This document shows positions 1-64,000 of a stretch of DNA of 64,000 bases, piece after piece; position 1 is the stretch's first letter; the number at the start of each line of letters is the position of its first letter. Below the pieces are notes generated by a model. That model saw only the letters and a list, made by a program, of their open reading frames with translations, was not told where the DNA came from and searched no databases. A program made the position numbers and the translations under genes. Source of the stretch: an uncultured Clostridium sp. (lineage in GTDB: Bacteria; Bacillota; Clostridia; Clostridiales; Clostridiaceae); assembly GCF_934754915.1 (NCBI RefSeq), contig NZ_CAKVKB010000003.1, positions 2,281 through 66,280 of the forward strand. Reading direction: 5' to 3'.

Positions 1-351
1 GCATTTTGGAAACTTAAGAATTTCAATTTCATTGAACATTTTGCAGTTGATGATATTTTAAGAGGAAATGGAATTGGAACAAAACTTTTGAAAGCATATC
101 TAAACAATAACAATAAGATGACAGTACTGGAAGTTGAAATGCCGGATAATGATATTGCAGAAAGAAGAATTCAATATTATAAGAGAATGGGTATGAAGTT
201 AAATGACTATGACTATGTTCAACCGCCTTTACAGGAAGGAAGCCCACTTCTTCCGTTAAAAATTATGAGTTATGGAAGAGAAATAATTCATGATGAATTT
301 TTAGAAGTCAGAGATAAAATATACAAAAAAGTATATGAATATAGTATATAA
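1..351 (+). CDS. GNAT family N-acetyltransferase, 5' end cut by the window edge
   Basis: Frame 1 is open from nt 1. The translation ...FIEHFAVDDILRGNGIGTKLLKAYL... carries the acetyl-CoA-binding R-x-x-G-x-G motif. The ORF track shows only the Met-initiated tail (88..351). Confidence 0.7.
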   Translation, partial: AFWKLKNFNFIEHFAVDDILRGNGIGTKLLKAYLNNNNKMTVLEVEMPDNDIAERRIQYYKRMGMKLNDYDYVQPPLQEGSPLLPLKIMSYGREIIHDEFLEVRDKIYKKVYEYSI

Positions 352-417
352 ATGAAGCTTAAGCAAACAATTATTATATAGTATTTTACTATGTAATATA
401 TAAAGGGAGCGTGTAAA

Positions 418-573
418 ATGAGTTTCATAGGTATAGAGAATGATGATTATAAAGAAATGTGCAAAGCAGTGAAAAGAATGAAGGATATCTTGAGGGATAA
501 ATCATTCAATGAAAGTGACAAATTAAAGATAATAAATGAATGTGTTGATATTTTGGAATATAATCTATATTAG
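418..573 (+). CDS. small hypothetical protein (51 aa, MSFIGIENDDYKEMCKAVKRMKDILRDKSFNESDKLKIINECVDILEYNLY)
   Basis: The ATG is preceded by AAGGGAG 6-7 nt upstream, and a strong terminator follows directly. It falls below the ORF-track size cut-off. Confidence 0.35.
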   Translation: MSFIGIENDDYKEMCKAVKRMKDILRDKSFNESDKLKIINECVDILEYNLY

Positions 574-580
574 TAAGTAA

Positions 581-612
581 AAAGCAGACAGATATTTTGT
601 CTGCTTTTTATT
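581..612 (+). terminator. Rho-independent terminator
   Basis: AAAGCAGAC-agatatttt-GTCTGCTTT followed by a T-rich tail. Confidence 0.8.
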
Positions 613-735
613 TATAAGATGAACTTTCAATATAATTTATTATGAATAGAATTATTTAGGATATAATTATGATATATTTTAAAAGCTTATTTTTAATAGA
701 TATAATTTTTATTTATTACGTTAGGAGGAATTAAA

Positions 736-1956
736 ATGAGAATACTTCATACAGCAGATTGGCATCTTGGAAAAAACCTGGAAGGTCAAAGTAGAATGGA
801 TGAACAAGAATTGTTTTTGAAGGATTTTGTAGACATAGTTAAAGATAACAACATAGATTTGGTAATAATAGCGGGAGATGTATACGATAGTTCAAATCCA
901 CCAGCAAGAGCTGAAAAAATGTTTTATGATACATTAAAGCAGATTTCTAAAGATGGAGAAAGGATAACTCTCGTTATAAGCGGAAATCATGATAGTCCTG
1001 AAAGGCTTGTTGCAGCAGGTCCATTGGCGAGAGATCATGGAATAATAATGTGTGGTACACCTAAAACAGTAATTCCATGTGGTCAATATGGGAAACATAG
1101 AGTTGTTGATTCTGGAGAGGGCTTTATAGAATTAGAAATAAATAATGAAAAAAGTGTAATATTGACAGTACCTTATCCAAGCGAAAAAAGACTTAATGAA
1201 GTTATATATGGAAGTATGGATACTGATGAAGAAAAGTTGAAATCTTATAGTGAAAGAATATCAGAATTGTTTGATAATCTTAAAGTTCATTATAGAAAAG
1301 ATACCATAAATCTGGTTGTTTCTCATTTATTTGCAATGGGAAGCGAAGAAGGGGGCTCAGAGAGAAGTATACAGCTTGGCGGAAGTTATATTGTGTATGG
1401 AAGCTGTTTCCCAGAAGAAGCTCAATATATTGCATTAGGTCATGTTCACAAGCCACAGATAGTACCTGGTACAGGAAAAAGAGCAAGGTATTCAGGATCC
1501 CCTATTCATTATAATAAAAAAGAAATTAATTATGATAAAAAATGTTTTATAATTGATGCAGAACCTGGAAAGGAATGTGTAGTAAAGGAAATTAAACTTA
1601 AAGTATATAAACCTATTGAAATATGGAAATGTAAGAGTATAGAGGATGCTATAAACAGATGTGAAGAAAATAAGGATCATAACTGCTGGGTTTATCTTGA
1701 AATAGAAACTGACACATATATAAGAGAAGATGAAATAAAAAAAATGAAGGAATTTAAGAAAGATATACTGGAAATACAGCCTAAAATAAAAAATGATGAT
1801 GAAGAAATTGAATTCGAAAATTTGAGAGAGAAACCTTTTGAAGAGGTATTTAGAGAATTTTATAAGAAAGAACGTGATGTTGAGCCACAGAAGGAAGTTG
1901 TAGATTTATTGCTATCAATTATAAATGAAGAAGGTGATCAAGATGAAACCAATTAA
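736..1956 (+). CDS. sbcD: exonuclease SbcCD, nuclease subunit SbcD (Mre11-type phosphoesterase)
   Basis: Calcineurin-like motifs are present: HTADWHLG, AGDVYD, GNHD, GHVH. RBS is AGGAGG. It overlaps the start of sbcC. Confidence 0.9.
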   Translation: MRILHTADWHLGKNLEGQSRMDEQELFLKDFVDIVKDNNIDLVIIAGDVYDSSNPPARAEKMFYDTLKQISKDGERITLVISGNHDSPERLVAAGPLARDHGIIMCGTPKTVIPCGQYGKHRVVDSGEGFIELEINNEKSVILTVPYPSEKRLNEVIYGSMDTDEEKLKSYSERISELFDNLKVHYRKDTINLVVSHLFAMGSEEGGSERSIQLGGSYIVYGSCFPEEAQYIALGHVHKPQIVPGTGKRARYSGSPIHYNKKEINYDKKCFIIDAEPGKECVVKEIKLKVYKPIEIWKCKSIEDAINRCEENKDHNCWVYLEIETDTYIREDEIKKMKEFKKDILEIQPKIKNDDEEIEFENLREKPFEEVFREFYKKERDVEPQKEVVDLLLSIINEEGDQDETN

Positions 1957-4900
1957 ACTTAAAATTAAAGGGTTAAATAGTTTTCAAGAAGAACAGACAA
2001 TTGATTTTTTAAAACTGACAGACAGAGGATTATTTGGGATATTTGGACCAACAGGAAGTGGAAAATCAACTATTCTTGATGGAATAACTTTGGCTTTATA
2101 TGGAGCAGTATCGAGAAAAAGTTCTAATTTTATAAATACTAACTGTGACAGAGTAAATGTAAGTTTCGAGTTTCAGATATCGGGAGGAGAAATTAAAAAA
2201 TATTCTATTGATAGAGAGTTTAAAAGAAAAAAGGATGGAAATATAAATAGTGGAAAATGTAAGCTTGTAGACATAACAGAAGAAAACAATAAAGAAGTTA
2301 TAGCAGATTCTGTTAAAATGTTGAACAGAAAAGTTGAAGAGATAATTGGACTTAATATAGATGATTTTACAAGGACTGTAGTATTGCCACAAGGAAAATT
2401 TAGTGAATTTTTAAAACTTGAAGGAAAAGAACGAAGAGAAATGCTTGAAAGATTGTTTAATCTTGAAAAATATGGAGATAATCTTTCAGTTAAATTGTCT
2501 GCAAAGATAAGAAAAGAAAATACAGAAAATAGTATTTTGGAAGGTCAGTTAAAGGGTTATGAAGATATAAGTTTGGAAAAGCTTAAAGAAAATGAAGAAG
2601 AACTTAAAAACAGAGAAAATGAATTTAAAAGGCTAGGGTTAGAGTTTGAAGATATTCAAAAACAGGATAAGAAAAATGAAGAATTATGGAATATGCAGAA
2701 TGAATTAAAGGTATATGAAGAAAAAGAAAATGCATTAAAGCAGAAAGAAGAATTCATTGAAAAGGCGAAGAATACAATAGAACTTAGTGAAAATGCAGAA
2801 AAAGTGATTCCATATATAACGGTTTATGAAAAGACTATAAAATCCTATGAGGAAAATAAATTGCTTCTCACAGATATAATTGGAAAATTAAACAATGTGG
2901 GCAAAAGCAGAGAAAAAGCGGAAGAAAAATGGCTTGCTGCGAAAAAAGATAAAGAAGAAAATTTATCAGAACTTATTATTAGAAGACAAAAGACAAAAGA
3001 TGCTATACAAGCGCAGAATATATTAAAAACAATAATTGAAAAACATAAGAGTGCTTTAAAGAAAAAAGATGAATATAAAAAGGATTTTGATGAAAGTAAT
3101 AAAAGATTAATAAATTTAAATCAATACACTAAAGAAGAAAATGAATATATAATTGGTCTTGAAAAGAAACAGAATGAGTTACAAATAGATGAAGAATTTA
3201 AAGAGAGAATACAAAATGGACTTATACTTGAAGAAAAGATAAGTAAAGCTGATAAAATATCAAAACAATATGAAGAAAAATATAGATCAATAAATAAATT
3301 AATTGATGACACAATAAAAGAGGGCATAAATTTAAAAAGTAATATTGAAAAAACTGATGGTGAATTGAATGATAAAAAAGAAAAACTGGAAAATTTGATT
3401 GAAAAGTGTCCTGGAGATCAGAACTTTCTTTTAGAACATAGAAAATTTATAGAAGAATGCAGCAGGAAGTATGAAATATTTAACAGGATATCTAAAGATA
3501 TAGAAAGATTTTCTGAGGAGAGGACTATTCTTGAAGAAAATATAAATAAATATGAAGAAGAGTTAAGCAAATATGAAAACGAACTTAAAGTGTTGAAAGA
3601 AAATCAGAAGCTTGCATTAAGGGAATCTATGTCAATAGAACTGAGAAAGGAATTAAAAGAAGGAGAAAAATGTCCTGTATGTGGATCTATTCATCATGAT
3701 TTCAATCATTTTACAGATTCAAAGTTTCGTTTTGATTTGGAAAAGATTGAAAAGGAAATAAAGGAAAAAGAAGATCTTCTAAAAAAAATAAATGATAAAA
3801 ATATTAAAGCAAAAACGACTTTGGAAACTGATATTAAAAATATTGAGGAAGGAAAAGAAAATATCGATAAACTTGGAGTTGAATTCAGAAAAAAATCTTT
3901 AAAGGATTTGGAAACGGAATTTGAAAAATTAAAAATTTCAGTAAATGAGTATAACAAAAATAAAGAAGAATTAGAAAAAGGAATAAAAGATATTCTGATA
4001 AAACGTGAAAAGCAAGATGGAGACATTAAGGCTTTAAGAGCAGCATTAAGATCTTATCAGAATCAAAAGCAGATACTTGAAAAAGAATTTCAGGAATCAG
4101 AAAATGAGAAAAATGATTTTGTTAAAGAAATAGAAAGCTTAAAAAAAGATATTTCTGTTGGAAATTTTAAAGAAAAGAATATTGAAATAAGAAAAAAGGA
4201 AAATGAACGGAATGAAATTTTAAGAGATATAAATAAGTCCAGAAAACAGTTGGAATTACTTGAAGAAGAAAGAAAACAAAGGGATGAAGAAATAAAAAAA
4301 ATAAGTGAAGAAATAGTTAAGAAAGAAACTGAAATAAGTTCATATGAACAAAGCATACAAGAGAAAATTGAATTTATTAAAAGCAAGTGTGGTGAAAATG
4401 AAAATTTAGAAGAACTTCTTAAAAAAATAGAAATTAATATAAGAAATATAGAAGATAATTATGAAAATTCTGAAAAGGAAAAAGATGATCTTGATAAAAT
4501 TTTTAAACAATATAATGAAAGACTTATTTCAGCACAGAGCACAGATAAAACCCTTAGTGATAAAAAAATAAATGAAGAAAAAAACATGAATTTTATGATT
4601 CTGAGCGAAGGATTTAAGAGCATAGAAGAAGTTAAAGCTAGTATGCTTGAAAAAGCAGAACTAATTAAATTAAAAAATGAAGTTGAAGAATATAAGGAAA
4701 ATATTTCAAAGATACAGGGTGCAATAAATACACTTAAAAATAAGATTGATGGAAGATTTATAACAAAAGAAGAGTATGATGAATTAAAAATAATCATGAA
4801 TTCAAAAAATGATAAATTGAAGGAATGTGAAGAAAACGTAATAAATCTTAAAAATGAAATTATAAGATTAAATACAAAACTAAAGGAACAGAGAGAACTT

Positions 4901-5440
4901 TTACAGAAAAAAAGTGATCTTGAACATAAGCTTGGAATGCTTAAGGATCTTGAAAAATTATTTAAAGGAAAGAAGTTTGTTGAATTTGTTGCAGCGCATC
5001 AGCTTAAATATATATCAATAGAGGCTTCTAAAAGACTGAAAGAAATATCACATGGAAATTATGGTATTGAAGTTGATGAAAATGGAAAATTTATGATAAG
5101 AGATTATAAAAATGGAGGGGCTCAGAGAGATGCAAGTACATTATCTGGAGGAGAGACATTTTTAGCATCATTATCTCTTGCACTTGCATTGTCTGCTCAA
5201 ATTCAGCTCAAAGGTACAGCACCACTAGAATTGTTTTTCCTTGACGAAGGATTTGGAACATTAGATGATGAACTGCTTGAAGTTGTTATGAACTCATTGG
5301 AAAGGATTCATAATGATAAACTTAAAGTTGGAATAATAAGCCATGTAGAAAGCATAAAAAACAGAGTACCTGTTAAACTTATAGTATCTCCAGCTGAATG
5401 TGGAAAAGGTGGAAGTAAAGTTAAAATAGAGAGAAGCTAG
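1943..5440 (+). CDS. sbcC: exonuclease SbcCD, ATPase subunit SbcC (Rad50/SMC-like)
   Basis: It has an N-terminal Walker A (GPTGSGKST), a very long K/E-rich coiled coil and a central CPVCG zinc hook. The C-terminal signature LSGGE and Walker B FLDEGFG are present. I prefer the ATG at 1943 (RBS GAAGGTGA) over the track start at 1925. Confidence 0.9.
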   Translation: MKPIKLKIKGLNSFQEEQTIDFLKLTDRGLFGIFGPTGSGKSTILDGITLALYGAVSRKSSNFINTNCDRVNVSFEFQISGGEIKKYSIDREFKRKKDGNINSGKCKLVDITEENNKEVIADSVKMLNRKVEEIIGLNIDDFTRTVVLPQGKFSEFLKLEGKERREMLERLFNLEKYGDNLSVKLSAKIRKENTENSILEGQLKGYEDISLEKLKENEEELKNRENEFKRLGLEFEDIQKQDKKNEELWNMQNELKVYEEKENALKQKEEFIEKAKNTIELSENAEKVIPYITVYEKTIKSYEENKLLLTDIIGKLNNVGKSREKAEEKWLAAKKDKEENLSELIIRRQKTKDAIQAQNILKTIIEKHKSALKKKDEYKKDFDESNKRLINLNQYTKEENEYIIGLEKKQNELQIDEEFKERIQNGLILEEKISKADKISKQYEEKYRSINKLIDDTIKEGINLKSNIEKTDGELNDKKEKLENLIEKCPGDQNFLLEHRKFIEECSRKYEIFNRISKDIERFSEERTILEENINKYEEELSKYENELKVLKENQKLALRESMSIELRKELKEGEKCPVCGSIHHDFNHFTDSKFRFDLEKIEKEIKEKEDLLKKINDKNIKAKTTLETDIKNIEEGKENIDKLGVEFRKKSLKDLETEFEKLKISVNEYNKNKEELEKGIKDILIKREKQDGDIKALRAALRSYQNQKQILEKEFQESENEKNDFVKEIESLKKDISVGNFKEKNIEIRKKENERNEILRDINKSRKQLELLEEERKQRDEEIKKISEEIVKKETEISSYEQSIQEKIEFIKSKCGENENLEELLKKIEINIRNIEDNYENSEKEKDDLDKIFKQYNERLISAQSTDKTLSDKKINEEKNMNFMILSEGFKSIEEVKASMLEKAELIKLKNEVEEYKENISKIQGAINTLKNKIDGRFITKEEYDELKIIMNSKNDKLKECEENVINLKNEIIRLNTKLKEQRELLQKKSDLEHKLGMLKDLEKLFKGKKFVEFVAAHQLKYISIEASKRLKEISHGNYGIEVDENGKFMIRDYKNGGAQRDASTLSGGETFLASLSLALALSAQIQLKGTAPLELFFLDEGFGTLDDELLEVVMNSLERIHNDKLKVGIISHVESIKNRVPVKLIVSPAECGKGGSKVKIERS

Positions 5441-5751
5441 GCAAAATTTATTATAAATTTAAGGAAAAATAGAATAAAAAGTGGTATAATATATATGAAA
5501 ATTAAATAAGAAATAAGGGAATATATTTTAGATGAATTAGAGGCGAGAAAAATGTTAAATTTTAATTGCAAATTAATCTTATCTTTTCAAAATTCTTCAG
5601 ATAAGACTAATCATTATAAGCATATAAGACCTTATGATTGTAATATGCCTATATGTTCCGTTCATCGTAAGCTAATGATTTAAATGATCTAAGCATAAAA
5701 AGAATTAACATAATATTTAGGATTATTAAAATTAAGAAGGAGAGATTTACA

Positions 5752-6333
5752 ATGGAGGAACTATTATTAAGTAAAAGAGTTAAGAAAAATGGACATGATG
5801 CCAGAGCAGAAAGAAGACAAGGTAAAATTCCTGGAGTAATTTATGGAAAAGAAATAGGAAATGAATTGTTTGATGTTGATGTAACAGCATTACAAAAGGA
5901 ATTAGCAGTATCAGGTGAACATGGAGTATTAAAATTTGATTTAGATGGACAAAAAGGTACTGCTGTAATTAAAGAACTTCAAAAAAATAATTTTGGAAAC
6001 AAAATTATTCACTTAGATCTTGAAGAAGTATCAGATAAAGAAAAAATGACTACTGAAGTTGATATTAAGATTTCTGGAAAAGGAATTTTAGAAAGCAAGG
6101 GATTGATTTTACAGGTTCAAAAAGATTTAGTAAAGGTAACTTGTACAGCATTAGATCTTCCAAAAGAATTTGATCTTGATGTATCCCAAGGAACAGCAGG
6201 AACTGTATATACATTAAAAGATTTAGCAATTAGTAATAAAGTTACTGTTGATGATGACTTATCAAGTGTTATTGGATCAATTATCGTAGATGAAAAAGAA
6301 GATGAGGAAGAAGAAGAAACTGCAGCAGAATAA
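5752..6333 (+). CDS. rplY: 50S ribosomal protein L25 / general stress protein Ctc, copy 1 (acidic C-terminal tail)
   Basis: The N-terminal RAERRQGKIPGVIYGK motif and the two-domain Ctc length (193 aa) fit the family. RBS is AAGGAGAG. Confidence 0.85.
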   Translation: MEELLLSKRVKKNGHDARAERRQGKIPGVIYGKEIGNELFDVDVTALQKELAVSGEHGVLKFDLDGQKGTAVIKELQKNNFGNKIIHLDLEEVSDKEKMTTEVDIKISGKGILESKGLILQVQKDLVKVTCTALDLPKEFDLDVSQGTAGTVYTLKDLAISNKVTVDDDLSSVIGSIIVDEKEDEEEEETAAE

Positions 6334-6366
6334 TTAATAGTTGTTTAATTGATATAATTTTAGATT

Positions 6367-6416
6367 AAAAAACAGACAGTTAAGGGAAATAGTATCTTTT
6401 AACTGTCTGTTTTTTG
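6367..6416 (+). terminator. Rho-independent terminator of ctc copy 1
   Basis: AACAGACAGTTAA-loop-TTAACTGTCTGTT followed by TTTTG. Confidence 0.85.
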
Positions 6417-6468
6417 TATTTATTTTTGAAATAGAATTATATTAGCTTGACAATTTGTCATAGAAAAA

Positions 6469-6572
6469 ATATATATTTCAATAATAAAATTACATAATAA
6501 TTAGAAAAATATTAAAAAGATTTCATCTCACTGTCAATTGTTCATTGTACATTGTTAATTGAAATATATATA
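6469..6572 (-). repeat. TATATA-ended intergenic repeat, copy A (two-and-a-half-module form)
   Basis: The minus strand reads TATATATATTTCAATTAACAATGTACAATGAACAATTGACAGTGAGATGAAATC...TTATTATGTAATTTTATTATTGAAATATATAT. The terminal arms ATATATATTTCAAT / ATTGAAATATATAT are complementary at 14 of 14 positions. Confidence 0.85.
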
Positions 6573-6701
6573 GTTTTAATTTTTTGATAAGACTTTTAGA
6601 TGAATATGTATAAGAATATTAAAATTTCTATTGATTGAATAAAAATATGAAAATGAGAAATAATAGAGAAATGATTGATAATCGTAAAAGGAGGATTACA
6701 A

Positions 6702-7283
6702 GTGGAAGAATTATTTTTAAATAAAAGAATCAAAAATTCATCTAAGAGTGCAAAAAAAGAGAGAAGAAAAGGATTAGTTCCAGGCATAATATATGGAAAA
6801 AAGCTTGGAAGTTTAATGTTTGAAATTGGAGAAATGAATTTAGTAAGCGAGCTTAACATTATAGGTGAACATGGAATTGTAAATTTTGATCTTGATGGAT
6901 ATAATGGTACTGCAATGATCAAAGATGTTCAAAAAGATGCTATTACACATAAGATAGTACACATAGATTTAGAAGAAATATGTTCGGATGAAAATATTAC
7001 TGCAGAAATTCCTATAAAATTCAATGGCAAGGATTTTTTGAGTCAGAAAGGAATTGTGCTTCAGAGTCAGAAAGATTCTGTAAAAGTATCATGTAAACCA
7101 GAAGACCTTCCAAAGAGTATAAATATAGATGTTTCAAAAGCAAAAGTTGGAAGTGTTTATAAACTATCTGATTTAGAAATAGGAGATGAAATTTCAATAG
7201 TAGAAGATTTATCATCAGTGTGTGCGTCAGTTGTTAATGAACAATTTATACCAACAGGAGATGATGAGAATAAAGGAAAATAA
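6702..7283 (+). CDS. 50S ribosomal protein L25 / Ctc, diverged paralogue, copy 2
   Basis: It aligns along its whole length with copy 1 (KERRKGLVPGIIYGKK, GEHGIVNFDLDG, HIDLEE, QKDSVKVSC). The likely start is GTG 6702, 7 nt after AAAGGAGG. The track start at 6675 lacks an RBS. Confidence 0.8.
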   Translation: MEELFLNKRIKNSSKSAKKERRKGLVPGIIYGKKLGSLMFEIGEMNLVSELNIIGEHGIVNFDLDGYNGTAMIKDVQKDAITHKIVHIDLEEICSDENITAEIPIKFNGKDFLSQKGIVLQSQKDSVKVSCKPEDLPKSINIDVSKAKVGSVYKLSDLEIGDEISIVEDLSSVCASVVNEQFIPTGDDENKGK

Positions 7284-7374
7284 ATAAGATTATTTACAAA
7301 TTTTTTCTATATTGTTTTGTAGAAATTTATAAATATAATTCTTTTTTATAGATTAGTATATAAATATGAGTTAT

Positions 7375-7422
7375 AATAGTATTGATATTGTTTACGATAA
7401 AATTAAATATATCAATACTATT
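7375..7422. repeat. 14-bp perfect inverted repeat (AATAGTATTGATAT ... ATATCAATACTATT) with a 20-nt spacer
   Basis: Read directly from the sequence. It sits in the roughly 490-bp gap between ctc copy 2 and the phosphohexomutase gene. Confidence 0.5.
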
Positions 7423-7445
7423 GTTATATTGATTTGATTAAAAGT

Positions 7446-7510
7446 GATTATGTTACAATAAATATGGTTATATTTTTAGATAAATTTGAAAAATTTTATA
7501 ATAAGTATAT
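7446..7510 (+). repeat. possible deleted relic of the D/J-type intergenic repeat
   Basis: GATTATGTTACAATAAATATG...TATATTTTTAGATAAATTT...TATAATAAGTATAT resembles the left end and the GATAAAT extension of copy D. The central part is missing. Confidence 0.3.
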
Positions 7511-7774
7511 GCTGATTTGAAATATATGTTTTTAAAAAATCAATGATAACGATATTCATTTGAAAAGGAATAATATTATATTATTAAATAAATGTAATAA
7601 AAATGTTAGAATTAATATACAAATATGACAAAATTAAATGATGATATTATTTTCAATACGATAAAGTTATTTAAATGACATTAATGAATAATTTTAGAAA
7701 TTGAATTTAAAACTATTTTTTATTACAGATAAATATTGTATAATATAACTGAAAAAAATGGGGAGGGAATTAAA

Positions 7775-9502
7775 ATGAACTACAAAGAAAAATATAATGA
7801 ATGGATTAACTCAGATGTTATAAATGAGGAAACAAAAAATGAATTAAGAAATATATCCGATGAAAAGGAAATTGAAGATAGATTTTATCAAGATCTAGAT
7901 TTCGGTACAGGTGGATTAAGAGGAATAATAGGAGCTGGAAGCAACAGAATGAATATATATACAGTTGCAAAAGCTACACAAGGATTTGCTAATTATTTAA
8001 ATGATAATTTCACTGAACCAGCAGTAGCAATCGCACATGATTCAAGAAATATGTCAGATGAATTTGCTAAAGCAGCAGCATTAACATTATGTGCTAATAA
8101 TATTAAAGTTTATTTATATGAAAGCTTAAGACCAACACCAATGTTATCTTTTGCTGTAAGAGAATTAAAATGTTCTGGTGGTATAGTAGTTACTGCATCA
8201 CATAATCCTAAAATATATAACGGATATAAAGTGTATGATGAATTTGGAGGACAAGTAACTGATGCAAAAGCCAAGACTATTATTAATTGTGTTAATGCTG
8301 TAGATGATTTTTCAAAGATTAAAAATATGGATGAAAATGAAGCAGTTGAAAAAGGTCTTTTAAAATATGTTGGTGAAGATTTAGATAAAATATATTATGA
8401 TAAAGTTAAAGGATTAGCTATAAGAACTGATTTAGTTAAAGAAAAAGCTGATACATTAAACGTTATATATACTCCAATACATGGTTCAGGAAATATTCCT
8501 GTAAGAACTGTATTAAAACAGTTAGGATATTCAAACGTAAAGGTAGTAAAGGAACAAGAATTGCCAGATGGAAATTTCCCAACAGCATCTTATCCTAATC
8601 CAGAAAATCCAGATGTATTTAAACTAGCATTAAAAATGGCTGAAACAGAAAATCCAGATATAATTTTTGGTACTGATCCAGATTGTGATAGAATAGGTGT
8701 AGTTGTAAAAGACAGCCAAGGAAATTATCAGGTTTTAACAGGAAATCAGACTGGTTTACTTTTAACTCATTATGTTTTAAGTTCATTAAAAGAAACAAAC
8801 AAGCTTCCAGACAATGGGGTTGTAATAAAGACTATAGTTACAACTGAAGGTGCAAGAGCTATTGCAGAAGATTTTAATGTGGAATTAATGGAAGTATTAA
8901 CTGGATTCAAATATATAGGTGAAAAAATAAGAGAATTTGAGGATGCAGGAGACAAGAGTTATCTGTTTGGATTTGAAGAAAGTTATGGATATCTTGCAGG
9001 AACTTTTGTAAGAGATAAAGATGCTGTAATTGCATCAATGTTAGTATGTGAAATGGCTCTTTATTATAAAGAACAAGGCAAGAGCTTGTATGAAGCTTTA
9101 ATTGAACTATATGAAAAGTATGGATATTTCAAAGAACAATTAGTATCAATAGAATTGAAAGGTAAAGAAGGTCAAGAAAAAATAGCAGCATGTATTGAAG
9201 GAATGAGAAATGATCCTATAAATGCTATAGATGGCGTTAAGGTAGTTAAGAATCTAGATTATAAACTAAGTATAGAAAATGATACTGTTAATAATACTAA
9301 ATCAGAAATTAAATTACCAAAATCAAATGTATTAAAATATATATTAGAGGATAAATCTTATTTCGTTGTAAGACCATCAGGTACAGAGCCTAAGATGAAG
9401 ATTTATTTAGCTGTAAAAGGCAGCAGCTTAGAAAATGCAGAGCATGAAATTGCAAGATTTAAAGAAAAAGTAATGGAAATAATTAATGGAAATCTAAATT
9501 AA
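7775..9502 (+). CDS. phospho-sugar mutase (alpha-D-phosphohexomutase family, phosphoglucomutase/phosphomannomutase)
   Basis: The active-site loop TASHNPKIYNGYK, the metal loop DPDCDR and the sugar-binding GFEESYGY are present. Start is ATG 7775 after GGGGAGGG. Confidence 0.85.
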   Translation: MNYKEKYNEWINSDVINEETKNELRNISDEKEIEDRFYQDLDFGTGGLRGIIGAGSNRMNIYTVAKATQGFANYLNDNFTEPAVAIAHDSRNMSDEFAKAAALTLCANNIKVYLYESLRPTPMLSFAVRELKCSGGIVVTASHNPKIYNGYKVYDEFGGQVTDAKAKTIINCVNAVDDFSKIKNMDENEAVEKGLLKYVGEDLDKIYYDKVKGLAIRTDLVKEKADTLNVIYTPIHGSGNIPVRTVLKQLGYSNVKVVKEQELPDGNFPTASYPNPENPDVFKLALKMAETENPDIIFGTDPDCDRIGVVVKDSQGNYQVLTGNQTGLLLTHYVLSSLKETNKLPDNGVVIKTIVTTEGARAIAEDFNVELMEVLTGFKYIGEKIREFEDAGDKSYLFGFEESYGYLAGTFVRDKDAVIASMLVCEMALYYKEQGKSLYEALIELYEKYGYFKEQLVSIELKGKEGQEKIAACIEGMRNDPINAIDGVKVVKNLDYKLSIENDTVNNTKSEIKLPKSNVLKYILEDKSYFVVRPSGTEPKMKIYLAVKGSSLENAEHEIARFKEKVMEIINGNLN

Positions 9503-9506
9503 TAAT

Positions 9507-9541
9507 AAAAAATGCTGTCACAAAAGTGGCAGCATTTTTTT
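9507..9541 (+). terminator. Rho-independent terminator
   Basis: ATGCTGTCAC-aaaa-GTGGCAGCAT followed by a T7 run. Confidence 0.85.
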
Positions 9542-9618
9542 ATATAAAAACAGTGATAAGTTTTGTAGCATTTGTTTTTAACTATGATTTATTTAAATAA
9601 TGCAATCTGCTTAATAGT

Positions 9619-9640
9619 ATTAATTGTGATGTATATATAT
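9619..9640 (-). repeat. isolated left-end fragment of the intergenic repeat (inverted)
   Basis: ATTAATTGTGATGTATATATAT matches the reverse complement of the left end (ATATATA..CAATTAAT). Confidence 0.4.
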
Positions 9641-9664
9641 TAAATTTGAATAATTTAGATTATA

Positions 9665-9772
9665 ATATATATTGCAGTTAATAATTTATTATATATTCCA
9701 ATTAACAATAAAGGATGAATTCTTTTAAAGATTTCTTCAATTATTATGCAAGTTTATTATTAGAACATATAT
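9665..9772 (+). repeat. intergenic repeat copy B (one-module form) preceded by a duplicated left-end fragment
   Basis: ATATATATTGCAGTTAATAATTTATT comes first, then ATATATTCCAATTAACAATAAAGGATGAATTCTTTTAAAGATTTCTTCAATTATTATGCAAGTTTATTATTAGAACATATAT. Confidence 0.8.
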
Positions 9773-9956
9773 GTTTTAATTTTGTAGTTTTGTTATATAA
9801 ATTCATACTTTAAGATATGGTTTTATAATATTAATTAACAAATTATAAACATTTCAGCATAATTTGTTTGAATGCTAAGATTGAATTTATTAGAAAGATT
9901 AAGATATATAATATAATTAAGATTTATTAACAATGACAATTAATAAGAGGTGCTAA

Positions 9957-11054
9957 ATGAGTAATTATAAAACAATGTATAAAGATAAGTTGAGCAAAAT
10001 GCTATTTCTTGAAGTGGATCAAGAAGGATTTAAGAAAAGTATACATATGCCTGAATATATTAAATTTAAAAATTCAGATCTCTATATTCCAATAAGTGCA
10101 GATTATGTTGCAAAAAATGCTAATAATGAACTTAGATTAAGTAATTTGCCTATATATTATTTTATTGAAGGAATGTTTACAGCTTTTGGTGCAGATCCTA
10201 ATATAAGATATATAGATGATTATGGTACAATATTGACATATATTCCAGATAGCGAGGAATGTGTAAAGAGTCTTATTGCAGATAAAATAAAACAAGATAA
10301 ATTAGATGATGCCTATATTCTTTTAAAAGGTCTTTATAGATATTGTGAAGAAGAGGATATAATGATTAAACTTTTGAGTGTAGGTGAAGCTATAAGAGAA
10401 AAGGATTCTGGATTTACTGAATCATTAAGTGAAGATATAGAGGTATGCAAAGAAAAATTCTTTAAGTGTCCAGAACCTCATTTATATAATGCACTTATTT
10501 TAAAAGACGATGGAGATTTTAAAGGTGCAGAAGTAGAGATTCATGAATATATAAATAAAGGCGGTAAAGTTAATTCTGAAATAGAAGGAATCGTGAAGGA
10601 TGTTGAGAATATAAGTACATATGAAAAAGCAGTGGAACTTGTGAAAGATAATCCTGAAAAAGCAATTGAACTTCTTGAACCACTGAGCAAGGAATTTTCA
10701 GAAAATCCATTGATATATTACTATCTTGGTGTATGTTATAGAAAAATTCAGCATTATAATAGAGCAATTCATTATTTAAATAAAAGTCTTTCTATAGAAT
10801 CTGGAATTTTAGAAGTAGTAAATGAACTTGGAATGAATTATGCATGTTTAAATGAATTTGAAGAAGCAATAAAATATTTTAAAAAGGCATTTGAAGCATC
10901 TAAAGAAGTTGAAATATGTACTAATATTGTAATGTGTTATTATAATTTAGGAGATATGGAACAAGCAAGGTTAAATCTAGATATTGCAAAAAAACTTGCT
11001 CCAGATGATGAAATAGTAATGGAGATTGATCAAATGCTAAATAGAGCCAAGTAG
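9957..11054 (+). CDS. TPR-repeat protein
   Basis: The C-terminal third carries TPR-like repeats (YYYLGVCYRKIQHYNRAIHYLNKSL, GMNYACLNEFEEAIKYFKKAFE). RBS is AAGAGGTG. Confidence 0.6.
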   Translation: MSNYKTMYKDKLSKMLFLEVDQEGFKKSIHMPEYIKFKNSDLYIPISADYVAKNANNELRLSNLPIYYFIEGMFTAFGADPNIRYIDDYGTILTYIPDSEECVKSLIADKIKQDKLDDAYILLKGLYRYCEEEDIMIKLLSVGEAIREKDSGFTESLSEDIEVCKEKFFKCPEPHLYNALILKDDGDFKGAEVEIHEYINKGGKVNSEIEGIVKDVENISTYEKAVELVKDNPEKAIELLEPLSKEFSENPLIYYYLGVCYRKIQHYNRAIHYLNKSLSIESGILEVVNELGMNYACLNEFEEAIKYFKKAFEASKEVEICTNIVMCYYNLGDMEQARLNLDIAKKLAPDDEIVMEIDQMLNRAK

Positions 11055-11086
11055 AAAATTTATAGATTAATAATGTGGGAGTAGGT

Positions 11087-11809
11087 ATGTTTACAAAAAT
11101 ACTTGAATTTAATGTCTTTAATAGAGATAAAAAAGCCCTTATGAATTATATTGAGGGTCTTAATAAAGTAAATATAATTTCAGGCAACCCAGAAATTCTT
11201 TTCAATGGAATGAATGATAAGGTATTGAAAAAAAGTTTCAATGATGAGGAAGCTTTAATAATACCTGATGGGGTTGGAACTGTAATAGCATCAAAATTAT
11301 TAGGAAATCCTGTACAGGAAAAAATAGCAGGTATAGATGTTGTAAAAGAAGTAATAATCAAAGCTGACAAGGAAAAGAAATCTGTGTATTTTATTGGAGC
11401 AAAAGAAGAAGTTGTTGAAAAATGCGTTGAAAATGTACAGAAAGATTATCCGAATTTAAAAATTGCAGGATATCATAATGGATATTTTGATATGAATAAT
11501 TGCGATGAAATAATAAAAAACATACAGGACAGTAAACCATGGGCTATATTCGTGGCAATGGGATCGCCAAGACAAGAAATATTCATAGATAAGATAAGAG
11601 ATATTGAGGATATAAAAATATTTATGGGTGTTGGAGGAGTTTTTGATATATTTGCAGGAAATCTTAAAAGAGCTCCTAAATGGATGATATCACTAGGACT
11701 TGAATGGCTTTATAGGGTAGTAAAGGAGCCGTTTAGAATAAAAAGACTGATTTCAATACCAAAATTTTTATTACTAGTTTTAAAAAATAAAAAAACAAGA
11801 AAGCAATAG
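11087..11809 (+). CDS. WecB/TagA/CpsF family glycosyltransferase
   Basis: Family motifs are present: IPDGVG, VYFIGAKEEV, VAMGSPRQE, GVGGVFD, LEWLYRVVKEPFRIKR. Start is ATG 11087 after GGGAG. Confidence 0.8.
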   Translation: MFTKILEFNVFNRDKKALMNYIEGLNKVNIISGNPEILFNGMNDKVLKKSFNDEEALIIPDGVGTVIASKLLGNPVQEKIAGIDVVKEVIIKADKEKKSVYFIGAKEEVVEKCVENVQKDYPNLKIAGYHNGYFDMNNCDEIIKNIQDSKPWAIFVAMGSPRQEIFIDKIRDIEDIKIFMGVGGVFDIFAGNLKRAPKWMISLGLEWLYRVVKEPFRIKRLISIPKFLLLVLKNKKTRKQ

Positions 11810-11820
11810 TATGGTGAAAA

Positions 11821-13368
11821 ATGAAGAAGGAAAGCAGTTTAATTAAATCTACATTTATAATAATGATAGTTTCTCTCTTGAGCAGGGCAATGGGCTTTAT
11901 AAGAGATATGCTTATTGCAGGCAGTTTTGGTGCTGGAATGTATACAGATGCTTATAACATAGCTGTCTCTGTTCCAGAAACGATTTTTACATTAATAGGT
12001 CTTGCAATTTCAACTGCTTTTCTTCCTATGTTAAGTAGTATAAGAGCTGAGAAAGGCCAAAATGATATGTATAATTTTGCGAATAATGTGATTAATATTC
12101 TTTTTATTGTATCATTAGTTTTTTTTATAGTGAGCAGCATTTTCGCAAAAGAAATAGTGCATATTCTGGCTGGCGGGTTTTCTGATGATGCATTAATTCT
12201 GGCAACGAAGCTTACAAGAATAACATTGCTGAATATTTTATTTTTGTCAGTAAATGCCTGCTTTACATCGCTCCTTCAGGTTAATGAAGATTTTATTATT
12301 CCATCTATTCTTGGATTGTTTTTTAATTTTCCTATGATAATTTATTTATTGATTTTTAAAGAATATGATATTGTAGGACTTACCATAGCTAATGTTATTG
12401 GTAATTTTTTAAGAGTTGTAGTTCAGGTTCCATCTCTTATGTCTCATAAATATAAATTTAAGTTTTTTATAAATTTAAAAGATAGGAAGCTTCATGAGAT
12501 ATTAATTTTAATAGTTCCAGTCATAATAGGAGCTGGAGCCAATTCATTAAACATGATTGTTGATAAGAAAATAGCATCTTCTCTTTCTGTAGGATCTATA
12601 TCAGCATTAGACTATGGACAGAAACTTATAATATTCATAAATACTATAATAACAACATCAATAGCAAATGTTGCATATCCAGTTATGGCTAATATGAGGA
12701 ATAATGGTGACCATGAAGGATTTGTTGAAACATTGAAAAAATCAATAGTTTATCTTGCAATCTTATTGATTCCAATTACTATTGGGATGTTAATATTTGG
12801 AAAACAAATAGTGCAGATTGTTTATGGAAGAGGACAATTTGATGAATATGCAGTAAAAATAACAACTGCGGCACTTATAGGTTATGGTTTTGGAATATTC
12901 TTTACAGGAATGAGAGACATATTAAATTCAACATTGTTTACTATGGGAAAGACTAAAATTACTACTTTTAATGGAATTGTAGGAGTAGTTGTAAACATAT
13001 TTTTGAATATTATACTTTCAAGATATTTTGGAGTTTTTGGAATAGCAGTTTCATCTGTTATTGCAATGATTGCAACTTCTCTTTTGCTTTTCAGAAGCAT
13101 AATAAGATTAGAATATAATTTTAAAATTAAAGATATCTTATATAAAATATCAATTATAATTTTTGATTCTGTATTTATGGGAATTGTTATTTTAGGAATT
13201 ATAAGATTATTGGGCAATAAAGTAAATGAGTTCACTTTATTAGTGGTTGGAACTGCATTAGGAAGTATATTTTATCTTATTTTAGGATATATTTTAAAAC
13301 TTCAAGAAATTATTGAATTGAGTAACATTATTTTAAATAAATTCAGAATAAGAAGAAGTAAAAGTTAA
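11821..13368 (+). CDS. murJ: lipid II flippase MurJ (MviN family)
   Basis: It is a 515-aa polytopic membrane protein. The N-terminus SRAMGFIRDMLIAGSFGAGMYTDAY is typical of MurJ. Confidence 0.8.
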   Translation: MKKESSLIKSTFIIMIVSLLSRAMGFIRDMLIAGSFGAGMYTDAYNIAVSVPETIFTLIGLAISTAFLPMLSSIRAEKGQNDMYNFANNVINILFIVSLVFFIVSSIFAKEIVHILAGGFSDDALILATKLTRITLLNILFLSVNACFTSLLQVNEDFIIPSILGLFFNFPMIIYLLIFKEYDIVGLTIANVIGNFLRVVVQVPSLMSHKYKFKFFINLKDRKLHEILILIVPVIIGAGANSLNMIVDKKIASSLSVGSISALDYGQKLIIFINTIITTSIANVAYPVMANMRNNGDHEGFVETLKKSIVYLAILLIPITIGMLIFGKQIVQIVYGRGQFDEYAVKITTAALIGYGFGIFFTGMRDILNSTLFTMGKTKITTFNGIVGVVVNIFLNIILSRYFGVFGIAVSSVIAMIATSLLLFRSIIRLEYNFKIKDILYKISIIIFDSVFMGIVILGIIRLLGNKVNEFTLLVVGTALGSIFYLILGYILKLQEIIELSNIILNKFRIRRSKS

Positions 13369-13389
13369 AGTTAAAGATAAGGAGGACAT

Positions 13390-14688
13390 ATGAAAATATT
13401 ATTTATCGCTTGCTACTCTCCACTTATCAATAATTCAGCTGCAATTGAAACGCTGCAGTATTTAAATAAGTTAAGTGAAATTGAAAAGAATGAAATTCAT
13501 CTTTTAACCGTTAATTTTCCTAAAGATTCAATTTATTATGATGAAGGATTATTAAATATGATGAATAAAGATATAAAACTACATCTTATTGATGGAGGAG
13601 TTTTATTTAAAAGACTAATGCCTAAAAAGTCCTTTAATAATGGCAGTATTATTAATACTAAAAATAATAGTAGTTCTTTAAAAAAAATCTTAAGAAAAAT
13701 AAAAAATTCTCTTGTTATTCCAGATATGTATTATGGATGGGCTAAGAAAGCAGGTTCTTATGGAAAGTTATTGATGAAAAAAGAAAAATTTGATGTTATT
13801 TTTTCTATGCATGAACCACCATCTTCTCATTTATGTGCATATGAAATAAAAAGCTGTTTTAAAGATGTCCCATGGATTACTTATTGGAGTGATCCGTGGC
13901 TTAAGGATTCAACAAGACAAAAAGCTTTAATATTTAAGAAAATAATTGAACAAAAGATGGAAAAGAAAATTATAAATATGGCAGATAGCTTTATTTTTGT
14001 CACAGATGCTAATAGAAAAGAATATGAAAAAGATTATGAGGAATTAAGAAATGGATTAAAAAAGACATTCATATTAAATAGGGGATTTGATTTAAAACTT
14101 TACAATAGATTATCTCTTGAAAAATCACCTGAATTTATAAAAAAGGGTAAAATTAATATGATATATACAGGTGAAATTTTTTCTAAACTTAGAGATATAA
14201 GGCCTTTCATTACTGCTTTGGAGGAAATAAAAGAAGAAAATTCTAATGTGTATAATATGCTTAATGTATTGTTTTTTGGGAATATTGATGACATAGAAGG
14301 AAAAAAGAGACTTGAAAATTTAGAAATAGCTAAAGTTTCAGGAAGAATTCCTTTCGATGAAGCTCTTAAGTATATGCTTAATGGAGAGATTTTACTTTTA
14401 TTTGGTAACAAAAATTCAAAACAGATTCCTGCAAAGATATATGATTATTTTGGTGCTGAGGGAAGAATTTTTGTTATATATGGTGATGAAAAGGATCCTA
14501 TAAAATCAGTTGTGGAAAACAATAAAAAATGTATTGTAACGCAAAATGAAGTGAAATTAATAAAAGAAAAAATTTATAATATGGTTGAACTGTTTGAAAA
14601 AAATCAACTAAAATGTCCGCCAGACTTAAATTATGAATGGAATTCTATAGTTGAAAGACTGAACAAAATTCTTTTAAATGAGGAGTGA
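13390..14688 (+). CDS. putative glycosyltransferase (GT-B fold), family unclear
   Basis: It has a GT4-like N-terminus (MKILFIA..) and a C-terminal IPAKIYDYFGAEGRIFV segment resembling the GT-B nucleotide-sugar site. Context places it between murJ and a GT4 gene. Confidence 0.5.
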   Translation: MKILFIACYSPLINNSAAIETLQYLNKLSEIEKNEIHLLTVNFPKDSIYYDEGLLNMMNKDIKLHLIDGGVLFKRLMPKKSFNNGSIINTKNNSSSLKKILRKIKNSLVIPDMYYGWAKKAGSYGKLLMKKEKFDVIFSMHEPPSSHLCAYEIKSCFKDVPWITYWSDPWLKDSTRQKALIFKKIIEQKMEKKIINMADSFIFVTDANRKEYEKDYEELRNGLKKTFILNRGFDLKLYNRLSLEKSPEFIKKGKINMIYTGEIFSKLRDIRPFITALEEIKEENSNVYNMLNVLFFGNIDDIEGKKRLENLEIAKVSGRIPFDEALKYMLNGEILLLFGNKNSKQIPAKIYDYFGAEGRIFVIYGDEKDPIKSVVENNKKCIVTQNEVKLIKEKIYNMVELFEKNQLKCPPDLNYEWNSIVERLNKILLNEE

Positions 14689-14692
14689 TGAA

Positions 14693-15847
14693 ATGCATAT
14701 AATGGTAATTCCTTCATGGTATGCAACATCAAGAAATAAGGTGCATGGAAGTTTTTTTAAGGAACAGTTTAAGGCTCTTTCAAATGCAGGTATTAAAATT
14801 ACAGTTGCATATAATGAAATATGGCCTATAACTATGCTTGGAAAAATAAAAGAAAGCAGGGGAATTCAGTTTGCAATTGAAGATGGATTGAAAACTTATA
14901 GATATAAAGATTATAATTATTTCCCTAAAAATCCTTTAATGTTTAAAAGCTTTAACAGAAGAATGGATAAAATATATAATGAGATAGTAAAAAGAGAAGG
15001 AAAGGTAGATATTATACATGCACATTCTGCTTTTTGGGGAGGAATATCTGCAAATTATATAAGTAAAAAACATAATATTCCATTAGTTTTAACAGAACAT
15101 TCTTCATTAAAATATGCAAAATATGCAAAGGAAAGTTATAAAAAATATATATATGAAGCTTATGATAATGCAGATGTTCTTATTGCAGTTGGAAATGGCT
15201 TAAAAAGAGAAATGGAAAATTATACACATAACAATATAAGAGTAATTCATAATATGGTTGATTTAAGTCGGTTTGGAAATGATAATAATAAGGAAATAAA
15301 AAAAGATGATGATACATTTAGTGTTTTTTCATGTGCATTTCTTGAAGAAGGAAAAGGAATGGAGAATCTAATAAAAGCTTTTTCAAAAGCCTTTAAAGAT
15401 AAAAAAGCTATTTTGAAAATTGGAGGAGATGGATCTCTAACTAAAAAGTTAAAAGAAATGATTAAAGAAGAACATATGGAAAATCAGATATATCTTTTGG
15501 GAGCACTTTCAAGAGATGAAGTGGCACAAGAGATGAAAATGTGTGATTCTTTTGTATTGGCTTCAGAACATGAGACATTTGGAGTTGTATATATTGAGGC
15601 AATGGCATGTGGCAAGCCTGTAATTGGAACTTATAATGGAGGGGCAGAGGATATAATAAGAGATTATAACGGAATTATAATTGAAAAGGATAATGTAGAA
15701 AAACTAAAAAATGCACTTATAGAAATGAGTCGTGATTATAAAACTTATGATAAAAACGAAATAAAAGAGAAAACAATTCTTAGCTATTCAGAAAAAGTGT
15801 TAGTTGAAAAGCTAAAAGGAGTGTATAAAGAAATAAATGAAAGATAA
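14693..15847 (+). CDS. glycosyltransferase family 4 (group 1)
   Basis: An E-x7-E type motif is present (SEHETFGVVYIEAMACGKPVIG). Start is ATG 14693, 7 nt after AGGAG. Confidence 0.8.
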   Translation: MHIMVIPSWYATSRNKVHGSFFKEQFKALSNAGIKITVAYNEIWPITMLGKIKESRGIQFAIEDGLKTYRYKDYNYFPKNPLMFKSFNRRMDKIYNEIVKREGKVDIIHAHSAFWGGISANYISKKHNIPLVLTEHSSLKYAKYAKESYKKYIYEAYDNADVLIAVGNGLKREMENYTHNNIRVIHNMVDLSRFGNDNNKEIKKDDDTFSVFSCAFLEEGKGMENLIKAFSKAFKDKKAILKIGGDGSLTKKLKEMIKEEHMENQIYLLGALSRDEVAQEMKMCDSFVLASEHETFGVVYIEAMACGKPVIGTYNGGAEDIIRDYNGIIIEKDNVEKLKNALIEMSRDYKTYDKNEIKEKTILSYSEKVLVEKLKGVYKEINER

Positions 15848-17063
15848 ATTAAAACAGATATATGATATTATAGATAATAAATTTTACTTCAGATTATTTT
15901 ATTTATTTGTAAGCTTAAGTGTGGTAACAGTACTTAAGGTTATTCCAGGAATAAATCTTTTAAGCAGGATTGCCTTAATATGGGGGATATTATTAATATT
16001 ATTTATGGCAATAAATGATTATAAGAAAAGAAAAATATACGGATTTGATATACCTATTGGAATTTTTGTGATAGTTACTCTTTTATTTAATCTTTTTGTC
16101 TATAGAGGAAGTGAAAATTTAAAAATATGGATTTTTAATCTTGTATTATTCATAAGTATATTTACTGTTGATGTGTTTAGAAATAAAAAAGTTTTAATAA
16201 AGGAAATGAATATAACAACTCATTTTTATGCTGTATTCATGTTTGCTGCTTCTCTTATTTCTATTATTATGAAAATATTTAATAAATCATTTACAGTAGG
16301 AGAATACATTTTTGAAGGAAGTAAAGGCGGAATTTTTGAAAATCCAAATGCAATTTCTATTGCAGCAGCAATTGCAATAGTAATGTCAATATATATTCAT
16401 CACATGACAAAAAATTTTAGACTTAAGATATTCTGGTGTATTAATATTGCCATTCAAGGGATTACAATGATTTTATTTAATGGACGCAGTTCATATCTTG
16501 TTGTAATAGCTGTAGTATATTGTTTTGCTTTTATATACAGCAATAATAAATATATAAGAGCAGTTCTTTTGATAATTCCAATAATAGCATGTACTGCTGC
16601 CATAAATATAGAAGGAAATCATATAAGGGATTTTACAAGTGGGAGAACAAGTCTCTGGGAATCAGCATCTATAGTAATAAAAGATAATCCAGTAACTGGA
16701 GTAGGATATAATGAAATGGTTGATGCAGTTACAAATGCAAGGGAAACTGAAGATCTTCCAGGATTATCAACTGGACGTCTTCATAATATATATGTTGAAA
16801 TTGCAACTGTAAATGGAATTATATCATTGATGATGATTTTAATATTTATAATTCTATTGTTTATTTTTATAATAAATCATATTGATCATATGAGGAAAAG
16901 AGAAAAATTTGATATGACGGTACTGACATCGATGATACTTGGAATAGCAGCTGTCAATTTATTTGAAAGTACATTGATTTATATATTGAGCTTTATTTCC
17001 ATGATATTTTGGATATACTCAGGATATTTAGTGTCCATTATAGGAAATAGAAATATAGAATAA
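15837..17063 (+). CDS. O-antigen ligase / polymerase (Wzy_C) family membrane protein
   Basis: It has about 10 TM segments and a periplasmic-type loop ...GRTSLWE..NPVTGVGYN...RLHNIYVEIATVNG typical of O-antigen ligase-like proteins. Confidence 0.7.
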   Translation: MKDKLKQIYDIIDNKFYFRLFYLFVSLSVVTVLKVIPGINLLSRIALIWGILLILFMAINDYKKRKIYGFDIPIGIFVIVTLLFNLFVYRGSENLKIWIFNLVLFISIFTVDVFRNKKVLIKEMNITTHFYAVFMFAASLISIIMKIFNKSFTVGEYIFEGSKGGIFENPNAISIAAAIAIVMSIYIHHMTKNFRLKIFWCINIAIQGITMILFNGRSSYLVVIAVVYCFAFIYSNNKYIRAVLLIIPIIACTAAINIEGNHIRDFTSGRTSLWESASIVIKDNPVTGVGYNEMVDAVTNARETEDLPGLSTGRLHNIYVEIATVNGIISLMMILIFIILLFIFIINHIDHMRKREKFDMTVLTSMILGIAAVNLFESTLIYILSFISMIFWIYSGYLVSIIGNRNIE

Positions 17064-17093
17064 TATTTATAAGGTTATTAAGGAGAGTGTATA

Positions 17094-17735
17094 ATGAAGT
17101 TTTGTGATGATACTATTAAAAAGTTTATAGAAGATTTAGAAAGTGATATGCCAGCACCAGGAGGCGGAAGTGTTGCAGGACTTATAGCAGCATTATCTGG
17201 AGCATTGAATTCAATGGTTTACTCATTGACTGTAGGAAAAAAGAGCTATATGTCATTAAATGAAAAAACACAGAATATGATAATAGATTTTCAGAAAAAG
17301 AGTATTGAATTTTCAAAGAAAAGTCTTGAAATTATGGATGAAGATAGAGAAAATTTTTTAAAGCTTATGGATTGTTATAAGATGCCTAAAGATACTGATG
17401 AAGAAAAGGAAAATAGAAAAAAGGCAATAAGGGACAATACAATAAAGTCTATGGAAGCACCATTAGCTTTAGCAAGAGAATGTATTGGATTTTATGACAA
17501 TCTTAAAATTATGGCTGAGTATGGAAATAAAATGCTCTTATCTGATCTTGGAATATCTGCAATACTTCTTCATAGTGCAGTTGAAAGTTCTATTGTAAAT
17601 GTTAAAGTTAACCTTAAGGCATTAAAAAATGAAGAATTTTTTGAAGATCTGGATAAGGAAATAAAAAATATTTTAGAAATATCTCTTATAGAAAGAAATA
17701 AAATTTCTGAAATAGTTGAAAAAGTAATTTACTAG
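17094..17735 (+). CDS. cyclodeaminase/cyclohydrolase family protein (FTCD C-terminal-like)
   Basis: The PAPGGGSVAGLIAALSGAL motif is characteristic of the formiminotransferase-cyclodeaminase C-domain family. Confidence 0.75.
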   Translation: MKFCDDTIKKFIEDLESDMPAPGGGSVAGLIAALSGALNSMVYSLTVGKKSYMSLNEKTQNMIIDFQKKSIEFSKKSLEIMDEDRENFLKLMDCYKMPKDTDEEKENRKKAIRDNTIKSMEAPLALARECIGFYDNLKIMAEYGNKMLLSDLGISAILLHSAVESSIVNVKVNLKALKNEEFFEDLDKEIKNILEISLIERNKISEIVEKVIY

Positions 17736-17751
17736 TATATTTATTATGTAA

Positions 17752-17789
17752 AGAAGAGATTCTTAAAGTGAAAATAAAGAATCTCTTCT
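17752..17789. terminator. 13-bp perfect hairpin between convergent genes
   Basis: AGAAGAGATTCTT-12 nt-AAGAATCTCTTCT. The flanking U-runs are weak in both directions. Confidence 0.65.
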
Positions 17790-17795
17790 AAAATT

Positions 17796-17936
17796 TTATT
17801 CTATTGGATTTCCATCGAAGTTGTTATATTGAGGTTTATTTTTTGCATTACCTACATTATCTTGATTTTTATGAAGTCTCTGTCGTCTTTCTCCTTTCTG
17901 CATAGGATTAGAACTACCAGCTTTGTTTGTTGCCAT
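17796..17936 (-). CDS. small hydrophilic protein, 46 aa (MATNKAGSSNPMQKGERRQRLHKNQDNVGNAKNKPQYNNFDGNPIE)
   Basis: The ATG is preceded by GGAAGGTG at good spacing, and the ORF ends 7 nt before the hairpin at 17752..17789. It is absent from the ORF track. The overlapping + ORF 17829..18017 has no RBS. Confidence 0.5.
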   Translation of the reverse strand: MATNKAGSSNPMQKGERRQRLHKNQDNVGNAKNKPQYNNFDGNPIE

Positions 17937-18099
17937 AAGTATACACCTTCCTTTCAGATTTATTTTATGTTCAGATTAAAAAATAATACATTTAAACTTT
18001 TACAAGGTAAATATTGAAAAAGATAGTGTGCTTAGGATATAATGATTAAGGGGATTAAACATATTTTAATTAAACTAAAGAGATTGGAGAGAAAGGATT

Positions 18100-18603
18100 A
18101 TGGAAGAAAACAAATATCCTATTATAATAAAAAAGAAAAATAGTCTTATGATTTCAGCAGTAGTAGTAGAATTTGTAATAGCATTAGTTTATGCAATTAC
18201 TCAAGGAGTTACAAATCCGCTTTTTATATGTTTTCTGTTTGTTGCTATAGTAACAGCTCTTGCTGTATGGGTAGAATATAGCAGAGATATTTATTTGAAA
18301 GAAAATAAAATGGAATTTTATCAAAATAAAAATTTGATAAAGAAGATAAAATATAGTTCAATTGACTCATTAAGCATAGACAATGATCCAAAAGAAAAGA
18401 ATAAAAAGAAGGAATTTTTTACTGTTACATATAGAGAGACAAGCAATAAAAAGAAGAATAATAGAAATGACAAGGTGGATAAGTATTATATAAGTCCTAG
18501 TTATTATTCAGGAGAAGATTTTAAAGTTATCAAAAACACAATTAAATCTAAGAATTCAAATGTTAAAATTGATGAAAGTGTAACCAAGTACATTAAAGAA
18601 TAG
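18100..18603 (+). CDS. hypothetical membrane protein (two TM segments, K/N-rich tail)
   Basis: RBS is GGAGAGAAAGG. A hydrophobic hairpin spans residues about 17-60. No recognisable motif. Confidence 0.5.
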   Translation: MEENKYPIIIKKKNSLMISAVVVEFVIALVYAITQGVTNPLFICFLFVAIVTALAVWVEYSRDIYLKENKMEFYQNKNLIKKIKYSSIDSLSIDNDPKEKNKKKEFFTVTYRETSNKKKNNRNDKVDKYYISPSYYSGEDFKVIKNTIKSKNSNVKIDESVTKYIKE

Positions 18604-18704
18604 GTGTAATAGCTGTCAGTGTAAAGAACAAATATATCTAATGGTGTTTTTTAATTGAAATATTAGGTATAATGTTAATTAATCTTTACAAGACAGCTAT
18701 TTAC

Positions 18705-18810
18705 ATATATATTACAATTAATAATGTATGATGGACAATCGACAATAAAGGATGAAATCTTTTCAAGATTTCTTTAATTATTATGTAATGTTAATCTTGA
18801 ATCATATATA
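18705..18810 (+). repeat. intergenic repeat copy C (multi-module form)
   Basis: ATATATATTACAATTAATAATGTATGATGGACAATCGACAATAAAGGATGAAATCTTTTCAAGATTTCTTTAATTATTATGTAATGTTAATCTTGAATCATATATA. Confidence 0.85.
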
Positions 18811-18887
18811 GGTTTCAAGATTAAAATTATTTTGAAAATTTACATGATAAAAACATCAAAGATTTAATCCTTAAATTCTAAATTGCA

Positions 18888-19784
18888 CTATACATCAAGA
18901 TTAGGTAATTCAGTTAAAGACTTAAATTGATATCCTGAATTTTTGAGATCTGTTATTACTTGTTTCAATATTTTTGTATTTGTATCAGAGACTGCATGAA
19001 GCAGCATTATGCATCCAGGATGAGAACCATTTACTATTTTTTCTATTCCTTTTGATTCAGAAGGTTGATCGTTTATAAGCCAGTCTTTATAGGCGAAACT
19101 CCAAAAAATCGTTTTATATCCTAATTGTTTAGTCATTTCTAATGATTCTTTTGAGTATTTTCCCATAGGAGGTCTGAAAAATTTGGGCATATCCTGTCCT
19201 GTTAATTCTTTGTATGCATCTTCAACACCTGTGAATTCAGATTTAAACTTTTCTGAATCATGGATTTGTGCCATTGATGGATGATGTACACTGTGATTTC
19301 CTACAATATGTCCCTCGTTTACCATTCTTTTAATTAAGTCAGGTTCTGTATCGATATATGGTTTTACTACAAAGAAGGCAGCAGGAACTTCTAATTCCTT
19401 TAATGTATCTAAAATTTTTCCTGTATTTCCATTTTCATATCCTTCATCAAATGTAAGGTATATTGTTTTATTTGATGTATCGCCTAAATAGTATCCATCA
19501 TTTTCTTTCAAAAAATTCAGACATTCTTTAGGAGGTTCAGAAGGATTATCTTTTCCTTTTCCAACATAATACCAGTTTAATTCGCTTTGATCATTTGAAA
19601 AAGTAAATATATCTTCAAAATCTTCAAAATCAGCAAGATCTCCTAGTGCTCCATCATCTGAAAAATAATCCTCATTATATATTTTTTCAGAGTTATTAAA
19701 TGAAGCATATGCAGGCATGGCAATAGATGAAGAAAAATTGATAAATAACGAAAAAGCAACTAAATATTTTAGAGTTCTATTCAT
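18888..19784 (-). CDS. polysaccharide deacetylase family protein, PdaA-like, secreted
   Basis: It has a signal peptide and the NodB motifs TFDEG, HSVHHPS, RPPMG and LLHAVS. Confidence 0.8.
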   Translation of the reverse strand: MNRTLKYLVAFSLFINFSSSIAMPAYASFNNSEKIYNEDYFSDDGALGDLADFEDFEDIFTFSNDQSELNWYYVGKGKDNPSEPPKECLNFLKENDGYYLGDTSNKTIYLTFDEGYENGNTGKILDTLKELEVPAAFFVVKPYIDTEPDLIKRMVNEGHIVGNHSVHHPSMAQIHDSEKFKSEFTGVEDAYKELTGQDMPKFFRPPMGKYSKESLEMTKQLGYKTIFWSFAYKDWLINDQPSESKGIEKIVNGSHPGCIMLLHAVSDTNTKILKQVITDLKNSGYQFKSLTELPNLDV

Positions 19785-20164
19785 TAAAATTCACCTTCAA
19801 TTCATTAATAAAATTATATATTAAAATTGACATATAGAAGTTGATTGAATATTTGTATATTTAAATGCATGGATTTTAGAGATAAAAGAAATATTAGAGT
19901 TAATTAAATAAGATGTCAATTATAATATTTATTAATATTATTTGTAATTTAAAAAATAAAACACATGGTAATTTGTATCATTGATTTATAAAATATTGAA
20001 ATAAAAAGACATCTAGAGTATAATTTTTAAGGATGTATTTATTTAGTCAAAATTTAAAGCCAGTGTCAATATTTCATGCTTGTTTTTAAATTGAAGTTAT
20101 ATAAAAATTAATATAAATACTATAAAAAATAAGCAAAACTTATGAGTGAAAGGAATGTACATAG

Positions 20165-21262
20165 ATGAAATTAGGTATGGTAGGTTTACCAAATGTAGGT
20201 AAAAGCACATTGTTTAATGCAATAACAAAGGCTGGTGCAGAATCAGCTAATTATCCATTCTGTACTATTGAGCCCAATGTAGGTGTTGTAAGTGTTCCAG
20301 ATAAGAGATTAGATGTTTTGGAAAAGATGTATAACACAAAGAAAAAAGTTTATACAGCAATAGAATTTTATGATATAGCAGGATTAGTTAAAGGTGCATC
20401 AAAAGGTGAAGGATTAGGAAATAAATTTTTAGCTAATATAAGAGAAGTAGCAGCTATAGTACATGTTGTGAGATGCTTTGATGATGAAAATGTTGTTCAT
20501 GTTGAAGGAAGCGTTGACCCTATAAGAGATATTGAAACTATAAATCTTGAATTGATCTTTTCAGATTTAGAGATATTAGAAAGAAGAATGGAAAAGACAG
20601 TTAAACTTGCTAGATCAGGTGATAAGAATGCTAAATTTGAATATGGGGTAATGGCGAGAATTAAGGAACAGCTTGAAGCCAATAAACCAGCAAGAACATT
20701 AGAATTTTCTGATGAAGAAAAAGCTTTTGTAAAAAGTTTATTTTTAATTACATACAAGCCAGTACTATATGCATGTAATATATCAGAAGATGATGTTATG
20801 GATGGAAATTTCAATAATGATTATGTAAAGAGAGTTTCAGAATATGCTGCTGCTGAAAATTCAGAAGTAATGGTTGTAAGCGCTAAAATAGAGGAAGAAA
20901 TGTCTGGTCTTGATGATGAAGAAAAAGCTGAAATGTTAGCTGAATATGGATTAGAAGAATCAGGATTAGATAAATTAATAGAAACAAGTTATAGATTATT
21001 AGGTCTTATGAGTTTCTTAACAGCTGGAGTTCAGGAAGTAAGAGCATGGACTATAAAGAGAGGAACTAAAGCTCCTCAGGCAGCTGGTAAGATTCATAGT
21101 GATATTGAAAGAGGATTTATCAGAGCTGAAATTGTAGGATATGATGATTTAGTTGAATGTGGTTCAGAAGCTGCTGCTAAGGAACATGGTAAATTCAGAC
21201 TTGAAGGTAAAGATTATGTTATGCAGGATGGAGACGTAGTTAATTTCAGATTTAATGTATAA
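20165..21262 (+). CDS. ychF: redox-regulated ATPase YchF
   Basis: The G1 motif GLPNVGKST and the C-terminal TGS-like region ending [11 protein letters not shown] are present, at the canonical 365-aa length. Confidence 0.92.
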
Positions 21263-21479
21263 TATTTAGAGTATTATTTTAATGCTTCTTATTTAAGAAA
21301 CAGAAATATCTGTATCTGAAGTAAGAGGCATTTTTCATGAAAAATATTCAATATTATGTCAAAGAAAAACAAGAAGTGGATTTTTATTGAATTTTTTGAT
21401 AAAATAAAATTTAGCATATACTTTCAGTAATAATTTGTAATTAAAGTTTTTTAGTATAATGCAGATTGTAATCGATGAG

Positions 21480-21592
21480 TATTATATTATGTTGCAATTC
21501 ACAATAAAAAATGAAATCTTTGAAAGAGTTCTTTGATATTTTTATATGTATATGATAAATATTAAATATAATTTTAATATTGTAATATATAT
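21480..21592 (+). repeat. intergenic repeat copy D (D/J subfamily with alternative right half)
   Basis: TTATATTATGTTGCAATTCACAATAAAAAATGAAATCTTTGAAAGAGTTCTTTGATATTTTTATATGTATATGATAAAT...ATTTTAATATTGTAATATATAT. Confidence 0.7.
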
Positions 21593-21675
21593 TTAATTTA
21601 ATAAAAATAGATATTTATTTTGTAAATTAAATAGATCTGCTAAAAAACAGATAAAAAGAGGAGGGGGATTTTAGG

Positions 21676-23424
21676 TTGAGTAAAATAGAAGAAAGCAATA
21701 CGAATATTTCCAAAAGCAAATATTTTATGCCAATGATATTAATTATTATTTATATAGCAATAGCATTACTTATATCAGTTGTAGTTAAGTTTTCTATGGC
21801 AACTGATGAAAACAATGCAGTAGTATCTATAACTGACAATAATGGAGACCAAGCACTTTTAAATGGAAAATATGATATGGCAATTTCAGAATATAATTCA
21901 TTACAGCAGAATGAACAATGGCCAATATGGACATTGAAAATAGGAGAAGTATATTCTATACAAGGCGATTATAAAAAGTCAAATGAATTTATTCAAAAGG
22001 CTTATGAAGCAAGAAATAAAAGTATTGATACACAAAGTGCTGGAATTGAAGGATTTGAAGAAAAAGATAAGGAACTTGCAGAAGGAATTGTTATAAATTC
22101 TTTTATAAATGGTGAATATCAAAAAGCAAAGGAATACGGGGAATTTTTCTTGGGCTTATATCCAGATGATTCAGAATTATTAAAGGCTATGTTTGGTGTT
22201 TATATAGCAAATAATGAAAAAGATGAAGCTAAGAAAATAATAAGCAACTTTTCAGAAGCTGAGAATGATTCTTCATCTTTAATTACAGCAGCAAAAATGA
22301 ATCTGCTTTTAAAAAATTATGAAGAAGGTTTAAAGCAGATTGAAAATGCTTATAAATTGGATGAGAATAATATAATTATACTTGATACAATAGATGATGC
22401 AGCAAAATATAATAAGGATACTATAATTAAAGAGATAAATAAATTAAAAGAAAAAGATAAAAATAACAGTGTTTATGATTTATTTTTAGCAAGAGTATAT
22501 TGCAGTGATTCTGCTTATATATCAAAAGCCGATGAAATAATGAAAAAACTTGAAGAAGATTATGCTGAAAATAATAATTATCTTTTTACAAAAGTTCAGA
22601 TGAATATAAATCAAAAGGAGAACAAATCAGCAGAAAAAATATTGGATGATATAATGGACAACAACGAAGGTACATATATAGCTGAATATGCAGATTCTCT
22701 TAAATGTTACTATGAAAAAAAATATGATGATGCAATAAAAGCTGCGAAGAGATGTATATATCTCAATAAAGATTATTTAAATTCATATAGTTCATTAATA
22801 CCATCAATATTATTAGGCCAAAATAAAACGTCAGAAGAAGAACCTTATTTGAGAATAGCTTTAACCAAAGAACCTTTTAACTTTGGCAACATTATAACTA
22901 TAGCAGAATATTATAAAGATGTTCTTCAGGACAGCAGCAAAGGTTTATATTATTATACACTTGCATCAAAGATAAATAATGATAATGCAGAGATATATTA
23001 TAAGATGGGATTAATTCAATATAAAAATCAGAGAATTGATGAAGCTGTTGAATTTCTCAAAAACAGTACATCTTTAGATAAAGCTAATCCTAAATATTTT
23101 AGAGCATTAGGAGCAGTTTATTTAGAAACTGGAAAAAGTGAAGAAGGAATAAATCAGATAAGAAAAGCTTATGACATTGATAAGGAAGATATTGCAACTT
23201 TAAATGATGCAGCATATTATTATATTTATTCTGAGCATAATGTTACAAGAGCAATGAGTAATATTAAGGCAGCTTATGAAGGAATTGATGAAAAAACATC
23301 TGAATCAGAAAAAGCAATAATAACTGATAACTATAACAGAATAAAAGTATTATATGATTCTTCAAAAAAGGATAATTCCTCAAACAAAAATGAGATAGTG
23401 TCAGAAGTAAAATTAATTTATTAA
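21676..23424 (+). CDS. membrane-anchored TPR-repeat protein
   Basis: It has a TTG start after AGAGGAGGGGG, one N-terminal TM segment and many TPR-like repeats (e.g. AEIYYKMGLIQYKNQRIDEAVEFLKNS). Confidence 0.6.
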   Translation: MSKIEESNTNISKSKYFMPMILIIIYIAIALLISVVVKFSMATDENNAVVSITDNNGDQALLNGKYDMAISEYNSLQQNEQWPIWTLKIGEVYSIQGDYKKSNEFIQKAYEARNKSIDTQSAGIEGFEEKDKELAEGIVINSFINGEYQKAKEYGEFFLGLYPDDSELLKAMFGVYIANNEKDEAKKIISNFSEAENDSSSLITAAKMNLLLKNYEEGLKQIENAYKLDENNIIILDTIDDAAKYNKDTIIKEINKLKEKDKNNSVYDLFLARVYCSDSAYISKADEIMKKLEEDYAENNNYLFTKVQMNINQKENKSAEKILDDIMDNNEGTYIAEYADSLKCYYEKKYDDAIKAAKRCIYLNKDYLNSYSSLIPSILLGQNKTSEEEPYLRIALTKEPFNFGNIITIAEYYKDVLQDSSKGLYYYTLASKINNDNAEIYYKMGLIQYKNQRIDEAVEFLKNSTSLDKANPKYFRALGAVYLETGKSEEGINQIRKAYDIDKEDIATLNDAAYYYIYSEHNVTRAMSNIKAAYEGIDEKTSESEKAIITDNYNRIKVLYDSSKKDNSSNKNEIVSEVKLIY

Positions 23425-23576
23425 TATTGAATTTTTATAATTAAAGTTAAATTATTAGGATTATATCAAATTAAGTTTTTTAATTAAGATATAATCCTTA
23501 AATAATTTTATGTGAATTTACTTCAAAAACTTATGTATATTGTTATTTGTACGAAAATATAATAGAGTTATTAAAG

Positions 23577-23661
23577 TATATATGTCGCAATTAACAATAA
23601 ATGCTGAAGTCTTTTAAGATTTTCTTGACTGTTATGTCGTTTTATTATTTAGAACATATAT
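23577..23661 (+). repeat. intergenic repeat copy E (one-module form)
   Basis: TATATATGTCGCAATTAACAATAAATGCTGAAGTCTTTTAAGATTTTCTTGACTGTTATGTCGTTTTATTATTTAGAACATATAT. It ends about 30 nt before the next start codon. Confidence 0.8.
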
Positions 23662-23692
23662 AAATTATAATATCACTTCAGAGGTGAGGAAG

Positions 23693-24826
23693 ATGAATAT
23701 ATTAAAGAAAAATCGTTTAAAAATTATATGTGGCAGTGTCCTACTTGCAGGAGGACTTGTGTTAACAGCAATGAATTTATTGGTGGGAAAAGGAGTGAAA
23801 ATTACAGAATGGAATAATTTTTATAATGAAAACAATATAGCATTTTTTTATGAACAGATTCCTAATGAAAAGCTTGCCACATTAGACTCTTCGTATAAAA
23901 TAAGTGAACAGGCTAGTGAATGCAAAACTGATTATGACAAAGTTATGAAGGCAGTAGAAATTGTAAATAAAATTTTAAAAACTGATGATGTTGAAAGTAC
24001 AAATCTTAATGATGGGTATGATATATTATCTAGAAAAACTCAATCTAATAGATCGTCAATTAAGGATATGGCAGTTGTTACAAGAGACTTCATAAATATT
24101 CTTGGAATTAAAAACAGAATTGGTGTATTTAGAAAAGGAAATTCTAAATATCATTCAGATGTTGAATATTATGTTATTGAATATTGGAGTTCTGAAGACA
24201 ATAAATGGGTAATGATAGATGTAAGTGATGGTGGACATTTTGAAGATGATAATACTAAATTATCTGCAGTTGAAGTTATAAATAGTGATGTGAAGAAAAT
24301 ATCTTATTTAGGAGAGACATCTCAACTTGACTATAAAAATAAAATAAGCAAATATTTTGATTCATATAGTGTATCCATAGAGAATAGTTGTGAAAAGAAA
24401 AGAAGTAATTGTAATGTAACATATATAAAAAATGATACTGCAATAGAATATAAAATAAAAGACACTTTTGCAGCACCAACAGTATTTACAAAAGAAAGAA
24501 AATTATTTGAAAGAAGTCCATTTGATACCCTTGTAGGTTCAGATGAAAAAGCATATTTATTAGTATGTGGAGCTGTTTCTAATGATGATGAGAAAAAAGA
24601 TGATGCAAACAATAAAAAGAAAACTAGTTCTAATGAAAATTCAATACTTGTAGCTGCATTTAAAGATGATAGTGTTCTTAAAGAATTTTATTTAAATGTA
24701 AATGGAGAAGGGTATGAGCAAGTTCAAGAAAATAAAGAAGTAAAACTTAAGAAAGGTTCTAATGTTCTTGAATTATCTTTAGATGGAATCAATACAGTTG
24801 GCAGTGTGACAATTGAAAAGCAATAG
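23693..24826 (+). CDS. hypothetical signal-anchored protein, possibly a degenerate transglutaminase-like fold
   Basis: Start is ATG 23693 after GAGGTGAGG, with an N-terminal TM segment. The segment VVTRDFINILGIKNRIGVF...YVIEYWSSEDNKWVMIDVS loosely resembles a transglutaminase core without the Cys. Confidence 0.4.
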   Translation: MNILKKNRLKIICGSVLLAGGLVLTAMNLLVGKGVKITEWNNFYNENNIAFFYEQIPNEKLATLDSSYKISEQASECKTDYDKVMKAVEIVNKILKTDDVESTNLNDGYDILSRKTQSNRSSIKDMAVVTRDFINILGIKNRIGVFRKGNSKYHSDVEYYVIEYWSSEDNKWVMIDVSDGGHFEDDNTKLSAVEVINSDVKKISYLGETSQLDYKNKISKYFDSYSVSIENSCEKKRSNCNVTYIKNDTAIEYKIKDTFAAPTVFTKERKLFERSPFDTLVGSDEKAYLLVCGAVSNDDEKKDDANNKKKTSSNENSILVAAFKDDSVLKEFYLNVNGEGYEQVQENKEVKLKKGSNVLELSLDGINTVGSVTIEKQ

Positions 24827-24917
24827 TTATATTTATTACAAAAATTTAATTATATTTACAAGAAATAAATATATTATTATAATTAAACAGAAGGAAAAAG
24901 AAAGTGAGTGATAAAGT

Positions 24918-25778
24918 GTGGCAATAGACTTTTTGTTTATATTTAAGGCTATAGTAATAGCTGTTATAGAAGGATTGACGGAATTTATACCAGTATCATC
25001 TACTGGACATATGATAATTGCTTCTAGCATTATAGGATTTAATGATCCAAAAGAATTTGTTGATATGTTTGAAGTTGTTATTCAGCTTGGAGCAATATTA
25101 GCAGTTGTAGTATTATATTGGAAAAAAATTAAAGATAGTGTTATAGAATTTTTTGCTTATATATTCTCAAAAGGCAAAAAAGGAAAGACAGGTTTTGATT
25201 TTGGAATAAATGTAATAATGGGAAGCATACCTATGCTTATATTTGGACTTCTATTTTACAGTAAAATAAAAAGTCTATTTAATGTAAAGGCAGTAGCCAT
25301 AGGGCTTATAGTTGGAGGATGTTTATTAATAGTAATAGAAAATAAGTTCAGAAGAAAGAAAAATGCTATAAAAAACATTGATAACATAACTCCAATGCAG
25401 GCTTTAAAAGTAGGTGTATTTCAGATATTGGCTTCATGGCCTGGAATGTCAAGAAGTGCATCAACAATTATGGGGGGATGGGTTGCAGGATTATCTACTC
25501 CGATTGCAGCAGAATTTTCATTTTTTCTTGCAATACCAGCAATGATTGGATCAAGCGGGCTTGATCTTCTGAAATTTGATTATTCTCAGATGACATTAAC
25601 ACTATGGGTTACGTTAGTAATTGGATTTATTGTTGCATTTGTTGTTTCTATAGTTGTTATGGAAAAATTTGTGGCATACTTAAAAAAGAGACCTATGCGA
25701 GTATTTGCAGTGTATAGAGTAGGAGTCGGAATAATATTTGTAATATTAATGTTGTTAGGCATGGATTTATCAGCATAA
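24918..25778 (+). CDS. uppP: undecaprenyl-diphosphate phosphatase
   Basis: The BacA/UppP motifs EGLTEFIPVSSTGH and PGMSRSASTI are present. Start is GTG. Confidence 0.9.
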   Translation: MAIDFLFIFKAIVIAVIEGLTEFIPVSSTGHMIIASSIIGFNDPKEFVDMFEVVIQLGAILAVVVLYWKKIKDSVIEFFAYIFSKGKKGKTGFDFGINVIMGSIPMLIFGLLFYSKIKSLFNVKAVAIGLIVGGCLLIVIENKFRRKKNAIKNIDNITPMQALKVGVFQILASWPGMSRSASTIMGGWVAGLSTPIAAEFSFFLAIPAMIGSSGLDLLKFDYSQMTLTLWVTLVIGFIVAFVVSIVVMEKFVAYLKKRPMRVFAVYRVGVGIIFVILMLLGMDLSA

Positions 25779-25805
25779 AATATACATTACAGTGGTTTTT
25801 ATATT

Positions 25806-25862
25806 TATATATGGAAAATTTAAAAGGATGTTTGTTATATCTTTTTAAATTTTCCATATATA
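25806..25862 (+). terminator. 20-bp perfect inverted repeat just downstream of uppP
   Basis: TATATATGGAAAATTTAAAA-17 nt-TTTTAAATTTTCCATATATA. It lacks a clean U-run, so it may be a terminator or another hairpin element. Confidence 0.5.
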
Positions 25863-26060
25863 ATATAAATGCTGCTGTATTTTTATTTACGAATATGTTG
25901 CTATAAATATAAAAATCTATATGTATTCTGAAAATGAAATTAATTAATAATAATATTATTAAATATGGATATTTCATAATTATAAATCCATATAGTTAAA
26001 ATCAACATATAATATACATGTTTATATTTGACATAATGTATATTTATTATTTTTGAGAAT

Positions 26061-26177
26061 TATACTAATATGAAAAATCCTCAGATAATAAAATTACATA
26101 ATAGTTAACGAAATCTTGAAAAGATTCCATCATTCATTATCAATTCTCCATTGTTAATTGTAATATGTATATATATA
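26061..26177 (-). repeat. intergenic repeat copy F (two-module form)
   Basis: The minus strand reads TATATATATACATATTACAATTAACAATGGAGAATTGATAATGAATGATGGAATCTTTTCAAGATTTCGTTAACTATTATGTAATTTTATTATCTGAGG... The right end is degenerate. Confidence 0.75.
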
Positions 26178-26430
26178 AAAAGTCTTAATATAATTATTAA
26201 GAAGATTAAATTTAAAAATTCATATATCAAAAAATATATAATAAAGAATATATTGTCAATTTGTACTTTTCATCGATTAAAGTTTATGATATCATAAAAT
26301 TAGTAGAAGTAATCGTATACTTAATATGATTTTCTATTAAAAAAATATATGGGATGTGAGAAGGTTTAAGACAAATATTCAGAAAATAATGAAAATTTGT
26401 TGAAAAAGATTATGGTATAGGGGGATTAAG

Positions 26431-27528
26431 ATGAAGAAAGAGATTAAGAAAATAGCATTATTAACAGGAGGGGGAGACTGCCCCGGTCTGAACGCAGTAA
26501 TAAGAGCAGTGACAAGATCAGCAATTTTAAATTATGGTTATGAAGTTATTGGATATAAATTTGGGTATAGAGGACTTTATAACAATGATTTTATGAAACT
26601 TGATTTATCAACTGTATCAGGTCTTTTACCTAGAGGAGGAACGATTTTATATAGTTCAAATAAAGATAATCTGTTTGATTATTCAGTTATTGAAGATGGA
26701 AAAAAGATAAAAAAAGATGTTTCGGATGTAGCAGTTGAAAATCTGAAAAAGGAAAATGTCGATGTTCTGATTGTAATAGGTGGAGATGGAACTCTTACTT
26801 CAGCAAGAGATTTTGCAAGAAAGGGTGTTAATGTAATAGGTGTTCCTAAGACTATTGATAATGATTTGGGCTCAACAGATACAACATTTGGTTTTAATAC
26901 ATCTATTGGTGTTGCAACAGAAGCTCTTGATAGACTGCATACAACAGCAGAATCACATCATAGAATAATGATACTTGAGGTAATGGGCAGAAATGCAGGC
27001 TTTATAGCATTAGAATCAGGAATAGCAGGTTCAGCCGATGTTATATTAATACCAGAAATCCCATATGATATAAATAAAATTGTTGAAAAGATTGAAGATA
27101 GAAAAAAACAAGGGAAATTATTTACTATTATAGTTGTTGCAGAAGGTGCAAAACCTAAAGATGGAGATGTTATGGTAGCTAAAATAGTTGAAGATAGCCC
27201 TGATCCAATAAGGCTTGGTGGAATTGGAAATAAACTTGCAAATGATCTTGAAAAGTTAGTAGATGGAAGAGAAGTAAGGTGTACTGTTCTTGGTCATATT
27301 CAAAGAGGAGGCACTACATGTACATTTGATAGAATATTATCAACAAGATATGGAGTAGCAGCAGTAGAACTTATAAATCAAGGTAAGTTTGGAAGTATGG
27401 TATGCTTAAAAGGAAATGAAATAACTTATGACAGTCTTGAAAATGTAATTGGAAATAATAAAAATGTAGATCCAGAAGGAGAATTGGTTACAGTTGCAAA
27501 GAAAATAGGAATATCATTTGCTGATTAG
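26431..27528 (+). CDS. pfkA: 6-phosphofructokinase
   Basis: PFK motifs are present: GGDCPGLNAVIRAV, IGGDGT, PKTIDNDL, MGRNAGFIA. Confidence 0.9.
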   Translation: MKKEIKKIALLTGGGDCPGLNAVIRAVTRSAILNYGYEVIGYKFGYRGLYNNDFMKLDLSTVSGLLPRGGTILYSSNKDNLFDYSVIEDGKKIKKDVSDVAVENLKKENVDVLIVIGGDGTLTSARDFARKGVNVIGVPKTIDNDLGSTDTTFGFNTSIGVATEALDRLHTTAESHHRIMILEVMGRNAGFIALESGIAGSADVILIPEIPYDINKIVEKIEDRKKQGKLFTIIVVAEGAKPKDGDVMVAKIVEDSPDPIRLGGIGNKLANDLEKLVDGREVRCTVLGHIQRGGTTCTFDRILSTRYGVAAVELINQGKFGSMVCLKGNEITYDSLENVIGNNKNVDPEGELVTVAKKIGISFAD

Positions 27529-27621
27529 AAGTTTTTAACGAATAAGATATATCTGTTATAATTAACATTAAGGATATAATATGCCTAGTGACATTAATTA
27601 GTATTTTAGAAAGTGGTGGGT

Positions 27622-28401
27622 ATGATGAAAGAAATAAAGAAGTATTTAGAAACAAGAATTGGAACATATGCATTTTTCTTTGAAGATTTACAAAGTGGAT
27701 TTTGTTATGGATATAATGAAAATGCTCAAATGACAAGTGCTGGATGTATGAAACTTCCTATTGCAGTTTCTGCTATTAAATATGTAGAAGATGGTAAAGG
27801 TTCATTCTTGGATAAAATAACAATTAATGAAGAGGATAAAGTATATGGAACAGGAATAATTCATGAATTTGATAATAGGGACTATACTTTTTTTGAATTA
27901 CTTGTTGCTATGCTTATTCAAAGTGACAATACAGCAGCAAATAAATTAATAGATATTGTTGGAATGGATACTATCAATGAAGATATTCAAAGTTTAGGAT
28001 TAAAGAATACAAAGCTTAACAGAAAGACTTCTGATGAAAGAGCTTTGAGTAATGGTATTGAAAACATAACAAGTGCATTAGATTTATCTAAAATATGGAA
28101 ACATTTATACAATGCAGATTTTTTAAATGAGAAAAATAGCACTATGCTTATAGATATATTACAAAGACAACAGATGAAAAATAAGTTGGCATTATATATT
28201 CCAGATGATTTAAAATATGAAATTTCAAGTAAGACAGGAGATAAGAGTGGTGTAGAAAATGATACAGCGCTTTTACACTTACAAAAAGGAGCATTTACAT
28301 TTACAGTTTTATCAATGGGAATTCCAAATAGTGTTTATGGAACTGTAACATTAGCTAAATGTGGTAAAATGATGTGGGATTCAGTTATGAATAATTTTTA
28401 A
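27622..28401 (+). CDS. class A beta-lactamase-related serine hydrolase family protein (atypical first motif)
   Basis: SDN (IQSDNTAANKL) and KTG (SKTGDKSG) motifs are present. The expected S-x-x-K position reads G-C-M-K (TSAGCMKLPIA). The start is uncertain (27613, 27622 or 27625). Confidence 0.6.
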   Translation: MMKEIKKYLETRIGTYAFFFEDLQSGFCYGYNENAQMTSAGCMKLPIAVSAIKYVEDGKGSFLDKITINEEDKVYGTGIIHEFDNRDYTFFELLVAMLIQSDNTAANKLIDIVGMDTINEDIQSLGLKNTKLNRKTSDERALSNGIENITSALDLSKIWKHLYNADFLNEKNSTMLIDILQRQQMKNKLALYIPDDLKYEISSKTGDKSGVENDTALLHLQKGAFTFTVLSMGIPNSVYGTVTLAKCGKMMWDSVMNNF

Positions 28402-28411
28402 TAGTTAAAAG

Positions 28412-28440
28412 AAAAGACTCCAAATTAAGGAGTCTTTTTT
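28412..28440 (+). terminator. Rho-independent terminator
   Basis: AAAAGACTCC-aaattaa-GGAGTCTTTT followed by TT. Confidence 0.85.
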
Positions 28441-28472
28441 GGAATATTCATACTTTTTATTTAATGTAAACC

Positions 28473-28504
28473 GTCAATTGTATATTATTAATTGAAATAT
28501 ATAC
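28473..28504 (-). repeat. left-end fragment of the intergenic repeat (copy G)
   Basis: The minus strand reads GTATATATTTCAATTAATAATATACAATTGAC. Only the terminal arm and modules are present. Confidence 0.6.
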
Positions 28505-28547
28505 TGGGTTAAAGGAATCTCTCTTTTATCAATAAACAATATTTATA

Positions 28548-28689
28548 TTGACACAATAAAAAATAAGTGTTATTCTTACACAAAGAATAACCTTTAATTT
28601 GATTCAGAGAGATCAATAAGGAAGTTATATGACAATATTTTATGTATCAGGATTATTGTGTCTTCCTTTGATTAAGGAAGATTTTTTTT
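28548..28689 (+). promoter_or_regulatory. pyr operon promoter plus PyrR-type transcription attenuator
   Basis: The promoter is TTGACA-17-TATTCT. The binding hairpin is CCTTTAATTTGATTCAGAGAGATCAATAAGGAAG. An AAGGAAG copy can pair alternatively with the terminator TCTTCCTT-tgatt-AAGGAAGA followed by T8. Confidence 0.8.
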
Positions 28690-28773
28690 ATAAAAATTAT
28701 ACATAAAAGTTAATGTTTATTATAATTTCCTACCTTTAAATTAACACAGAGAGGTTAAGAAGGAGTGATAAAA

Positions 28774-29700
28774 ATGACAAAAGAAATAAGACATTTAATA
28801 GAACCAATGGATTTTACAGTTGAAGAACTGAATGAGATCTTTGAACTCGCACATCAGATTATGGCAGATCCTCAGAAATTCTCACACATATGTGATGGAA
28901 AGATATTAGGAACATTATTTTATGAACCAAGTACAAGAACAAGATTAAGTTTTGAAGCAGCAATGATGAGACTTGGAGGAAAGATATTAGGATTTTCAGA
29001 ACCTAATTCAACATCTATTTCTAAAGGCGAAACACTTGCAGATACTATAAAAATAGTATCAATTTATTCAGACATTATTGCAATGAGGCATCCTAAAGAA
29101 GGTGCAGCAAAGGTTGCAAGTCTTTATGCAGGAGTTCCAATCATAAATGCAGGTGATGGAGGACATCAGCATCCAACCCAGACTCTTACTGATTTACTCA
29201 CAATAACAAGTTTAAAAAATGGATTAGATAATCATACAATAGGCATATGTGGAGATTTAAAATTTGGAAGAACAGTACACTCATTAATCAAAGCTATGTC
29301 AAGATATTCTGGAAATAAGTTCGTGTTGATATCGCCTAAAGAACTTGCAATTCCTCAATATATAAGAGAAGAAATATTGCAAAAGAATAATATGGAATAT
29401 GTTGAAGTAGAAAAACTTGAAGATGTTATAGGTAATCTTGATATTTTATATATGACAAGAATTCAAAAAGAAAGATTCTTTAATGAGGAAGAATATCTAA
29501 GACTTAAGGATAGTTATATATTAGACAAGGCTAAAATGGATATGGCATCAAAAGATATGATTGTAATGCATCCGCTTCCAAGAGTTAATGAAATATCATA
29601 TGAAATAGATGACGATGAAAGAGCATGTTATTTCAAGCAGGCTGAATATGGGATGTACGTAAGAATGGCTCTTATGATAAAACTTTTGGGGGTGATGTAA
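28774..29700 (+). CDS. pyrB: aspartate carbamoyltransferase catalytic subunit
   Basis: The motifs STRTR, HPTQ and HPLPR are present. Start is ATG 28774 after GAAGGAG. Confidence 0.92.
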
Positions 29701-30123
29701 ATGTTGGAAATAACTAGCATTAAGAATGGAATAGTAATAGATCATATTGAAGCAGGAAAGGGCGTAAAGATATTTAATTATCTTCAGCTTGATAAAAGTG
29801 ATTATAGTGTTGCTCTTATAATAAATGCAGAGAGCAAAAAACTTGGTAAAAAGGACATTTTAAAAATTGAAAATTGTGAAAAGCTTGATTATACAGTATT
29901 AGGATTGCTTTCACCAACAGTTACAATATGTGAAGTTAAAAATGAAGCTATAGTAAATAAAATAAAGCCAACACTTCCTGAAAGAGTGCAAAATATAATA
30001 AAATGTAAGAATCCAAGCTGTATAACAAAATTTGAAGAGTATGTACCTCATTCATTCATACTTGTTGACAAAGAAAATGGACGTTATAGATGTGAGTATT
30101 GTGATACAATAACAAGACTATAA
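29701..30123 (+). CDS. pyrI: aspartate carbamoyltransferase regulatory subunit
   Basis: It is 140 aa with a C-terminal zinc cluster (CKNPSC...CEYC). Its ATG abuts the pyrB stop. Confidence 0.88.
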
Positions 30124-30202
30124 TTTAGATTATAGTAGTATTAAAGATGATGTTGTGAAAAGATTTATATAAATAGCAATAAGTTAATATAAGGAGGTTA
30201 TT

Positions 30203-31402
30203 ATGGAATTATTGATAAAAAATGCAAGAATAATAGATGCATTTCAAGATTTCACTGGTGATGTTTACATAAAAGATGGATTAATAGATGAAATAGGGAA
30301 AAAAATTAATAAGGAAAATGTTGAAACAATAGATGCAGAAGGAAAAGTTCTTATGCCATCATTTGTTGATACTCATACTCATTTTAGAGATCCAGGATTT
30401 ACATGGAAAGAAGATATTGAAACAGGTTCAAAAGCAGCATTAAGAGGAGGATACACAGGAGTGTGTCTTATGGCAAATACAAAACCTATATGTTCATCAA
30501 AAGAAACATTGGAGTATGTTAGAAATAAGAGTAAGGAATTAGATTTAATTGATGTACATCAATGTCTTTCAGTAACAAAGGATTTTGATGGAGTTACACT
30601 GACTCATCTTGAAGAATTAAAAGATGATCCTGAAATAAGAGCAATTTCAGATGATGGTGTAGGAGTTGCAAATTCTAATACTATGCTTCAAGCGATGAAG
30701 ATTGCAAAGAAAAATAACTGGGTCATAATGTCTCATGCAGAGTCTCCAGAGTTTTCAAAAGTAGATATGAGGATTGCTGAAAATATGATGACTTTAAGAG
30801 ACGTTGAACTTGCTAAAATTACTGGGGCAAGATTACATATGTGTCATGTAAGTACTAAAGAGTGTATAAAATATATAATAGATGGAAAAATGAGCGGAGC
30901 AAATATTACATTAGAAGTTACACCTCATCATATAGGGCTTACAAGAGATATAAATGATTATAGAGTAAATCCACCAATAAGAGAAAAGGAAGATGTAGAA
31001 GCTATAATTTCAGCAATAAAGCTTGGAATGGTTGATACAATAGGTACTGACCATGCACCGCATACAGCAGAAGAGAAGAAAAATGGTTCGCCAGGAATGG
31101 TTGGACTTGAAACTGCATTCCCAATATGTTACACAAAACTTGTAAGGGAAAACGGAATATCAATAAACAAGTTAAGTGGACTTATGTCTTTTAATGGTGC
31201 AAAACTTTTAGGAATGAATAAAGGAAAAGTAAGTGTGGGAACTGAAGGAGATTTGGTTCTTGTTGATTTAGATAAAAAGATAAAAGTTGATAGCAAAGAA
31301 TTTTTATCTAAGGGAAAAAATACCCCATTTGAAGGAATGGAGTTTTATGGAGAAATTTTAGCAACTATCAAGGGTGGAGTTATTAAATATAAGAAAAACT
31401 AA
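30203..31402 (+). CDS. pyrC: dihydroorotase
   Basis: The amidohydrolase motifs DTHTHFR and GTDHAPH are present, and it lies within the pyr operon. Confidence 0.9.
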
Positions 31403-31507
31403 TTGTTAAAAGATCTGCAGAGATAGTGATATGATAATTTGCAGACTTTGCATTTTATGATTGATAAAATTGACATAGATTTAAAATATAACGTAAGGAG
31501 CTTTAAA

Positions 31508-32380
31508 ATGACAAATAATATTATTGATAAATTATATGACAGAGTAGAAAAAAGAGGAGTTGTATGTGTTGGACTTGATACAGCATTAGATTATATTCCA
31601 GATTATATAAAAGAAGGAAGAACTCCAGGAGAAGCCATATTTGAATTTAATAAACAAATAATAGATTCTACATATGATGTAGCAGCATGTTTTAAAGTTC
31701 AGATTGCATATTACGAAGCATTAGGACTTGAAGGTCTTACTGCATATAAGAGAACCCTTGAGTATTTAAGAGAAAAAGATGAAATAATAATAGCGGATAT
31801 AAAAAGAGGAGATATAGCAGCTACTGCAAAAATGTATGCAAAAGCTCATTTTGAAGGAGACTTTGAAGCAGATTTTATAACGTTAAGCCCTTATATGGGA
31901 ATGGACAGTATAGAGCCATATATGCCATATTTAGAAAGTGGTAAAAAGGGTGTATTCAGTTTGGTAAGAACATCAAATCCAGGAGCTGAAGATATTGAAT
32001 ACATAGATACAGCAGAAGGAAAGAAAGTTTATGAAGTAGTTGCAGATAAGATTACAAAGATGGCTGAAAACTGTACTGGAAAATGTGGATATACTGCTAT
32101 AGGCGGTGTTATTGGATGTACTCATGTTGATGAAGGAAAGAAAATAAGAGCTAATTACAGCAACATGTTTTTCTTGATACCTGGATATGGAGCTCAAGGC
32201 GGAACAGCGGAGGATGTTGCTTTATATTTAAATAATGGAAATGGCGGAGTTGTCAATTCATCAAGAGGAATACTCCTTGCGTATAAAAAATTAAACAGAC
32301 CTGCAGAAGATTTTGCAGTATGTGCAAGAGAAGAAGCTATAAAGATGAGAGATGCTATAAAGAATGCTGTTAATAAATAG
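31508..32380 (+). CDS. pyrF: orotidine 5'-phosphate decarboxylase (long, type 2)
   Basis: The motifs VGLD and ADIKRGDI are present. Start is ATG 31508 after AAGGAG. The track start at 31439 lacks an RBS. Confidence 0.88.
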   Translation: MTNNIIDKLYDRVEKRGVVCVGLDTALDYIPDYIKEGRTPGEAIFEFNKQIIDSTYDVAACFKVQIAYYEALGLEGLTAYKRTLEYLREKDEIIIADIKRGDIAATAKMYAKAHFEGDFEADFITLSPYMGMDSIEPYMPYLESGKKGVFSLVRTSNPGAEDIEYIDTAEGKKVYEVVADKITKMAENCTGKCGYTAIGGVIGCTHVDEGKKIRANYSNMFFLIPGYGAQGGTAEDVALYLNNGNGGVVNSSRGILLAYKKLNRPAEDFAVCAREEAIKMRDAIKNAVNK

Positions 32381-32400
32381 TAAAAATATGGAGGTTTAAG

Positions 32401-33144
32401 ATGGCTGTTACATATAGAAGTGCAAAAGTTATTTCAAATGAAGAAGTATCAAAAGATATATATAAATTAGTGGTTAAAGATGCAGGTGAAATCAATGCTG
32501 GACAATTTTACATGCTAAAACTTAATGGAACAACACTTTTGCCAAGACCAATAAGCATATGTGAAAAAGATGGAGACAGACTTACATTTTTATATGCAGT
32601 GGTTGGAAATGGAACAAAAGAATTCTCTAAACTTAAAGAAAATGATGAAATTAATTTAACTGGTCCTCTTGGAAATGGATTTGATTTAAGTAAAGATTAT
32701 GGAAAAGTGGCATTAGTTTCAGGAGGAATAGGTACTGCACCTATGTTTGAACTTGCAAAAAGACTTAGAGAAAAAAACAATAGTGAAGTTATAGATTTAT
32801 ATTCTGGATTCAGAGATGAAATTTATCTGATTGATGATTTTAAGCCTTATGTCAATGATATAAAGATATCAACAAATACTGGTAAATATGGACATAAAGG
32901 ATTTGTAACAGATCTTTTAGATGTGGAAAAATATGATACAGTATTATGCTGTGGTCCTGAAATCATGATGAAAAAAGTAGTTGAAATGTGTAAAGAAAAG
33001 AATGTAAAAGTATATGTTTCTATGGAAAAGCACATGGCATGTGGAGTTGGTGCCTGTCTAGTATGTACATGTAAGACTAAAGATGGTAATAAGAGAACCT
33101 GCAAAGATGGTCCTGTATTTGATGGATACTATGTAGAATTATAG
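32401..33144 (+). CDS. pyrK: dihydroorotate dehydrogenase B electron-transfer subunit
   Basis: It has an FNR-like fold and a C-terminal 2Fe-2S cluster motif (CGVGACLVCTC...C). Confidence 0.88.
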   Translation: MAVTYRSAKVISNEEVSKDIYKLVVKDAGEINAGQFYMLKLNGTTLLPRPISICEKDGDRLTFLYAVVGNGTKEFSKLKENDEINLTGPLGNGFDLSKDYGKVALVSGGIGTAPMFELAKRLREKNNSEVIDLYSGFRDEIYLIDDFKPYVNDIKISTNTGKYGHKGFVTDLLDVEKYDTVLCCGPEIMMKKVVEMCKEKNVKVYVSMEKHMACGVGACLVCTCKTKDGNKRTCKDGPVFDGYYVEL

Positions 33145-33162
33145 GAATGGGGCGTGATTGAT

Positions 33163-34059
33163 ATGATGAAGGTAAATATTAATGGTGTAGAATTTAAGAA
33201 TCCTGTAATTGCTGCATCAGGAACTTTTGGTTTTGGAGCTGAGTATAATAATTTTTATGATGTTGGAATTCTTGGTGGGATATCATCAAAAGGTCTTACT
33301 ATAAATCCAAAAGCAGGGAATGATGGACTTAGAGTATTTGAAACTCCTTCTGGAATGATGAATTCTGTAGGACTTAATAATCCTGGAATAGATGCATTTA
33401 TAGAAAATGAGCTTCCTAAAATGAGAAAGCTTGGTACAAATGTTATAGCTAACATAGGTGGAGGATGTATTGATGATTATGTGGCTGCTGTTACTAAAAT
33501 AAATGAAACAGATGTTGATATGATTGAACTTAATATATCCTGTCCAAATGTAAAGCATGGAGGAATGGCATTTGGAATAAAATCAAACGTTGCATATGAT
33601 GTTGTTAAGGAAATAAAATCAATTGTAAAAAAACCATTAATGGTTAAATTGTCACCTAATGCTGAAGATATAGTTGATATGGCAGTTAAATGTCAGGAAG
33701 CTGGAGCTGATTCCATTTCACTTATAAACACTTTAAAAGGTATGGCAATTGACATATATAAGAGAAAGCCAGTATTTAATAATGTAACAGCAGGTCTTTC
33801 TGGTCCCGCTGTAAAACCAGTAGCTTTAAGAATGGTTTATGAAGTATCTAAAGCAGTTGATATTCCCGTTATAGGTCTTGGAGGAATTTCAAATGGGAAA
33901 GATGCTATTGAATTTATGATGGCGGGAGCAAGTGCTATTCAGATAGGTACAATTAATTTTATAAATCCTATGGCTGGAAAAGATATTATTGAAGAAATGG
34001 AAAATTTCTTGAAGGAACAAGGGATTAAAGATATAAATGAGATAGTTGGTATAATTTAA
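33163..34059 (+). CDS. pyrD: dihydroorotate dehydrogenase B catalytic subunit
   Basis: Class 1 DHODH motifs are present: [32 protein letters not shown]. The start is 33154, 33163 or 33166. Confidence 0.9.
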
Positions 34060-34142
34060 TGTTAATGAAAATTAATATTATATAATCTTTCTTTTAAGTG
34101 ATAAAATGATATTCATGTTACTCAGTATTATTATTTATTCAC

Positions 34143-34171
34143 TTGACAAAAAATTACTCTCAAAGTATAAT
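34143..34171 (+). promoter_or_regulatory. consensus sigma-A-type promoter (TTGACA-17 nt-TATAAT)
   Basis: The hexamers and spacing match the consensus exactly. It lies about 270 nt upstream of the flavodoxin-like gene. Confidence 0.6.
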
Positions 34172-34439
34172 AGTCCTATATCAGTACTATTAAAAACGAA
34201 TGAAAAATATAAAGGATATCAATACAAAACAAAAGTATTTTGTATTGCATGGCAGAGTTTTAGTATTATATATAAAAATTATGCCAGAAAAGCATTATAT
34301 TCTATTTAATCTTATGGACATATATTTGTTTAAATTTCAAAAAAATGTTTTGAGAATAACCTTTTGCATTTATTGCAAAAGGTTAACTTTAAAATCAATA
34401 GTCCTAAAACAATACAGTATTATGAAAGGAATAAATGAT

Positions 34440-34982
34440 ATGAAAATTTTAATTTTACATGGTAGTGCTCGCAAAAATGGAAATACAGGAATTTTAGCTG
34501 ATGAATTTGCTCGTGGGGCAAAAGATGCAGGGCATGAAGTTACTAGAATTGAATTAAAAGAAAAAGTAATTAAAGATTGTGTAGGATGTGGCATCTGTCA
34601 GACAAATGGTGGAAAATGTGTGCAGAAAGATGATATGTTAGATATTTACAATGAAATACTAGACACAGATGTCATTGCTTTCATATCTCCAGTATATTTT
34701 TACACATGGACTTCTTTAATGAAGCGTGTTCTTGATCGAACATTTGCTATCGAAACTTTACTTACTAATAAAATATTTTATTTGGTTTCAGCTGGAGCTT
34801 AACTAGAAGAGAAATATATGAAAACAATGTTTGATTGCTATCATCAGTATGTTTCATGTTTTCGAGGTGAAGGAAACAAAGATGGAGGGATTCTTATGGC
34901 TTATGGTGTGAATTCTCCTGCTGATGTTAAGAATACAAATTATATACAAATGGCATATGATTTGGGAAATGGAATTATGTAG
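34440..34982 (+). pseudogene. flavodoxin-like / NADPH-dependent FMN reductase family gene interrupted by an in-frame TAA
   Basis: The N-terminal part is MKILILHGSARKNGNTG...CVGCGIC...ISPVYFYTW...YLVSAGA, then TAA at 34800..34802. The same frame continues LEEKYMKTMFDCYHQYVSCFRGEG...DLGNGIM to TAG at 34980..34982. Confidence 0.7.
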
Positions 34983-35112
34983 AAAAATAAAGCTAAAAAG
35001 GCTTAGAAATGTTTCTTCAACTGGAATTAAACATAGTATATTAGTATAATAAATTTAAAATATAATTGACAATAATATAATTTGATGGTATCGTAATAAC
35101 AATGGATAAACC

Positions 35113-35204
35113 CCTTTAAATTGATTCGAGAAATCAATAAGGAAGTTATGAGAAACCGTAGGCGTATTATGTCTTCCTTTATTTTATAAAAGGAAGACTT
35201 TTTT
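35113..35204 (+). promoter_or_regulatory. second PyrR-type attenuator (upstream of pyrE)
   Basis: CCTTTAAATTGATTCGAGAAATCAATAAGGAAGTTAT is nearly identical to the pyrB leader hairpin. The terminator is GTCTTCCTT-loop-AAGGAAGAC followed by T6. Confidence 0.8.
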
Positions 35205-35333
35205 GTATATGTAAAAAATAATTAATGTATGCAAAATAAAGATTAAGAAGTTTGCGATTAAAATTAATTATTTAGGGGTAAGTGGCATCAGGCTACTTTG
35301 TTATTAATATTAAAATTAACGGAGGAATTAAAG

Positions 35334-36008
35334 ATGAAAGCTTACAAGAAAGAATTTATTGATTTTATGATAGAATGTGGAGTGTTAACATTCGGAGATT
35401 TTGTTACTAAGAGCGGAAGAAAGACACCATTCTTTGTTAATACCGGGAATTATCAAACAGGAAGCCAGTTAAGCAGACTTGGAGCATTTTATGCAGAAGC
35501 GATAAAAGAAAACTTTGGTGAAGATTATGATATATTATTTGGACCTGCATACAAGGGAATCCCATTAGGTGTTACAACTGCAATTGCATTATCAGAAAAA
35601 TATGATATAGATGTTAAGTACTGTTCAAACAGAAAAGAAGTTAAAGACCATGGAGATAAGGGAATTCTTTTAGGAAGTAAATTAAAGGATGGAGATAAAG
35701 TTCTTATAGTTGAAGATGTAACAACAGCAGGAACTTCAATTTATGAAACAATGCCTATATTGAAGAGTCAGGGAGATGTTGATGTTAAAGGACTTATAAT
35801 TTCTGTTGACAGAATGGAAAAAGGCCAGGGAGAAAAATCGGCGTTATCTGAGATAAGAGAAAAGTTTGGATTTAAAACTTGTGCGATAGTTACAATGGCA
35901 GAAGTTATTGAATACTTATATAACAAGGAAATTAATGGAACTGTGCTTATAAACGATGAAATAAAGGCTAGAATTGATGATTATTATGCTCAATATGGTG
36001 CAAAGTAA
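35334..36008 (+). CDS. pyrE: orotate phosphoribosyltransferase
   Basis: The PRPP-binding loop VLIVEDVTTAGTS is present. Start is ATG 35334 after GGAGGA. Confidence 0.9.
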   Translation: MKAYKKEFIDFMIECGVLTFGDFVTKSGRKTPFFVNTGNYQTGSQLSRLGAFYAEAIKENFGEDYDILFGPAYKGIPLGVTTAIALSEKYDIDVKYCSNRKEVKDHGDKGILLGSKLKDGDKVLIVEDVTTAGTSIYETMPILKSQGDVDVKGLIISVDRMEKGQGEKSALSEIREKFGFKTCAIVTMAEVIEYLYNKEINGTVLINDEIKARIDDYYAQYGAK

Positions 36009-36027
36009 AATAAATTTATTTTGAAAT

Positions 36028-36062
36028 AAAGCTGCTTCTAAATTATTAGAGGCAGCTTTATT
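36028..36062 (+). terminator. Rho-independent terminator
   Basis: AAAGCTGCTTCTA-aattat-TAGAGGCAGCTTT followed by a short T-containing tail. Confidence 0.75.
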
Positions 36063-36641
36063 CGTTGTATAATTTAATAGATTGACAATAGAACAACAAT
36101 TATAAATTGAGCAAAGAGATGATTATGATAGTACTTAAATGAAAAACTGCAATTTATATTTAATTTTGATAATGGATAATTAATATTAGTTAAGCATAAA
36201 TATCTGCATGAAGTGACTGTATATCAAATGATATCTTTAATATAAGATTTTGCTATATATTTATTTGAATTAATAAAAAAATGAAACTTTTAAATTACTA
36301 ATACATTTGAATGAATAGTCAGAAAATAAAAACAACAAAAAATGTTATATTTTTAACAAAGCTTTTAAAGAAATGCATGGAAAAGTCACTAAAAAGAACA
36401 CGCATTTAGATAAAAATTATATATTTAGGAATAAATTTAAAACAAATATGATTTTTAACTATAAAAAACAAATATTTTTTTGATTATTTTAAAAAAAACT
36501 TTTGTTTTTGTCGATTTTGTATTATAATCATATTGAAAATGATTTAACAAAGTTTTAAGACTTTGAGTAAATTATCAAACAATTTGTATAGTACAAAAGA
36601 AGAAACTTATAATAGTATACAAAACAAAGGAGGAAACAATT

Positions 36642-38873
36642 ATGTTTAAACAATGGGATGGGTTTAAAAGTGGACAATGGCAAAAAAGTGTTGATGTAAG
36701 AAACTTTATTCAACTTAACTACACTCCTTATGAAGGTGATGATTCTTTCTTAACTGGAGCAAGTGAAAACACTACTAAATTATGGGATGAAGTAAGTGAC
36801 TTATTCAAAAAAGAAAGAGATAATGGCGGAGTTTTAGATGTTGATACTAAGACAGCATCAAGAATAAATGCTTATGCACCAGGATATATAGACAAAGCAA
36901 TTGAAAAAATTGTAGGAGTTCAAACTGATGCACCTTTAAAGAGAGCTGTAATGGCTGAAGGTGGAATAAGAATGGCTGAAAATGCAGCTAAAGCTTATGG
37001 ATATGAAGTTGATTCTAAGATTTCTGAAATATTTACTAAGTACAGAAAAACTCACAACCAAGGAGTTTTCGATGCTTATACAGATGAAATGAGATTAGCT
37101 AGAAAATCAGGTATCGTTACAGGTCTTCCAGATGCTTATGGTAGAGGAAGAATCATAGGTGACTACAGAAGAGTTGCTTTATACGGTGTTGATAGATTAA
37201 TCGAAGATAAATTAGCACAAAAGAAATCATTAGAAGTAAGCACAATAGATGAAGATGTTATCAGATTAAGAGAAGAAATATCTGATCAAATAGTTGCATT
37301 AAAAGAACTTAAAGAAATGGCATTAAGTTATGGAATAGATATATCTGGACCAGCAAGCAATGCACAGGAAGCAGTTCAATGGTTATACTTTGGATATTTA
37401 GCAGCAATTAAACAACAAAATGGTGCTGCAATGTCACTTGGTAGAACTTCTACATTCTTAGATATATACATTGAAAGAGATTTACAAAATGGAGTTATAA
37501 CTGAAGAAGAAGCTCAAGAAATAATTGACCATTTCGTAATGAAATTAAGATTAGTTAAATTCTTAAGAACTCCAGAATATAACGATTTATTCTCAGGAGA
37601 TCCAACTTGGGTTACTGAATCAATTGGTGGTATGGGATTAGATGGAAGAACTTTAGTTACTAAGAACTCATTCAGAATTCTTAACACACTATACACTATA
37701 GGACCATCACCAGAACCAAACTTAACTGTATTATGGTCAACAAGATTACCTCAAGGATTCAAAGATTTCTGCTCTAAGGTATCTATTGATACAAGTTCAG
37801 TACAATACGAAAATGATGATTTAATGGCTACATACTGGGGAGACGATTATGCTATAGCTTGTTGCGTATCTGCAATGAAAGTTGGTAAGCAAATGCAATT
37901 CTTTGGTGCAAGAGTTAACTTAGCTAAAACTTTACTTTATACTATAAACGGTGGTAGAGATGAAAAGTCTGGAGTACAAGTTGGACCTAAGATGGAACCA
38001 ATAACTTCTGAATACTTAGATTATAATGAAGTAATGGAAAAATTTGAAGTAATGACAGACTGGTTAGCTAATCTTTATGTTAATACTTTAAATGTAATTC
38101 ACTACATGCATGACAAATATTCTTATGAAAGCTTACAAATGGCTTTACATGACAGAGATGTATTCAGAACAATGGCTTGTGGTATAGCTGGACTTTCAGT
38201 TTGTGCTGACTCACTTTCAGCTATTAAATATGCTAAAGTTAAGCCAATAAGAAATGAAGAAGGAATAGCTGTGGACTTCGAAGTTGAAGGTGAATTCCCT
38301 AAATACGGAAATGATGATAACAGAGTTGATGATATTGCTGTATACTTAGTTGAAAACATGATGAACAAAATCAGAAAGAACAAGACTTACAGAAATGCAT
38401 ATCATACTCAATCAGTATTAACTATAACTTCTAACGTTGTTTATGGTAAGAAAACTGGTACTACTCCATGTGGTAGAAAAGCTGGAGAGCCATTTGCACC
38501 AGGAGCTAATCCAATGCACGGAAGAGATAACAGTGGTTCATTAGCATCATTAAACTCAGTTGCTAAGCTTCCATATGAACATTCTCAAGATGGTATTTCT
38601 AACACATTCTCAATTGTACCAGATGCATTAGGAAAATCCAAAGAACAACAAATAACTAACTTAAGTGCTATGATGGATGGATACTTTGGTCAAGATGCTC
38701 ATCACTTAAATGTTAATGTATTTAACAGAGAAACATTATTAGATGCTATGGAACATCCAGAAGAATATCCACAATTAACTATAAGAGTTTCAGGATATGC
38801 TGTAAACTTCATTAAGTTAACAAGAGAACAGCAATTAGATGTTATAAACAGAACATTCCACGAAAAAATGTAG
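36642..38873 (+). CDS. pflB: formate C-acetyltransferase (pyruvate formate-lyase)
   Basis: It has the glycyl-radical motif RVSGYAVNF near the C-terminus and the active-site CC (IACCVSAM). Length is 743 aa. Confidence 0.95.
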
Positions 38874-38924
38874 TTTTAATTTCATCTACTTACAAAAGAT
38901 AAAATAATTAAAGATAATTAATTT

Positions 38925-38965
38925 AGAATCCTGGATGATTTTTCATTATCCAGGATTCTGTTTTA
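38925..38965 (+). terminator. Rho-independent terminator
   Basis: AGAATCCTGGAT-11 nt-ATCCAGGATTCT followed by GTTTT. Confidence 0.8.
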
Positions 38966-39125
38966 AAATAAAATTTATAAAGAAATTTTGAAAAATATAT
39001 ATTATTTAAAGAAATACTAATAGCATATCTAACAAAACTCATAATTGTTAAGTGTTAAATAGGTAATGCATAGGATAGTTATAATAAATGCGAAAATCAA
39101 ATGATAATGAAGGTGGAATACGATT

Positions 39126-39836
39126 ATGGTTAAAGGAACAATTCATTCAGTTGAAAGTATGGGACTTGTAGATGGACCAGGAATAAGAGTGGTTATATTT
39201 TTTCAGGGATGTGCGTTAAGATGTAAATTCTGTCACAATCCTGATACATGGACTCAAAATGGAGGAGAAGAGTATACTCCAGAACAGCTTGTTGATAGAA
39301 TAGAAAGATTTAAAAGTTATTTTGCAGCAAGTGGAGGGGGAGTAACTTTTTCAGGAGGAGATCCATTAAGACAACCTGAATTTTTATTAGAAACATTAAA
39401 GCTGTGTAAAGAAAAAGGGATAAATACATGCCTTGATACTTCAGGCTATGGATTTGGTGATTATGACGAAATATTAAAATATACAGATCTTGTTTTATAT
39501 GATATAAAACATTATACAAGAGAAGGATATAAGAATATAACTTTGATGGAAATTGATGAAACATTAAAGTTTCTTGAGGCTATGAAAAGAAATAATACAG
39601 AAATATGGATAAGACAAGTGGTTGTGCCTGGATTTACAGACAGCAGAGAGTATTTAGAAGGGCTTAAGAAATATATAGATACAATACCTAATATAAAAAG
39701 AGTTGAACTACTTCCATATCATCTATTAGGAGTAAATAAATATGAGATAATGAAAATCAGATATCCATTAGAAGGTGTTGAAGCTATGGATAAAGAGCTG
39801 TGTAAAAAATATCAAGAAGAAATATTTGGATATTAA
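39126..39836 (+). CDS. pflA: pyruvate formate-lyase activating enzyme (radical SAM)
   Basis: It has the N-terminal VDGPGIR motif and the CALRCKFCHN CxxxCxxC cluster. It lies downstream of pflB. Confidence 0.92.
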   Translation: MVKGTIHSVESMGLVDGPGIRVVIFFQGCALRCKFCHNPDTWTQNGGEEYTPEQLVDRIERFKSYFAASGGGVTFSGGDPLRQPEFLLETLKLCKEKGINTCLDTSGYGFGDYDEILKYTDLVLYDIKHYTREGYKNITLMEIDETLKFLEAMKRNNTEIWIRQVVVPGFTDSREYLEGLKKYIDTIPNIKRVELLPYHLLGVNKYEIMKIRYPLEGVEAMDKELCKKYQEEIFGY

Positions 39837-39843
39837 TGAGTAG

Positions 39844-39878
39844 ACTGCATAAATTAAATAAGAATTTATGCAGTTTTA
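39844..39878 (+). terminator. Rho-independent terminator
   Basis: ACTGCATAAAT-loop-ATTTATGCAGT followed by TTT. Confidence 0.8.
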
Positions 39879-39918
39879 ATTTTTAACCCAAATAAGTCAA
39901 GAATATATTAAAAAAATG

Positions 39919-39949
39919 TTGACATTAACACAACGTTAAAGTTTATACT
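39919..39949 (+). promoter_or_regulatory. MerR-type promoter: TTGACA, 19-nt spacer containing TTAAC-N5-GTTAA, then TATACT
   Basis: The spacer length and dyad were read directly from the sequence. It lies immediately upstream of the MerR-family gene. Confidence 0.6.
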
Positions 39950-40004
39950 AAGATTAATCCTTAAGGAATATATTAACATTAAAGCATTGGAGGGATTGAT
40001 GATT

Positions 40005-40793
40005 ATGCTTACAATAGGAGAATTCTCGAAAATATGTAAAGTGACAACAAGGACACTACGCCATTATGATAACATAGATCTAATAAAACCAATAAAAATC
40101 AATGAAGAAAATAATTATAGATATTATGATATAAGCCAGATAAGGACTATGATTCTTATCTCTAAACTGAAAAAATATAATTTTTCTTTAGAAGAAATAA
40201 AGCAAGTTATTTTAGAAAATGATAGAAAATTTATAATTGATATGATGAATCTAAAGAAAGCAGAGATTCATAAAACAATACAGGATTTTGAAAGGTTAGA
40301 GAAAGATATGAATAATGACTTAATTAATTTAGAGAAAGGATTTGATATTATGTCATTTATGGATAAAATTGAAGTGAAAATAGTAAATGCAGAAGATATG
40401 AACATTATTTCAACCCGTCAGATTATGAGTACTGAAGAGTATGGAAAATATATAGGTAAACTTTTTGAAAGAGTAGCAAAGGAAAAACTTACAGTTATAG
40501 GTCCGCCAATGTCTATTTATTATGGAGAGGAGTTTAATCATGATGCAAATGATACTGAAATAGCAGTTCCTATAAAAGAAAGAATATCAAATTCAAAAAT
40601 ATTTAAAGGCAGAAAATGTGCAATGGCAGTTATAAAAGGTGAATATGATAAACTTTCAGAAGGATATGCAAAGATTATTGAATGGATATCAGAAAATAAT
40701 TATGAAATATCTGGTGAATTTTATGAAAAATATATAAGTGGTCCGATTGATTCAGATGATATTATTACACAAATATACGTTCCTGTAAATTAA
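40005..40793 (+). CDS. MerR family transcriptional regulator with GyrI-like effector-binding domain
   Basis: The N-terminal HTH is LTIGEFSKICKVTTRTLRHYD, and the C-terminal roughly 150 aa are GyrI-like. Start is ATG 40005, 10 nt after GGAGGG. Confidence 0.85.
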   Translation: MLTIGEFSKICKVTTRTLRHYDNIDLIKPIKINEENNYRYYDISQIRTMILISKLKKYNFSLEEIKQVILENDRKFIIDMMNLKKAEIHKTIQDFERLEKDMNNDLINLEKGFDIMSFMDKIEVKIVNAEDMNIISTRQIMSTEEYGKYIGKLFERVAKEKLTVIGPPMSIYYGEEFNHDANDTEIAVPIKERISNSKIFKGRKCAMAVIKGEYDKLSEGYAKIIEWISENNYEISGEFYEKYISGPIDSDDIITQIYVPVN

Positions 40794-40800
40794 AAAAAAT

Positions 40801-40864
40801 ATATATAACAACATAATAAGTAAAGATTTTATCTTTCATTGTTAATTGAATTATACTTGTATAA
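40801..40864 (-). repeat. intergenic repeat copy H (short, one module, truncated centre)
   Basis: The minus strand reads ...ATAATTCAATTAACAATGAAAGATAAAATCTTTACTTATTATGTTGTTATATAT. It starts 8 nt after the merR-family stop. Confidence 0.65.
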
Positions 40865-40935
40865 AATATTATGATTGAATATCCTTAGAGTGTTTTATAA
40901 ATTTTTAATTTGTAATTACTGTTTTATGAAAATAG

Positions 40936-40978
40936 AGCTGTTACATGAGAAAATAAGTCCAATTTCCATGTAACAGCT
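40936..40978. terminator. bidirectional terminator between convergent genes
   Basis: AGCTGTTACATG-19 nt-CATGTAACAGCT (12-bp perfect stem). Confidence 0.75.
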
Positions 40979-41003
40979 TAATTTGTATTTTAAATAAATT
41001 ATT

Positions 41004-41627
41004 TTATAAATTTTCTTGTTTTTTTAAAAGATTTGAAAAATAACCTCTTGGAATGTATCCTTTTTTCAATCCTTCTATAACTGTAAGATATGTGGCTGCA
41101 GTATCAAATCTTGCATCATGATAGTTTCCGCTTCCTTCAAAAAGTTTTTCAGAAGTTTCTGCAATCTGTTTTTCAGATATATTGAGCCAATCAATGACTT
41201 CAGAAAGTTTAGGATTTTTTATTTCACCATTTGGTTTTGGAATTTTGCAGATATTTTTATAATATGCCATTGTACAGAATGTATTTTTGGGTTCAAATAA
41301 TTCGCCCAAAGTAAGAAGCTCATGTTTTAAAAATCTTATATCAAAATTTACATTGTGTCCTATAATAAAGTCGGCTTCTTTAAAATCATTTATAAAGTCA
41401 AAAGCTAAGTCTTCAAAGTATTGACCTTCAGATAATTCATAAAGTTTCTCTAATGAAAAACCATGAACTTCCTGAGCAGATGGATCCATTTCATCAACTG
41501 TGAAGAAGAAATTTTTTCCGGTTGTTACCTGAGGTTTTACATTTGCATCTACAGTGATATAACTCAGCTGACATATACTTCCTGGTTTGATACTTGTTGT
41601 TTCAGTATCAAAAAATAATAATTTCAT
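41004..41627 (-). CDS. DnaQ-like (DEDDh) 3'-5' exonuclease, stand-alone
   Basis: The Exo I FFDTETT, Exo II HNVNFDIRFL and Exo III HDARFD motifs are present. Start is the ATG at 41627 after GGAGGG. The track's 23 extra N-terminal residues fall inside repeat copy I. Confidence 0.8.
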   Translation of the reverse strand: MKLLFFDTETTSIKPGSICQLSYITVDANVKPQVTTGKNFFFTVDEMDPSAQEVHGFSLEKLYELSEGQYFEDLAFDFINDFKEADFIIGHNVNFDIRFLKHELLTLGELFEPKNTFCTMAYYKNICKIPKPNGEIKNPKLSEVIDWLNISEKQIAETSEKLFEGSGNYHDARFDTAATYLTVIEGLKKGYIPRGYFSNLLKKQENL

Positions 41628-41648
41628 TACAGTTTTCCCTCCGTTTTG

Positions 41649-41770
41649 TATATATGTTGCAAGATTAAAATTACATTTTAAATTTATCTGATACATGTAA
41701 AATATAAAAGAAATCTTGAAAAGATTTCATATTTCATTGTCAATTATCATTGTTAATTGCAATATATATG
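41649..41770 (-). repeat. intergenic repeat copy I (two-module form), directly upstream of the exonuclease RBS
   Basis: The minus strand reads CATATATATTGCAATTAACAATGATAATTGACAATGAAATATGAAATCTTTTCAAGATTTCTTTTATATTTTACATG...TTTTAATCTTGCAACATATATA. Confidence 0.85.
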
Positions 41771-41967
41771 AATAATATAATTATTAACTTGTTAAATTTA
41801 ATTATATAGTATTTACGTCAAAATTCAAATGAGATATAATTAAGAAGAATAATTATTATTAAACAATAATAATTTAAATATAAAAAATTACCAAAAATAT
41901 TATCTAATAATATTTTGTTTATAGGAAAAACTAATAGCATTAATAATCATATAAAGGAGGAAAATTT

Positions 41968-42921
41968 ATGTTGGAAAGAAAGCGTAAGGTATCAATAATA
42001 GGAGCTGGATTTGTTGGAGCAACTACAGCGTATGCTTTAATGAACAGTGGAGTGGCAACAGAAATATGTATTTGTGATATTAATATGGACAAAGCAATGG
42101 GTGAAGTAATGGATTTAGTTCATGGTACATCATTTGTAAAACCAGTTAATATATATGCAGGAGATATAAGTGAAACCAAAGATTCAGATGTTATAATAAT
42201 AACAGCGGGAGCAGCACAAAAAGAGGGTGAAACAAGACTTGATCTTATAGAAAAGAATTATAAAATATTTAAGGGATTTATTCCACAAATAGCAGCAGCA
42301 AGTCCAGATGCAATTTTATTGGTAGTATCAAATCCTTGCGATGTTTTAGCATATATAACTTATAAATTATCAGGATTTCCTAAAGAGAGGGTTATTGCTT
42401 CAGGAACAGTATTGGATACATCAAGATTAAAATATGTAATAGGCAAGTATTTGAATGTAAATAATAACAATGTTCATGCTTATGTATTAGGTGAACATGG
42501 TGATAGTGAAGTTGTAAGTTGGAGTACTGGAAGTATTGCAGGAGAGACATTTGAAAACTATACTAAAAAATTCAATCTTGAATGGGATGAAGAAATAAAA
42601 GATGTAATTGCAAAAGATGTAGTAAGTGCTGCTTATGAAATTATAAATAGAAAAGGTGCTACTTATTTTGCAATAGGTCTTGCAGCAACAAGAATAGTTG
42701 AAGCTATATTAAGAGATGAAAATACTATTTTAACAGTTTCGACTCTTATGGAAGGACAATATGGAATTGATGATGTGTATTTGGCAGTTCCAACGGTTCT
42801 TAATAGTACAGGAGCAGTAAGAATTGTAAATCCCGTTATAAGTGATGAAAGAGAACTGAAAAAATTACAGGACTCTGCAAGGGTATTAAAAGAAAATATT
42901 CAGAAAGTGATTAATGAATAA
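41968..42921 (+). CDS. ldh: L-lactate dehydrogenase
   Basis: It has the Rossmann motif GAGFVGAT, the substrate loop and the catalytic-His region GEHGDSE. Confidence 0.92.
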   Translation: MLERKRKVSIIGAGFVGATTAYALMNSGVATEICICDINMDKAMGEVMDLVHGTSFVKPVNIYAGDISETKDSDVIIITAGAAQKEGETRLDLIEKNYKIFKGFIPQIAAASPDAILLVVSNPCDVLAYITYKLSGFPKERVIASGTVLDTSRLKYVIGKYLNVNNNNVHAYVLGEHGDSEVVSWSTGSIAGETFENYTKKFNLEWDEEIKDVIAKDVVSAAYEIINRKGATYFAIGLAATRIVEAILRDENTILTVSTLMEGQYGIDDVYLAVPTVLNSTGAVRIVNPVISDERELKKLQDSARVLKENIQKVINE

Positions 42922-43214
42922 TAATTTTTTTTAAAATAAGTAAATAATTTTACTTATAAATTGACAAAAAGAATAAATTTTTATAAAATTATTAATTAGA
43001 AAAGCTGACTATAGATCAAGATTGTAATAATCAGTCTTGGTCTATTTTTATATATTTTACTGCTTATTAAATCTACATATTAATTTAGTTTTGTATGCAT
43101 GCAACAGAAAAAATGATATTAAATTAAAAATGTGGATGAAAGCATAATTTATATAGAGTATTATTACAATTTTGTAATTAAGCTTGTTTATAAAAATTAA
43201 GGGGGCAGAACAGT

Positions 43215-44228
43215 ATGAATATTGATGGATTAATAATTCCAGAAGGTTATAAGAGTAAATATTCATTAATTGAAACTGAAATTCATATCAAGAAGATTAA
43301 AGATTTCTTTGAAAAGGCTTTGGCAGAAAATCTTAATTTAACAAGGGTTTCAGCACCATTATTTGTAGAACCAGATACAGGTATAAATGATAACTTAAAT
43401 GGAGTGGAAAGACCTGTTAGTTTTGATTTGTTAGAATCTAAGAAGGAAGTGCAGATAGTGCATTCCTTAGCTAAATGGAAGAGATACAGTCTTCATAGAT
43501 ATGGATTTAAAGTTGGTGAAGGATTATACACTGACATGAATGCAATAAGAAGAGATGAAGAATTGGACAACCTTCATTCTATTTATGTAGATCAATGGGA
43601 TTGGGAAAAAATCATTGAAAAGAAGGATAGAAATGTAGAAACTTTAAAAAATACAGTAAGAAAAATATATTCTACTTTTAAATCATTAGAATCATTTGCT
43701 TGCAGTGAACTTATTAATGAAAAGGAATTTCTTCCTGAAGAAATATCATTTATTACAACACAAGAACTTGAAGATAAATATCCAGATAAAACTCCTAAAG
43801 AGAGAGAAGATATTATTGCAAAAGAAAAAGGTGCAGTATTTATAATGCAGATTGGTGGAGCATTGAAGTCAGGCAAGAAACATGATGGACGTTCTCCAGA
43901 CTATGATGACTGGACTTTAAATGGCGATATAATATTCTACTATCCACTTTTAGAAAGAGCGTTTGAAGTTTCTTCTATGGGAATAAGAGTAGATGAGGAA
44001 GCACTTGATAAGCAGCTTGCTATTGCAGGATGTGATGACAGAAGGGAACTTCCATTTCATAAAATGCTTTTGAATGGAGAACTTCCATATACAATTGGTG
44101 GCGGAATAGGACAGTCAAGAATATGTATGTATTTCTTAAGAAAAGCTCATATAGGGGAAGTTCAAGCTTCAATATGGGATGATAAGAATTTAAATATATG
44201 TAAAGAAAACGGAATAACACTTCTTTAA
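43215..44228 (+). CDS. asnA: aspartate--ammonia ligase (asparagine synthetase A)
   Basis: The AsnA-type class II synthetase-like sequence is recognisable ([35 protein letters not shown]). Confidence 0.88.
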
Positions 44229-44247
44229 AAACTTATGGATAAAAATG

Positions 44248-44285
44248 GCAACTTACAAAAAATTATTTGTAAGTTGCTGTTTGTT
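44248..44285. terminator. bidirectional terminator between asnA and birA
   Basis: GCAACTTACAAA-aaatta-TTTGTAAGTTGC (12-bp perfect stem). Confidence 0.8.
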
Positions 44286-44352
44286 AATTTTGATAATATA
44301 TATTTCAGTTTAAAGGAAAGTTAAAACTTAAAAGATTGATTATTTTTAGTGA

Positions 44353-45318
44353 TTAAAATTTAAAGCTTATTTCACCAGATAAGACAGTTTTTTCTTTTCC
44401 GTTTGCATCTTTGACTATAAGATTACCTTTATCGGAAAGTGATATGCATGTAACTAATTCTTCTTTATTATAAGTTATAAGTCTTGCTTGTTTACCCCAT
44501 ATGATTGAATTATTTCTACAAATTTCAATGGTTTCTTTCATGTCTAAATTATTTAAAAATTTATTGTACTGCTCTTCGAAATTATTTAAAAATCGTGCAA
44601 GAATTTCATTCCTATCAAAATCCTTTTTATATTCATTTTTTAAAGAAGTCGCACTTTTCTGCACTTCTTCATCTAAAGTATTTATATCGATATTTATATT
44701 CATACCGATTCCTATAATAAGAAAATTTATTGAATCCATATCACAGTTCATTTCACCTAGAATTCCACACAATTTTTTACCATTAAGATGGATATCATTT
44801 GGCCATTTTATCTTTGCATCAATATTCAGTTCTTTTAATGCTTTAAATATGGATGCAGCTGCTATCTGAGTTATTTTAGGAGCCTCGGAAGTAGGAATGT
44901 TAGGCCTTAGAACTAAAGTAAACCATATTCCTCCAGCAGGTGAATTCCAGGCTCTTTTAAATCTTCCGTTTCCGCTTATTTGTTCTTCAGCAACTATTAT
45001 TGTTCCATCAGGACAATTGTCTTTGGCAGCTTCTTTTGCTCTTATGTTTGTTGAATCTGTAGAATCAAAATGAATTAGGTTTCTTCCGATTCTTTCTGTT
45101 TTTAGATTTATGTAAAGATCCTGTTTGTTTATTTTATCAGGAGAAGATATTAATTTATAACCTTTATTAGATATTCCCTCGATATTATATCCTTTATTTT
45201 TTAAATTCTTAATATGTTTCCATATAGCAGTTCTTGAAACATTCAATTTTGCACTTAAATTTTCTCCTGAAATATACTCAGATGAACTTTTAAGTATATC
45301 TAAAATTTTTTCTTCCAT
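44353..45318 (-). CDS. birA: bifunctional biotin--[acetyl-CoA-carboxylase] ligase / biotin operon repressor
   Basis: It has the N-terminal wHTH (ISGENLSAKLNVSRTAIWKHIKNLK) and the ligase motif GNGRFKRAWNSPAGG. Confidence 0.9.
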   Translation of the reverse strand: MEEKILDILKSSSEYISGENLSAKLNVSRTAIWKHIKNLKNKGYNIEGISNKGYKLISSPDKINKQDLYINLKTERIGRNLIHFDSTDSTNIRAKEAAKDNCPDGTIIVAEEQISGNGRFKRAWNSPAGGIWFTLVLRPNIPTSEAPKITQIAAASIFKALKELNIDAKIKWPNDIHLNGKKLCGILGEMNCDMDSINFLIIGIGMNINIDINTLDEEVQKSATSLKNEYKKDFDRNEILARFLNNFEEQYNKFLNNLDMKETIEICRNNSIIWGKQARLITYNKEELVTCISLSDKGNLIVKDANGKEKTVLSGEISFKF

Positions 45319-45488
45319 AAATAAGCACCTCCTTATGAAATTATATCATAATGTTAAAAAAAATACTCTATACATAAGATTGAAATGCTGATGTCATTGT
45401 AATTTAAAAATAAATAATATATAATAAGTTTTGGTATATTTTAAAACTCTAAGTGATAGAGTAGGCTTTTTAGAGAGGATATTATTTT

Positions 45489-46538
45489 ATGAATAAAAAT
45501 ATAGGAAATAAAAAAGTAAAAAATAACAGGCCTAAACCCAAATCTAAAAAAGGGAAAAAGAAAGCAAAAAAGATTTCTTATAAGACTCTTATACTATTTT
45601 TCTTATTTGAATTCATTTTTACAGCTTGTACATTTCCGTTTTTGCTGTTATACGGGCCGTTTGAAAATGCAAAGAGTACATATGTAGGTGCTGCTATGAC
45701 TTCTATGACTCACCAGTATCTTGCAACCTGGTTTTTATCTGATGAAAAGATAAATGAAATTTTAGGTAATAACTCTACAGAAGAAACAGATGAAACTACT
45801 AATACATCAGAAATAAACATACCAAAAGTAAAAGATGATACAATTGAATTCTATGAAATAGCTGATAATCCTAAATTTACAGGATACTATCTTATAGTAA
45901 AAGATCCAACAAGAGTTAAAGTGGGATATACTTCTAAATTGAATGAAGAAGGACAGACAACATCACAGATAGCTGAAAATTATGATGCAGTTGCAGCCAT
46001 TAATGGTGGTGCATTTGTTGACCAGTCATCAACATCACAATGGACAGGAAATGGAGGAATTCCATCAGGAATAGTAATGACTGGCGGAGAAGTAATACAT
46101 AATGATCTTGCAGAGGGTGATAAGACAGAACTTCTTGCAATTGATAAAAAGGGTGTAATGATGGTAGGAAAATATTCTGTGGCCGAATTGCAGGAAAAAG
46201 GAATACAAGAAGCATTAAGTTTTGGTCCTACATTAGTTGTTAATGGAAAAATGACTCCTATGAGTGGAGATGGAGGCTGGGGAATAGCTCCAAGAACTGC
46301 TATAGGACAGAGACAGGATGGTGCTATAATCATGCTTGTTATTGATGGAAGAGGCATAGGAAGTATTGGAGCAACTTTAAAAGAAACTCAGGAAATAATG
46401 TATCAATTAGGTGCTGTTAATGCAATGAATCTTGATGGTGGTAAATCTGCTACATTATACTATTATGGAGAAGTGAGAAATACACCTTCAAACAGTATGG
46501 GCGAAAGAGCAATACCAACAGCAATTATTGTTAAATAA
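45489..46538 (+). CDS. phosphodiester glycosidase family protein (NAGPA-like), membrane-anchored
   Basis: It has a very basic N-terminus plus a TM segment, and the motifs AINGGAF, GPTLVVNG, PRTAIGQ and NLDGGKS. Confidence 0.7.
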   Translation: MNKNIGNKKVKNNRPKPKSKKGKKKAKKISYKTLILFFLFEFIFTACTFPFLLLYGPFENAKSTYVGAAMTSMTHQYLATWFLSDEKINEILGNNSTEETDETTNTSEINIPKVKDDTIEFYEIADNPKFTGYYLIVKDPTRVKVGYTSKLNEEGQTTSQIAENYDAVAAINGGAFVDQSSTSQWTGNGGIPSGIVMTGGEVIHNDLAEGDKTELLAIDKKGVMMVGKYSVAELQEKGIQEALSFGPTLVVNGKMTPMSGDGGWGIAPRTAIGQRQDGAIIMLVIDGRGIGSIGATLKETQEIMYQLGAVNAMNLDGGKSATLYYYGEVRNTPSNSMGERAIPTAIIVK

Positions 46539-46560
46539 ACTTAAGGAGAGAGTACATATT

Positions 46561-47607
46561 ATGAAGTTGTATAAGAAAATAATTGCCTGGGCAATATTAT
46601 CAATAATATTGCAGATCAGTGGATTATTTGTTTTAGAAAATTTTGTGTTCAAACATTCATCGGAGTTTAAAGGAAATAAAATGGATGTAGAAAAGCAAAA
46701 TACAAAAGATATTACTGCAACAATTCCTGGTTCGGCACAAGAGGTAAATGTATCATATAATGGAAAGTATCTTACTTATTGTGAAAATAACACTTTATAC
46801 ATAGAAGAAAGTAAGACAGGAACCAAAAACGAAGTAAAGACTGAAGACAATGGAGATATTTTATACCATAAATGGCTTTCAGACAGAGACAGACTTATAA
46901 TTGCAGAGAAAGTCGTTAAAGATGGAAATCCAGTAATTCAGCTTATTACATATAGTCCTAAAGATTCATCTATAAATTATGTCACTGATATCTGTGATTA
47001 TGCAGAAGATATGGAAGTGAAAAAAATAACAGAGTCTACATTTACAAGTGTTTATTATGTTGACATATATAAAGGCGGTCTTAAAAGCATTGTTTATAGA
47101 GTAGATATAAATAATGATAAGAGTAAAGTTTCACTTCAAGCCAGTGTATTAGGAAATATGCAGGTAATACCTCATGTTGACAGACTTGTTTATGAAGATG
47201 AGATAAATAATAAATTCTATGTTACAAGTCCTAATAAACAGTTGAATTTTAATTCTAACAAAAATCTTACTCTTTTAGGAATCGATAAAAATGATGTTAT
47301 TTATATTGGTGAACTTAATGGAGAAAAAATAGCAAGTATAATATATGGCAAAATTGATGATGAAACATCATCATGGAAGACAGTAAGTCTTGAAGCGGTA
47401 GTTAATAGAAACGATATATATTTTAATAATGAAAGCCAGATTCTTATCAATGATAATCTTAAAGGAGCTGTAAAAAATCTTTCAACAGGAAATGAAGTGG
47501 AATATGAAGGAAAGCTTATTCAGATAAAAGAAGATTTTATAGCAACTACAGATAATAATGGAAAACTTGTATATACTTCATTAAAAACAGATAAAGATAA
47601 AAAATAA
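46561..47607 (+). CDS. hypothetical membrane-anchored protein
   Basis: Start is ATG 46561 after AAGGAGAGAG. It has one N-terminal TM segment and is probably co-transcribed with the upstream gene. No recognisable motif. Confidence 0.5.
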   Translation: MKLYKKIIAWAILSIILQISGLFVLENFVFKHSSEFKGNKMDVEKQNTKDITATIPGSAQEVNVSYNGKYLTYCENNTLYIEESKTGTKNEVKTEDNGDILYHKWLSDRDRLIIAEKVVKDGNPVIQLITYSPKDSSINYVTDICDYAEDMEVKKITESTFTSVYYVDIYKGGLKSIVYRVDINNDKSKVSLQASVLGNMQVIPHVDRLVYEDEINNKFYVTSPNKQLNFNSNKNLTLLGIDKNDVIYIGELNGEKIASIIYGKIDDETSSWKTVSLEAVVNRNDIYFNNESQILINDNLKGAVKNLSTGNEVEYEGKLIQIKEDFIATTDNNGKLVYTSLKTDKDKK

Positions 47608-47628
47608 TATTAATAAAAATTATTTTTG

Positions 47629-47667
47629 AGATAAATACATAGCTAATATGTATTTATCTATTTTTTA
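47629..47667 (+). terminator. Rho-independent terminator
   Basis: AGATAAATACAT-agctaat-ATGTATTTATCT followed by ATTTTTT. Confidence 0.8.
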
Positions 47668-47668
47668 T

Positions 47669-47779
47669 AATATATACTGCAATGTACAATTGGTAATTTA
47701 TAATGAAGAATGAATTTGTAGTAAGTTTTTTGACATTTTTATATATAGTCAGATAAATTTTAATATTGTAATATATATA
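47669..47779 (+). repeat. intergenic repeat copy J (D/J subfamily, degenerate)
   Basis: AATATATACTGCAATGTACAATTGGTAATTTATAATGAAGAATGAATTTGTAGTAAGTTTTTTGACATTTTTATATATAGTCAGATAAATTTTAATATTGTAATATATATA. Confidence 0.6.
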
Positions 47780-47851
47780 AATTAATATTTTTTAAATAAA
47801 TATTATGTGATAACATAGAAGTACAATGTTTTTATATTCAAGGAGGAAATA

Positions 47852-48481
47852 ATGAATTTTTTATTGAGTAAAATATTGATGATCCCAGCAATTCTTGTTG
47901 CTTTTACATTTCACGAATATGGTCATGCAGTAGTAGCAGATAAATTAGGAGATAATACAGCAAGATTTCAAGGAAGACTTACTTTAAATCCATTAAAGCA
48001 TATAGATCCCTTTGGATTTTTATGTATATTGTTTTTAGGAATAGGATTTGCAAAACCTGTTCAAGCTAATTCATATGCTTTTAAAGATTACTATAAAGAT
48101 GATTTGAAGGTGAGTCTGGCAGGGCCAGCTGCTAATCTTATAGTGGCAGTAGTAGGAGCTATAGTACTAGCGTTATATACTAGATTTTTATATGGATTTA
48201 TTCCTGGAAAACTAGGATATATTTTTTATTATATGCTTTTATATATAGTAAATATAAATACTAGTCTTGGAATATTCAATCTTCTTCCTATACCAAGTTT
48301 TGATGGATTTAGTCTTGTAAGGGATATAAAACCGGGAAGATTTAGAGAGTTTGAAGATATGTGTTACAGGTATCAAGGATTGCTGATAATGGCTGCATTA
48401 TTTTTTGGATGGAGAGTAATTTCACCTATAGCATCTATATTTATAAATTTTATAATGAAATTTGCATATTCAATAATATAA
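47852..48481 (+). CDS. site-2 protease (M50) family zinc metalloprotease
   Basis: It has HEYGHAVVA (HExxH) in a TM segment and the second motif NLLPIPSFDG. Confidence 0.8.
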   Translation: MNFLLSKILMIPAILVAFTFHEYGHAVVADKLGDNTARFQGRLTLNPLKHIDPFGFLCILFLGIGFAKPVQANSYAFKDYYKDDLKVSLAGPAANLIVAVVGAIVLALYTRFLYGFIPGKLGYIFYYMLLYIVNINTSLGIFNLLPIPSFDGFSLVRDIKPGRFREFEDMCYRYQGLLIMAALFFGWRVISPIASIFINFIMKFAYSII

Positions 48482-48488
48482 ATATTTA

Positions 48489-48778
48489 TTGACAATAATT
48501 TTTTCAATTTGTATAATTAATAAAGGTTAATTTTATTATGAAATATTCTATGAAGAGGATAGTACTTTAATTGATGCCTAAAGCGAGTCAGGACAGAGTG
48601 TAAGCCTGATAGGATAAATTGCAAGGAAACAGAACCTCAGAGAAATCGCCTGAAATGAGTAGGGATGGTCGCAGTTAAAGCTGCGTTAAAATTAGAGTGG
48701 CATATTATAATATATAATATGCAATTAGAGTGGTACCGCGAATAAATCGTCTCTTTTTGTTAAAGAGGCGGTTTTTTT
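48489..48778 (+). promoter_or_regulatory. consensus promoter plus T-box leader (Arg specifier) of argS
   Basis: The promoter is TTGACA-17-TATAAT (48489..48517). The T-box sequence AATTAGAGTGGTACCGCG lies at 48723..48740. The terminator CGTCTCTTT-loop-AAAGAGGCG plus T7 lies at 48748..48778. The candidate specifier AGA at 48631..48633 is followed by A and a CCTC that can pair with GAGG at 48555..48558. Confidence 0.85.
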
Positions 48779-48879
48779 AAATATAAAATATTATTGTTTA
48801 AATTTATATATTACGTATGTATAATTTTAAAATAATGATTGAAATTCAATGATTAAATTTATATAAAATGGAGGTAATT

Positions 48880-50568
48880 ATGGATTACAAAATTAAAATT
48901 GCAGAATTAATAAAAAAACATGTAGATTTAGATGCAGAACCTATAGAAAAGCTTATAGAGATTCCGCCAAAACCAGAGATGGGTGATTATGCATTTCCAT
49001 GTTTTCAATTAGCTAAAGTTATGAAAAAGGCTCCTAATATGATAGCACAAGAATTAAAGGAAGCTATGGACATAGATGGATTTGAAAAAATTGAAAATCT
49101 AGGACCATATCTTAATTTCTTTGTTGATAAAGGAACTTTTGCCGAAAAAACAATAACAAAAGTATTAGAAGAAGGAGATAATTATGGTGCTTCTAATGTT
49201 GGTGAAGGAAAAACAGTATGTGTAGAATATTCTTCACCTAATATAGCTAAGCCTTTCCATGTTGGACATTTATTTACTACAGCTATAGGAAATTCTTTAT
49301 ATAAGATGTTTAAAAAAGAAGGATATAATACAATAGGATTAAACCATTTAGGAGATTGGGGAACTCAATTTGGTAAGTTAATAAGTGCATATCACAGATG
49401 GGTTGATGAAGAAGCTTTAGAGAAGGCCCCAATAGATGAACTATTAAGAATATATGTTAAATTCCATGAAGAAGCTAAAAAAGATCCTAGTTTAGAAGAT
49501 GAAGCAAGAGCAAACTTTAAGGCATTAGAAAATGGAGATCCAGAAGCTACAGCTCTTTGGACTAGATTTAGAGAATTAAGCTTAAAGGAATTTGAAAGAG
49601 TATATGATATTCTTGGTGTTAAATTTGATTCATTAAATGGTGAAGCATTCTATAATGATAAAATGGATGCTGTTGTTGATGAATTAAGAGAAAAAGGACT
49701 TCTTGTTGAAAGTAATGGAGCACAAGTTGTTATGCTTGAAGATTATAATATGCCACCATGTATAGTATTAAAAGCAGATGGTGCATCAATATATGCTACA
49801 AGAGATTTAGCAGCAGCTATGTATAGAAAGAAAACTTATGATTTCTATAAATGTGTATATGTTGTTGGAACTCCACAGGCACTTCACTTTAAACAAGTGT
49901 TTAAGGTATTGGAACTTGCTGGTCATGAATGGGCTAAGGATTGTGTTCATGTAGGATTCGGATTAGTAAAATTTGCAGATAGAAAGTTGTCAACAAGAGA
50001 TGGCTCAATTGTACTTCTAGATGATTTATTAAGAGAAGCAGTTGAAAAGACTATGGAAGCAATTAAAGATAAGGAAGAAATTAAAGATAAAGAAGAAGTG
50101 GCAAAGAAGATAGGTGTAGGTGCAGTTATCTTTACATATCTTAAGAATTCAAGAGAGAAGGATATTGTATTTGATTGGAAAGAAATTCTTTCATTTGAGG
50201 GAGAAACAGGTCCATATGTACAATATGCTTATGCAAGAGGAAACAGTATATTGAAAAGAGCTGGTCAATGCAATGGAACTGTTGATTATAGCAAATTATC
50301 ATCAAAGGAAGAATTTGAATTAGTTAAGGCATTAGGAAACTTCAATAATGTGATAACTTTAGCGTTAGATAAACTTGAACCATCAATTTTAACAAGATAT
50401 GTAATTGAAGTTGCCAAAGGATTTAATAAATTCTATAATGCACATTCAGTATTAAATTTAGAAGATGAAGATTTAAAAGCAACAAGATTGAATCTTGTTA
50501 AAGCTTCATTACAGGTTATAAAGAATGGTCTTGAATTATTAGGAATTAGTGTAGTAGAAAAGATGTAA
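48880..50568 (+). CDS. argS: arginine--tRNA ligase
   Basis: It has a class I HIGH-type motif (PFHVGHL) and typical ArgS N- and C-terminal domains ending ...VEKM. Start is ATG 48880 after GGAGGT. Confidence 0.92.
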
Positions 50569-50589
50569 AAATAGACTATTATATTTATG

Positions 50590-50638
50590 ATGTACATGAT
50601 TCATATATAAAGATGAATTATGTACATTTAATTTTTTA
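50590..50638 (+). terminator. Rho-independent terminator
   Basis: ATGTACATGATTCAT-8 nt-ATGAATTATGTACAT (15 bp with one G.U) followed by a T-rich tail. Confidence 0.8.
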
Positions 50639-50763
50639 TAGTGATAAAATATGTAAAATGATACGATGCCATTATTGAATTGTTATGACAATAATTTAAT
50701 ATTTTTAATATTGAATTATGATATAATTTAAATAAAATATTAGAAAGGAAAGGAGATGCTGAA

Positions 50764-51888
50764 ATGTTTTTGAACAGAAATATAAAATACAGAGATATTT
50801 TAATATTTGCATTGATAGGAATAATAGGCTATAAAATTATTGATAATTATAAGTATTTCTTCAAAATAATCAATCAAGGATTGTCTATTTTAAGTCCTTT
50901 TATATATGCTCTTATATGTGCATATATATTAAATCCAGTAGTGAAATTATGTCAAAGGAAATTGAAAATAAAAAGGGGAATGGCTATTGCACTTACCTAT
51001 ATTGTTTTAATAGGTATAGTTTTTGTTGCATTGTTTTTTACAATTCCAAGCGTTGTTGACAGCATATTAAATATAACAAGTGAAATACCAAGTTATATGG
51101 AAAAAGTCCAAGGATGGATAAATATAGGGCTTTCTAATGAGAGAATAAATGAACTTATAGCACAATCTGGACTTTTAGAAAATATTCAAAATATAACAAA
51201 TCAAATAGGGAATGTTTCCATGTCAATACTTCAGAGTCTTGCAGTATATTTAATATCAATGACGTCAAATCTTGTTAATGTAGTTTTGGGATTTCTAATT
51301 TCAATATATGTTTTGTTGGAAAAAGATAATATTGTAAGAGTGGCAAAAACAATAGCTTTCATGATTTTGAAAGAAAATAATGGAAGACATTTGCTTACTT
51401 TTTTGAGAACATACAACAAAATGATAGGTGTTTATGTAGGAATAAAGGCAATAGATTCAATGATAATTGGAACTATTGCATTAATAGGACTTATTATATT
51501 GCAGGTGCCTTATGCTCCATTATTGGCTCTGATTGTAGGAATAACTAATATGATACCTTATTTTGGACCGCTGGTAGGAATAATTATATCAGCTGTAGTT
51601 ACGGTGTTTTCATCATTTATTCAAGCAGTGATTGTTGCGATTATGTTATTTGCACTTCAGCAATTTGATGCCTGGTATCTTGAACCAAAACTTATAGGTA
51701 AAAAAGTAGGAGTAAGTCCTCTTGCAATAATATTTGGAGTTACATTAGGAGGAGGAATACTAGGACCTGTAGGAATGATATTGGGTTCTCCAACAATGGC
51801 GACAGCAAGAATTTATTATAATAAGATAGTGGATAAGTTTAAAGAATCAAATAAAGATTTGGTGAAGAGGGAGAAACTGGATGACTAA
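50764..51888 (+). CDS. AI-2E family transporter (PerM/YtvI-like permease)
   Basis: It is a polytopic membrane protein with the characteristic NMIPYFGP segment. Confidence 0.75.
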   Translation: MFLNRNIKYRDILIFALIGIIGYKIIDNYKYFFKIINQGLSILSPFIYALICAYILNPVVKLCQRKLKIKRGMAIALTYIVLIGIVFVALFFTIPSVVDSILNITSEIPSYMEKVQGWINIGLSNERINELIAQSGLLENIQNITNQIGNVSMSILQSLAVYLISMTSNLVNVVLGFLISIYVLLEKDNIVRVAKTIAFMILKENNGRHLLTFLRTYNKMIGVYVGIKAIDSMIIGTIALIGLIILQVPYAPLLALIVGITNMIPYFGPLVGIIISAVVTVFSSFIQAVIVAIMLFALQQFDAWYLEPKLIGKKVGVSPLAIIFGVTLGGGILGPVGMILGSPTMATARIYYNKIVDKFKESNKDLVKREKLDD

Positions 51889-52030
51889 TTTAAATAATCA
51901 GTGGTATCATTGATAACACTTCTAAAATATAATATATTAGCAGTATTGAAAAAAATCATATAACTTTTCCATATCCCTAAAATAAAGTATAATGGTTTAT
52001 AAGACAAAAGACTTAAGAGGATGTGAGGTA

Positions 52031-52759
52031 ATGTCAAATATAGGAGCATTTTTTGATTTGGATGGGACATTATATCGAGAAGGACTTATAACAGAAGTGT
52101 TTAAGAAGATGGTCAAATATGAGATAATCGGACAAGAAAGATGGTACAATGATGTAAGACCAGATTATATGAAATGGGATAAAAGACAGGGCGATTATGA
52201 TGATTACCTTTTAAAGATGATAGGTATCTATATGGAAGCTATAAAGGGACTAGAAAAATACAGGATAGAATATATAGCTAAGAAAATTGTTGAACAGAAA
52301 GGTGACAGGGTATATACCTTTACAAGGGATAGAATAAAGTGGCATAAGGAAAAAGGGCATACTCTTATAATAATATCTGGATCGCCTTCAGAACTGGTAA
52401 AAGAAATGGCAGAAAAATATGGATTTACAGATTATATTGGTGCTCAATATGTAATTGATGAAAAAAATCAATATACAGGAGAAGTGGTTCCTATGTGGGA
52501 TAGCAAAAGTAAAGAAAAAGCTATTGGTAATTTTGTAGAGAAATATGATATAGATTTGAATCAAAGTTATGCTTATGGGGATACGGCAGGAGATTATACC
52601 ATGTTTAAAAATGTAAAATATCCATATTGCATGAATCCGACCAAAGAACTTCTGCAGAAAGTAATAAAAGATAGAAATCTCATTGAAAAAGTTAATGTTG
52701 TAGTTGAAAGAAAAGATGTAATATACAATTTAGACATTGAAGATATACAATTTGTATAG
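52031..52759 (+). CDS. HAD-IB family hydrolase/phosphatase
   Basis: HAD motif I FFDLDGTL, motif II ISGS and motif IV GDTAGD are present. Start is ATG 52031 after GAGGATGTGAGG. Confidence 0.75.
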   Translation: MSNIGAFFDLDGTLYREGLITEVFKKMVKYEIIGQERWYNDVRPDYMKWDKRQGDYDDYLLKMIGIYMEAIKGLEKYRIEYIAKKIVEQKGDRVYTFTRDRIKWHKEKGHTLIIISGSPSELVKEMAEKYGFTDYIGAQYVIDEKNQYTGEVVPMWDSKSKEKAIGNFVEKYDIDLNQSYAYGDTAGDYTMFKNVKYPYCMNPTKELLQKVIKDRNLIEKVNVVVERKDVIYNLDIEDIQFV

Positions 52760-52773
52760 GAAAGAGTGGTACT

Positions 52774-53541
52774 GTGATTATTCGTGAAAATAAAGTGAAG
52801 GCAGATGAATATAGTAATGAAGTTATGATGAAATGTGATGGTATGGAATATGCGCCAGAAGAACTGATATTTTTTGATTTGGAACACTATGTTTATAAAA
52901 AGCCCAAATGTATTGGTGTTTTTGGAGCATGTGAATATAATCCAAGAATAAAGTCAATACTGGTTACTCAGTATATGATAGAAGATAAAGATGAAGCAAT
53001 AGATATATTATATCTTGCAAGAGATTATTTTATGAAAATGAAAAATAAAGGTAAAAAGGCTATTGTTACTTTTTCGGGAAATAATGACTTTACAGTTATA
53101 AATTATCTTTTTGAAAAGAACTCTATAGATTATGATTTTGACAAGTATTTTGATTCAATAGATATTCAGAAAGAATATGAAAAGGAAATGACTGGATCTA
53201 TAGGTTTGAAAAATCTTGAAAAGATATTTGATATAGTAAGGGAAGGGGAAGTAATAAGTGGTTCGAATCTTGCAAAAACTTTTCATAAAGTTATGAAAGA
53301 TAAGAGTTATTTTAAAAGAATGCCAGAAGAAAAAATAGAAAAAATTCTTCTATATAATGAACAGGATGTTGTGAACCTGTATTATATATATGTGAATTGG
53401 AAGAAATATATGAAAAATCATAAGGAATATGAAGAAGATAGTAAAGAATTGAATGAAAAAGATATAGATGATGATTGTATAGAAGAAATAGACAAAGATG
53501 AAAAGGGTTTGTTTTCATCTCATACAAATGAAGATATGTAA
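52774..53541 (+). CDS. RNase H-like (YprB-type) putative exonuclease domain protein
   Basis: It has FFDLE near the N-terminus, FSGNNDF, and YNEQDVVNL in the spacing typical of the YprB/PolB-like exonuclease family. It ends in an acidic tail. Confidence 0.55.
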   Translation: MIIRENKVKADEYSNEVMMKCDGMEYAPEELIFFDLEHYVYKKPKCIGVFGACEYNPRIKSILVTQYMIEDKDEAIDILYLARDYFMKMKNKGKKAIVTFSGNNDFTVINYLFEKNSIDYDFDKYFDSIDIQKEYEKEMTGSIGLKNLEKIFDIVREGEVISGSNLAKTFHKVMKDKSYFKRMPEEKIEKILLYNEQDVVNLYYIYVNWKKYMKNHKEYEEDSKELNEKDIDDDCIEEIDKDEKGLFSSHTNEDM

Positions 53542-53592
53542 AAATAATAAACAAACACTGACTTTCTAGAAGTAATACAGTACATTGCTTTT

Positions 53593-53630
53593 AAAAAGGG
53601 GTCTCTTAAATATTTAAGGGGTCCCTTTTT
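53593..53630 (+). terminator. long imperfect hairpin terminator
   Basis: AAAAAGGGGTCTCTTAAAT/ATTTAAGGGGTCCCTTTTT pairs with several G.U pairs and a trailing T-run. Confidence 0.65.
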
Positions 53631-53719
53631 ATATATAAAAAATCAACTTTGCAGACTATGTATTTCTGCTGTTTTAAAAAGTTATCCACAAAGTTTTCAT
53701 GAATATAATTTTCTGTAGA

Positions 53720-53752
53720 AAAATAAAAGCACGGCAAAAACCGTGCTTTTTA
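53720..53752 (-). terminator. Rho-independent terminator of gltX
   Basis: The minus strand reads AAAAAGCACGG-tttttg-CCGTGCTTTTATTTT, directly after the gltX stop. Confidence 0.85.
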
Positions 53753-53754
53753 AA

Positions 53755-55221
53755 TTATGCTTTTAAAAGTTCAATACCTTTATGCATTCTCTTTAAGGAT
53801 TCTTCTCTTCCAATTAATACAGCAATTTCAAAGGCTCCACCAGGAGTGAATGATTTACCTGAAAGTGCTGTTCTTATAGGCCATAACATCTGACCATTTT
53901 TAATTTCCAATGATTTGATTAATTCAAATACTTTTTCATGAAGAGTATCCATTGTCCAATGTTCTTCATCAATAGATTCAAGTACAGGTAATACTTTTTC
54001 TAAATTTTCTAATGAAGTTTCAAGTGTGCTTTTCATTTTTTTATGAACATAAAGATCAGTTGAATATTCTGGTAATTCTTCTAAGAAATCTATTTGTTCA
54101 GGAATATCATTTAATAATTCACATCTTGTATGTAATAATTCAGATATAAATTTAAAATCAAAATCTTTGTGTAATACTTTTTTGTATTGTTCCATAGCTA
54201 GTTCATGGAATTCTTCTAAAGATAATTTTCTGATATATTCACCGTTCATCCATTTTAATTTTGCATTATCGAATATTGCAGGTGATTTACTTATATCTTT
54301 ATAATCAAATTTTTCTATTAATTCATCAAGAGAGAAGATTTCTTCGTTTGATCCATCATTCCATCCAAGTAAAGCTATATAGTTTAGTACAGCTTCTTTT
54401 AAATAACCTTTATCTAAAAGATCTCCAAATGATGCATCACCATTTCTTTTAGATAGTTTATTGTGTTGGTCTTTCATTATTGGTGGACAGTGTACATAAA
54501 CGGGTACATCCCATCCGAAAGCTTCATATAATCTGTTATATTTAGGAGAAGATGATAAATATTCATTTCCTCTTACAACATGAGTTATACCCATTAAATG
54601 GTCATCTACAACATTTGCAAAATTGTAAGTTGGAAGTCCGTCAGATTTTATTAATATCATGTCTTCAAGTTCAGAGTTATCTACTGAGATTTTTCCATAG
54701 ATTACATCAGTAAATGTTGTTGTACCAGTTGTAGGGTTATTTTGTCTTATAACATAAGGGATTCCTTTTGCTAAGTTTTCTTCAATTTCTTCCTTTGAAA
54801 GATGTGCACAATGTTTATCATATTTAAAAGGTCTCTTTAATGCTTCAGCATTTTCTTTTAACATATCCAATCTGTCTTTTGAACAGAAACAGTAGTAAGC
54901 TTCACCTTTTTCTACTAATTTTTTTGCATATTCAAGATAGATGTCTTTTCTTTCACTTTGTACATATGGACCTACAGGACCACCTATATCAGGACCTTCA
55001 TCATGTTGTAAACCAGTTAATTTTAGTGTGTTATATATAATGTCAACAGCACCTTCAACTAATCTTTCCTGGTCTGTATCTTCAATTCTTAATATAAAGT
55101 CTCCGCCTTCATGTTTAGCAATAAGATAAGCATAAAGAGCAGTTCTTAAATTACCAACGTGCATATATCCAGTTGGACTAGGTGCAAATCTTGTTCTGAT
55201 TTTATTTGCCATTTTTTTCAC
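53755..55221 (-). CDS. gltX: glutamate--tRNA ligase
   Basis: The HIGH-type motif ([14 protein letters not shown]) and the KMSKS-type motif (KLSKRNG) are present. Length is 488 aa. Confidence 0.92.
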
Positions 55222-55301
55222 TCCTATAAATTTATTTTATTAAAGTAAATAATTATTTATAACAGAAGCATTTAAAATTAATACATTATGTAAAAATTAT
55301 T

Positions 55302-55409
55302 TATATATATATTGCAATTGACAATGTACAATGGACGATTGACAATGAAAGATGAAACCTTTGCAAGATTTCTTTAATTATTGTGTAGTTTTATTATTGA
55401 ATATACATA
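55302..55409 (+). repeat. intergenic repeat copy K (three-module form)
   Basis: TATATATATATTGCAATTGACAATGTACAATGGACGATTGACAATGAAAGATGAAACCTTTGCAAGATTTCTTTAATTATTGTGTAGTTTTATTATTGAATATACATA. It is antisense to both flanking genes. Confidence 0.85.
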
Positions 55410-55576
55410 AAGAATAAAATATTTATTTATATATTAATTCTGCTCATGTGTTCATTAACAATACTTCTATGATAGCTCAATGAATATTTGATGTCAATAT
55501 TTCTTATATATCAATGTAAGAAATATTATTAAAAAAGTAGAAGTGTGAAAAATATGAATAAAAATGGTTCTAAAAT

Positions 55577-56455
55577 TTAAGAATATTTTATTTTTAGTTC
55601 ATTTCCATCAGAGATAAAAGTAATGTTATTTTTTTTATCAGTTCTTAAAGTATATATATTTCTTTTATTTAATTTTTCAATAATATCCTTAGAAGGGTGA
55701 CCATACATATTGTTTTTGCCTACGCTTATAATTGTATATTTAGGAGAAACAGCGGTTAGAAATGAATCAGAAGTAGAAGTTGATGAACCATGATGACCAG
55801 CCTTTAAAACGTCTGCATTGATATTGTCATTTAAACTTATTATGCTGCTTTCAATTTCTTTTTCGGCATCTCCAGTAAATAGAAAAGAAGTCTTTCCAAA
55901 AGAAATTTTCATTATAGGAGAATAGTTGTTTTCATTGTCGTAAGTATCGTTTAGTGGAGAAAAAACATCAATGTAGACACCTTTACCTAAATCAATACTA
56001 TTACATCCTCGCTTTATTGTATTAATTTTTAAATTTTTGCTTTTTAATGAATCAATCATTTGTTCAAATAATTTTGTATTTGAGTATACTTTTGGGGCAT
56101 AAAATGAATTCACTTTATATGTATGTAATATGGTACTCATATTACCTATATGATCATCATGAGGATGTGTGGCTATAACGTAGTCTAATGATGAAATGTT
56201 TAAGGAATTTAAAAATTTAATTAATTTCTTTTTATGAGTTTTAGGACCACTGTCTATAAGCATATTTTTATTATTTACTTGAATAAGTATAGAATCACCC
56301 TGTCCAACATTAATATAATGTACATACATTATATTATCAGCTGATTTTGAAGTTAGGGGTTTTCTTTCCAAAAATGAAATTATTGAGAATAGAAATAGAA
56401 ATATAAAAAGAAAGATAAAATATTTTAGTTTTCTTTGTTTGATTCCAAAAATCAT
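55577..56455 (-). CDS. secreted or anchored MBL-fold hydrolase (ComEC C-terminal-domain-like)
   Basis: It has an N-terminal TM/signal segment and the motifs VGQGDSILI, ATHPHDDHIGN and LKAGHHGS. Confidence 0.75.
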   Translation of the reverse strand: MIFGIKQRKLKYFIFLFIFLFLFSIISFLERKPLTSKSADNIMYVHYINVGQGDSILIQVNNKNMLIDSGPKTHKKKLIKFLNSLNISSLDYVIATHPHDDHIGNMSTILHTYKVNSFYAPKVYSNTKLFEQMIDSLKSKNLKINTIKRGCNSIDLGKGVYIDVFSPLNDTYDNENNYSPIMKISFGKTSFLFTGDAEKEIESSIISLNDNINADVLKAGHHGSSTSTSDSFLTAVSPKYTIISVGKNNMYGHPSKDIIEKLNKRNIYTLRTDKKNNITFISDGNELKIKYS

Positions 56456-56794
56456 ATATGTCCTTTCTAAAATTAAAATTTATATATAATATCTATAATT
56501 ATTTCAACAAATCAAAATTGTATACATCATAATAGAAATACGAACAAACAATATGAAAAAACTCTTAATATTCATAAAAATTTTGATTTTAGATATATAG
56601 ATATGAGAGCATGAATACAGAATTATTAGAAAACATTTGTGATTTTAATAATAAAAATATTTTAAGATATTTTTAAAAATGCAAATAACTAAGATTGTAA
56701 ATTGCAAAAAATATGATATAATGATATAGATATGTGGAAAAATGATTTAAAATGAAATATTTAAAAATAAAAAAATTCATTTAAGGGGGAAGCT

Positions 56795-58552
56795 ATGAAG
56801 AAGGAATTTTCAATAAGCAATGATAAAGTAATGATAAATTTTACAGCCAAATATTGTAATACGTTTGAATCAGTATTAGAAAGCAATGGATTTAGACGAA
56901 TTTTAGAAATTTATCTTAATAGAGCCAAAAAGAAAAATTCAATATCTTATAGATATTTAAGTAAGGCAATGGAAACAGATAATATTATAGATATAAGAAA
57001 AAATTTGACTTATACAATAAGATATCTGACAATAATGGAAGCTGATGAGGCAGTTGGTATTAGTGAATTATATAAGAACATACTTAGTGATAAAGATAAA
57101 TTTATAAGTGTGGTGGAAGATATATATTTGTTCTGGAGAAAGCTTGAGCGATATACAATAGTCCATAGATATAAAGTTCAAGAGGGACTTGCAGCTGTAA
57201 GCTTTACTGAAGCTAATGCAAATTTTTCAGCTCTTATTTTAGATTTGTATAGAAAAATTGAAATGCATGTAGTTGGATATCAGCCAAAAGTATATAGGCA
57301 AATACCAGCAGGTGGAAATGCAGGTATAATGATTCAAGAGTTGGAGTGGGCTACACCAGAAGGATATGAGGCATTAGAAGAAATACCTTTTATTGATCAT
57401 ATACTTCTTGAGACACCATTTATAACTTATCCAAAAAGAAATACAAGAGATGGAATGTTTTCTGAAATAGACTATAATCCTTTAAAATACGCTGATATAA
57501 ACAAAGAACACTGGTTTTGCTATCCAGCAAAAATTGGAGGAATGATTATATTCATATATTTTCATAGAGATTTTATGGAACATGGAATAACTTTATGTAA
57601 TCTATTTGAAATGGCAAGAAGTGAAGAAACAAGGGGAAGAAAACCAGAAATGATTTTTGTATTTGGAGCGAAAGATGATGATGGTGAAGAACTTAAGACT
57701 GTATTCTATGAAGATGACAAAAATGATATAATGCTTGGTTATATTAATCATTCTGAAAAGATTGATTACTTTGGATATATGAAAAAGATGACTTTGACTC
57801 TCTATAATCTTCTTATGATAAAGAGAGGATGCCTTCCAATACATGGATCAATGGTAAATATATTACTTAAGAGTGGCGATGAAGCAAATGTGGTAATAAT
57901 GGGAGACAGTGGAGCAGGTAAGTCTGAAAGTCTTGAAGCATTTAGAAGCTTAAGTGAAGATTATATTTCAGACATGACAATAATATTTGATGATATGGGA
58001 ACATTTAAATTAGAAGATGGAGACATTATTGGATATGGTACCGAAATAGGTGCTTTTGTAAGACTAGATGATTTAGATCAAGGATATGCTTTTAAAGAAA
58101 TGGATAGAAGCATATTTATGAATCCTGATAAGGTAAATGCAAGACTTGTTATACCTGTTGCATCTTACAAAGAAATAACTAAAGGACATAAAGTAGATTT
58201 CTTCTTTTATGCAAATAACTATGAAGGACCTGGAGAGGAAGGAAAATACCTTAATTATTTTAATAGTCCAGAAGAAGCTAAAAAAGTATTTAAAGCAGGA
58301 GCAAGAATGGCGAAAGGAACAACAACTGAAAAAGGTCTTGTTGAATCTTATTTTGCAAATCCGTTTGGACCAGCACAAAAACAAGAAGCTACAAATATAC
58401 TTATAGACAAGTATTTTGAAGCTATGTTTGATGGAAATAAAGTTAAAGTAGGACAGATAAAGACATGTTTAGGCGTGGAAGGTCAAGAAAAAGATGGGCC
58501 AAAGAATGCAGCAATAGAATTATTTGATGAAATTAAAAAGAATACTAAATAA
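56795..58552 (+). CDS. uncharacterised 585-aa protein with HprK/PEPCK-like P-loop
   Basis: LPIHGSMVNILLKSGDEANVVIMGDSGAGKSESLEAF resembles the HPr kinase / PEP carboxykinase-fold nucleotide-binding segment. The N-terminal roughly 340 aa have no motif I recognise. RBS is AAGGGGGAAG. Confidence 0.5.
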   Translation: MKKEFSISNDKVMINFTAKYCNTFESVLESNGFRRILEIYLNRAKKKNSISYRYLSKAMETDNIIDIRKNLTYTIRYLTIMEADEAVGISELYKNILSDKDKFISVVEDIYLFWRKLERYTIVHRYKVQEGLAAVSFTEANANFSALILDLYRKIEMHVVGYQPKVYRQIPAGGNAGIMIQELEWATPEGYEALEEIPFIDHILLETPFITYPKRNTRDGMFSEIDYNPLKYADINKEHWFCYPAKIGGMIIFIYFHRDFMEHGITLCNLFEMARSEETRGRKPEMIFVFGAKDDDGEELKTVFYEDDKNDIMLGYINHSEKIDYFGYMKKMTLTLYNLLMIKRGCLPIHGSMVNILLKSGDEANVVIMGDSGAGKSESLEAFRSLSEDYISDMTIIFDDMGTFKLEDGDIIGYGTEIGAFVRLDDLDQGYAFKEMDRSIFMNPDKVNARLVIPVASYKEITKGHKVDFFFYANNYEGPGEEGKYLNYFNSPEEAKKVFKAGARMAKGTTTEKGLVESYFANPFGPAQKQEATNILIDKYFEAMFDGNKVKVGQIKTCLGVEGQEKDGPKNAAIELFDEIKKNTK

Positions 58553-58558
58553 ATAAAA

Positions 58559-58594
58559 AATACTAAGGGGGAAATGCCCTCTTAGTATTTTTTT
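58559..58594. terminator. bidirectional terminator overlapping the stop of the minus-strand gene
   Basis: AATACTAAGGGG-gaaatg-CCCTCTTAGTATT followed by a T-run. Confidence 0.8.
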
Positions 58595-59334
58595 ATTTTA
58601 TTTTTTATATTTTGGATAAATAAATTAAAGTGTTCAAATGATTTATTATTAAAATTACGGATGAATTTTCTATTATTTAATCTAAATCTATGGAATTTGA
58701 TTTCAATATTTTTAAATCTATAAGTAGATTCTTTGTAGAGGCTTAAAATTGGATTTGCTTTATCAAAAGAAAAATTAATTGAAGCAAATGCAAATGGTAA
58801 TGAAAATTTACTTGAATCTAAAAGTGAAAGTACAGTTAAAATAAAATCTGTAAAGAAGTAAAACAAAATAAAATAAAAACCTAGAATAGTAAAGAACTCT
58901 GGAATATTGCATATTACATTTATAATAACTGGATTAATTATTTTTATTATTAAAACTTCACCACTAGCCCATAATAATGAATAAGGAAGACAAACACGTC
59001 CGTGTATGTTAAAAGGATCATCTGTGTAGTCCCACCACTTTGTTTTAAAGATTTTTTCAAGTAAAAATCCAGTAACATATTCTAAAAATGATGTTATAAA
59101 AAATGCACTTAGAAATAAGAGTAAAAAATTATTTTTATATGGTTCTAATAAAAGAATAAGTGTAACGATGCAGAAACCATAAATAGGGCAAAATGGTCCT
59201 TTTAAAAATCCTCTATTAACAAATTTTTTTTCATTTTTAAAATAATAAGCGACTTCAAGACACCATCCGCCAAAAGAATAAAATGTAAATAAGTACACTA
59301 TATTATAAATATTGTTATTTAATAAATTAATCAA
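58582..59334 (-). CDS. polytopic membrane protein resembling the 'putative ABC-transporter type IV' (CmpB-like) family
   Basis: It has the N-terminal FYSFGGWCLEV motif and PFCPIYG, with about 6 TM segments. The family assignment is from memory. Confidence 0.5.
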   Translation of the reverse strand: MINLLNNNIYNIVYLFTFYSFGGWCLEVAYYFKNEKKFVNRGFLKGPFCPIYGFCIVTLILLLEPYKNNFLLLFLSAFFITSFLEYVTGFLLEKIFKTKWWDYTDDPFNIHGRVCLPYSLLWASGEVLIIKIINPVIINVICNIPEFFTILGFYFILFYFFTDFILTVLSLLDSSKFSLPFAFASINFSFDKANPILSLYKESTYRFKNIEIKFHRFRLNNRKFIRNFNNKSFEHFNLFIQNIKNKIKKY

Positions 59335-59445
59335 AGTAATTTAAGCCTCCTTATAAATAGCATTTGATTGAATTTATTATATTATATACCAGAATAAACT
59401 TTTAAAAAATTAATATTTTCTTAAAGGTTATTGAAATTTTTTTAA

Positions 59446-59482
59446 AAATAAATTCTGTACATATTTTGCACAGAATTTATTT
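59446..59482 (-). terminator. Rho-independent terminator of the DUF378-like gene
   Basis: AAATAAATTCTGT-11 nt-ACAGAATTTATTT (13-bp perfect stem). The minus strand has a T5 run after the stem. Confidence 0.8.
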
Positions 59483-59566
59483 TAGGTATTTATTATTTAT
59501 ATTAAAGGATATTATTTGTTGTAAAAAAGTATGTGTTTTCAAATTATATCCATGTATAAAAATATA

Positions 59567-59758
59567 TTATTGCTTTTTCATAAAGAATGAAATTGCATAT
59601 ATTCCAGCCAATCCTACAAGTCCATAAATTATTCTGCTTATAATGGAAGCTGTACCGAAAAGTGAATCTACTAGATTATATTGAAAAAATCCAATTAATC
59701 CCCAATTTATAGCTCCAATAATAATTAAAATAAGTGCAGTAATATCAAGATATTTCAT
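59567..59758 (-). CDS. DUF378-type small membrane protein
   Basis: It is 63 aa with two TM segments and the GAINWGLIGFF motif. RBS is GGAGTG. Confidence 0.7.
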   Translation of the reverse strand: MKYLDITALILIIIGAINWGLIGFFQYNLVDSLFGTASIISRIIYGLVGLAGIYAISFFMKKQ

Positions 59759-59906
59759 TTTAACACACTCCTATTATAAATTATTGATTTATACAAAATT
59801 ATTATCTGCTATTAGTTTAAATTTATGCATAAAATAAAAAGGAGAATTACATTGTTATATTAAAAATATTAAGAATTTACAGACTTATTTATAAAATTAT
59901 TTTTAG

Positions 59907-59989
59907 ATATATACGTTCCAATAATAGAACTGTTTAACAATTAAAGAAATCTCTGCTAAGGTTTTAACATTGTTAATTGGAATATATAT
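59907..59989 (-). repeat. intergenic repeat copy L (one-module form)
   Basis: The minus strand reads ATATATATTCCAATTAACAATGTTAAAACCTTAGCAGAGATTTCTTTAATTGTTAAACAGTTCTATTATTGGAACGTATATAT. It starts 5 nt downstream of the lrp-family stop. Confidence 0.8.
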
Positions 59990-59994
59990 TTTTT

Positions 59995-60462
59995 TTATAA
60001 TGTTATATTTCGATCTATAGGTTGAGATAGAGAAACGAAAGTATCAGTTCTTGAAATACCATCTATATTGTTGATTTTATTTAACAAAACATCCTGAAGG
60101 TCAGATATATTTTTGCAGACTATTTTTGCAAACATTGAATAATCACCTGTAGTTAAATGAAGTTCAACAACTTCTTTTATAGTAGACATCTGATCAAATA
60201 CTGAGTTAAATGATGATGTTTTATCTACATATATTCCTACAAAACAGCATACGTCATAGCCAAGTTTAGGAAGATTTAAAACAATTCTTGAACCTTTGAT
60301 AATGCCCATGTCTTCCATTTTTTTCATTCTAACATGTATTGTACCGCCACTGACATGACATATTCTTGCTATTTCTAAATATGGGGTTCTGCAGTCTTTT
60401 ATTAAAAGTTCTAAAATCTGTAAATCTAATTCATCTAAATGACCATTTGGGATAAAAGCCAT
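59995..60462 (-). CDS. Lrp/AsnC family transcriptional regulator
   Basis: It has an N-terminal HTH (LDLQILELLIKDCRTPYLEIARICHVSGGTIHVRMKKM) and a C-terminal RAM-like domain. Confidence 0.85.
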   Translation of the reverse strand: MAFIPNGHLDELDLQILELLIKDCRTPYLEIARICHVSGGTIHVRMKKMEDMGIIKGSRIVLNLPKLGYDVCCFVGIYVDKTSSFNSVFDQMSTIKEVVELHLTTGDYSMFAKIVCKNISDLQDVLLNKINNIDGISRTDTFVSLSQPIDRNITL

Positions 60463-60695
60463 TATATCACCTCTTATTAACTAGTCTATTTTTTTTTATT
60501 CTATCAAAAAATAAATAAAATTTAAAGAAAAAAATAAAAAAATGTAAAAAAAGTTTTAAAATTTTAATATTTTATTAAAAAATATTATTTCAACCAGATT
60601 TATAATAAAAGCAAAAAGCTATTGTATACCTCTTGATAATATTGAGAATTTAACTTAATATTATTAATATAGACTTTATAAGGAGGAATTCATAA

Positions 60696-61025
60696 ATGAA
60701 TATCATTTCTAAAATATTATTCTATGTTGTAATGCTGATAGTTATTTTAGCTCTTTATGCAGCTTGCAGACTATATATATTCACTAAAGTAAGAATAAAC
60801 AAATGGATACCTTTAGGAGTAGCTGTAATCATATTCTGCTGTCAGTTATTTATAAAGAATATTAATGGCTATTTAAATGGAGCAATGACAATAGCTACAG
60901 TATTGTTTTTATTATGGTTTATGGAGATACAGCAGACAGGTGGTCCCAAGAAAAAAGAAAAGCCTATAGTAATAAAACCTAAAGCAAAACCAAACAGAGT
61001 AAAAAAGATAAATAAAGATAAATAA
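60696..61025 (+). CDS. hypothetical membrane protein with basic tail
   Basis: RBS is AAGGAGG. It has three hydrophobic segments and a K-rich C-terminus. Confidence 0.5.
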   Translation: MNIISKILFYVVMLIVILALYAACRLYIFTKVRINKWIPLGVAVIIFCCQLFIKNINGYLNGAMTIATVLFLLWFMEIQQTGGPKKKEKPIVIKPKAKPNRVKKINKDK

Positions 61026-61027
61026 TA

Positions 61028-61056
61028 AAAAGCCGGCATTTTATGCCGACTTTTTA
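61028..61056. terminator. bidirectional terminator between convergent genes
   Basis: AAAGCCGGCAT-ttt-ATGCCGACTTT (one mismatch) followed by TT. Confidence 0.75.
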
Positions 61057-62061
61057 TTGTCTGAAAATAGGAGAACTTATTGCTATTTTTGAATTTTCAA
61101 GTATTATTTTTATTACATACCAAAGTTCATTAATATTAGGTTCATGTTTGTACATATATTTAACTCTATTTAGGTTTAGGTTATTTATTTTTTTTATTAT
61201 TATACCATTTGTTGATATTATCTGTATTTCTGAAATTTTGTAATTTGGATCTTTTGCAAAAATCATAAAATTAAGCTCATTAACACTATTGCTTATACAA
61301 CTTCCCATAAAAGAATCATTTAAAGTGAAGTACATATATAGACTTCTTGATTCAGTAGAATATGTATGTCTTTTTCTAAAAGCTTGAATTAGTGAACTCA
61401 TATTTAATTCATTTGCAATTATGCAGGTTAAGTTTTCAGAATCTCCAAAATTTAATCTATGATTATCTTGTCCATTTATTGCTCCAAGCTTCCAGCCTTT
61501 ATCAAGAAGTTTATAATATTGTTTTTCATAACGCTGATATTTATTAGGTGCTGAACCATTACCAACTTCTATGGATGTAATTAATTTATTAAGGATTGGA
61601 TTATATTCAAGATTTTCTATTGAATTGTGCGGATGATTTATTGATATAAATGCATCTGGATTATTGAACATCCATAAGATTAAAAGTTGAATATTGTTTA
61701 CAGTGCCAGTAAAAAATATATTAGGATTTGAAATGTTGATATCTCCTAAAATTTTTGTTTTGCTTTCAAAACCAATAAGAGATAGAAAATTTTCATGTTT
61801 TTTATTATATTTTGATGAAAGATATTTTGAAGCTTCCCATTTAGTAAATTCGTTACCTCTTACTCTTACAGATTTTGTTAGATGATTGTTATGATCTGTA
61901 AGTATGAGAAAATCAAGTCCATTGTGTCTAGCGTAATCAAAAGCTTCTATAGGAGTTCCCATGCCAGTTGAAAATGCAGAGTGGGCATGCGGTATTCCAA
62001 AATAGAATTTTAGATTTTTTGTATCAAGAGTTTCTGATGTTGAAATCTTTTTTCGTCCCAT
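61054..62061 (-). CDS. PHP-domain metallo-phosphoesterase family protein
   Basis: It has the N-terminal GIPHAHSAFS (HxH), LILTDHN and INHPH motifs. Confidence 0.65.
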   Translation of the reverse strand: MGRKKISTSETLDTKNLKFYFGIPHAHSAFSTGMGTPIEAFDYARHNGLDFLILTDHNNHLTKSVRVRGNEFTKWEASKYLSSKYNKKHENFLSLIGFESKTKILGDINISNPNIFFTGTVNNIQLLILWMFNNPDAFISINHPHNSIENLEYNPILNKLITSIEVGNGSAPNKYQRYEKQYYKLLDKGWKLGAINGQDNHRLNFGDSENLTCIIANELNMSSLIQAFRKRHTYSTESRSLYMYFTLNDSFMGSCISNSVNELNFMIFAKDPNYKISEIQIISTNGIIIKKINNLNLNRVKYMYKHEPNINELWYVIKIILENSKIAISSPIFRQ

Positions 62062-62183
62062 AAAAAGCTCCTTAAAATTATTTTATAATATATATTATTA
62101 ATGACACATCTAAAATAATGACAATAACGAAATCTAATGATAAAATAACTTTAACAGAATGTATACTTTTAGAGGTGATACAA

Positions 62184-62684
62184 ATGATTAAAAAATATAT
62201 GGGAAAAAAACCAATAATAAGTGAAAAGGCATATGTTTCAGAAACATCTGTAATTATGGGTGATGTTGTATTAAAAGAAAATTCAAATGTATGGTTTGGA
62301 GCTGTTCTTAGAGGAGATATGGCTGAGATAATTATTGGTGAAAATACAAATATTCAGGAAAATACAGTAGTTCATGTTGATAAAAATCATAAAGTTACAA
62401 TTGGAAACAATTGTACTGTTGGACATAATGCAACAATTCATGGATGCTCTATTGGGGATAATACATTAATAGGAATGGGTGCTATAATATTAAATGGAGC
62501 AAAAATAGGAAATAATTCTATAGTGGCTGCTGGAGCACTTATAACTCAGAACAAGGAATTTGATGATGGGGTTTTAATTCTTGGAAATCCAGCAAAGGCT
62601 GTCAGAAAACTTACAGAAGAGGAAATTGAAAAAAATAGGCAGGCAAGTTTGAATTATATTAAGCTTAGCAGAGAAATTGAATAA
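62184..62684 (+). CDS. gamma-carbonic-anhydrase-like hexapeptide-repeat (LbH) protein
   Basis: Left-handed beta-helix repeats are present, plus the VWFGAVLRGD and IGENTNIQENTVVH motifs typical of the YrdA/PaaY group. Start is ATG 62184 after AGAGGTGA. Confidence 0.8.
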   Translation: MIKKYMGKKPIISEKAYVSETSVIMGDVVLKENSNVWFGAVLRGDMAEIIIGENTNIQENTVVHVDKNHKVTIGNNCTVGHNATIHGCSIGDNTLIGMGAIILNGAKIGNNSIVAAGALITQNKEFDDGVLILGNPAKAVRKLTEEEIEKNRQASLNYIKLSREIE

Positions 62685-62727
62685 AGAAGAAAATATCAGT
62701 TTTTAAAATGATGTATGGAGGAATAAA

Positions 62728-63564
62728 ATGATAGTATTAGGACAATATTGTAATTTAACAGTAAGCAAAAAAGTCGATTTCGGTTATTATCTTAAAGATA
62801 AATTTGGTGATGAAGTGCTTCTTCCTAATAGCGCATGTAAGGGTACTGTTATAAATGAGGGAGATAAAATAGAAGTATTTGTATATAGAGATTCAAAAGA
62901 TAGAATGATTTCTACACTGAAAAAACCATATCTTACAACTGGAGAGGTTGCATATTTGAAAATAGTATCGCAAAGTAATATAGGTGCTTTTGCTGATATT
63001 GGACTAGAAAGAGATTTATTTATACCATTGAAAGAACAGGCTTTTAAACTTAAGACTGGAGAAAAATATCTTATATATATGTATATAGATAAAACTGATA
63101 GGTTAGCAGGAACAACAAAGGTTGATTTATATCTTGATATGGCTGAAGAAGGAATGTATAAGGTATCAGATGAGGTCTCAGCTATCATATACAATACTAA
63201 CGAAAATGGAACTTTAAATGTAGCGATTGATGGAAAATATAAAGGACTTATACTTGCAAATGAACATTTTGATTATTTATATCCAGGACAGGAAATAAAA
63301 GCAAGAGTAAAAAGAGTATATGAAGATGGAATGATTGGAATAACAACAAGGAAGAAAAGATTTGATGCAAGAGAAGAACTTGAGCAGAAAATACTTTTAT
63401 TGCTAAAAGAAAATGGCGGTTTTATGCCATATAATGACAAGACATCTCCAGAAGATATAAAAAGAGAATTTAATACGAGCAAAAACTATTTTAAAATGAC
63501 TCTTGGAGGTATGATGAAAAAGAAATTAATAACTCAAGATAGAGAAGGAACAAGATTACTTTGA
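62728..63564 (+). CDS. cvfB: S1-domain RNA-binding protein, CvfB/YitL family
   Basis: It is about 280 aa with repeated S1-like segments and a C-terminal winged-helix-like tail (MTLGGMMKKKLITQDREGTRLL). Confidence 0.7.
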   Translation: MIVLGQYCNLTVSKKVDFGYYLKDKFGDEVLLPNSACKGTVINEGDKIEVFVYRDSKDRMISTLKKPYLTTGEVAYLKIVSQSNIGAFADIGLERDLFIPLKEQAFKLKTGEKYLIYMYIDKTDRLAGTTKVDLYLDMAEEGMYKVSDEVSAIIYNTNENGTLNVAIDGKYKGLILANEHFDYLYPGQEIKARVKRVYEDGMIGITTRKKRFDAREELEQKILLLLKENGGFMPYNDKTSPEDIKREFNTSKNYFKMTLGGMMKKKLITQDREGTRLL

Positions 63565-63599
63565 TAAATATAGTTATTTAAAATTTCAATAATGTATAA

Positions 63600-63634
63600 A
63601 TAAGAGCTGCTGAAAATGTAAGCTCTTATTTTGA
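63600..63634 (+). terminator. Rho-independent terminator
   Basis: ATAAGAGCT-12 nt-AGCTCTTAT followed by TTTGAT. Confidence 0.7.
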
Positions 63635-63843
63635 TATTTGGGAAAATAAAAAAATAATCCACATCAATGAAATAAGGGGAAAGTATTTTATCAAAACATT
63701 TGTCAATGGAATTGTTTTTGTGTGTGAAAATAATGGAAAATTAATATAAAAATATTGATTAATTTTAACATATATATGGTACAATTAAGAATTGTATTAG
63801 AATTATTTGTTTGAAATCATATTAGACTCTGAGAGGTTTATAC

Positions 63844-64000
63844 ATGAAGCTAAAAGAAATTTTTAATGGATATGTTAAAAGAAAAAAAGAATATAAAATT
63901 TTAATATTGACTTTAATAATCATATTAATATTAGGAATGGCTTTGAAAGGAAATATTAAAGATATATTTGGAATAAATAATGATGCTAATCTTGAAAAAT
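63844..64000 (+). CDS. hypothetical signal-anchored protein, 3' end cut by the window edge
   Basis: The ATG follows GAGAGG. The sequence MKLKEIFNGYVKRKKEYKILILTLIIILILGMAL... shows one TM segment and is open to the end of the window. Confidence 0.45.
   Translation, partial: MKLKEIFNGYVKRKKEYKILILTLIIILILGMALKGNIKDIFGINNDANLEK

Follow-up and report, generated by a model that had tools for sequence, protein, structure and literature searches.

A dense family of small TATATA-ended intergenic repeats in Clostridium, best explained as old, decaying MITEs

For Proteobacteria and streptococci, the literature on MITE families is ample. Bacterial MITEs are shorter than 200 bp, non-coding and A+T-rich, carry inverted repeats with 5'-TA-3' termini and lie mostly between genes, and a long stem-loop structure is predicted for their transcripts (Delihas 2008, PMC2229807). 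The Correia elements of Neisseria (CREE/NEMIS) have been shown to bind IHF, to act as promoters and to be cleaved by RNase III. A second point of comparison is RUP, a multi-copy (108), intergenic Firmicute MITE of about 107 bp with TA termini and TA-containing targets (PMC2229807). Our literature searches found no MITE family described for Clostridium. The window analyzed here, a 64,000-nucleotide stretch of DNA from an uncultured Clostridium sp., contains a real, dense family of small non-coding elements placed among housekeeping genes. The kind of element is well known, the family itself undescribed, and its best explanation, to which we assign a probability of roughly 0.8, is an old, decaying MITE family mobilized in trans by a DDE transposase into TA-rich targets.

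The initial annotation had proposed at least 12 copies. All 12 of the positions given there align as homologous sequence, and the window contains 11 full or nearly full copies and two clear fragments of a single family. Using an nhmmer profile trained on 10 window copies, 10 copies score between E 1e-12 and 7e-24. Weaker matches outside the training set were obtained at 18799-18897(-) (E 2e-3), 28471-28504(-) (E 0.019) and 40821-40852(-) (E 0.024), the first of which is a copy additional to those listed before. The family also withstood a shuffle control. The left-end 19-mer TATATTNCAATTRAYAATG (up to 2 mismatches) matched 10 times against 0.36 expected, a number reached in 0 of 100 shuffles, and the core 25-mer (up to 3 mismatches) matched 5 times against 0.00 expected. 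The repeats account for 2.0% of the window and for 11% of the DNA between its genes. Four further copies are located in the 19 kb flanking the window, which brings the count to 15 full copies in 83 kb (approximately one copy per 5 kb). The A+T content is 80% in the copies versus 72% in the window, and the G+C content of the genome is 27%. The family is unnamed, as had been suggested, within Rfam 15, blastn searches of PLSDB and INPHARED, and the full-text literature. Searches of the literature for sequence strings retrieved unrelated human primers only, and blastn against PLSDB plasmids and INPHARED phages yielded only partial, chance-level matches (E at least 1e-3).

The copies are approximately 80-138 bp long, and every intact end reads TATATA. 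The four-part architecture described previously (left arm, repeated modules, core, right arm) is correct, with three refinements concerning the modules, the locus at 9665 and the junction at 18705/18805. The modules, given before as ATTRACAATG, are indeed repeated, but the unit is that of a tandem 7-bp array (TRF period 7, 4.3-5.3 copies). The left arm thus carries 2-5 tandem ATTGACA-like heptads, the number of which is variable. The terminal inverted repeats are imperfect (TAT(A/G)TTGCAAT...), with ends reading TATATAT(G)TTGCAAT and ATTGNAACATATATA. Across 17 copies, 84% of the cells of a 12-bp terminal helix are complementary, and the two ends pair with each other in single-copy folds. A central 8-bp hairpin (GAAATCTT/AAGATTTC) pairs in 89% of cells. 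Two size classes, short and long, differ by an internal block, which lengthens the right arm of the long type by about 25 nt. Mini-copies with an internal deletion retain both ends; one is found in the window and a core-less one of 62 bp in L111. Several of the aligned copies have lost the sole ATG-initiated frame of the core or have it shifted. Because the likeness between any two copies is at most 84%, the family is regarded as decaying.

Three full short-type copies were detected. The copy at 6469-6572(-) (nhmmer 6464-6577, E 4e-18) lies between two tandem L25/Ctc genes and has about four heptads in its left arm (TRF period-7 array, 6532-6561). The copy at 18705-18810(+) (nhmmer 18698-18817, E 7e-24), which contains the exact core 25-mer, is nearest to the family consensus. 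The third, at 55302-55409(+) between gltX and an MBL-fold gene (nhmmer 55298-55411, E 1e-23), has five heptads (TRF period 7, 5.3 copies, 55311-55346). A short copy with two heptads at 23577-23661(+) (nhmmer 23575-23667, E 4e-14) stops 31 nt short of the downstream gene's start codon and is therefore probably part of the 5' UTR of that gene. The locus at 9665, previously taken as one copy (nhmmer 9660-9776, E 2e-20), was resolved into a solo left end, TATATTGCAGTTAATAATT, at 9666-9686(+) (left-end pattern match at 9668-9686, 2 mismatches) and, directly downstream, a complete short copy of 84 bp with two heptads at 9690-9773(+) (pattern match at 9692-9710). A nested insertion at this locus was considered and rejected. 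With the inner copy removed, only the 21-nt left end scores and no right half does, so that neither nesting nor the TA duplication inferred there is supported. Three further relics suggested before, namely, a possible solo end at 9619-9640 (TATATATACATCACAATTAA, minus strand) and sequences at about 18650-18672 and at 7446-7510, are plausible by eye but received no profile score.

The long type is represented at 21480-21592(+) between ychF and a TPR gene (nhmmer 21475-21595, E 9e-12), at 47669-47779(+) by a heavily decayed copy (nhmmer 47666-47783, E 3e-13), and at 41649-41770(-) by the copy with the best-preserved inverted repeats (nhmmer 41644-41774, E 2e-20). The fold of the latter pairs both ends (z-scores −2.2 and −2.7), and its right end is followed after 21 nt by the start codon of an RNase_T-like exonuclease gene, whose ribosome-binding site it directly abuts. 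A degenerate long-type copy, the additional one, was located at 18805-18897(-). It is joined tail to tail to the copy at 18705(+), a single TATATA being common to both, and its decayed left end includes the TAG stop codon of a polysaccharide deacetylase gene. Direct-repeat family D12 links this copy to 41649-41693 (82% identity). The copy at 26061-26177(-), upstream of pfk, has a decayed right end (nhmmer 26071-26177, E 4e-22), and the one at 59907-59989(-), 5 nt past the stop codon of an AsnC/Lrp regulator gene, lacks most heptads (nhmmer 59905-59992, E 1e-12). The mini-copy of the window, at 40801-40864(-) (pattern match, 1 mismatch), is complete apart from its internal deletion, includes the weak nhmmer match at 40821-40852 and lies 7 nt past the stop codon of a MerR-family gene. 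A fragment consisting of a left end and heptads (28471-28504(-); pattern match, 1 mismatch) sits just past the terminator of a class-A beta-lactamase-like gene.

The intergenic location of all copies was confirmed. Coding sequence is touched only once, where the polysaccharide deacetylase gene overlaps a copy by 10 nt at its 3' end. Since intergenic DNA accounts for 18% of the window, the chance that 13 random placements are all intergenic is about 3e-10. Both orientations occur, with about nine (+) and eight (−) copies in the window and its flanks. Relative to the neighboring transcription, eight copies are sense and four antisense, and they occupy 5', 3', convergent and divergent spacers. 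Many copies abut stop codons or ribosome-binding sites, as had been noted (e.g., 41649, 59907 and 40801), and the copy at L170:4946-5030 fills the entire spacer between mutS2 and the next gene. The neighbors are unrelated housekeeping genes (ribosomal, pyr, pfk, ldh and tRNA synthetase genes).

The copies are fixed in every sampled strain (DNA 98.6-100% identical). No insertion polymorphism was seen among these strains, and recent mobility is therefore without support. The fragment at 28471-28504 is kept in other strains, with more variation than the sequence on either side of it. Contigs assembled from short reads of other strains break off exactly at copies (at 26054 in Logan contigs and also at 41649-41770), as expected from dispersed repeats. 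Sequences of three sister species (L002, L089 and L090) are syntenic with positions 11-33 kb of the window at 70-90% nucleotide identity. The presence/absence comparison that the initial annotation had proposed revealed that the copies at 18705, 18805, 21480, 23577, 26061 and 28473 are absent from the orthologous sites in all three. The closer species L089 and L090 were used for reading empty sites, the orthologous spacers of L002 being too diverged for their exact limits to be seen. L089 carries a diverged homologous copy between pyrI and pyrC (E 2e-5, and 6e-11 with a wider profile). The same site in L090 contains no element and reads TTTTTT followed directly by GAAATATATAATTG, and the spacer is short and element-free in the window and in L002. 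Comparison of the filled site in L089 with the empty one in L090 is compatible with a duplication of either 6 or 10 bp, and equally with an 11-bp indel unrelated to the element. Because TATATA is its own reverse complement, direct and inverted repeats are indistinguishable at the flanks.

A full copy was also detected in L138 and L172, which belong to Clostridium neonatale (98% amino acid identity of the neighboring protein). It is 71-76% identical to the window copies, which is about the identity of the window copies among themselves. Further copies are present in L120, L111, L104 and L151. The copies in other organisms, among them those in further AT-rich metagenome contigs, occupy unrelated genomic contexts. 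The core pattern ATGRAWYCTTTNNAAGATTTCTTYAAT gave no matches in viral, genome and metagenome contig collections. A lineage restriction read from these zeros was dropped, because the true C. neonatale copy fails the pattern too; the pattern is too strict for its zeros to say anything on distribution. The left-end pattern matched seven loci in viral contigs, none of which was confirmed by the profile.

The initial annotation had offered a MITE-like element, a REP-like element or a structured RNA. The first of these is favored by the inverted repeats, the TA-rich ends, the dispersal and the empty sites, and the other two were not upheld. Of the traits listed for bacterial MITEs (PMC2229807), small size and lack of coding capacity, terminal inverted repeats, high A+T content with TA termini, and multiple copies with presence/absence differences were all found. 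The copies would be non-coding deletion derivatives of an insertion sequence, the transposase of which, probably a DDE enzyme, would be encoded elsewhere; both the mobilization and the transposase family we infer. This enzyme would recognize the imperfect terminal inverted repeats over roughly 11-22 bp (5'-TAT(A/G)TTGCAATTAACAAT...) and insert the element into TA-rich (TATATA) targets, which in a genome of this base composition would lie mostly between genes. The target-site duplication may be TA, or up to TATATA or longer. The expansion presumably took place in this Clostridium lineage after its split from the nearest sampled sister species. The junctions, that is, the tail-to-tail copies and the solo left end beside a complete copy, are typical of transposons. 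A plain MITE requires neither a heptad array of variable length nor a conserved hairpin at its center, and the MITE model leaves both unexplained. Pfam confirmed that no transposase, integrase or RAYT gene is present in the window, and no transposase gene flanked by the family ends was found in the window, its 19 kb flanks or the other copy-bearing contigs. Candidate full-length insertion sequences were sought as inverted end pairs 300-4000 bp apart. The pair at 55306-56713 was rejected since it encloses an MBL-fold hydrolase gene instead of a transposase gene and its supposed second end proved to be AT-rich promoter DNA of the ordinary sort, and a pair in L152 was discarded as unrelated viral- or eukaryotic-looking sequence.

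A derivation from REP/REPIN elements (RAYT) or from IS200/IS605, in which recognition would depend on a DNA hairpin and insertion would require no inverted repeats, is very unlikely. Such an origin could draw on the conserved central palindrome, on the TATATA that always adjoins the element and could be a cleavage or target motif, and on the lack of a DDE partner in the 83 kb and the other copy-bearing contigs. However, the repeats have true terminal inverted repeats and a single internal hairpin instead of the one per end seen in IS200/IS605, and the unit measures 80-125 bp and not the 20-40 nt of a REP, with neither a GTAG-type head nor REPIN doublets seen. The nearly even strand distribution shows no leading-strand bias despite a strongly positive GC skew on the plus strand of the window, and the 83 kb contain no Y1 transposase or RAYT gene.

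It is highly improbable that the element is a structured RNA, that is, a cis-regulatory leader, a 3' element or an sRNA family acting through the terminal stem and the central hairpin. Several copies are necessarily transcribed, given their positions: start codons follow those at 23577 and 41649 after 31 and 21 nt, respectively, and the one in L170 takes up the whole mutS2 spacer. Some also fold better than their own shuffles (z-scores down to −2.7), and to the pairing of the central hairpin the L089 copy adds one double change from C-G to U-A. Against this, half of the folds of individual copies do not reach a z-score of −1, RNAalifold returned 0 consensus pairs for 17 copies, and pairing amounts to 86.1% versus 84.1% in shuffles. 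This value, barely above that of the shuffles, points to conserved sequence and not to compensation as its source. Even with the threshold relaxed to E 5, not one of the 12 Rfam 15 hits overlaps a copy; the only match at gathering score in the window is a T-box at 48541-48757, and L138 gave no Rfam match. The mixed orientation to the flanking transcription, the varied spacer types and the orthologous spacers of sister species without copies argue against an RNA function as well.

Finally, a non-mobile array of binding sites for a regulator or nucleoid protein, duplicated by recombination or maintained by selection, would suit the variable heptads and the many copies adjoining ribosome-binding sites or stop codons, but is highly unlikely, because the neighboring housekeeping genes form no common regulon, the entire 100-bp unit with ends and core is copied and not the heptads alone, the copies are lineage-specific with the same promoters lacking them in sister species, and promoter-like sites do not exceed shuffles (155 vs 155.3 at 6-26 kb, a count that is uninformative in such AT-rich DNA). 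Read by hand, the family consensus yielded no correctly spaced −35/−10 pair.

The MITE interpretation changes no concept and adds a further instance of a familiar class. Annotating the family is useful, since its members occupy about 11% of the space between genes, adjoin ribosome-binding sites and stop codons, and cause short-read assemblies to break. The repeats explain the fragmentation of MAGs, and their annotation should prevent mis-calls of sRNAs and promoters in these spacers. As lineage markers they may be of use for an uncultured gut Clostridium as well as for C. neonatale, which has been implicated in necrotizing enterocolitis. One could speculate, with considerable doubt, that a MITE superfamily extends across Clostridium sensu stricto, in which the heptads would be multiple binding sites for a transposase not recognized so far, and copies necessarily transcribed within 5' UTRs and intercistronic spacers would have been co-opted as hairpins for RNA processing or stability, in the manner of the Correia elements of Neisseria.

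The Correia family is among the closest known systems (PMC2229807, PMC2649163). Both families are dense, with roughly one copy per 5-8 kb, and nearly all copies are intergenic. Both have two size classes defined by an internal block (about 107 and 155 bp in Correia), TA-rich termini starting with TATA and copies that abut genes, and in both the inverted repeats form a long paired stem. No transposase partner has been identified for either. The ends have TATA and the octamer ATTAACAA in common, the Correia end being TATAG[CT]GGATTAACAAAAATCAGGAC (PMC2649163); the octamer is short and AT-rich and hence a lead that does not amount to evidence of homology. When up to 3 mismatches were allowed, the 26-bp Correia repeat TATAG[CT]GGATTAACAAAAATCAGGAC still had no match anywhere in the window. 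In contrast to Correia, the inverted repeats are shorter and more degenerate here, the host is a Firmicute, and neither the heptad array nor the GAAATCTT hairpin has a Correia counterpart. RUP, compared by description only, resembles the present family in host phylum, size, location and termini, but it has a candidate partner with similar ends, IS630-Spn1, and is often inserted in IS elements, whereas the copies described here lie between housekeeping genes. With MITEs in general (ERIC, RPE, bcr1), the family shares the defining traits, its sequence being unrelated to any family tested. What sets it apart from them is the unusual array of subterminal tandem heptads of varying number.

The repeat family pointed out in the initial annotation is real. 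All 12 segments listed there align with one another, and a profile built from ten copies recovered the same ten with E-values between 9e-12 and 7e-24. Outside its training set, the profile found a previously unlisted copy at 18799-18897(-) and two fragments (28471-28504 and 40821-40852). Shuffled sequence, which the initial annotation had named as the yardstick for a whole-genome scan, was here compared with the window and revealed a strong excess: the left-end 19-mer occurred 10 times versus 0.36 expected in dinucleotide shuffles, and the core 25-mer five times versus 0.00. All 13 pieces are intergenic, as had been stated, in a window with 18% intergenic DNA (chance approximately 3e-10); the copies account for 2.0% of the window sequence and 11% of the intergenic part. 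Contigs carrying identical proteins were used to look 9-10 kb beyond either window edge. Since these flanks added four copies, the density of approximately one copy per 5 kb holds over 83 kb, and the family is indeed dense. The identity among copies within the window species ranges from 53% to 84% (mean 71%), so the family is old.

The copies are embedded in a chromosomal region of low G+C content (27%) with a strongly positive GC skew on the plus strand, which also carries the majority of the genes. For YchF, identity is 91% with the protein of a Clostridium MAG and 80-86% with its counterparts in other Clostridium/Sarcina genomes; one protein of the window bears the NCBI label 'uncultured Clostridium sp.', and an ENA scaffold (ERZ28614137 scaffold_294) is 100% identical to positions 52728-64000. 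The gene content is housekeeping (sbcCD, two L25 paralogues, a cell-envelope polysaccharide cluster, ychF, pfk, the pyr operon, pfl, ldh, asnA, birA, argS with a T-box leader, and gltX). The T-box leader (48541-48757, plus strand; 111.6 bits, above the gathering score) ahead of argS (48868-50568) is ordinary tRNA-sensing regulation. A PyrR binding site scoring below threshold (41 bits, gathering score 54) was located at 28587-28691 (plus strand) upstream of pyrB, and a related second leader, ahead of pyrE at about 35099-35223, agrees at approximately 72% with the leaders that two sister species (L089 and L090) have at pyrB. The gene of an MBL-fold hydrolase (55577-56455, minus strand), whose surroundings are purely chromosomal and of housekeeping type, has a precomputed Pfam match to Anti-Pycsar_Apyc1 (PF23023). 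The paralogues of ribosomal protein L25/Ctc (5752-6333 and 6702-7283) are arranged in tandem, and between them lie one copy of the repeat and, at 6368-6414, a strong terminator.

The copies are 81-138 bp long with an A+T content of 80% and carry TATATA at both ends, with imperfect inverted repeats just inside. The left end was identified as TATATAT(G)TTGCAATTAACAAT, and the reverse complement of the right end as TATATATGTT(G/T)CAA(G/T)ATTAAAAT or ...CAATAATAAAAT. In 17 copies, the 12 pairs of the terminal helix are complementary in 84% of the cells, and a central 8-bp hairpin (GAAATCTT-TTC-AAGATTTC) is paired in 89%. The TATATA ends, arms, and core of the four-part architecture proposed originally were thus retained, whereas the supposed modules of the left arm turned out to be a tandem array of a 7-bp unit, ATTGACA (TRF: period 7, 5.3 and 4.3 copies), which varies between two and five units among copies. 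Two size classes exist, the long one having about 25 extra nucleotides in the right arm. Deletion derivatives retaining both ends were found at 40801-40864 and, as a core-less 62-bp copy, in another metagenome contig (L111).

A structured RNA had been considered as one reading of the repeats, but the element is probably not an RNA. No Rfam 15 model overlapped any copy, either at the gathering score or at E<=5, and RNAalifold returned zero consensus pairs for the 17 copies. When the structure was imposed, pairing reached 86.1% compared to 84.1% in column shuffles, with double changes at only six pairs; the complementarity therefore stems from conserved sequence and not from compensation. For folds of single copies, whichever the strand, z-scores lay between −0.1 and −2.7. 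As had been noticed from the sequence, the copies occur in both orientations relative to the flanking genes (eight sense and four antisense to neighbouring transcription); orientation is also mixed relative to the leading strand (about 9 to 8), and the copies reside in co-directional, convergent, and divergent spacers alike. The suggested REP-like nature is improbable, because the element lacks the defining features of REP/RAYT; those of IS200/IS605-derived elements are missing as well.

According to the comparative evidence, the element would have been mobile DNA. Contigs of three sister species are collinear with positions 11-33 kb of the window at 70-90% identity; all six pieces of this section are absent from all three, and the spacers are correspondingly shorter. 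Presence and absence of copies thus differ between species. Among related strains, for which a test of polymorphism had been proposed earlier, those of the window species (98.6-100% nucleotide identity) shared an identical set of copies at every site examined. Short-read contigs of these strains often stop exactly at a copy. In the reciprocal case, L089 carries a diverged, full-length homologue between pyrI and pyrC, whereas the L090 site lacks the element and reads TTTTTT directly followed by GAAATATATAATTG; the corresponding spacers of the window and the third sister species (L002) are short and element-free. TATATA is palindromic. The L089/L090 pair fits a target-site duplication of 6 bp or 10 bp or an unrelated 11-bp indel. 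The copies 18705(+) and 18805(-) are arranged tail to tail with a single common TATATA, and a solitary left end lies 4 nt ahead of the complete copy at 9690; both look like transposon junctions. A reconstruction as nested insertions failed to hold up. In accordance with the initial annotation, no transposase, RAYT, or integrase was present among the window genes, and no partner transposase was detected in the window, its flanks, or the copy-bearing contigs; an enzyme of the IS630 type would suit TA as a target.

As described before, a number of copies adjoin stop codons or ribosome-binding sites. Some 4.3 kb before the window begins (L170:4946-5030), a copy fills the entire spacer of approximately 80 bp between the mutS2 stop and the AGGAGG ribosome-binding site that precedes the following gene (2-thiouracil desulfurase family) and must therefore be co-transcribed in an operon. 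Promoter-like sites at 6-26 kb of the window were no more frequent than in shuffles, and no consistent −35/−10 spacing was found by eye. The TAG stop and last codons of a polysaccharide deacetylase gene (18888-18897) fall within the left end, now decayed, of the 18805(-) copy, whose insertion may thus have remodelled the C-terminus of the protein (298 amino acids, 297 in the L089 orthologue). Strains of the window species differ by an indel: the window, L082, and L084 contain a 1.27-kb segment with an FMN-reductase/flavodoxin-like gene (34053-35321), in place of which L083 and L085 have about 45 bp. Upstream of ldh, three further strain contigs (L174, L176, and L182) diverge completely from the window at 41857 and continue with a different gene end and a T-run; this position, about 87 nt away from the copy at 41649, marks a rearrangement breakpoint.

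Strict core-pattern scans of three collections gave zero matches, but this pattern also misses true relatives, so its zeros say nothing on distribution. The left-end pattern matched 66 metagenome loci. According to the profile, L138 among them holds a full copy, L120 one that is full-length with an internal insertion, and L111, L104, and L151 left-end partial or core-less copies. A protein encoded near the L138 copy shares 98% identity with one of an NCBI C. neonatale MAG (L172), which has the same copy; L138 is thus assigned, by sequence, to Clostridium neonatale. The C. neonatale copy resembles those of the window (71-76% identity) as closely as they resemble each other. A 926-bp segment with a formate/nitrite transporter gene distinguishes the two C. 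neonatale sequences (L172:8242-9168, L138:5695-5696). L104:13108-13146 and L151:7114-7166 have a common element end and outer flank adjoining an asd-dapA-dapB-dapH operon; their interiors differ, which suggests internal deletion or recombination variants of one insertion site. Other Firmicute loci around ychF (1.3 Mb) contained no copy in the profile search.

Consistent with its description as unnamed, the family had no Rfam 15 match, no such family in Clostridium was found in the literature, and the C. neonatale pan-genome paper gives IS families but no MITEs; it is apparently undescribed. It merits annotation, since it affects how genomes are assembled and annotated and is of use as a lineage marker. 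Measured against the working definition of bacterial MITEs (PMC2229807), it shows the size, lack of coding capacity, inverted repeats, A+T richness, TA termini, and dispersal listed there, in line with the MITE-like option raised initially, and we consider it likely (probability roughly 0.8) that the copies are MITEs. They are not Correia elements, because the 26-bp Correia repeat is absent at up to three mismatches; the sequence overlap with the Correia end is limited to TATA and ATTAACAA and is treated as a curiosity. In behaviour, however, the Correia elements of Neisseria are closest: both share density, two size classes, TATA-initiated ends, and close gene apposition, and neither is known to have a transposase partner (PMC2649163). 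RUP of S. pneumoniae is alike as a Firmicute MITE of approximately 107 bp with TA targets. Conceptually, the family is an instance of the known MITE class and as such not surprising.
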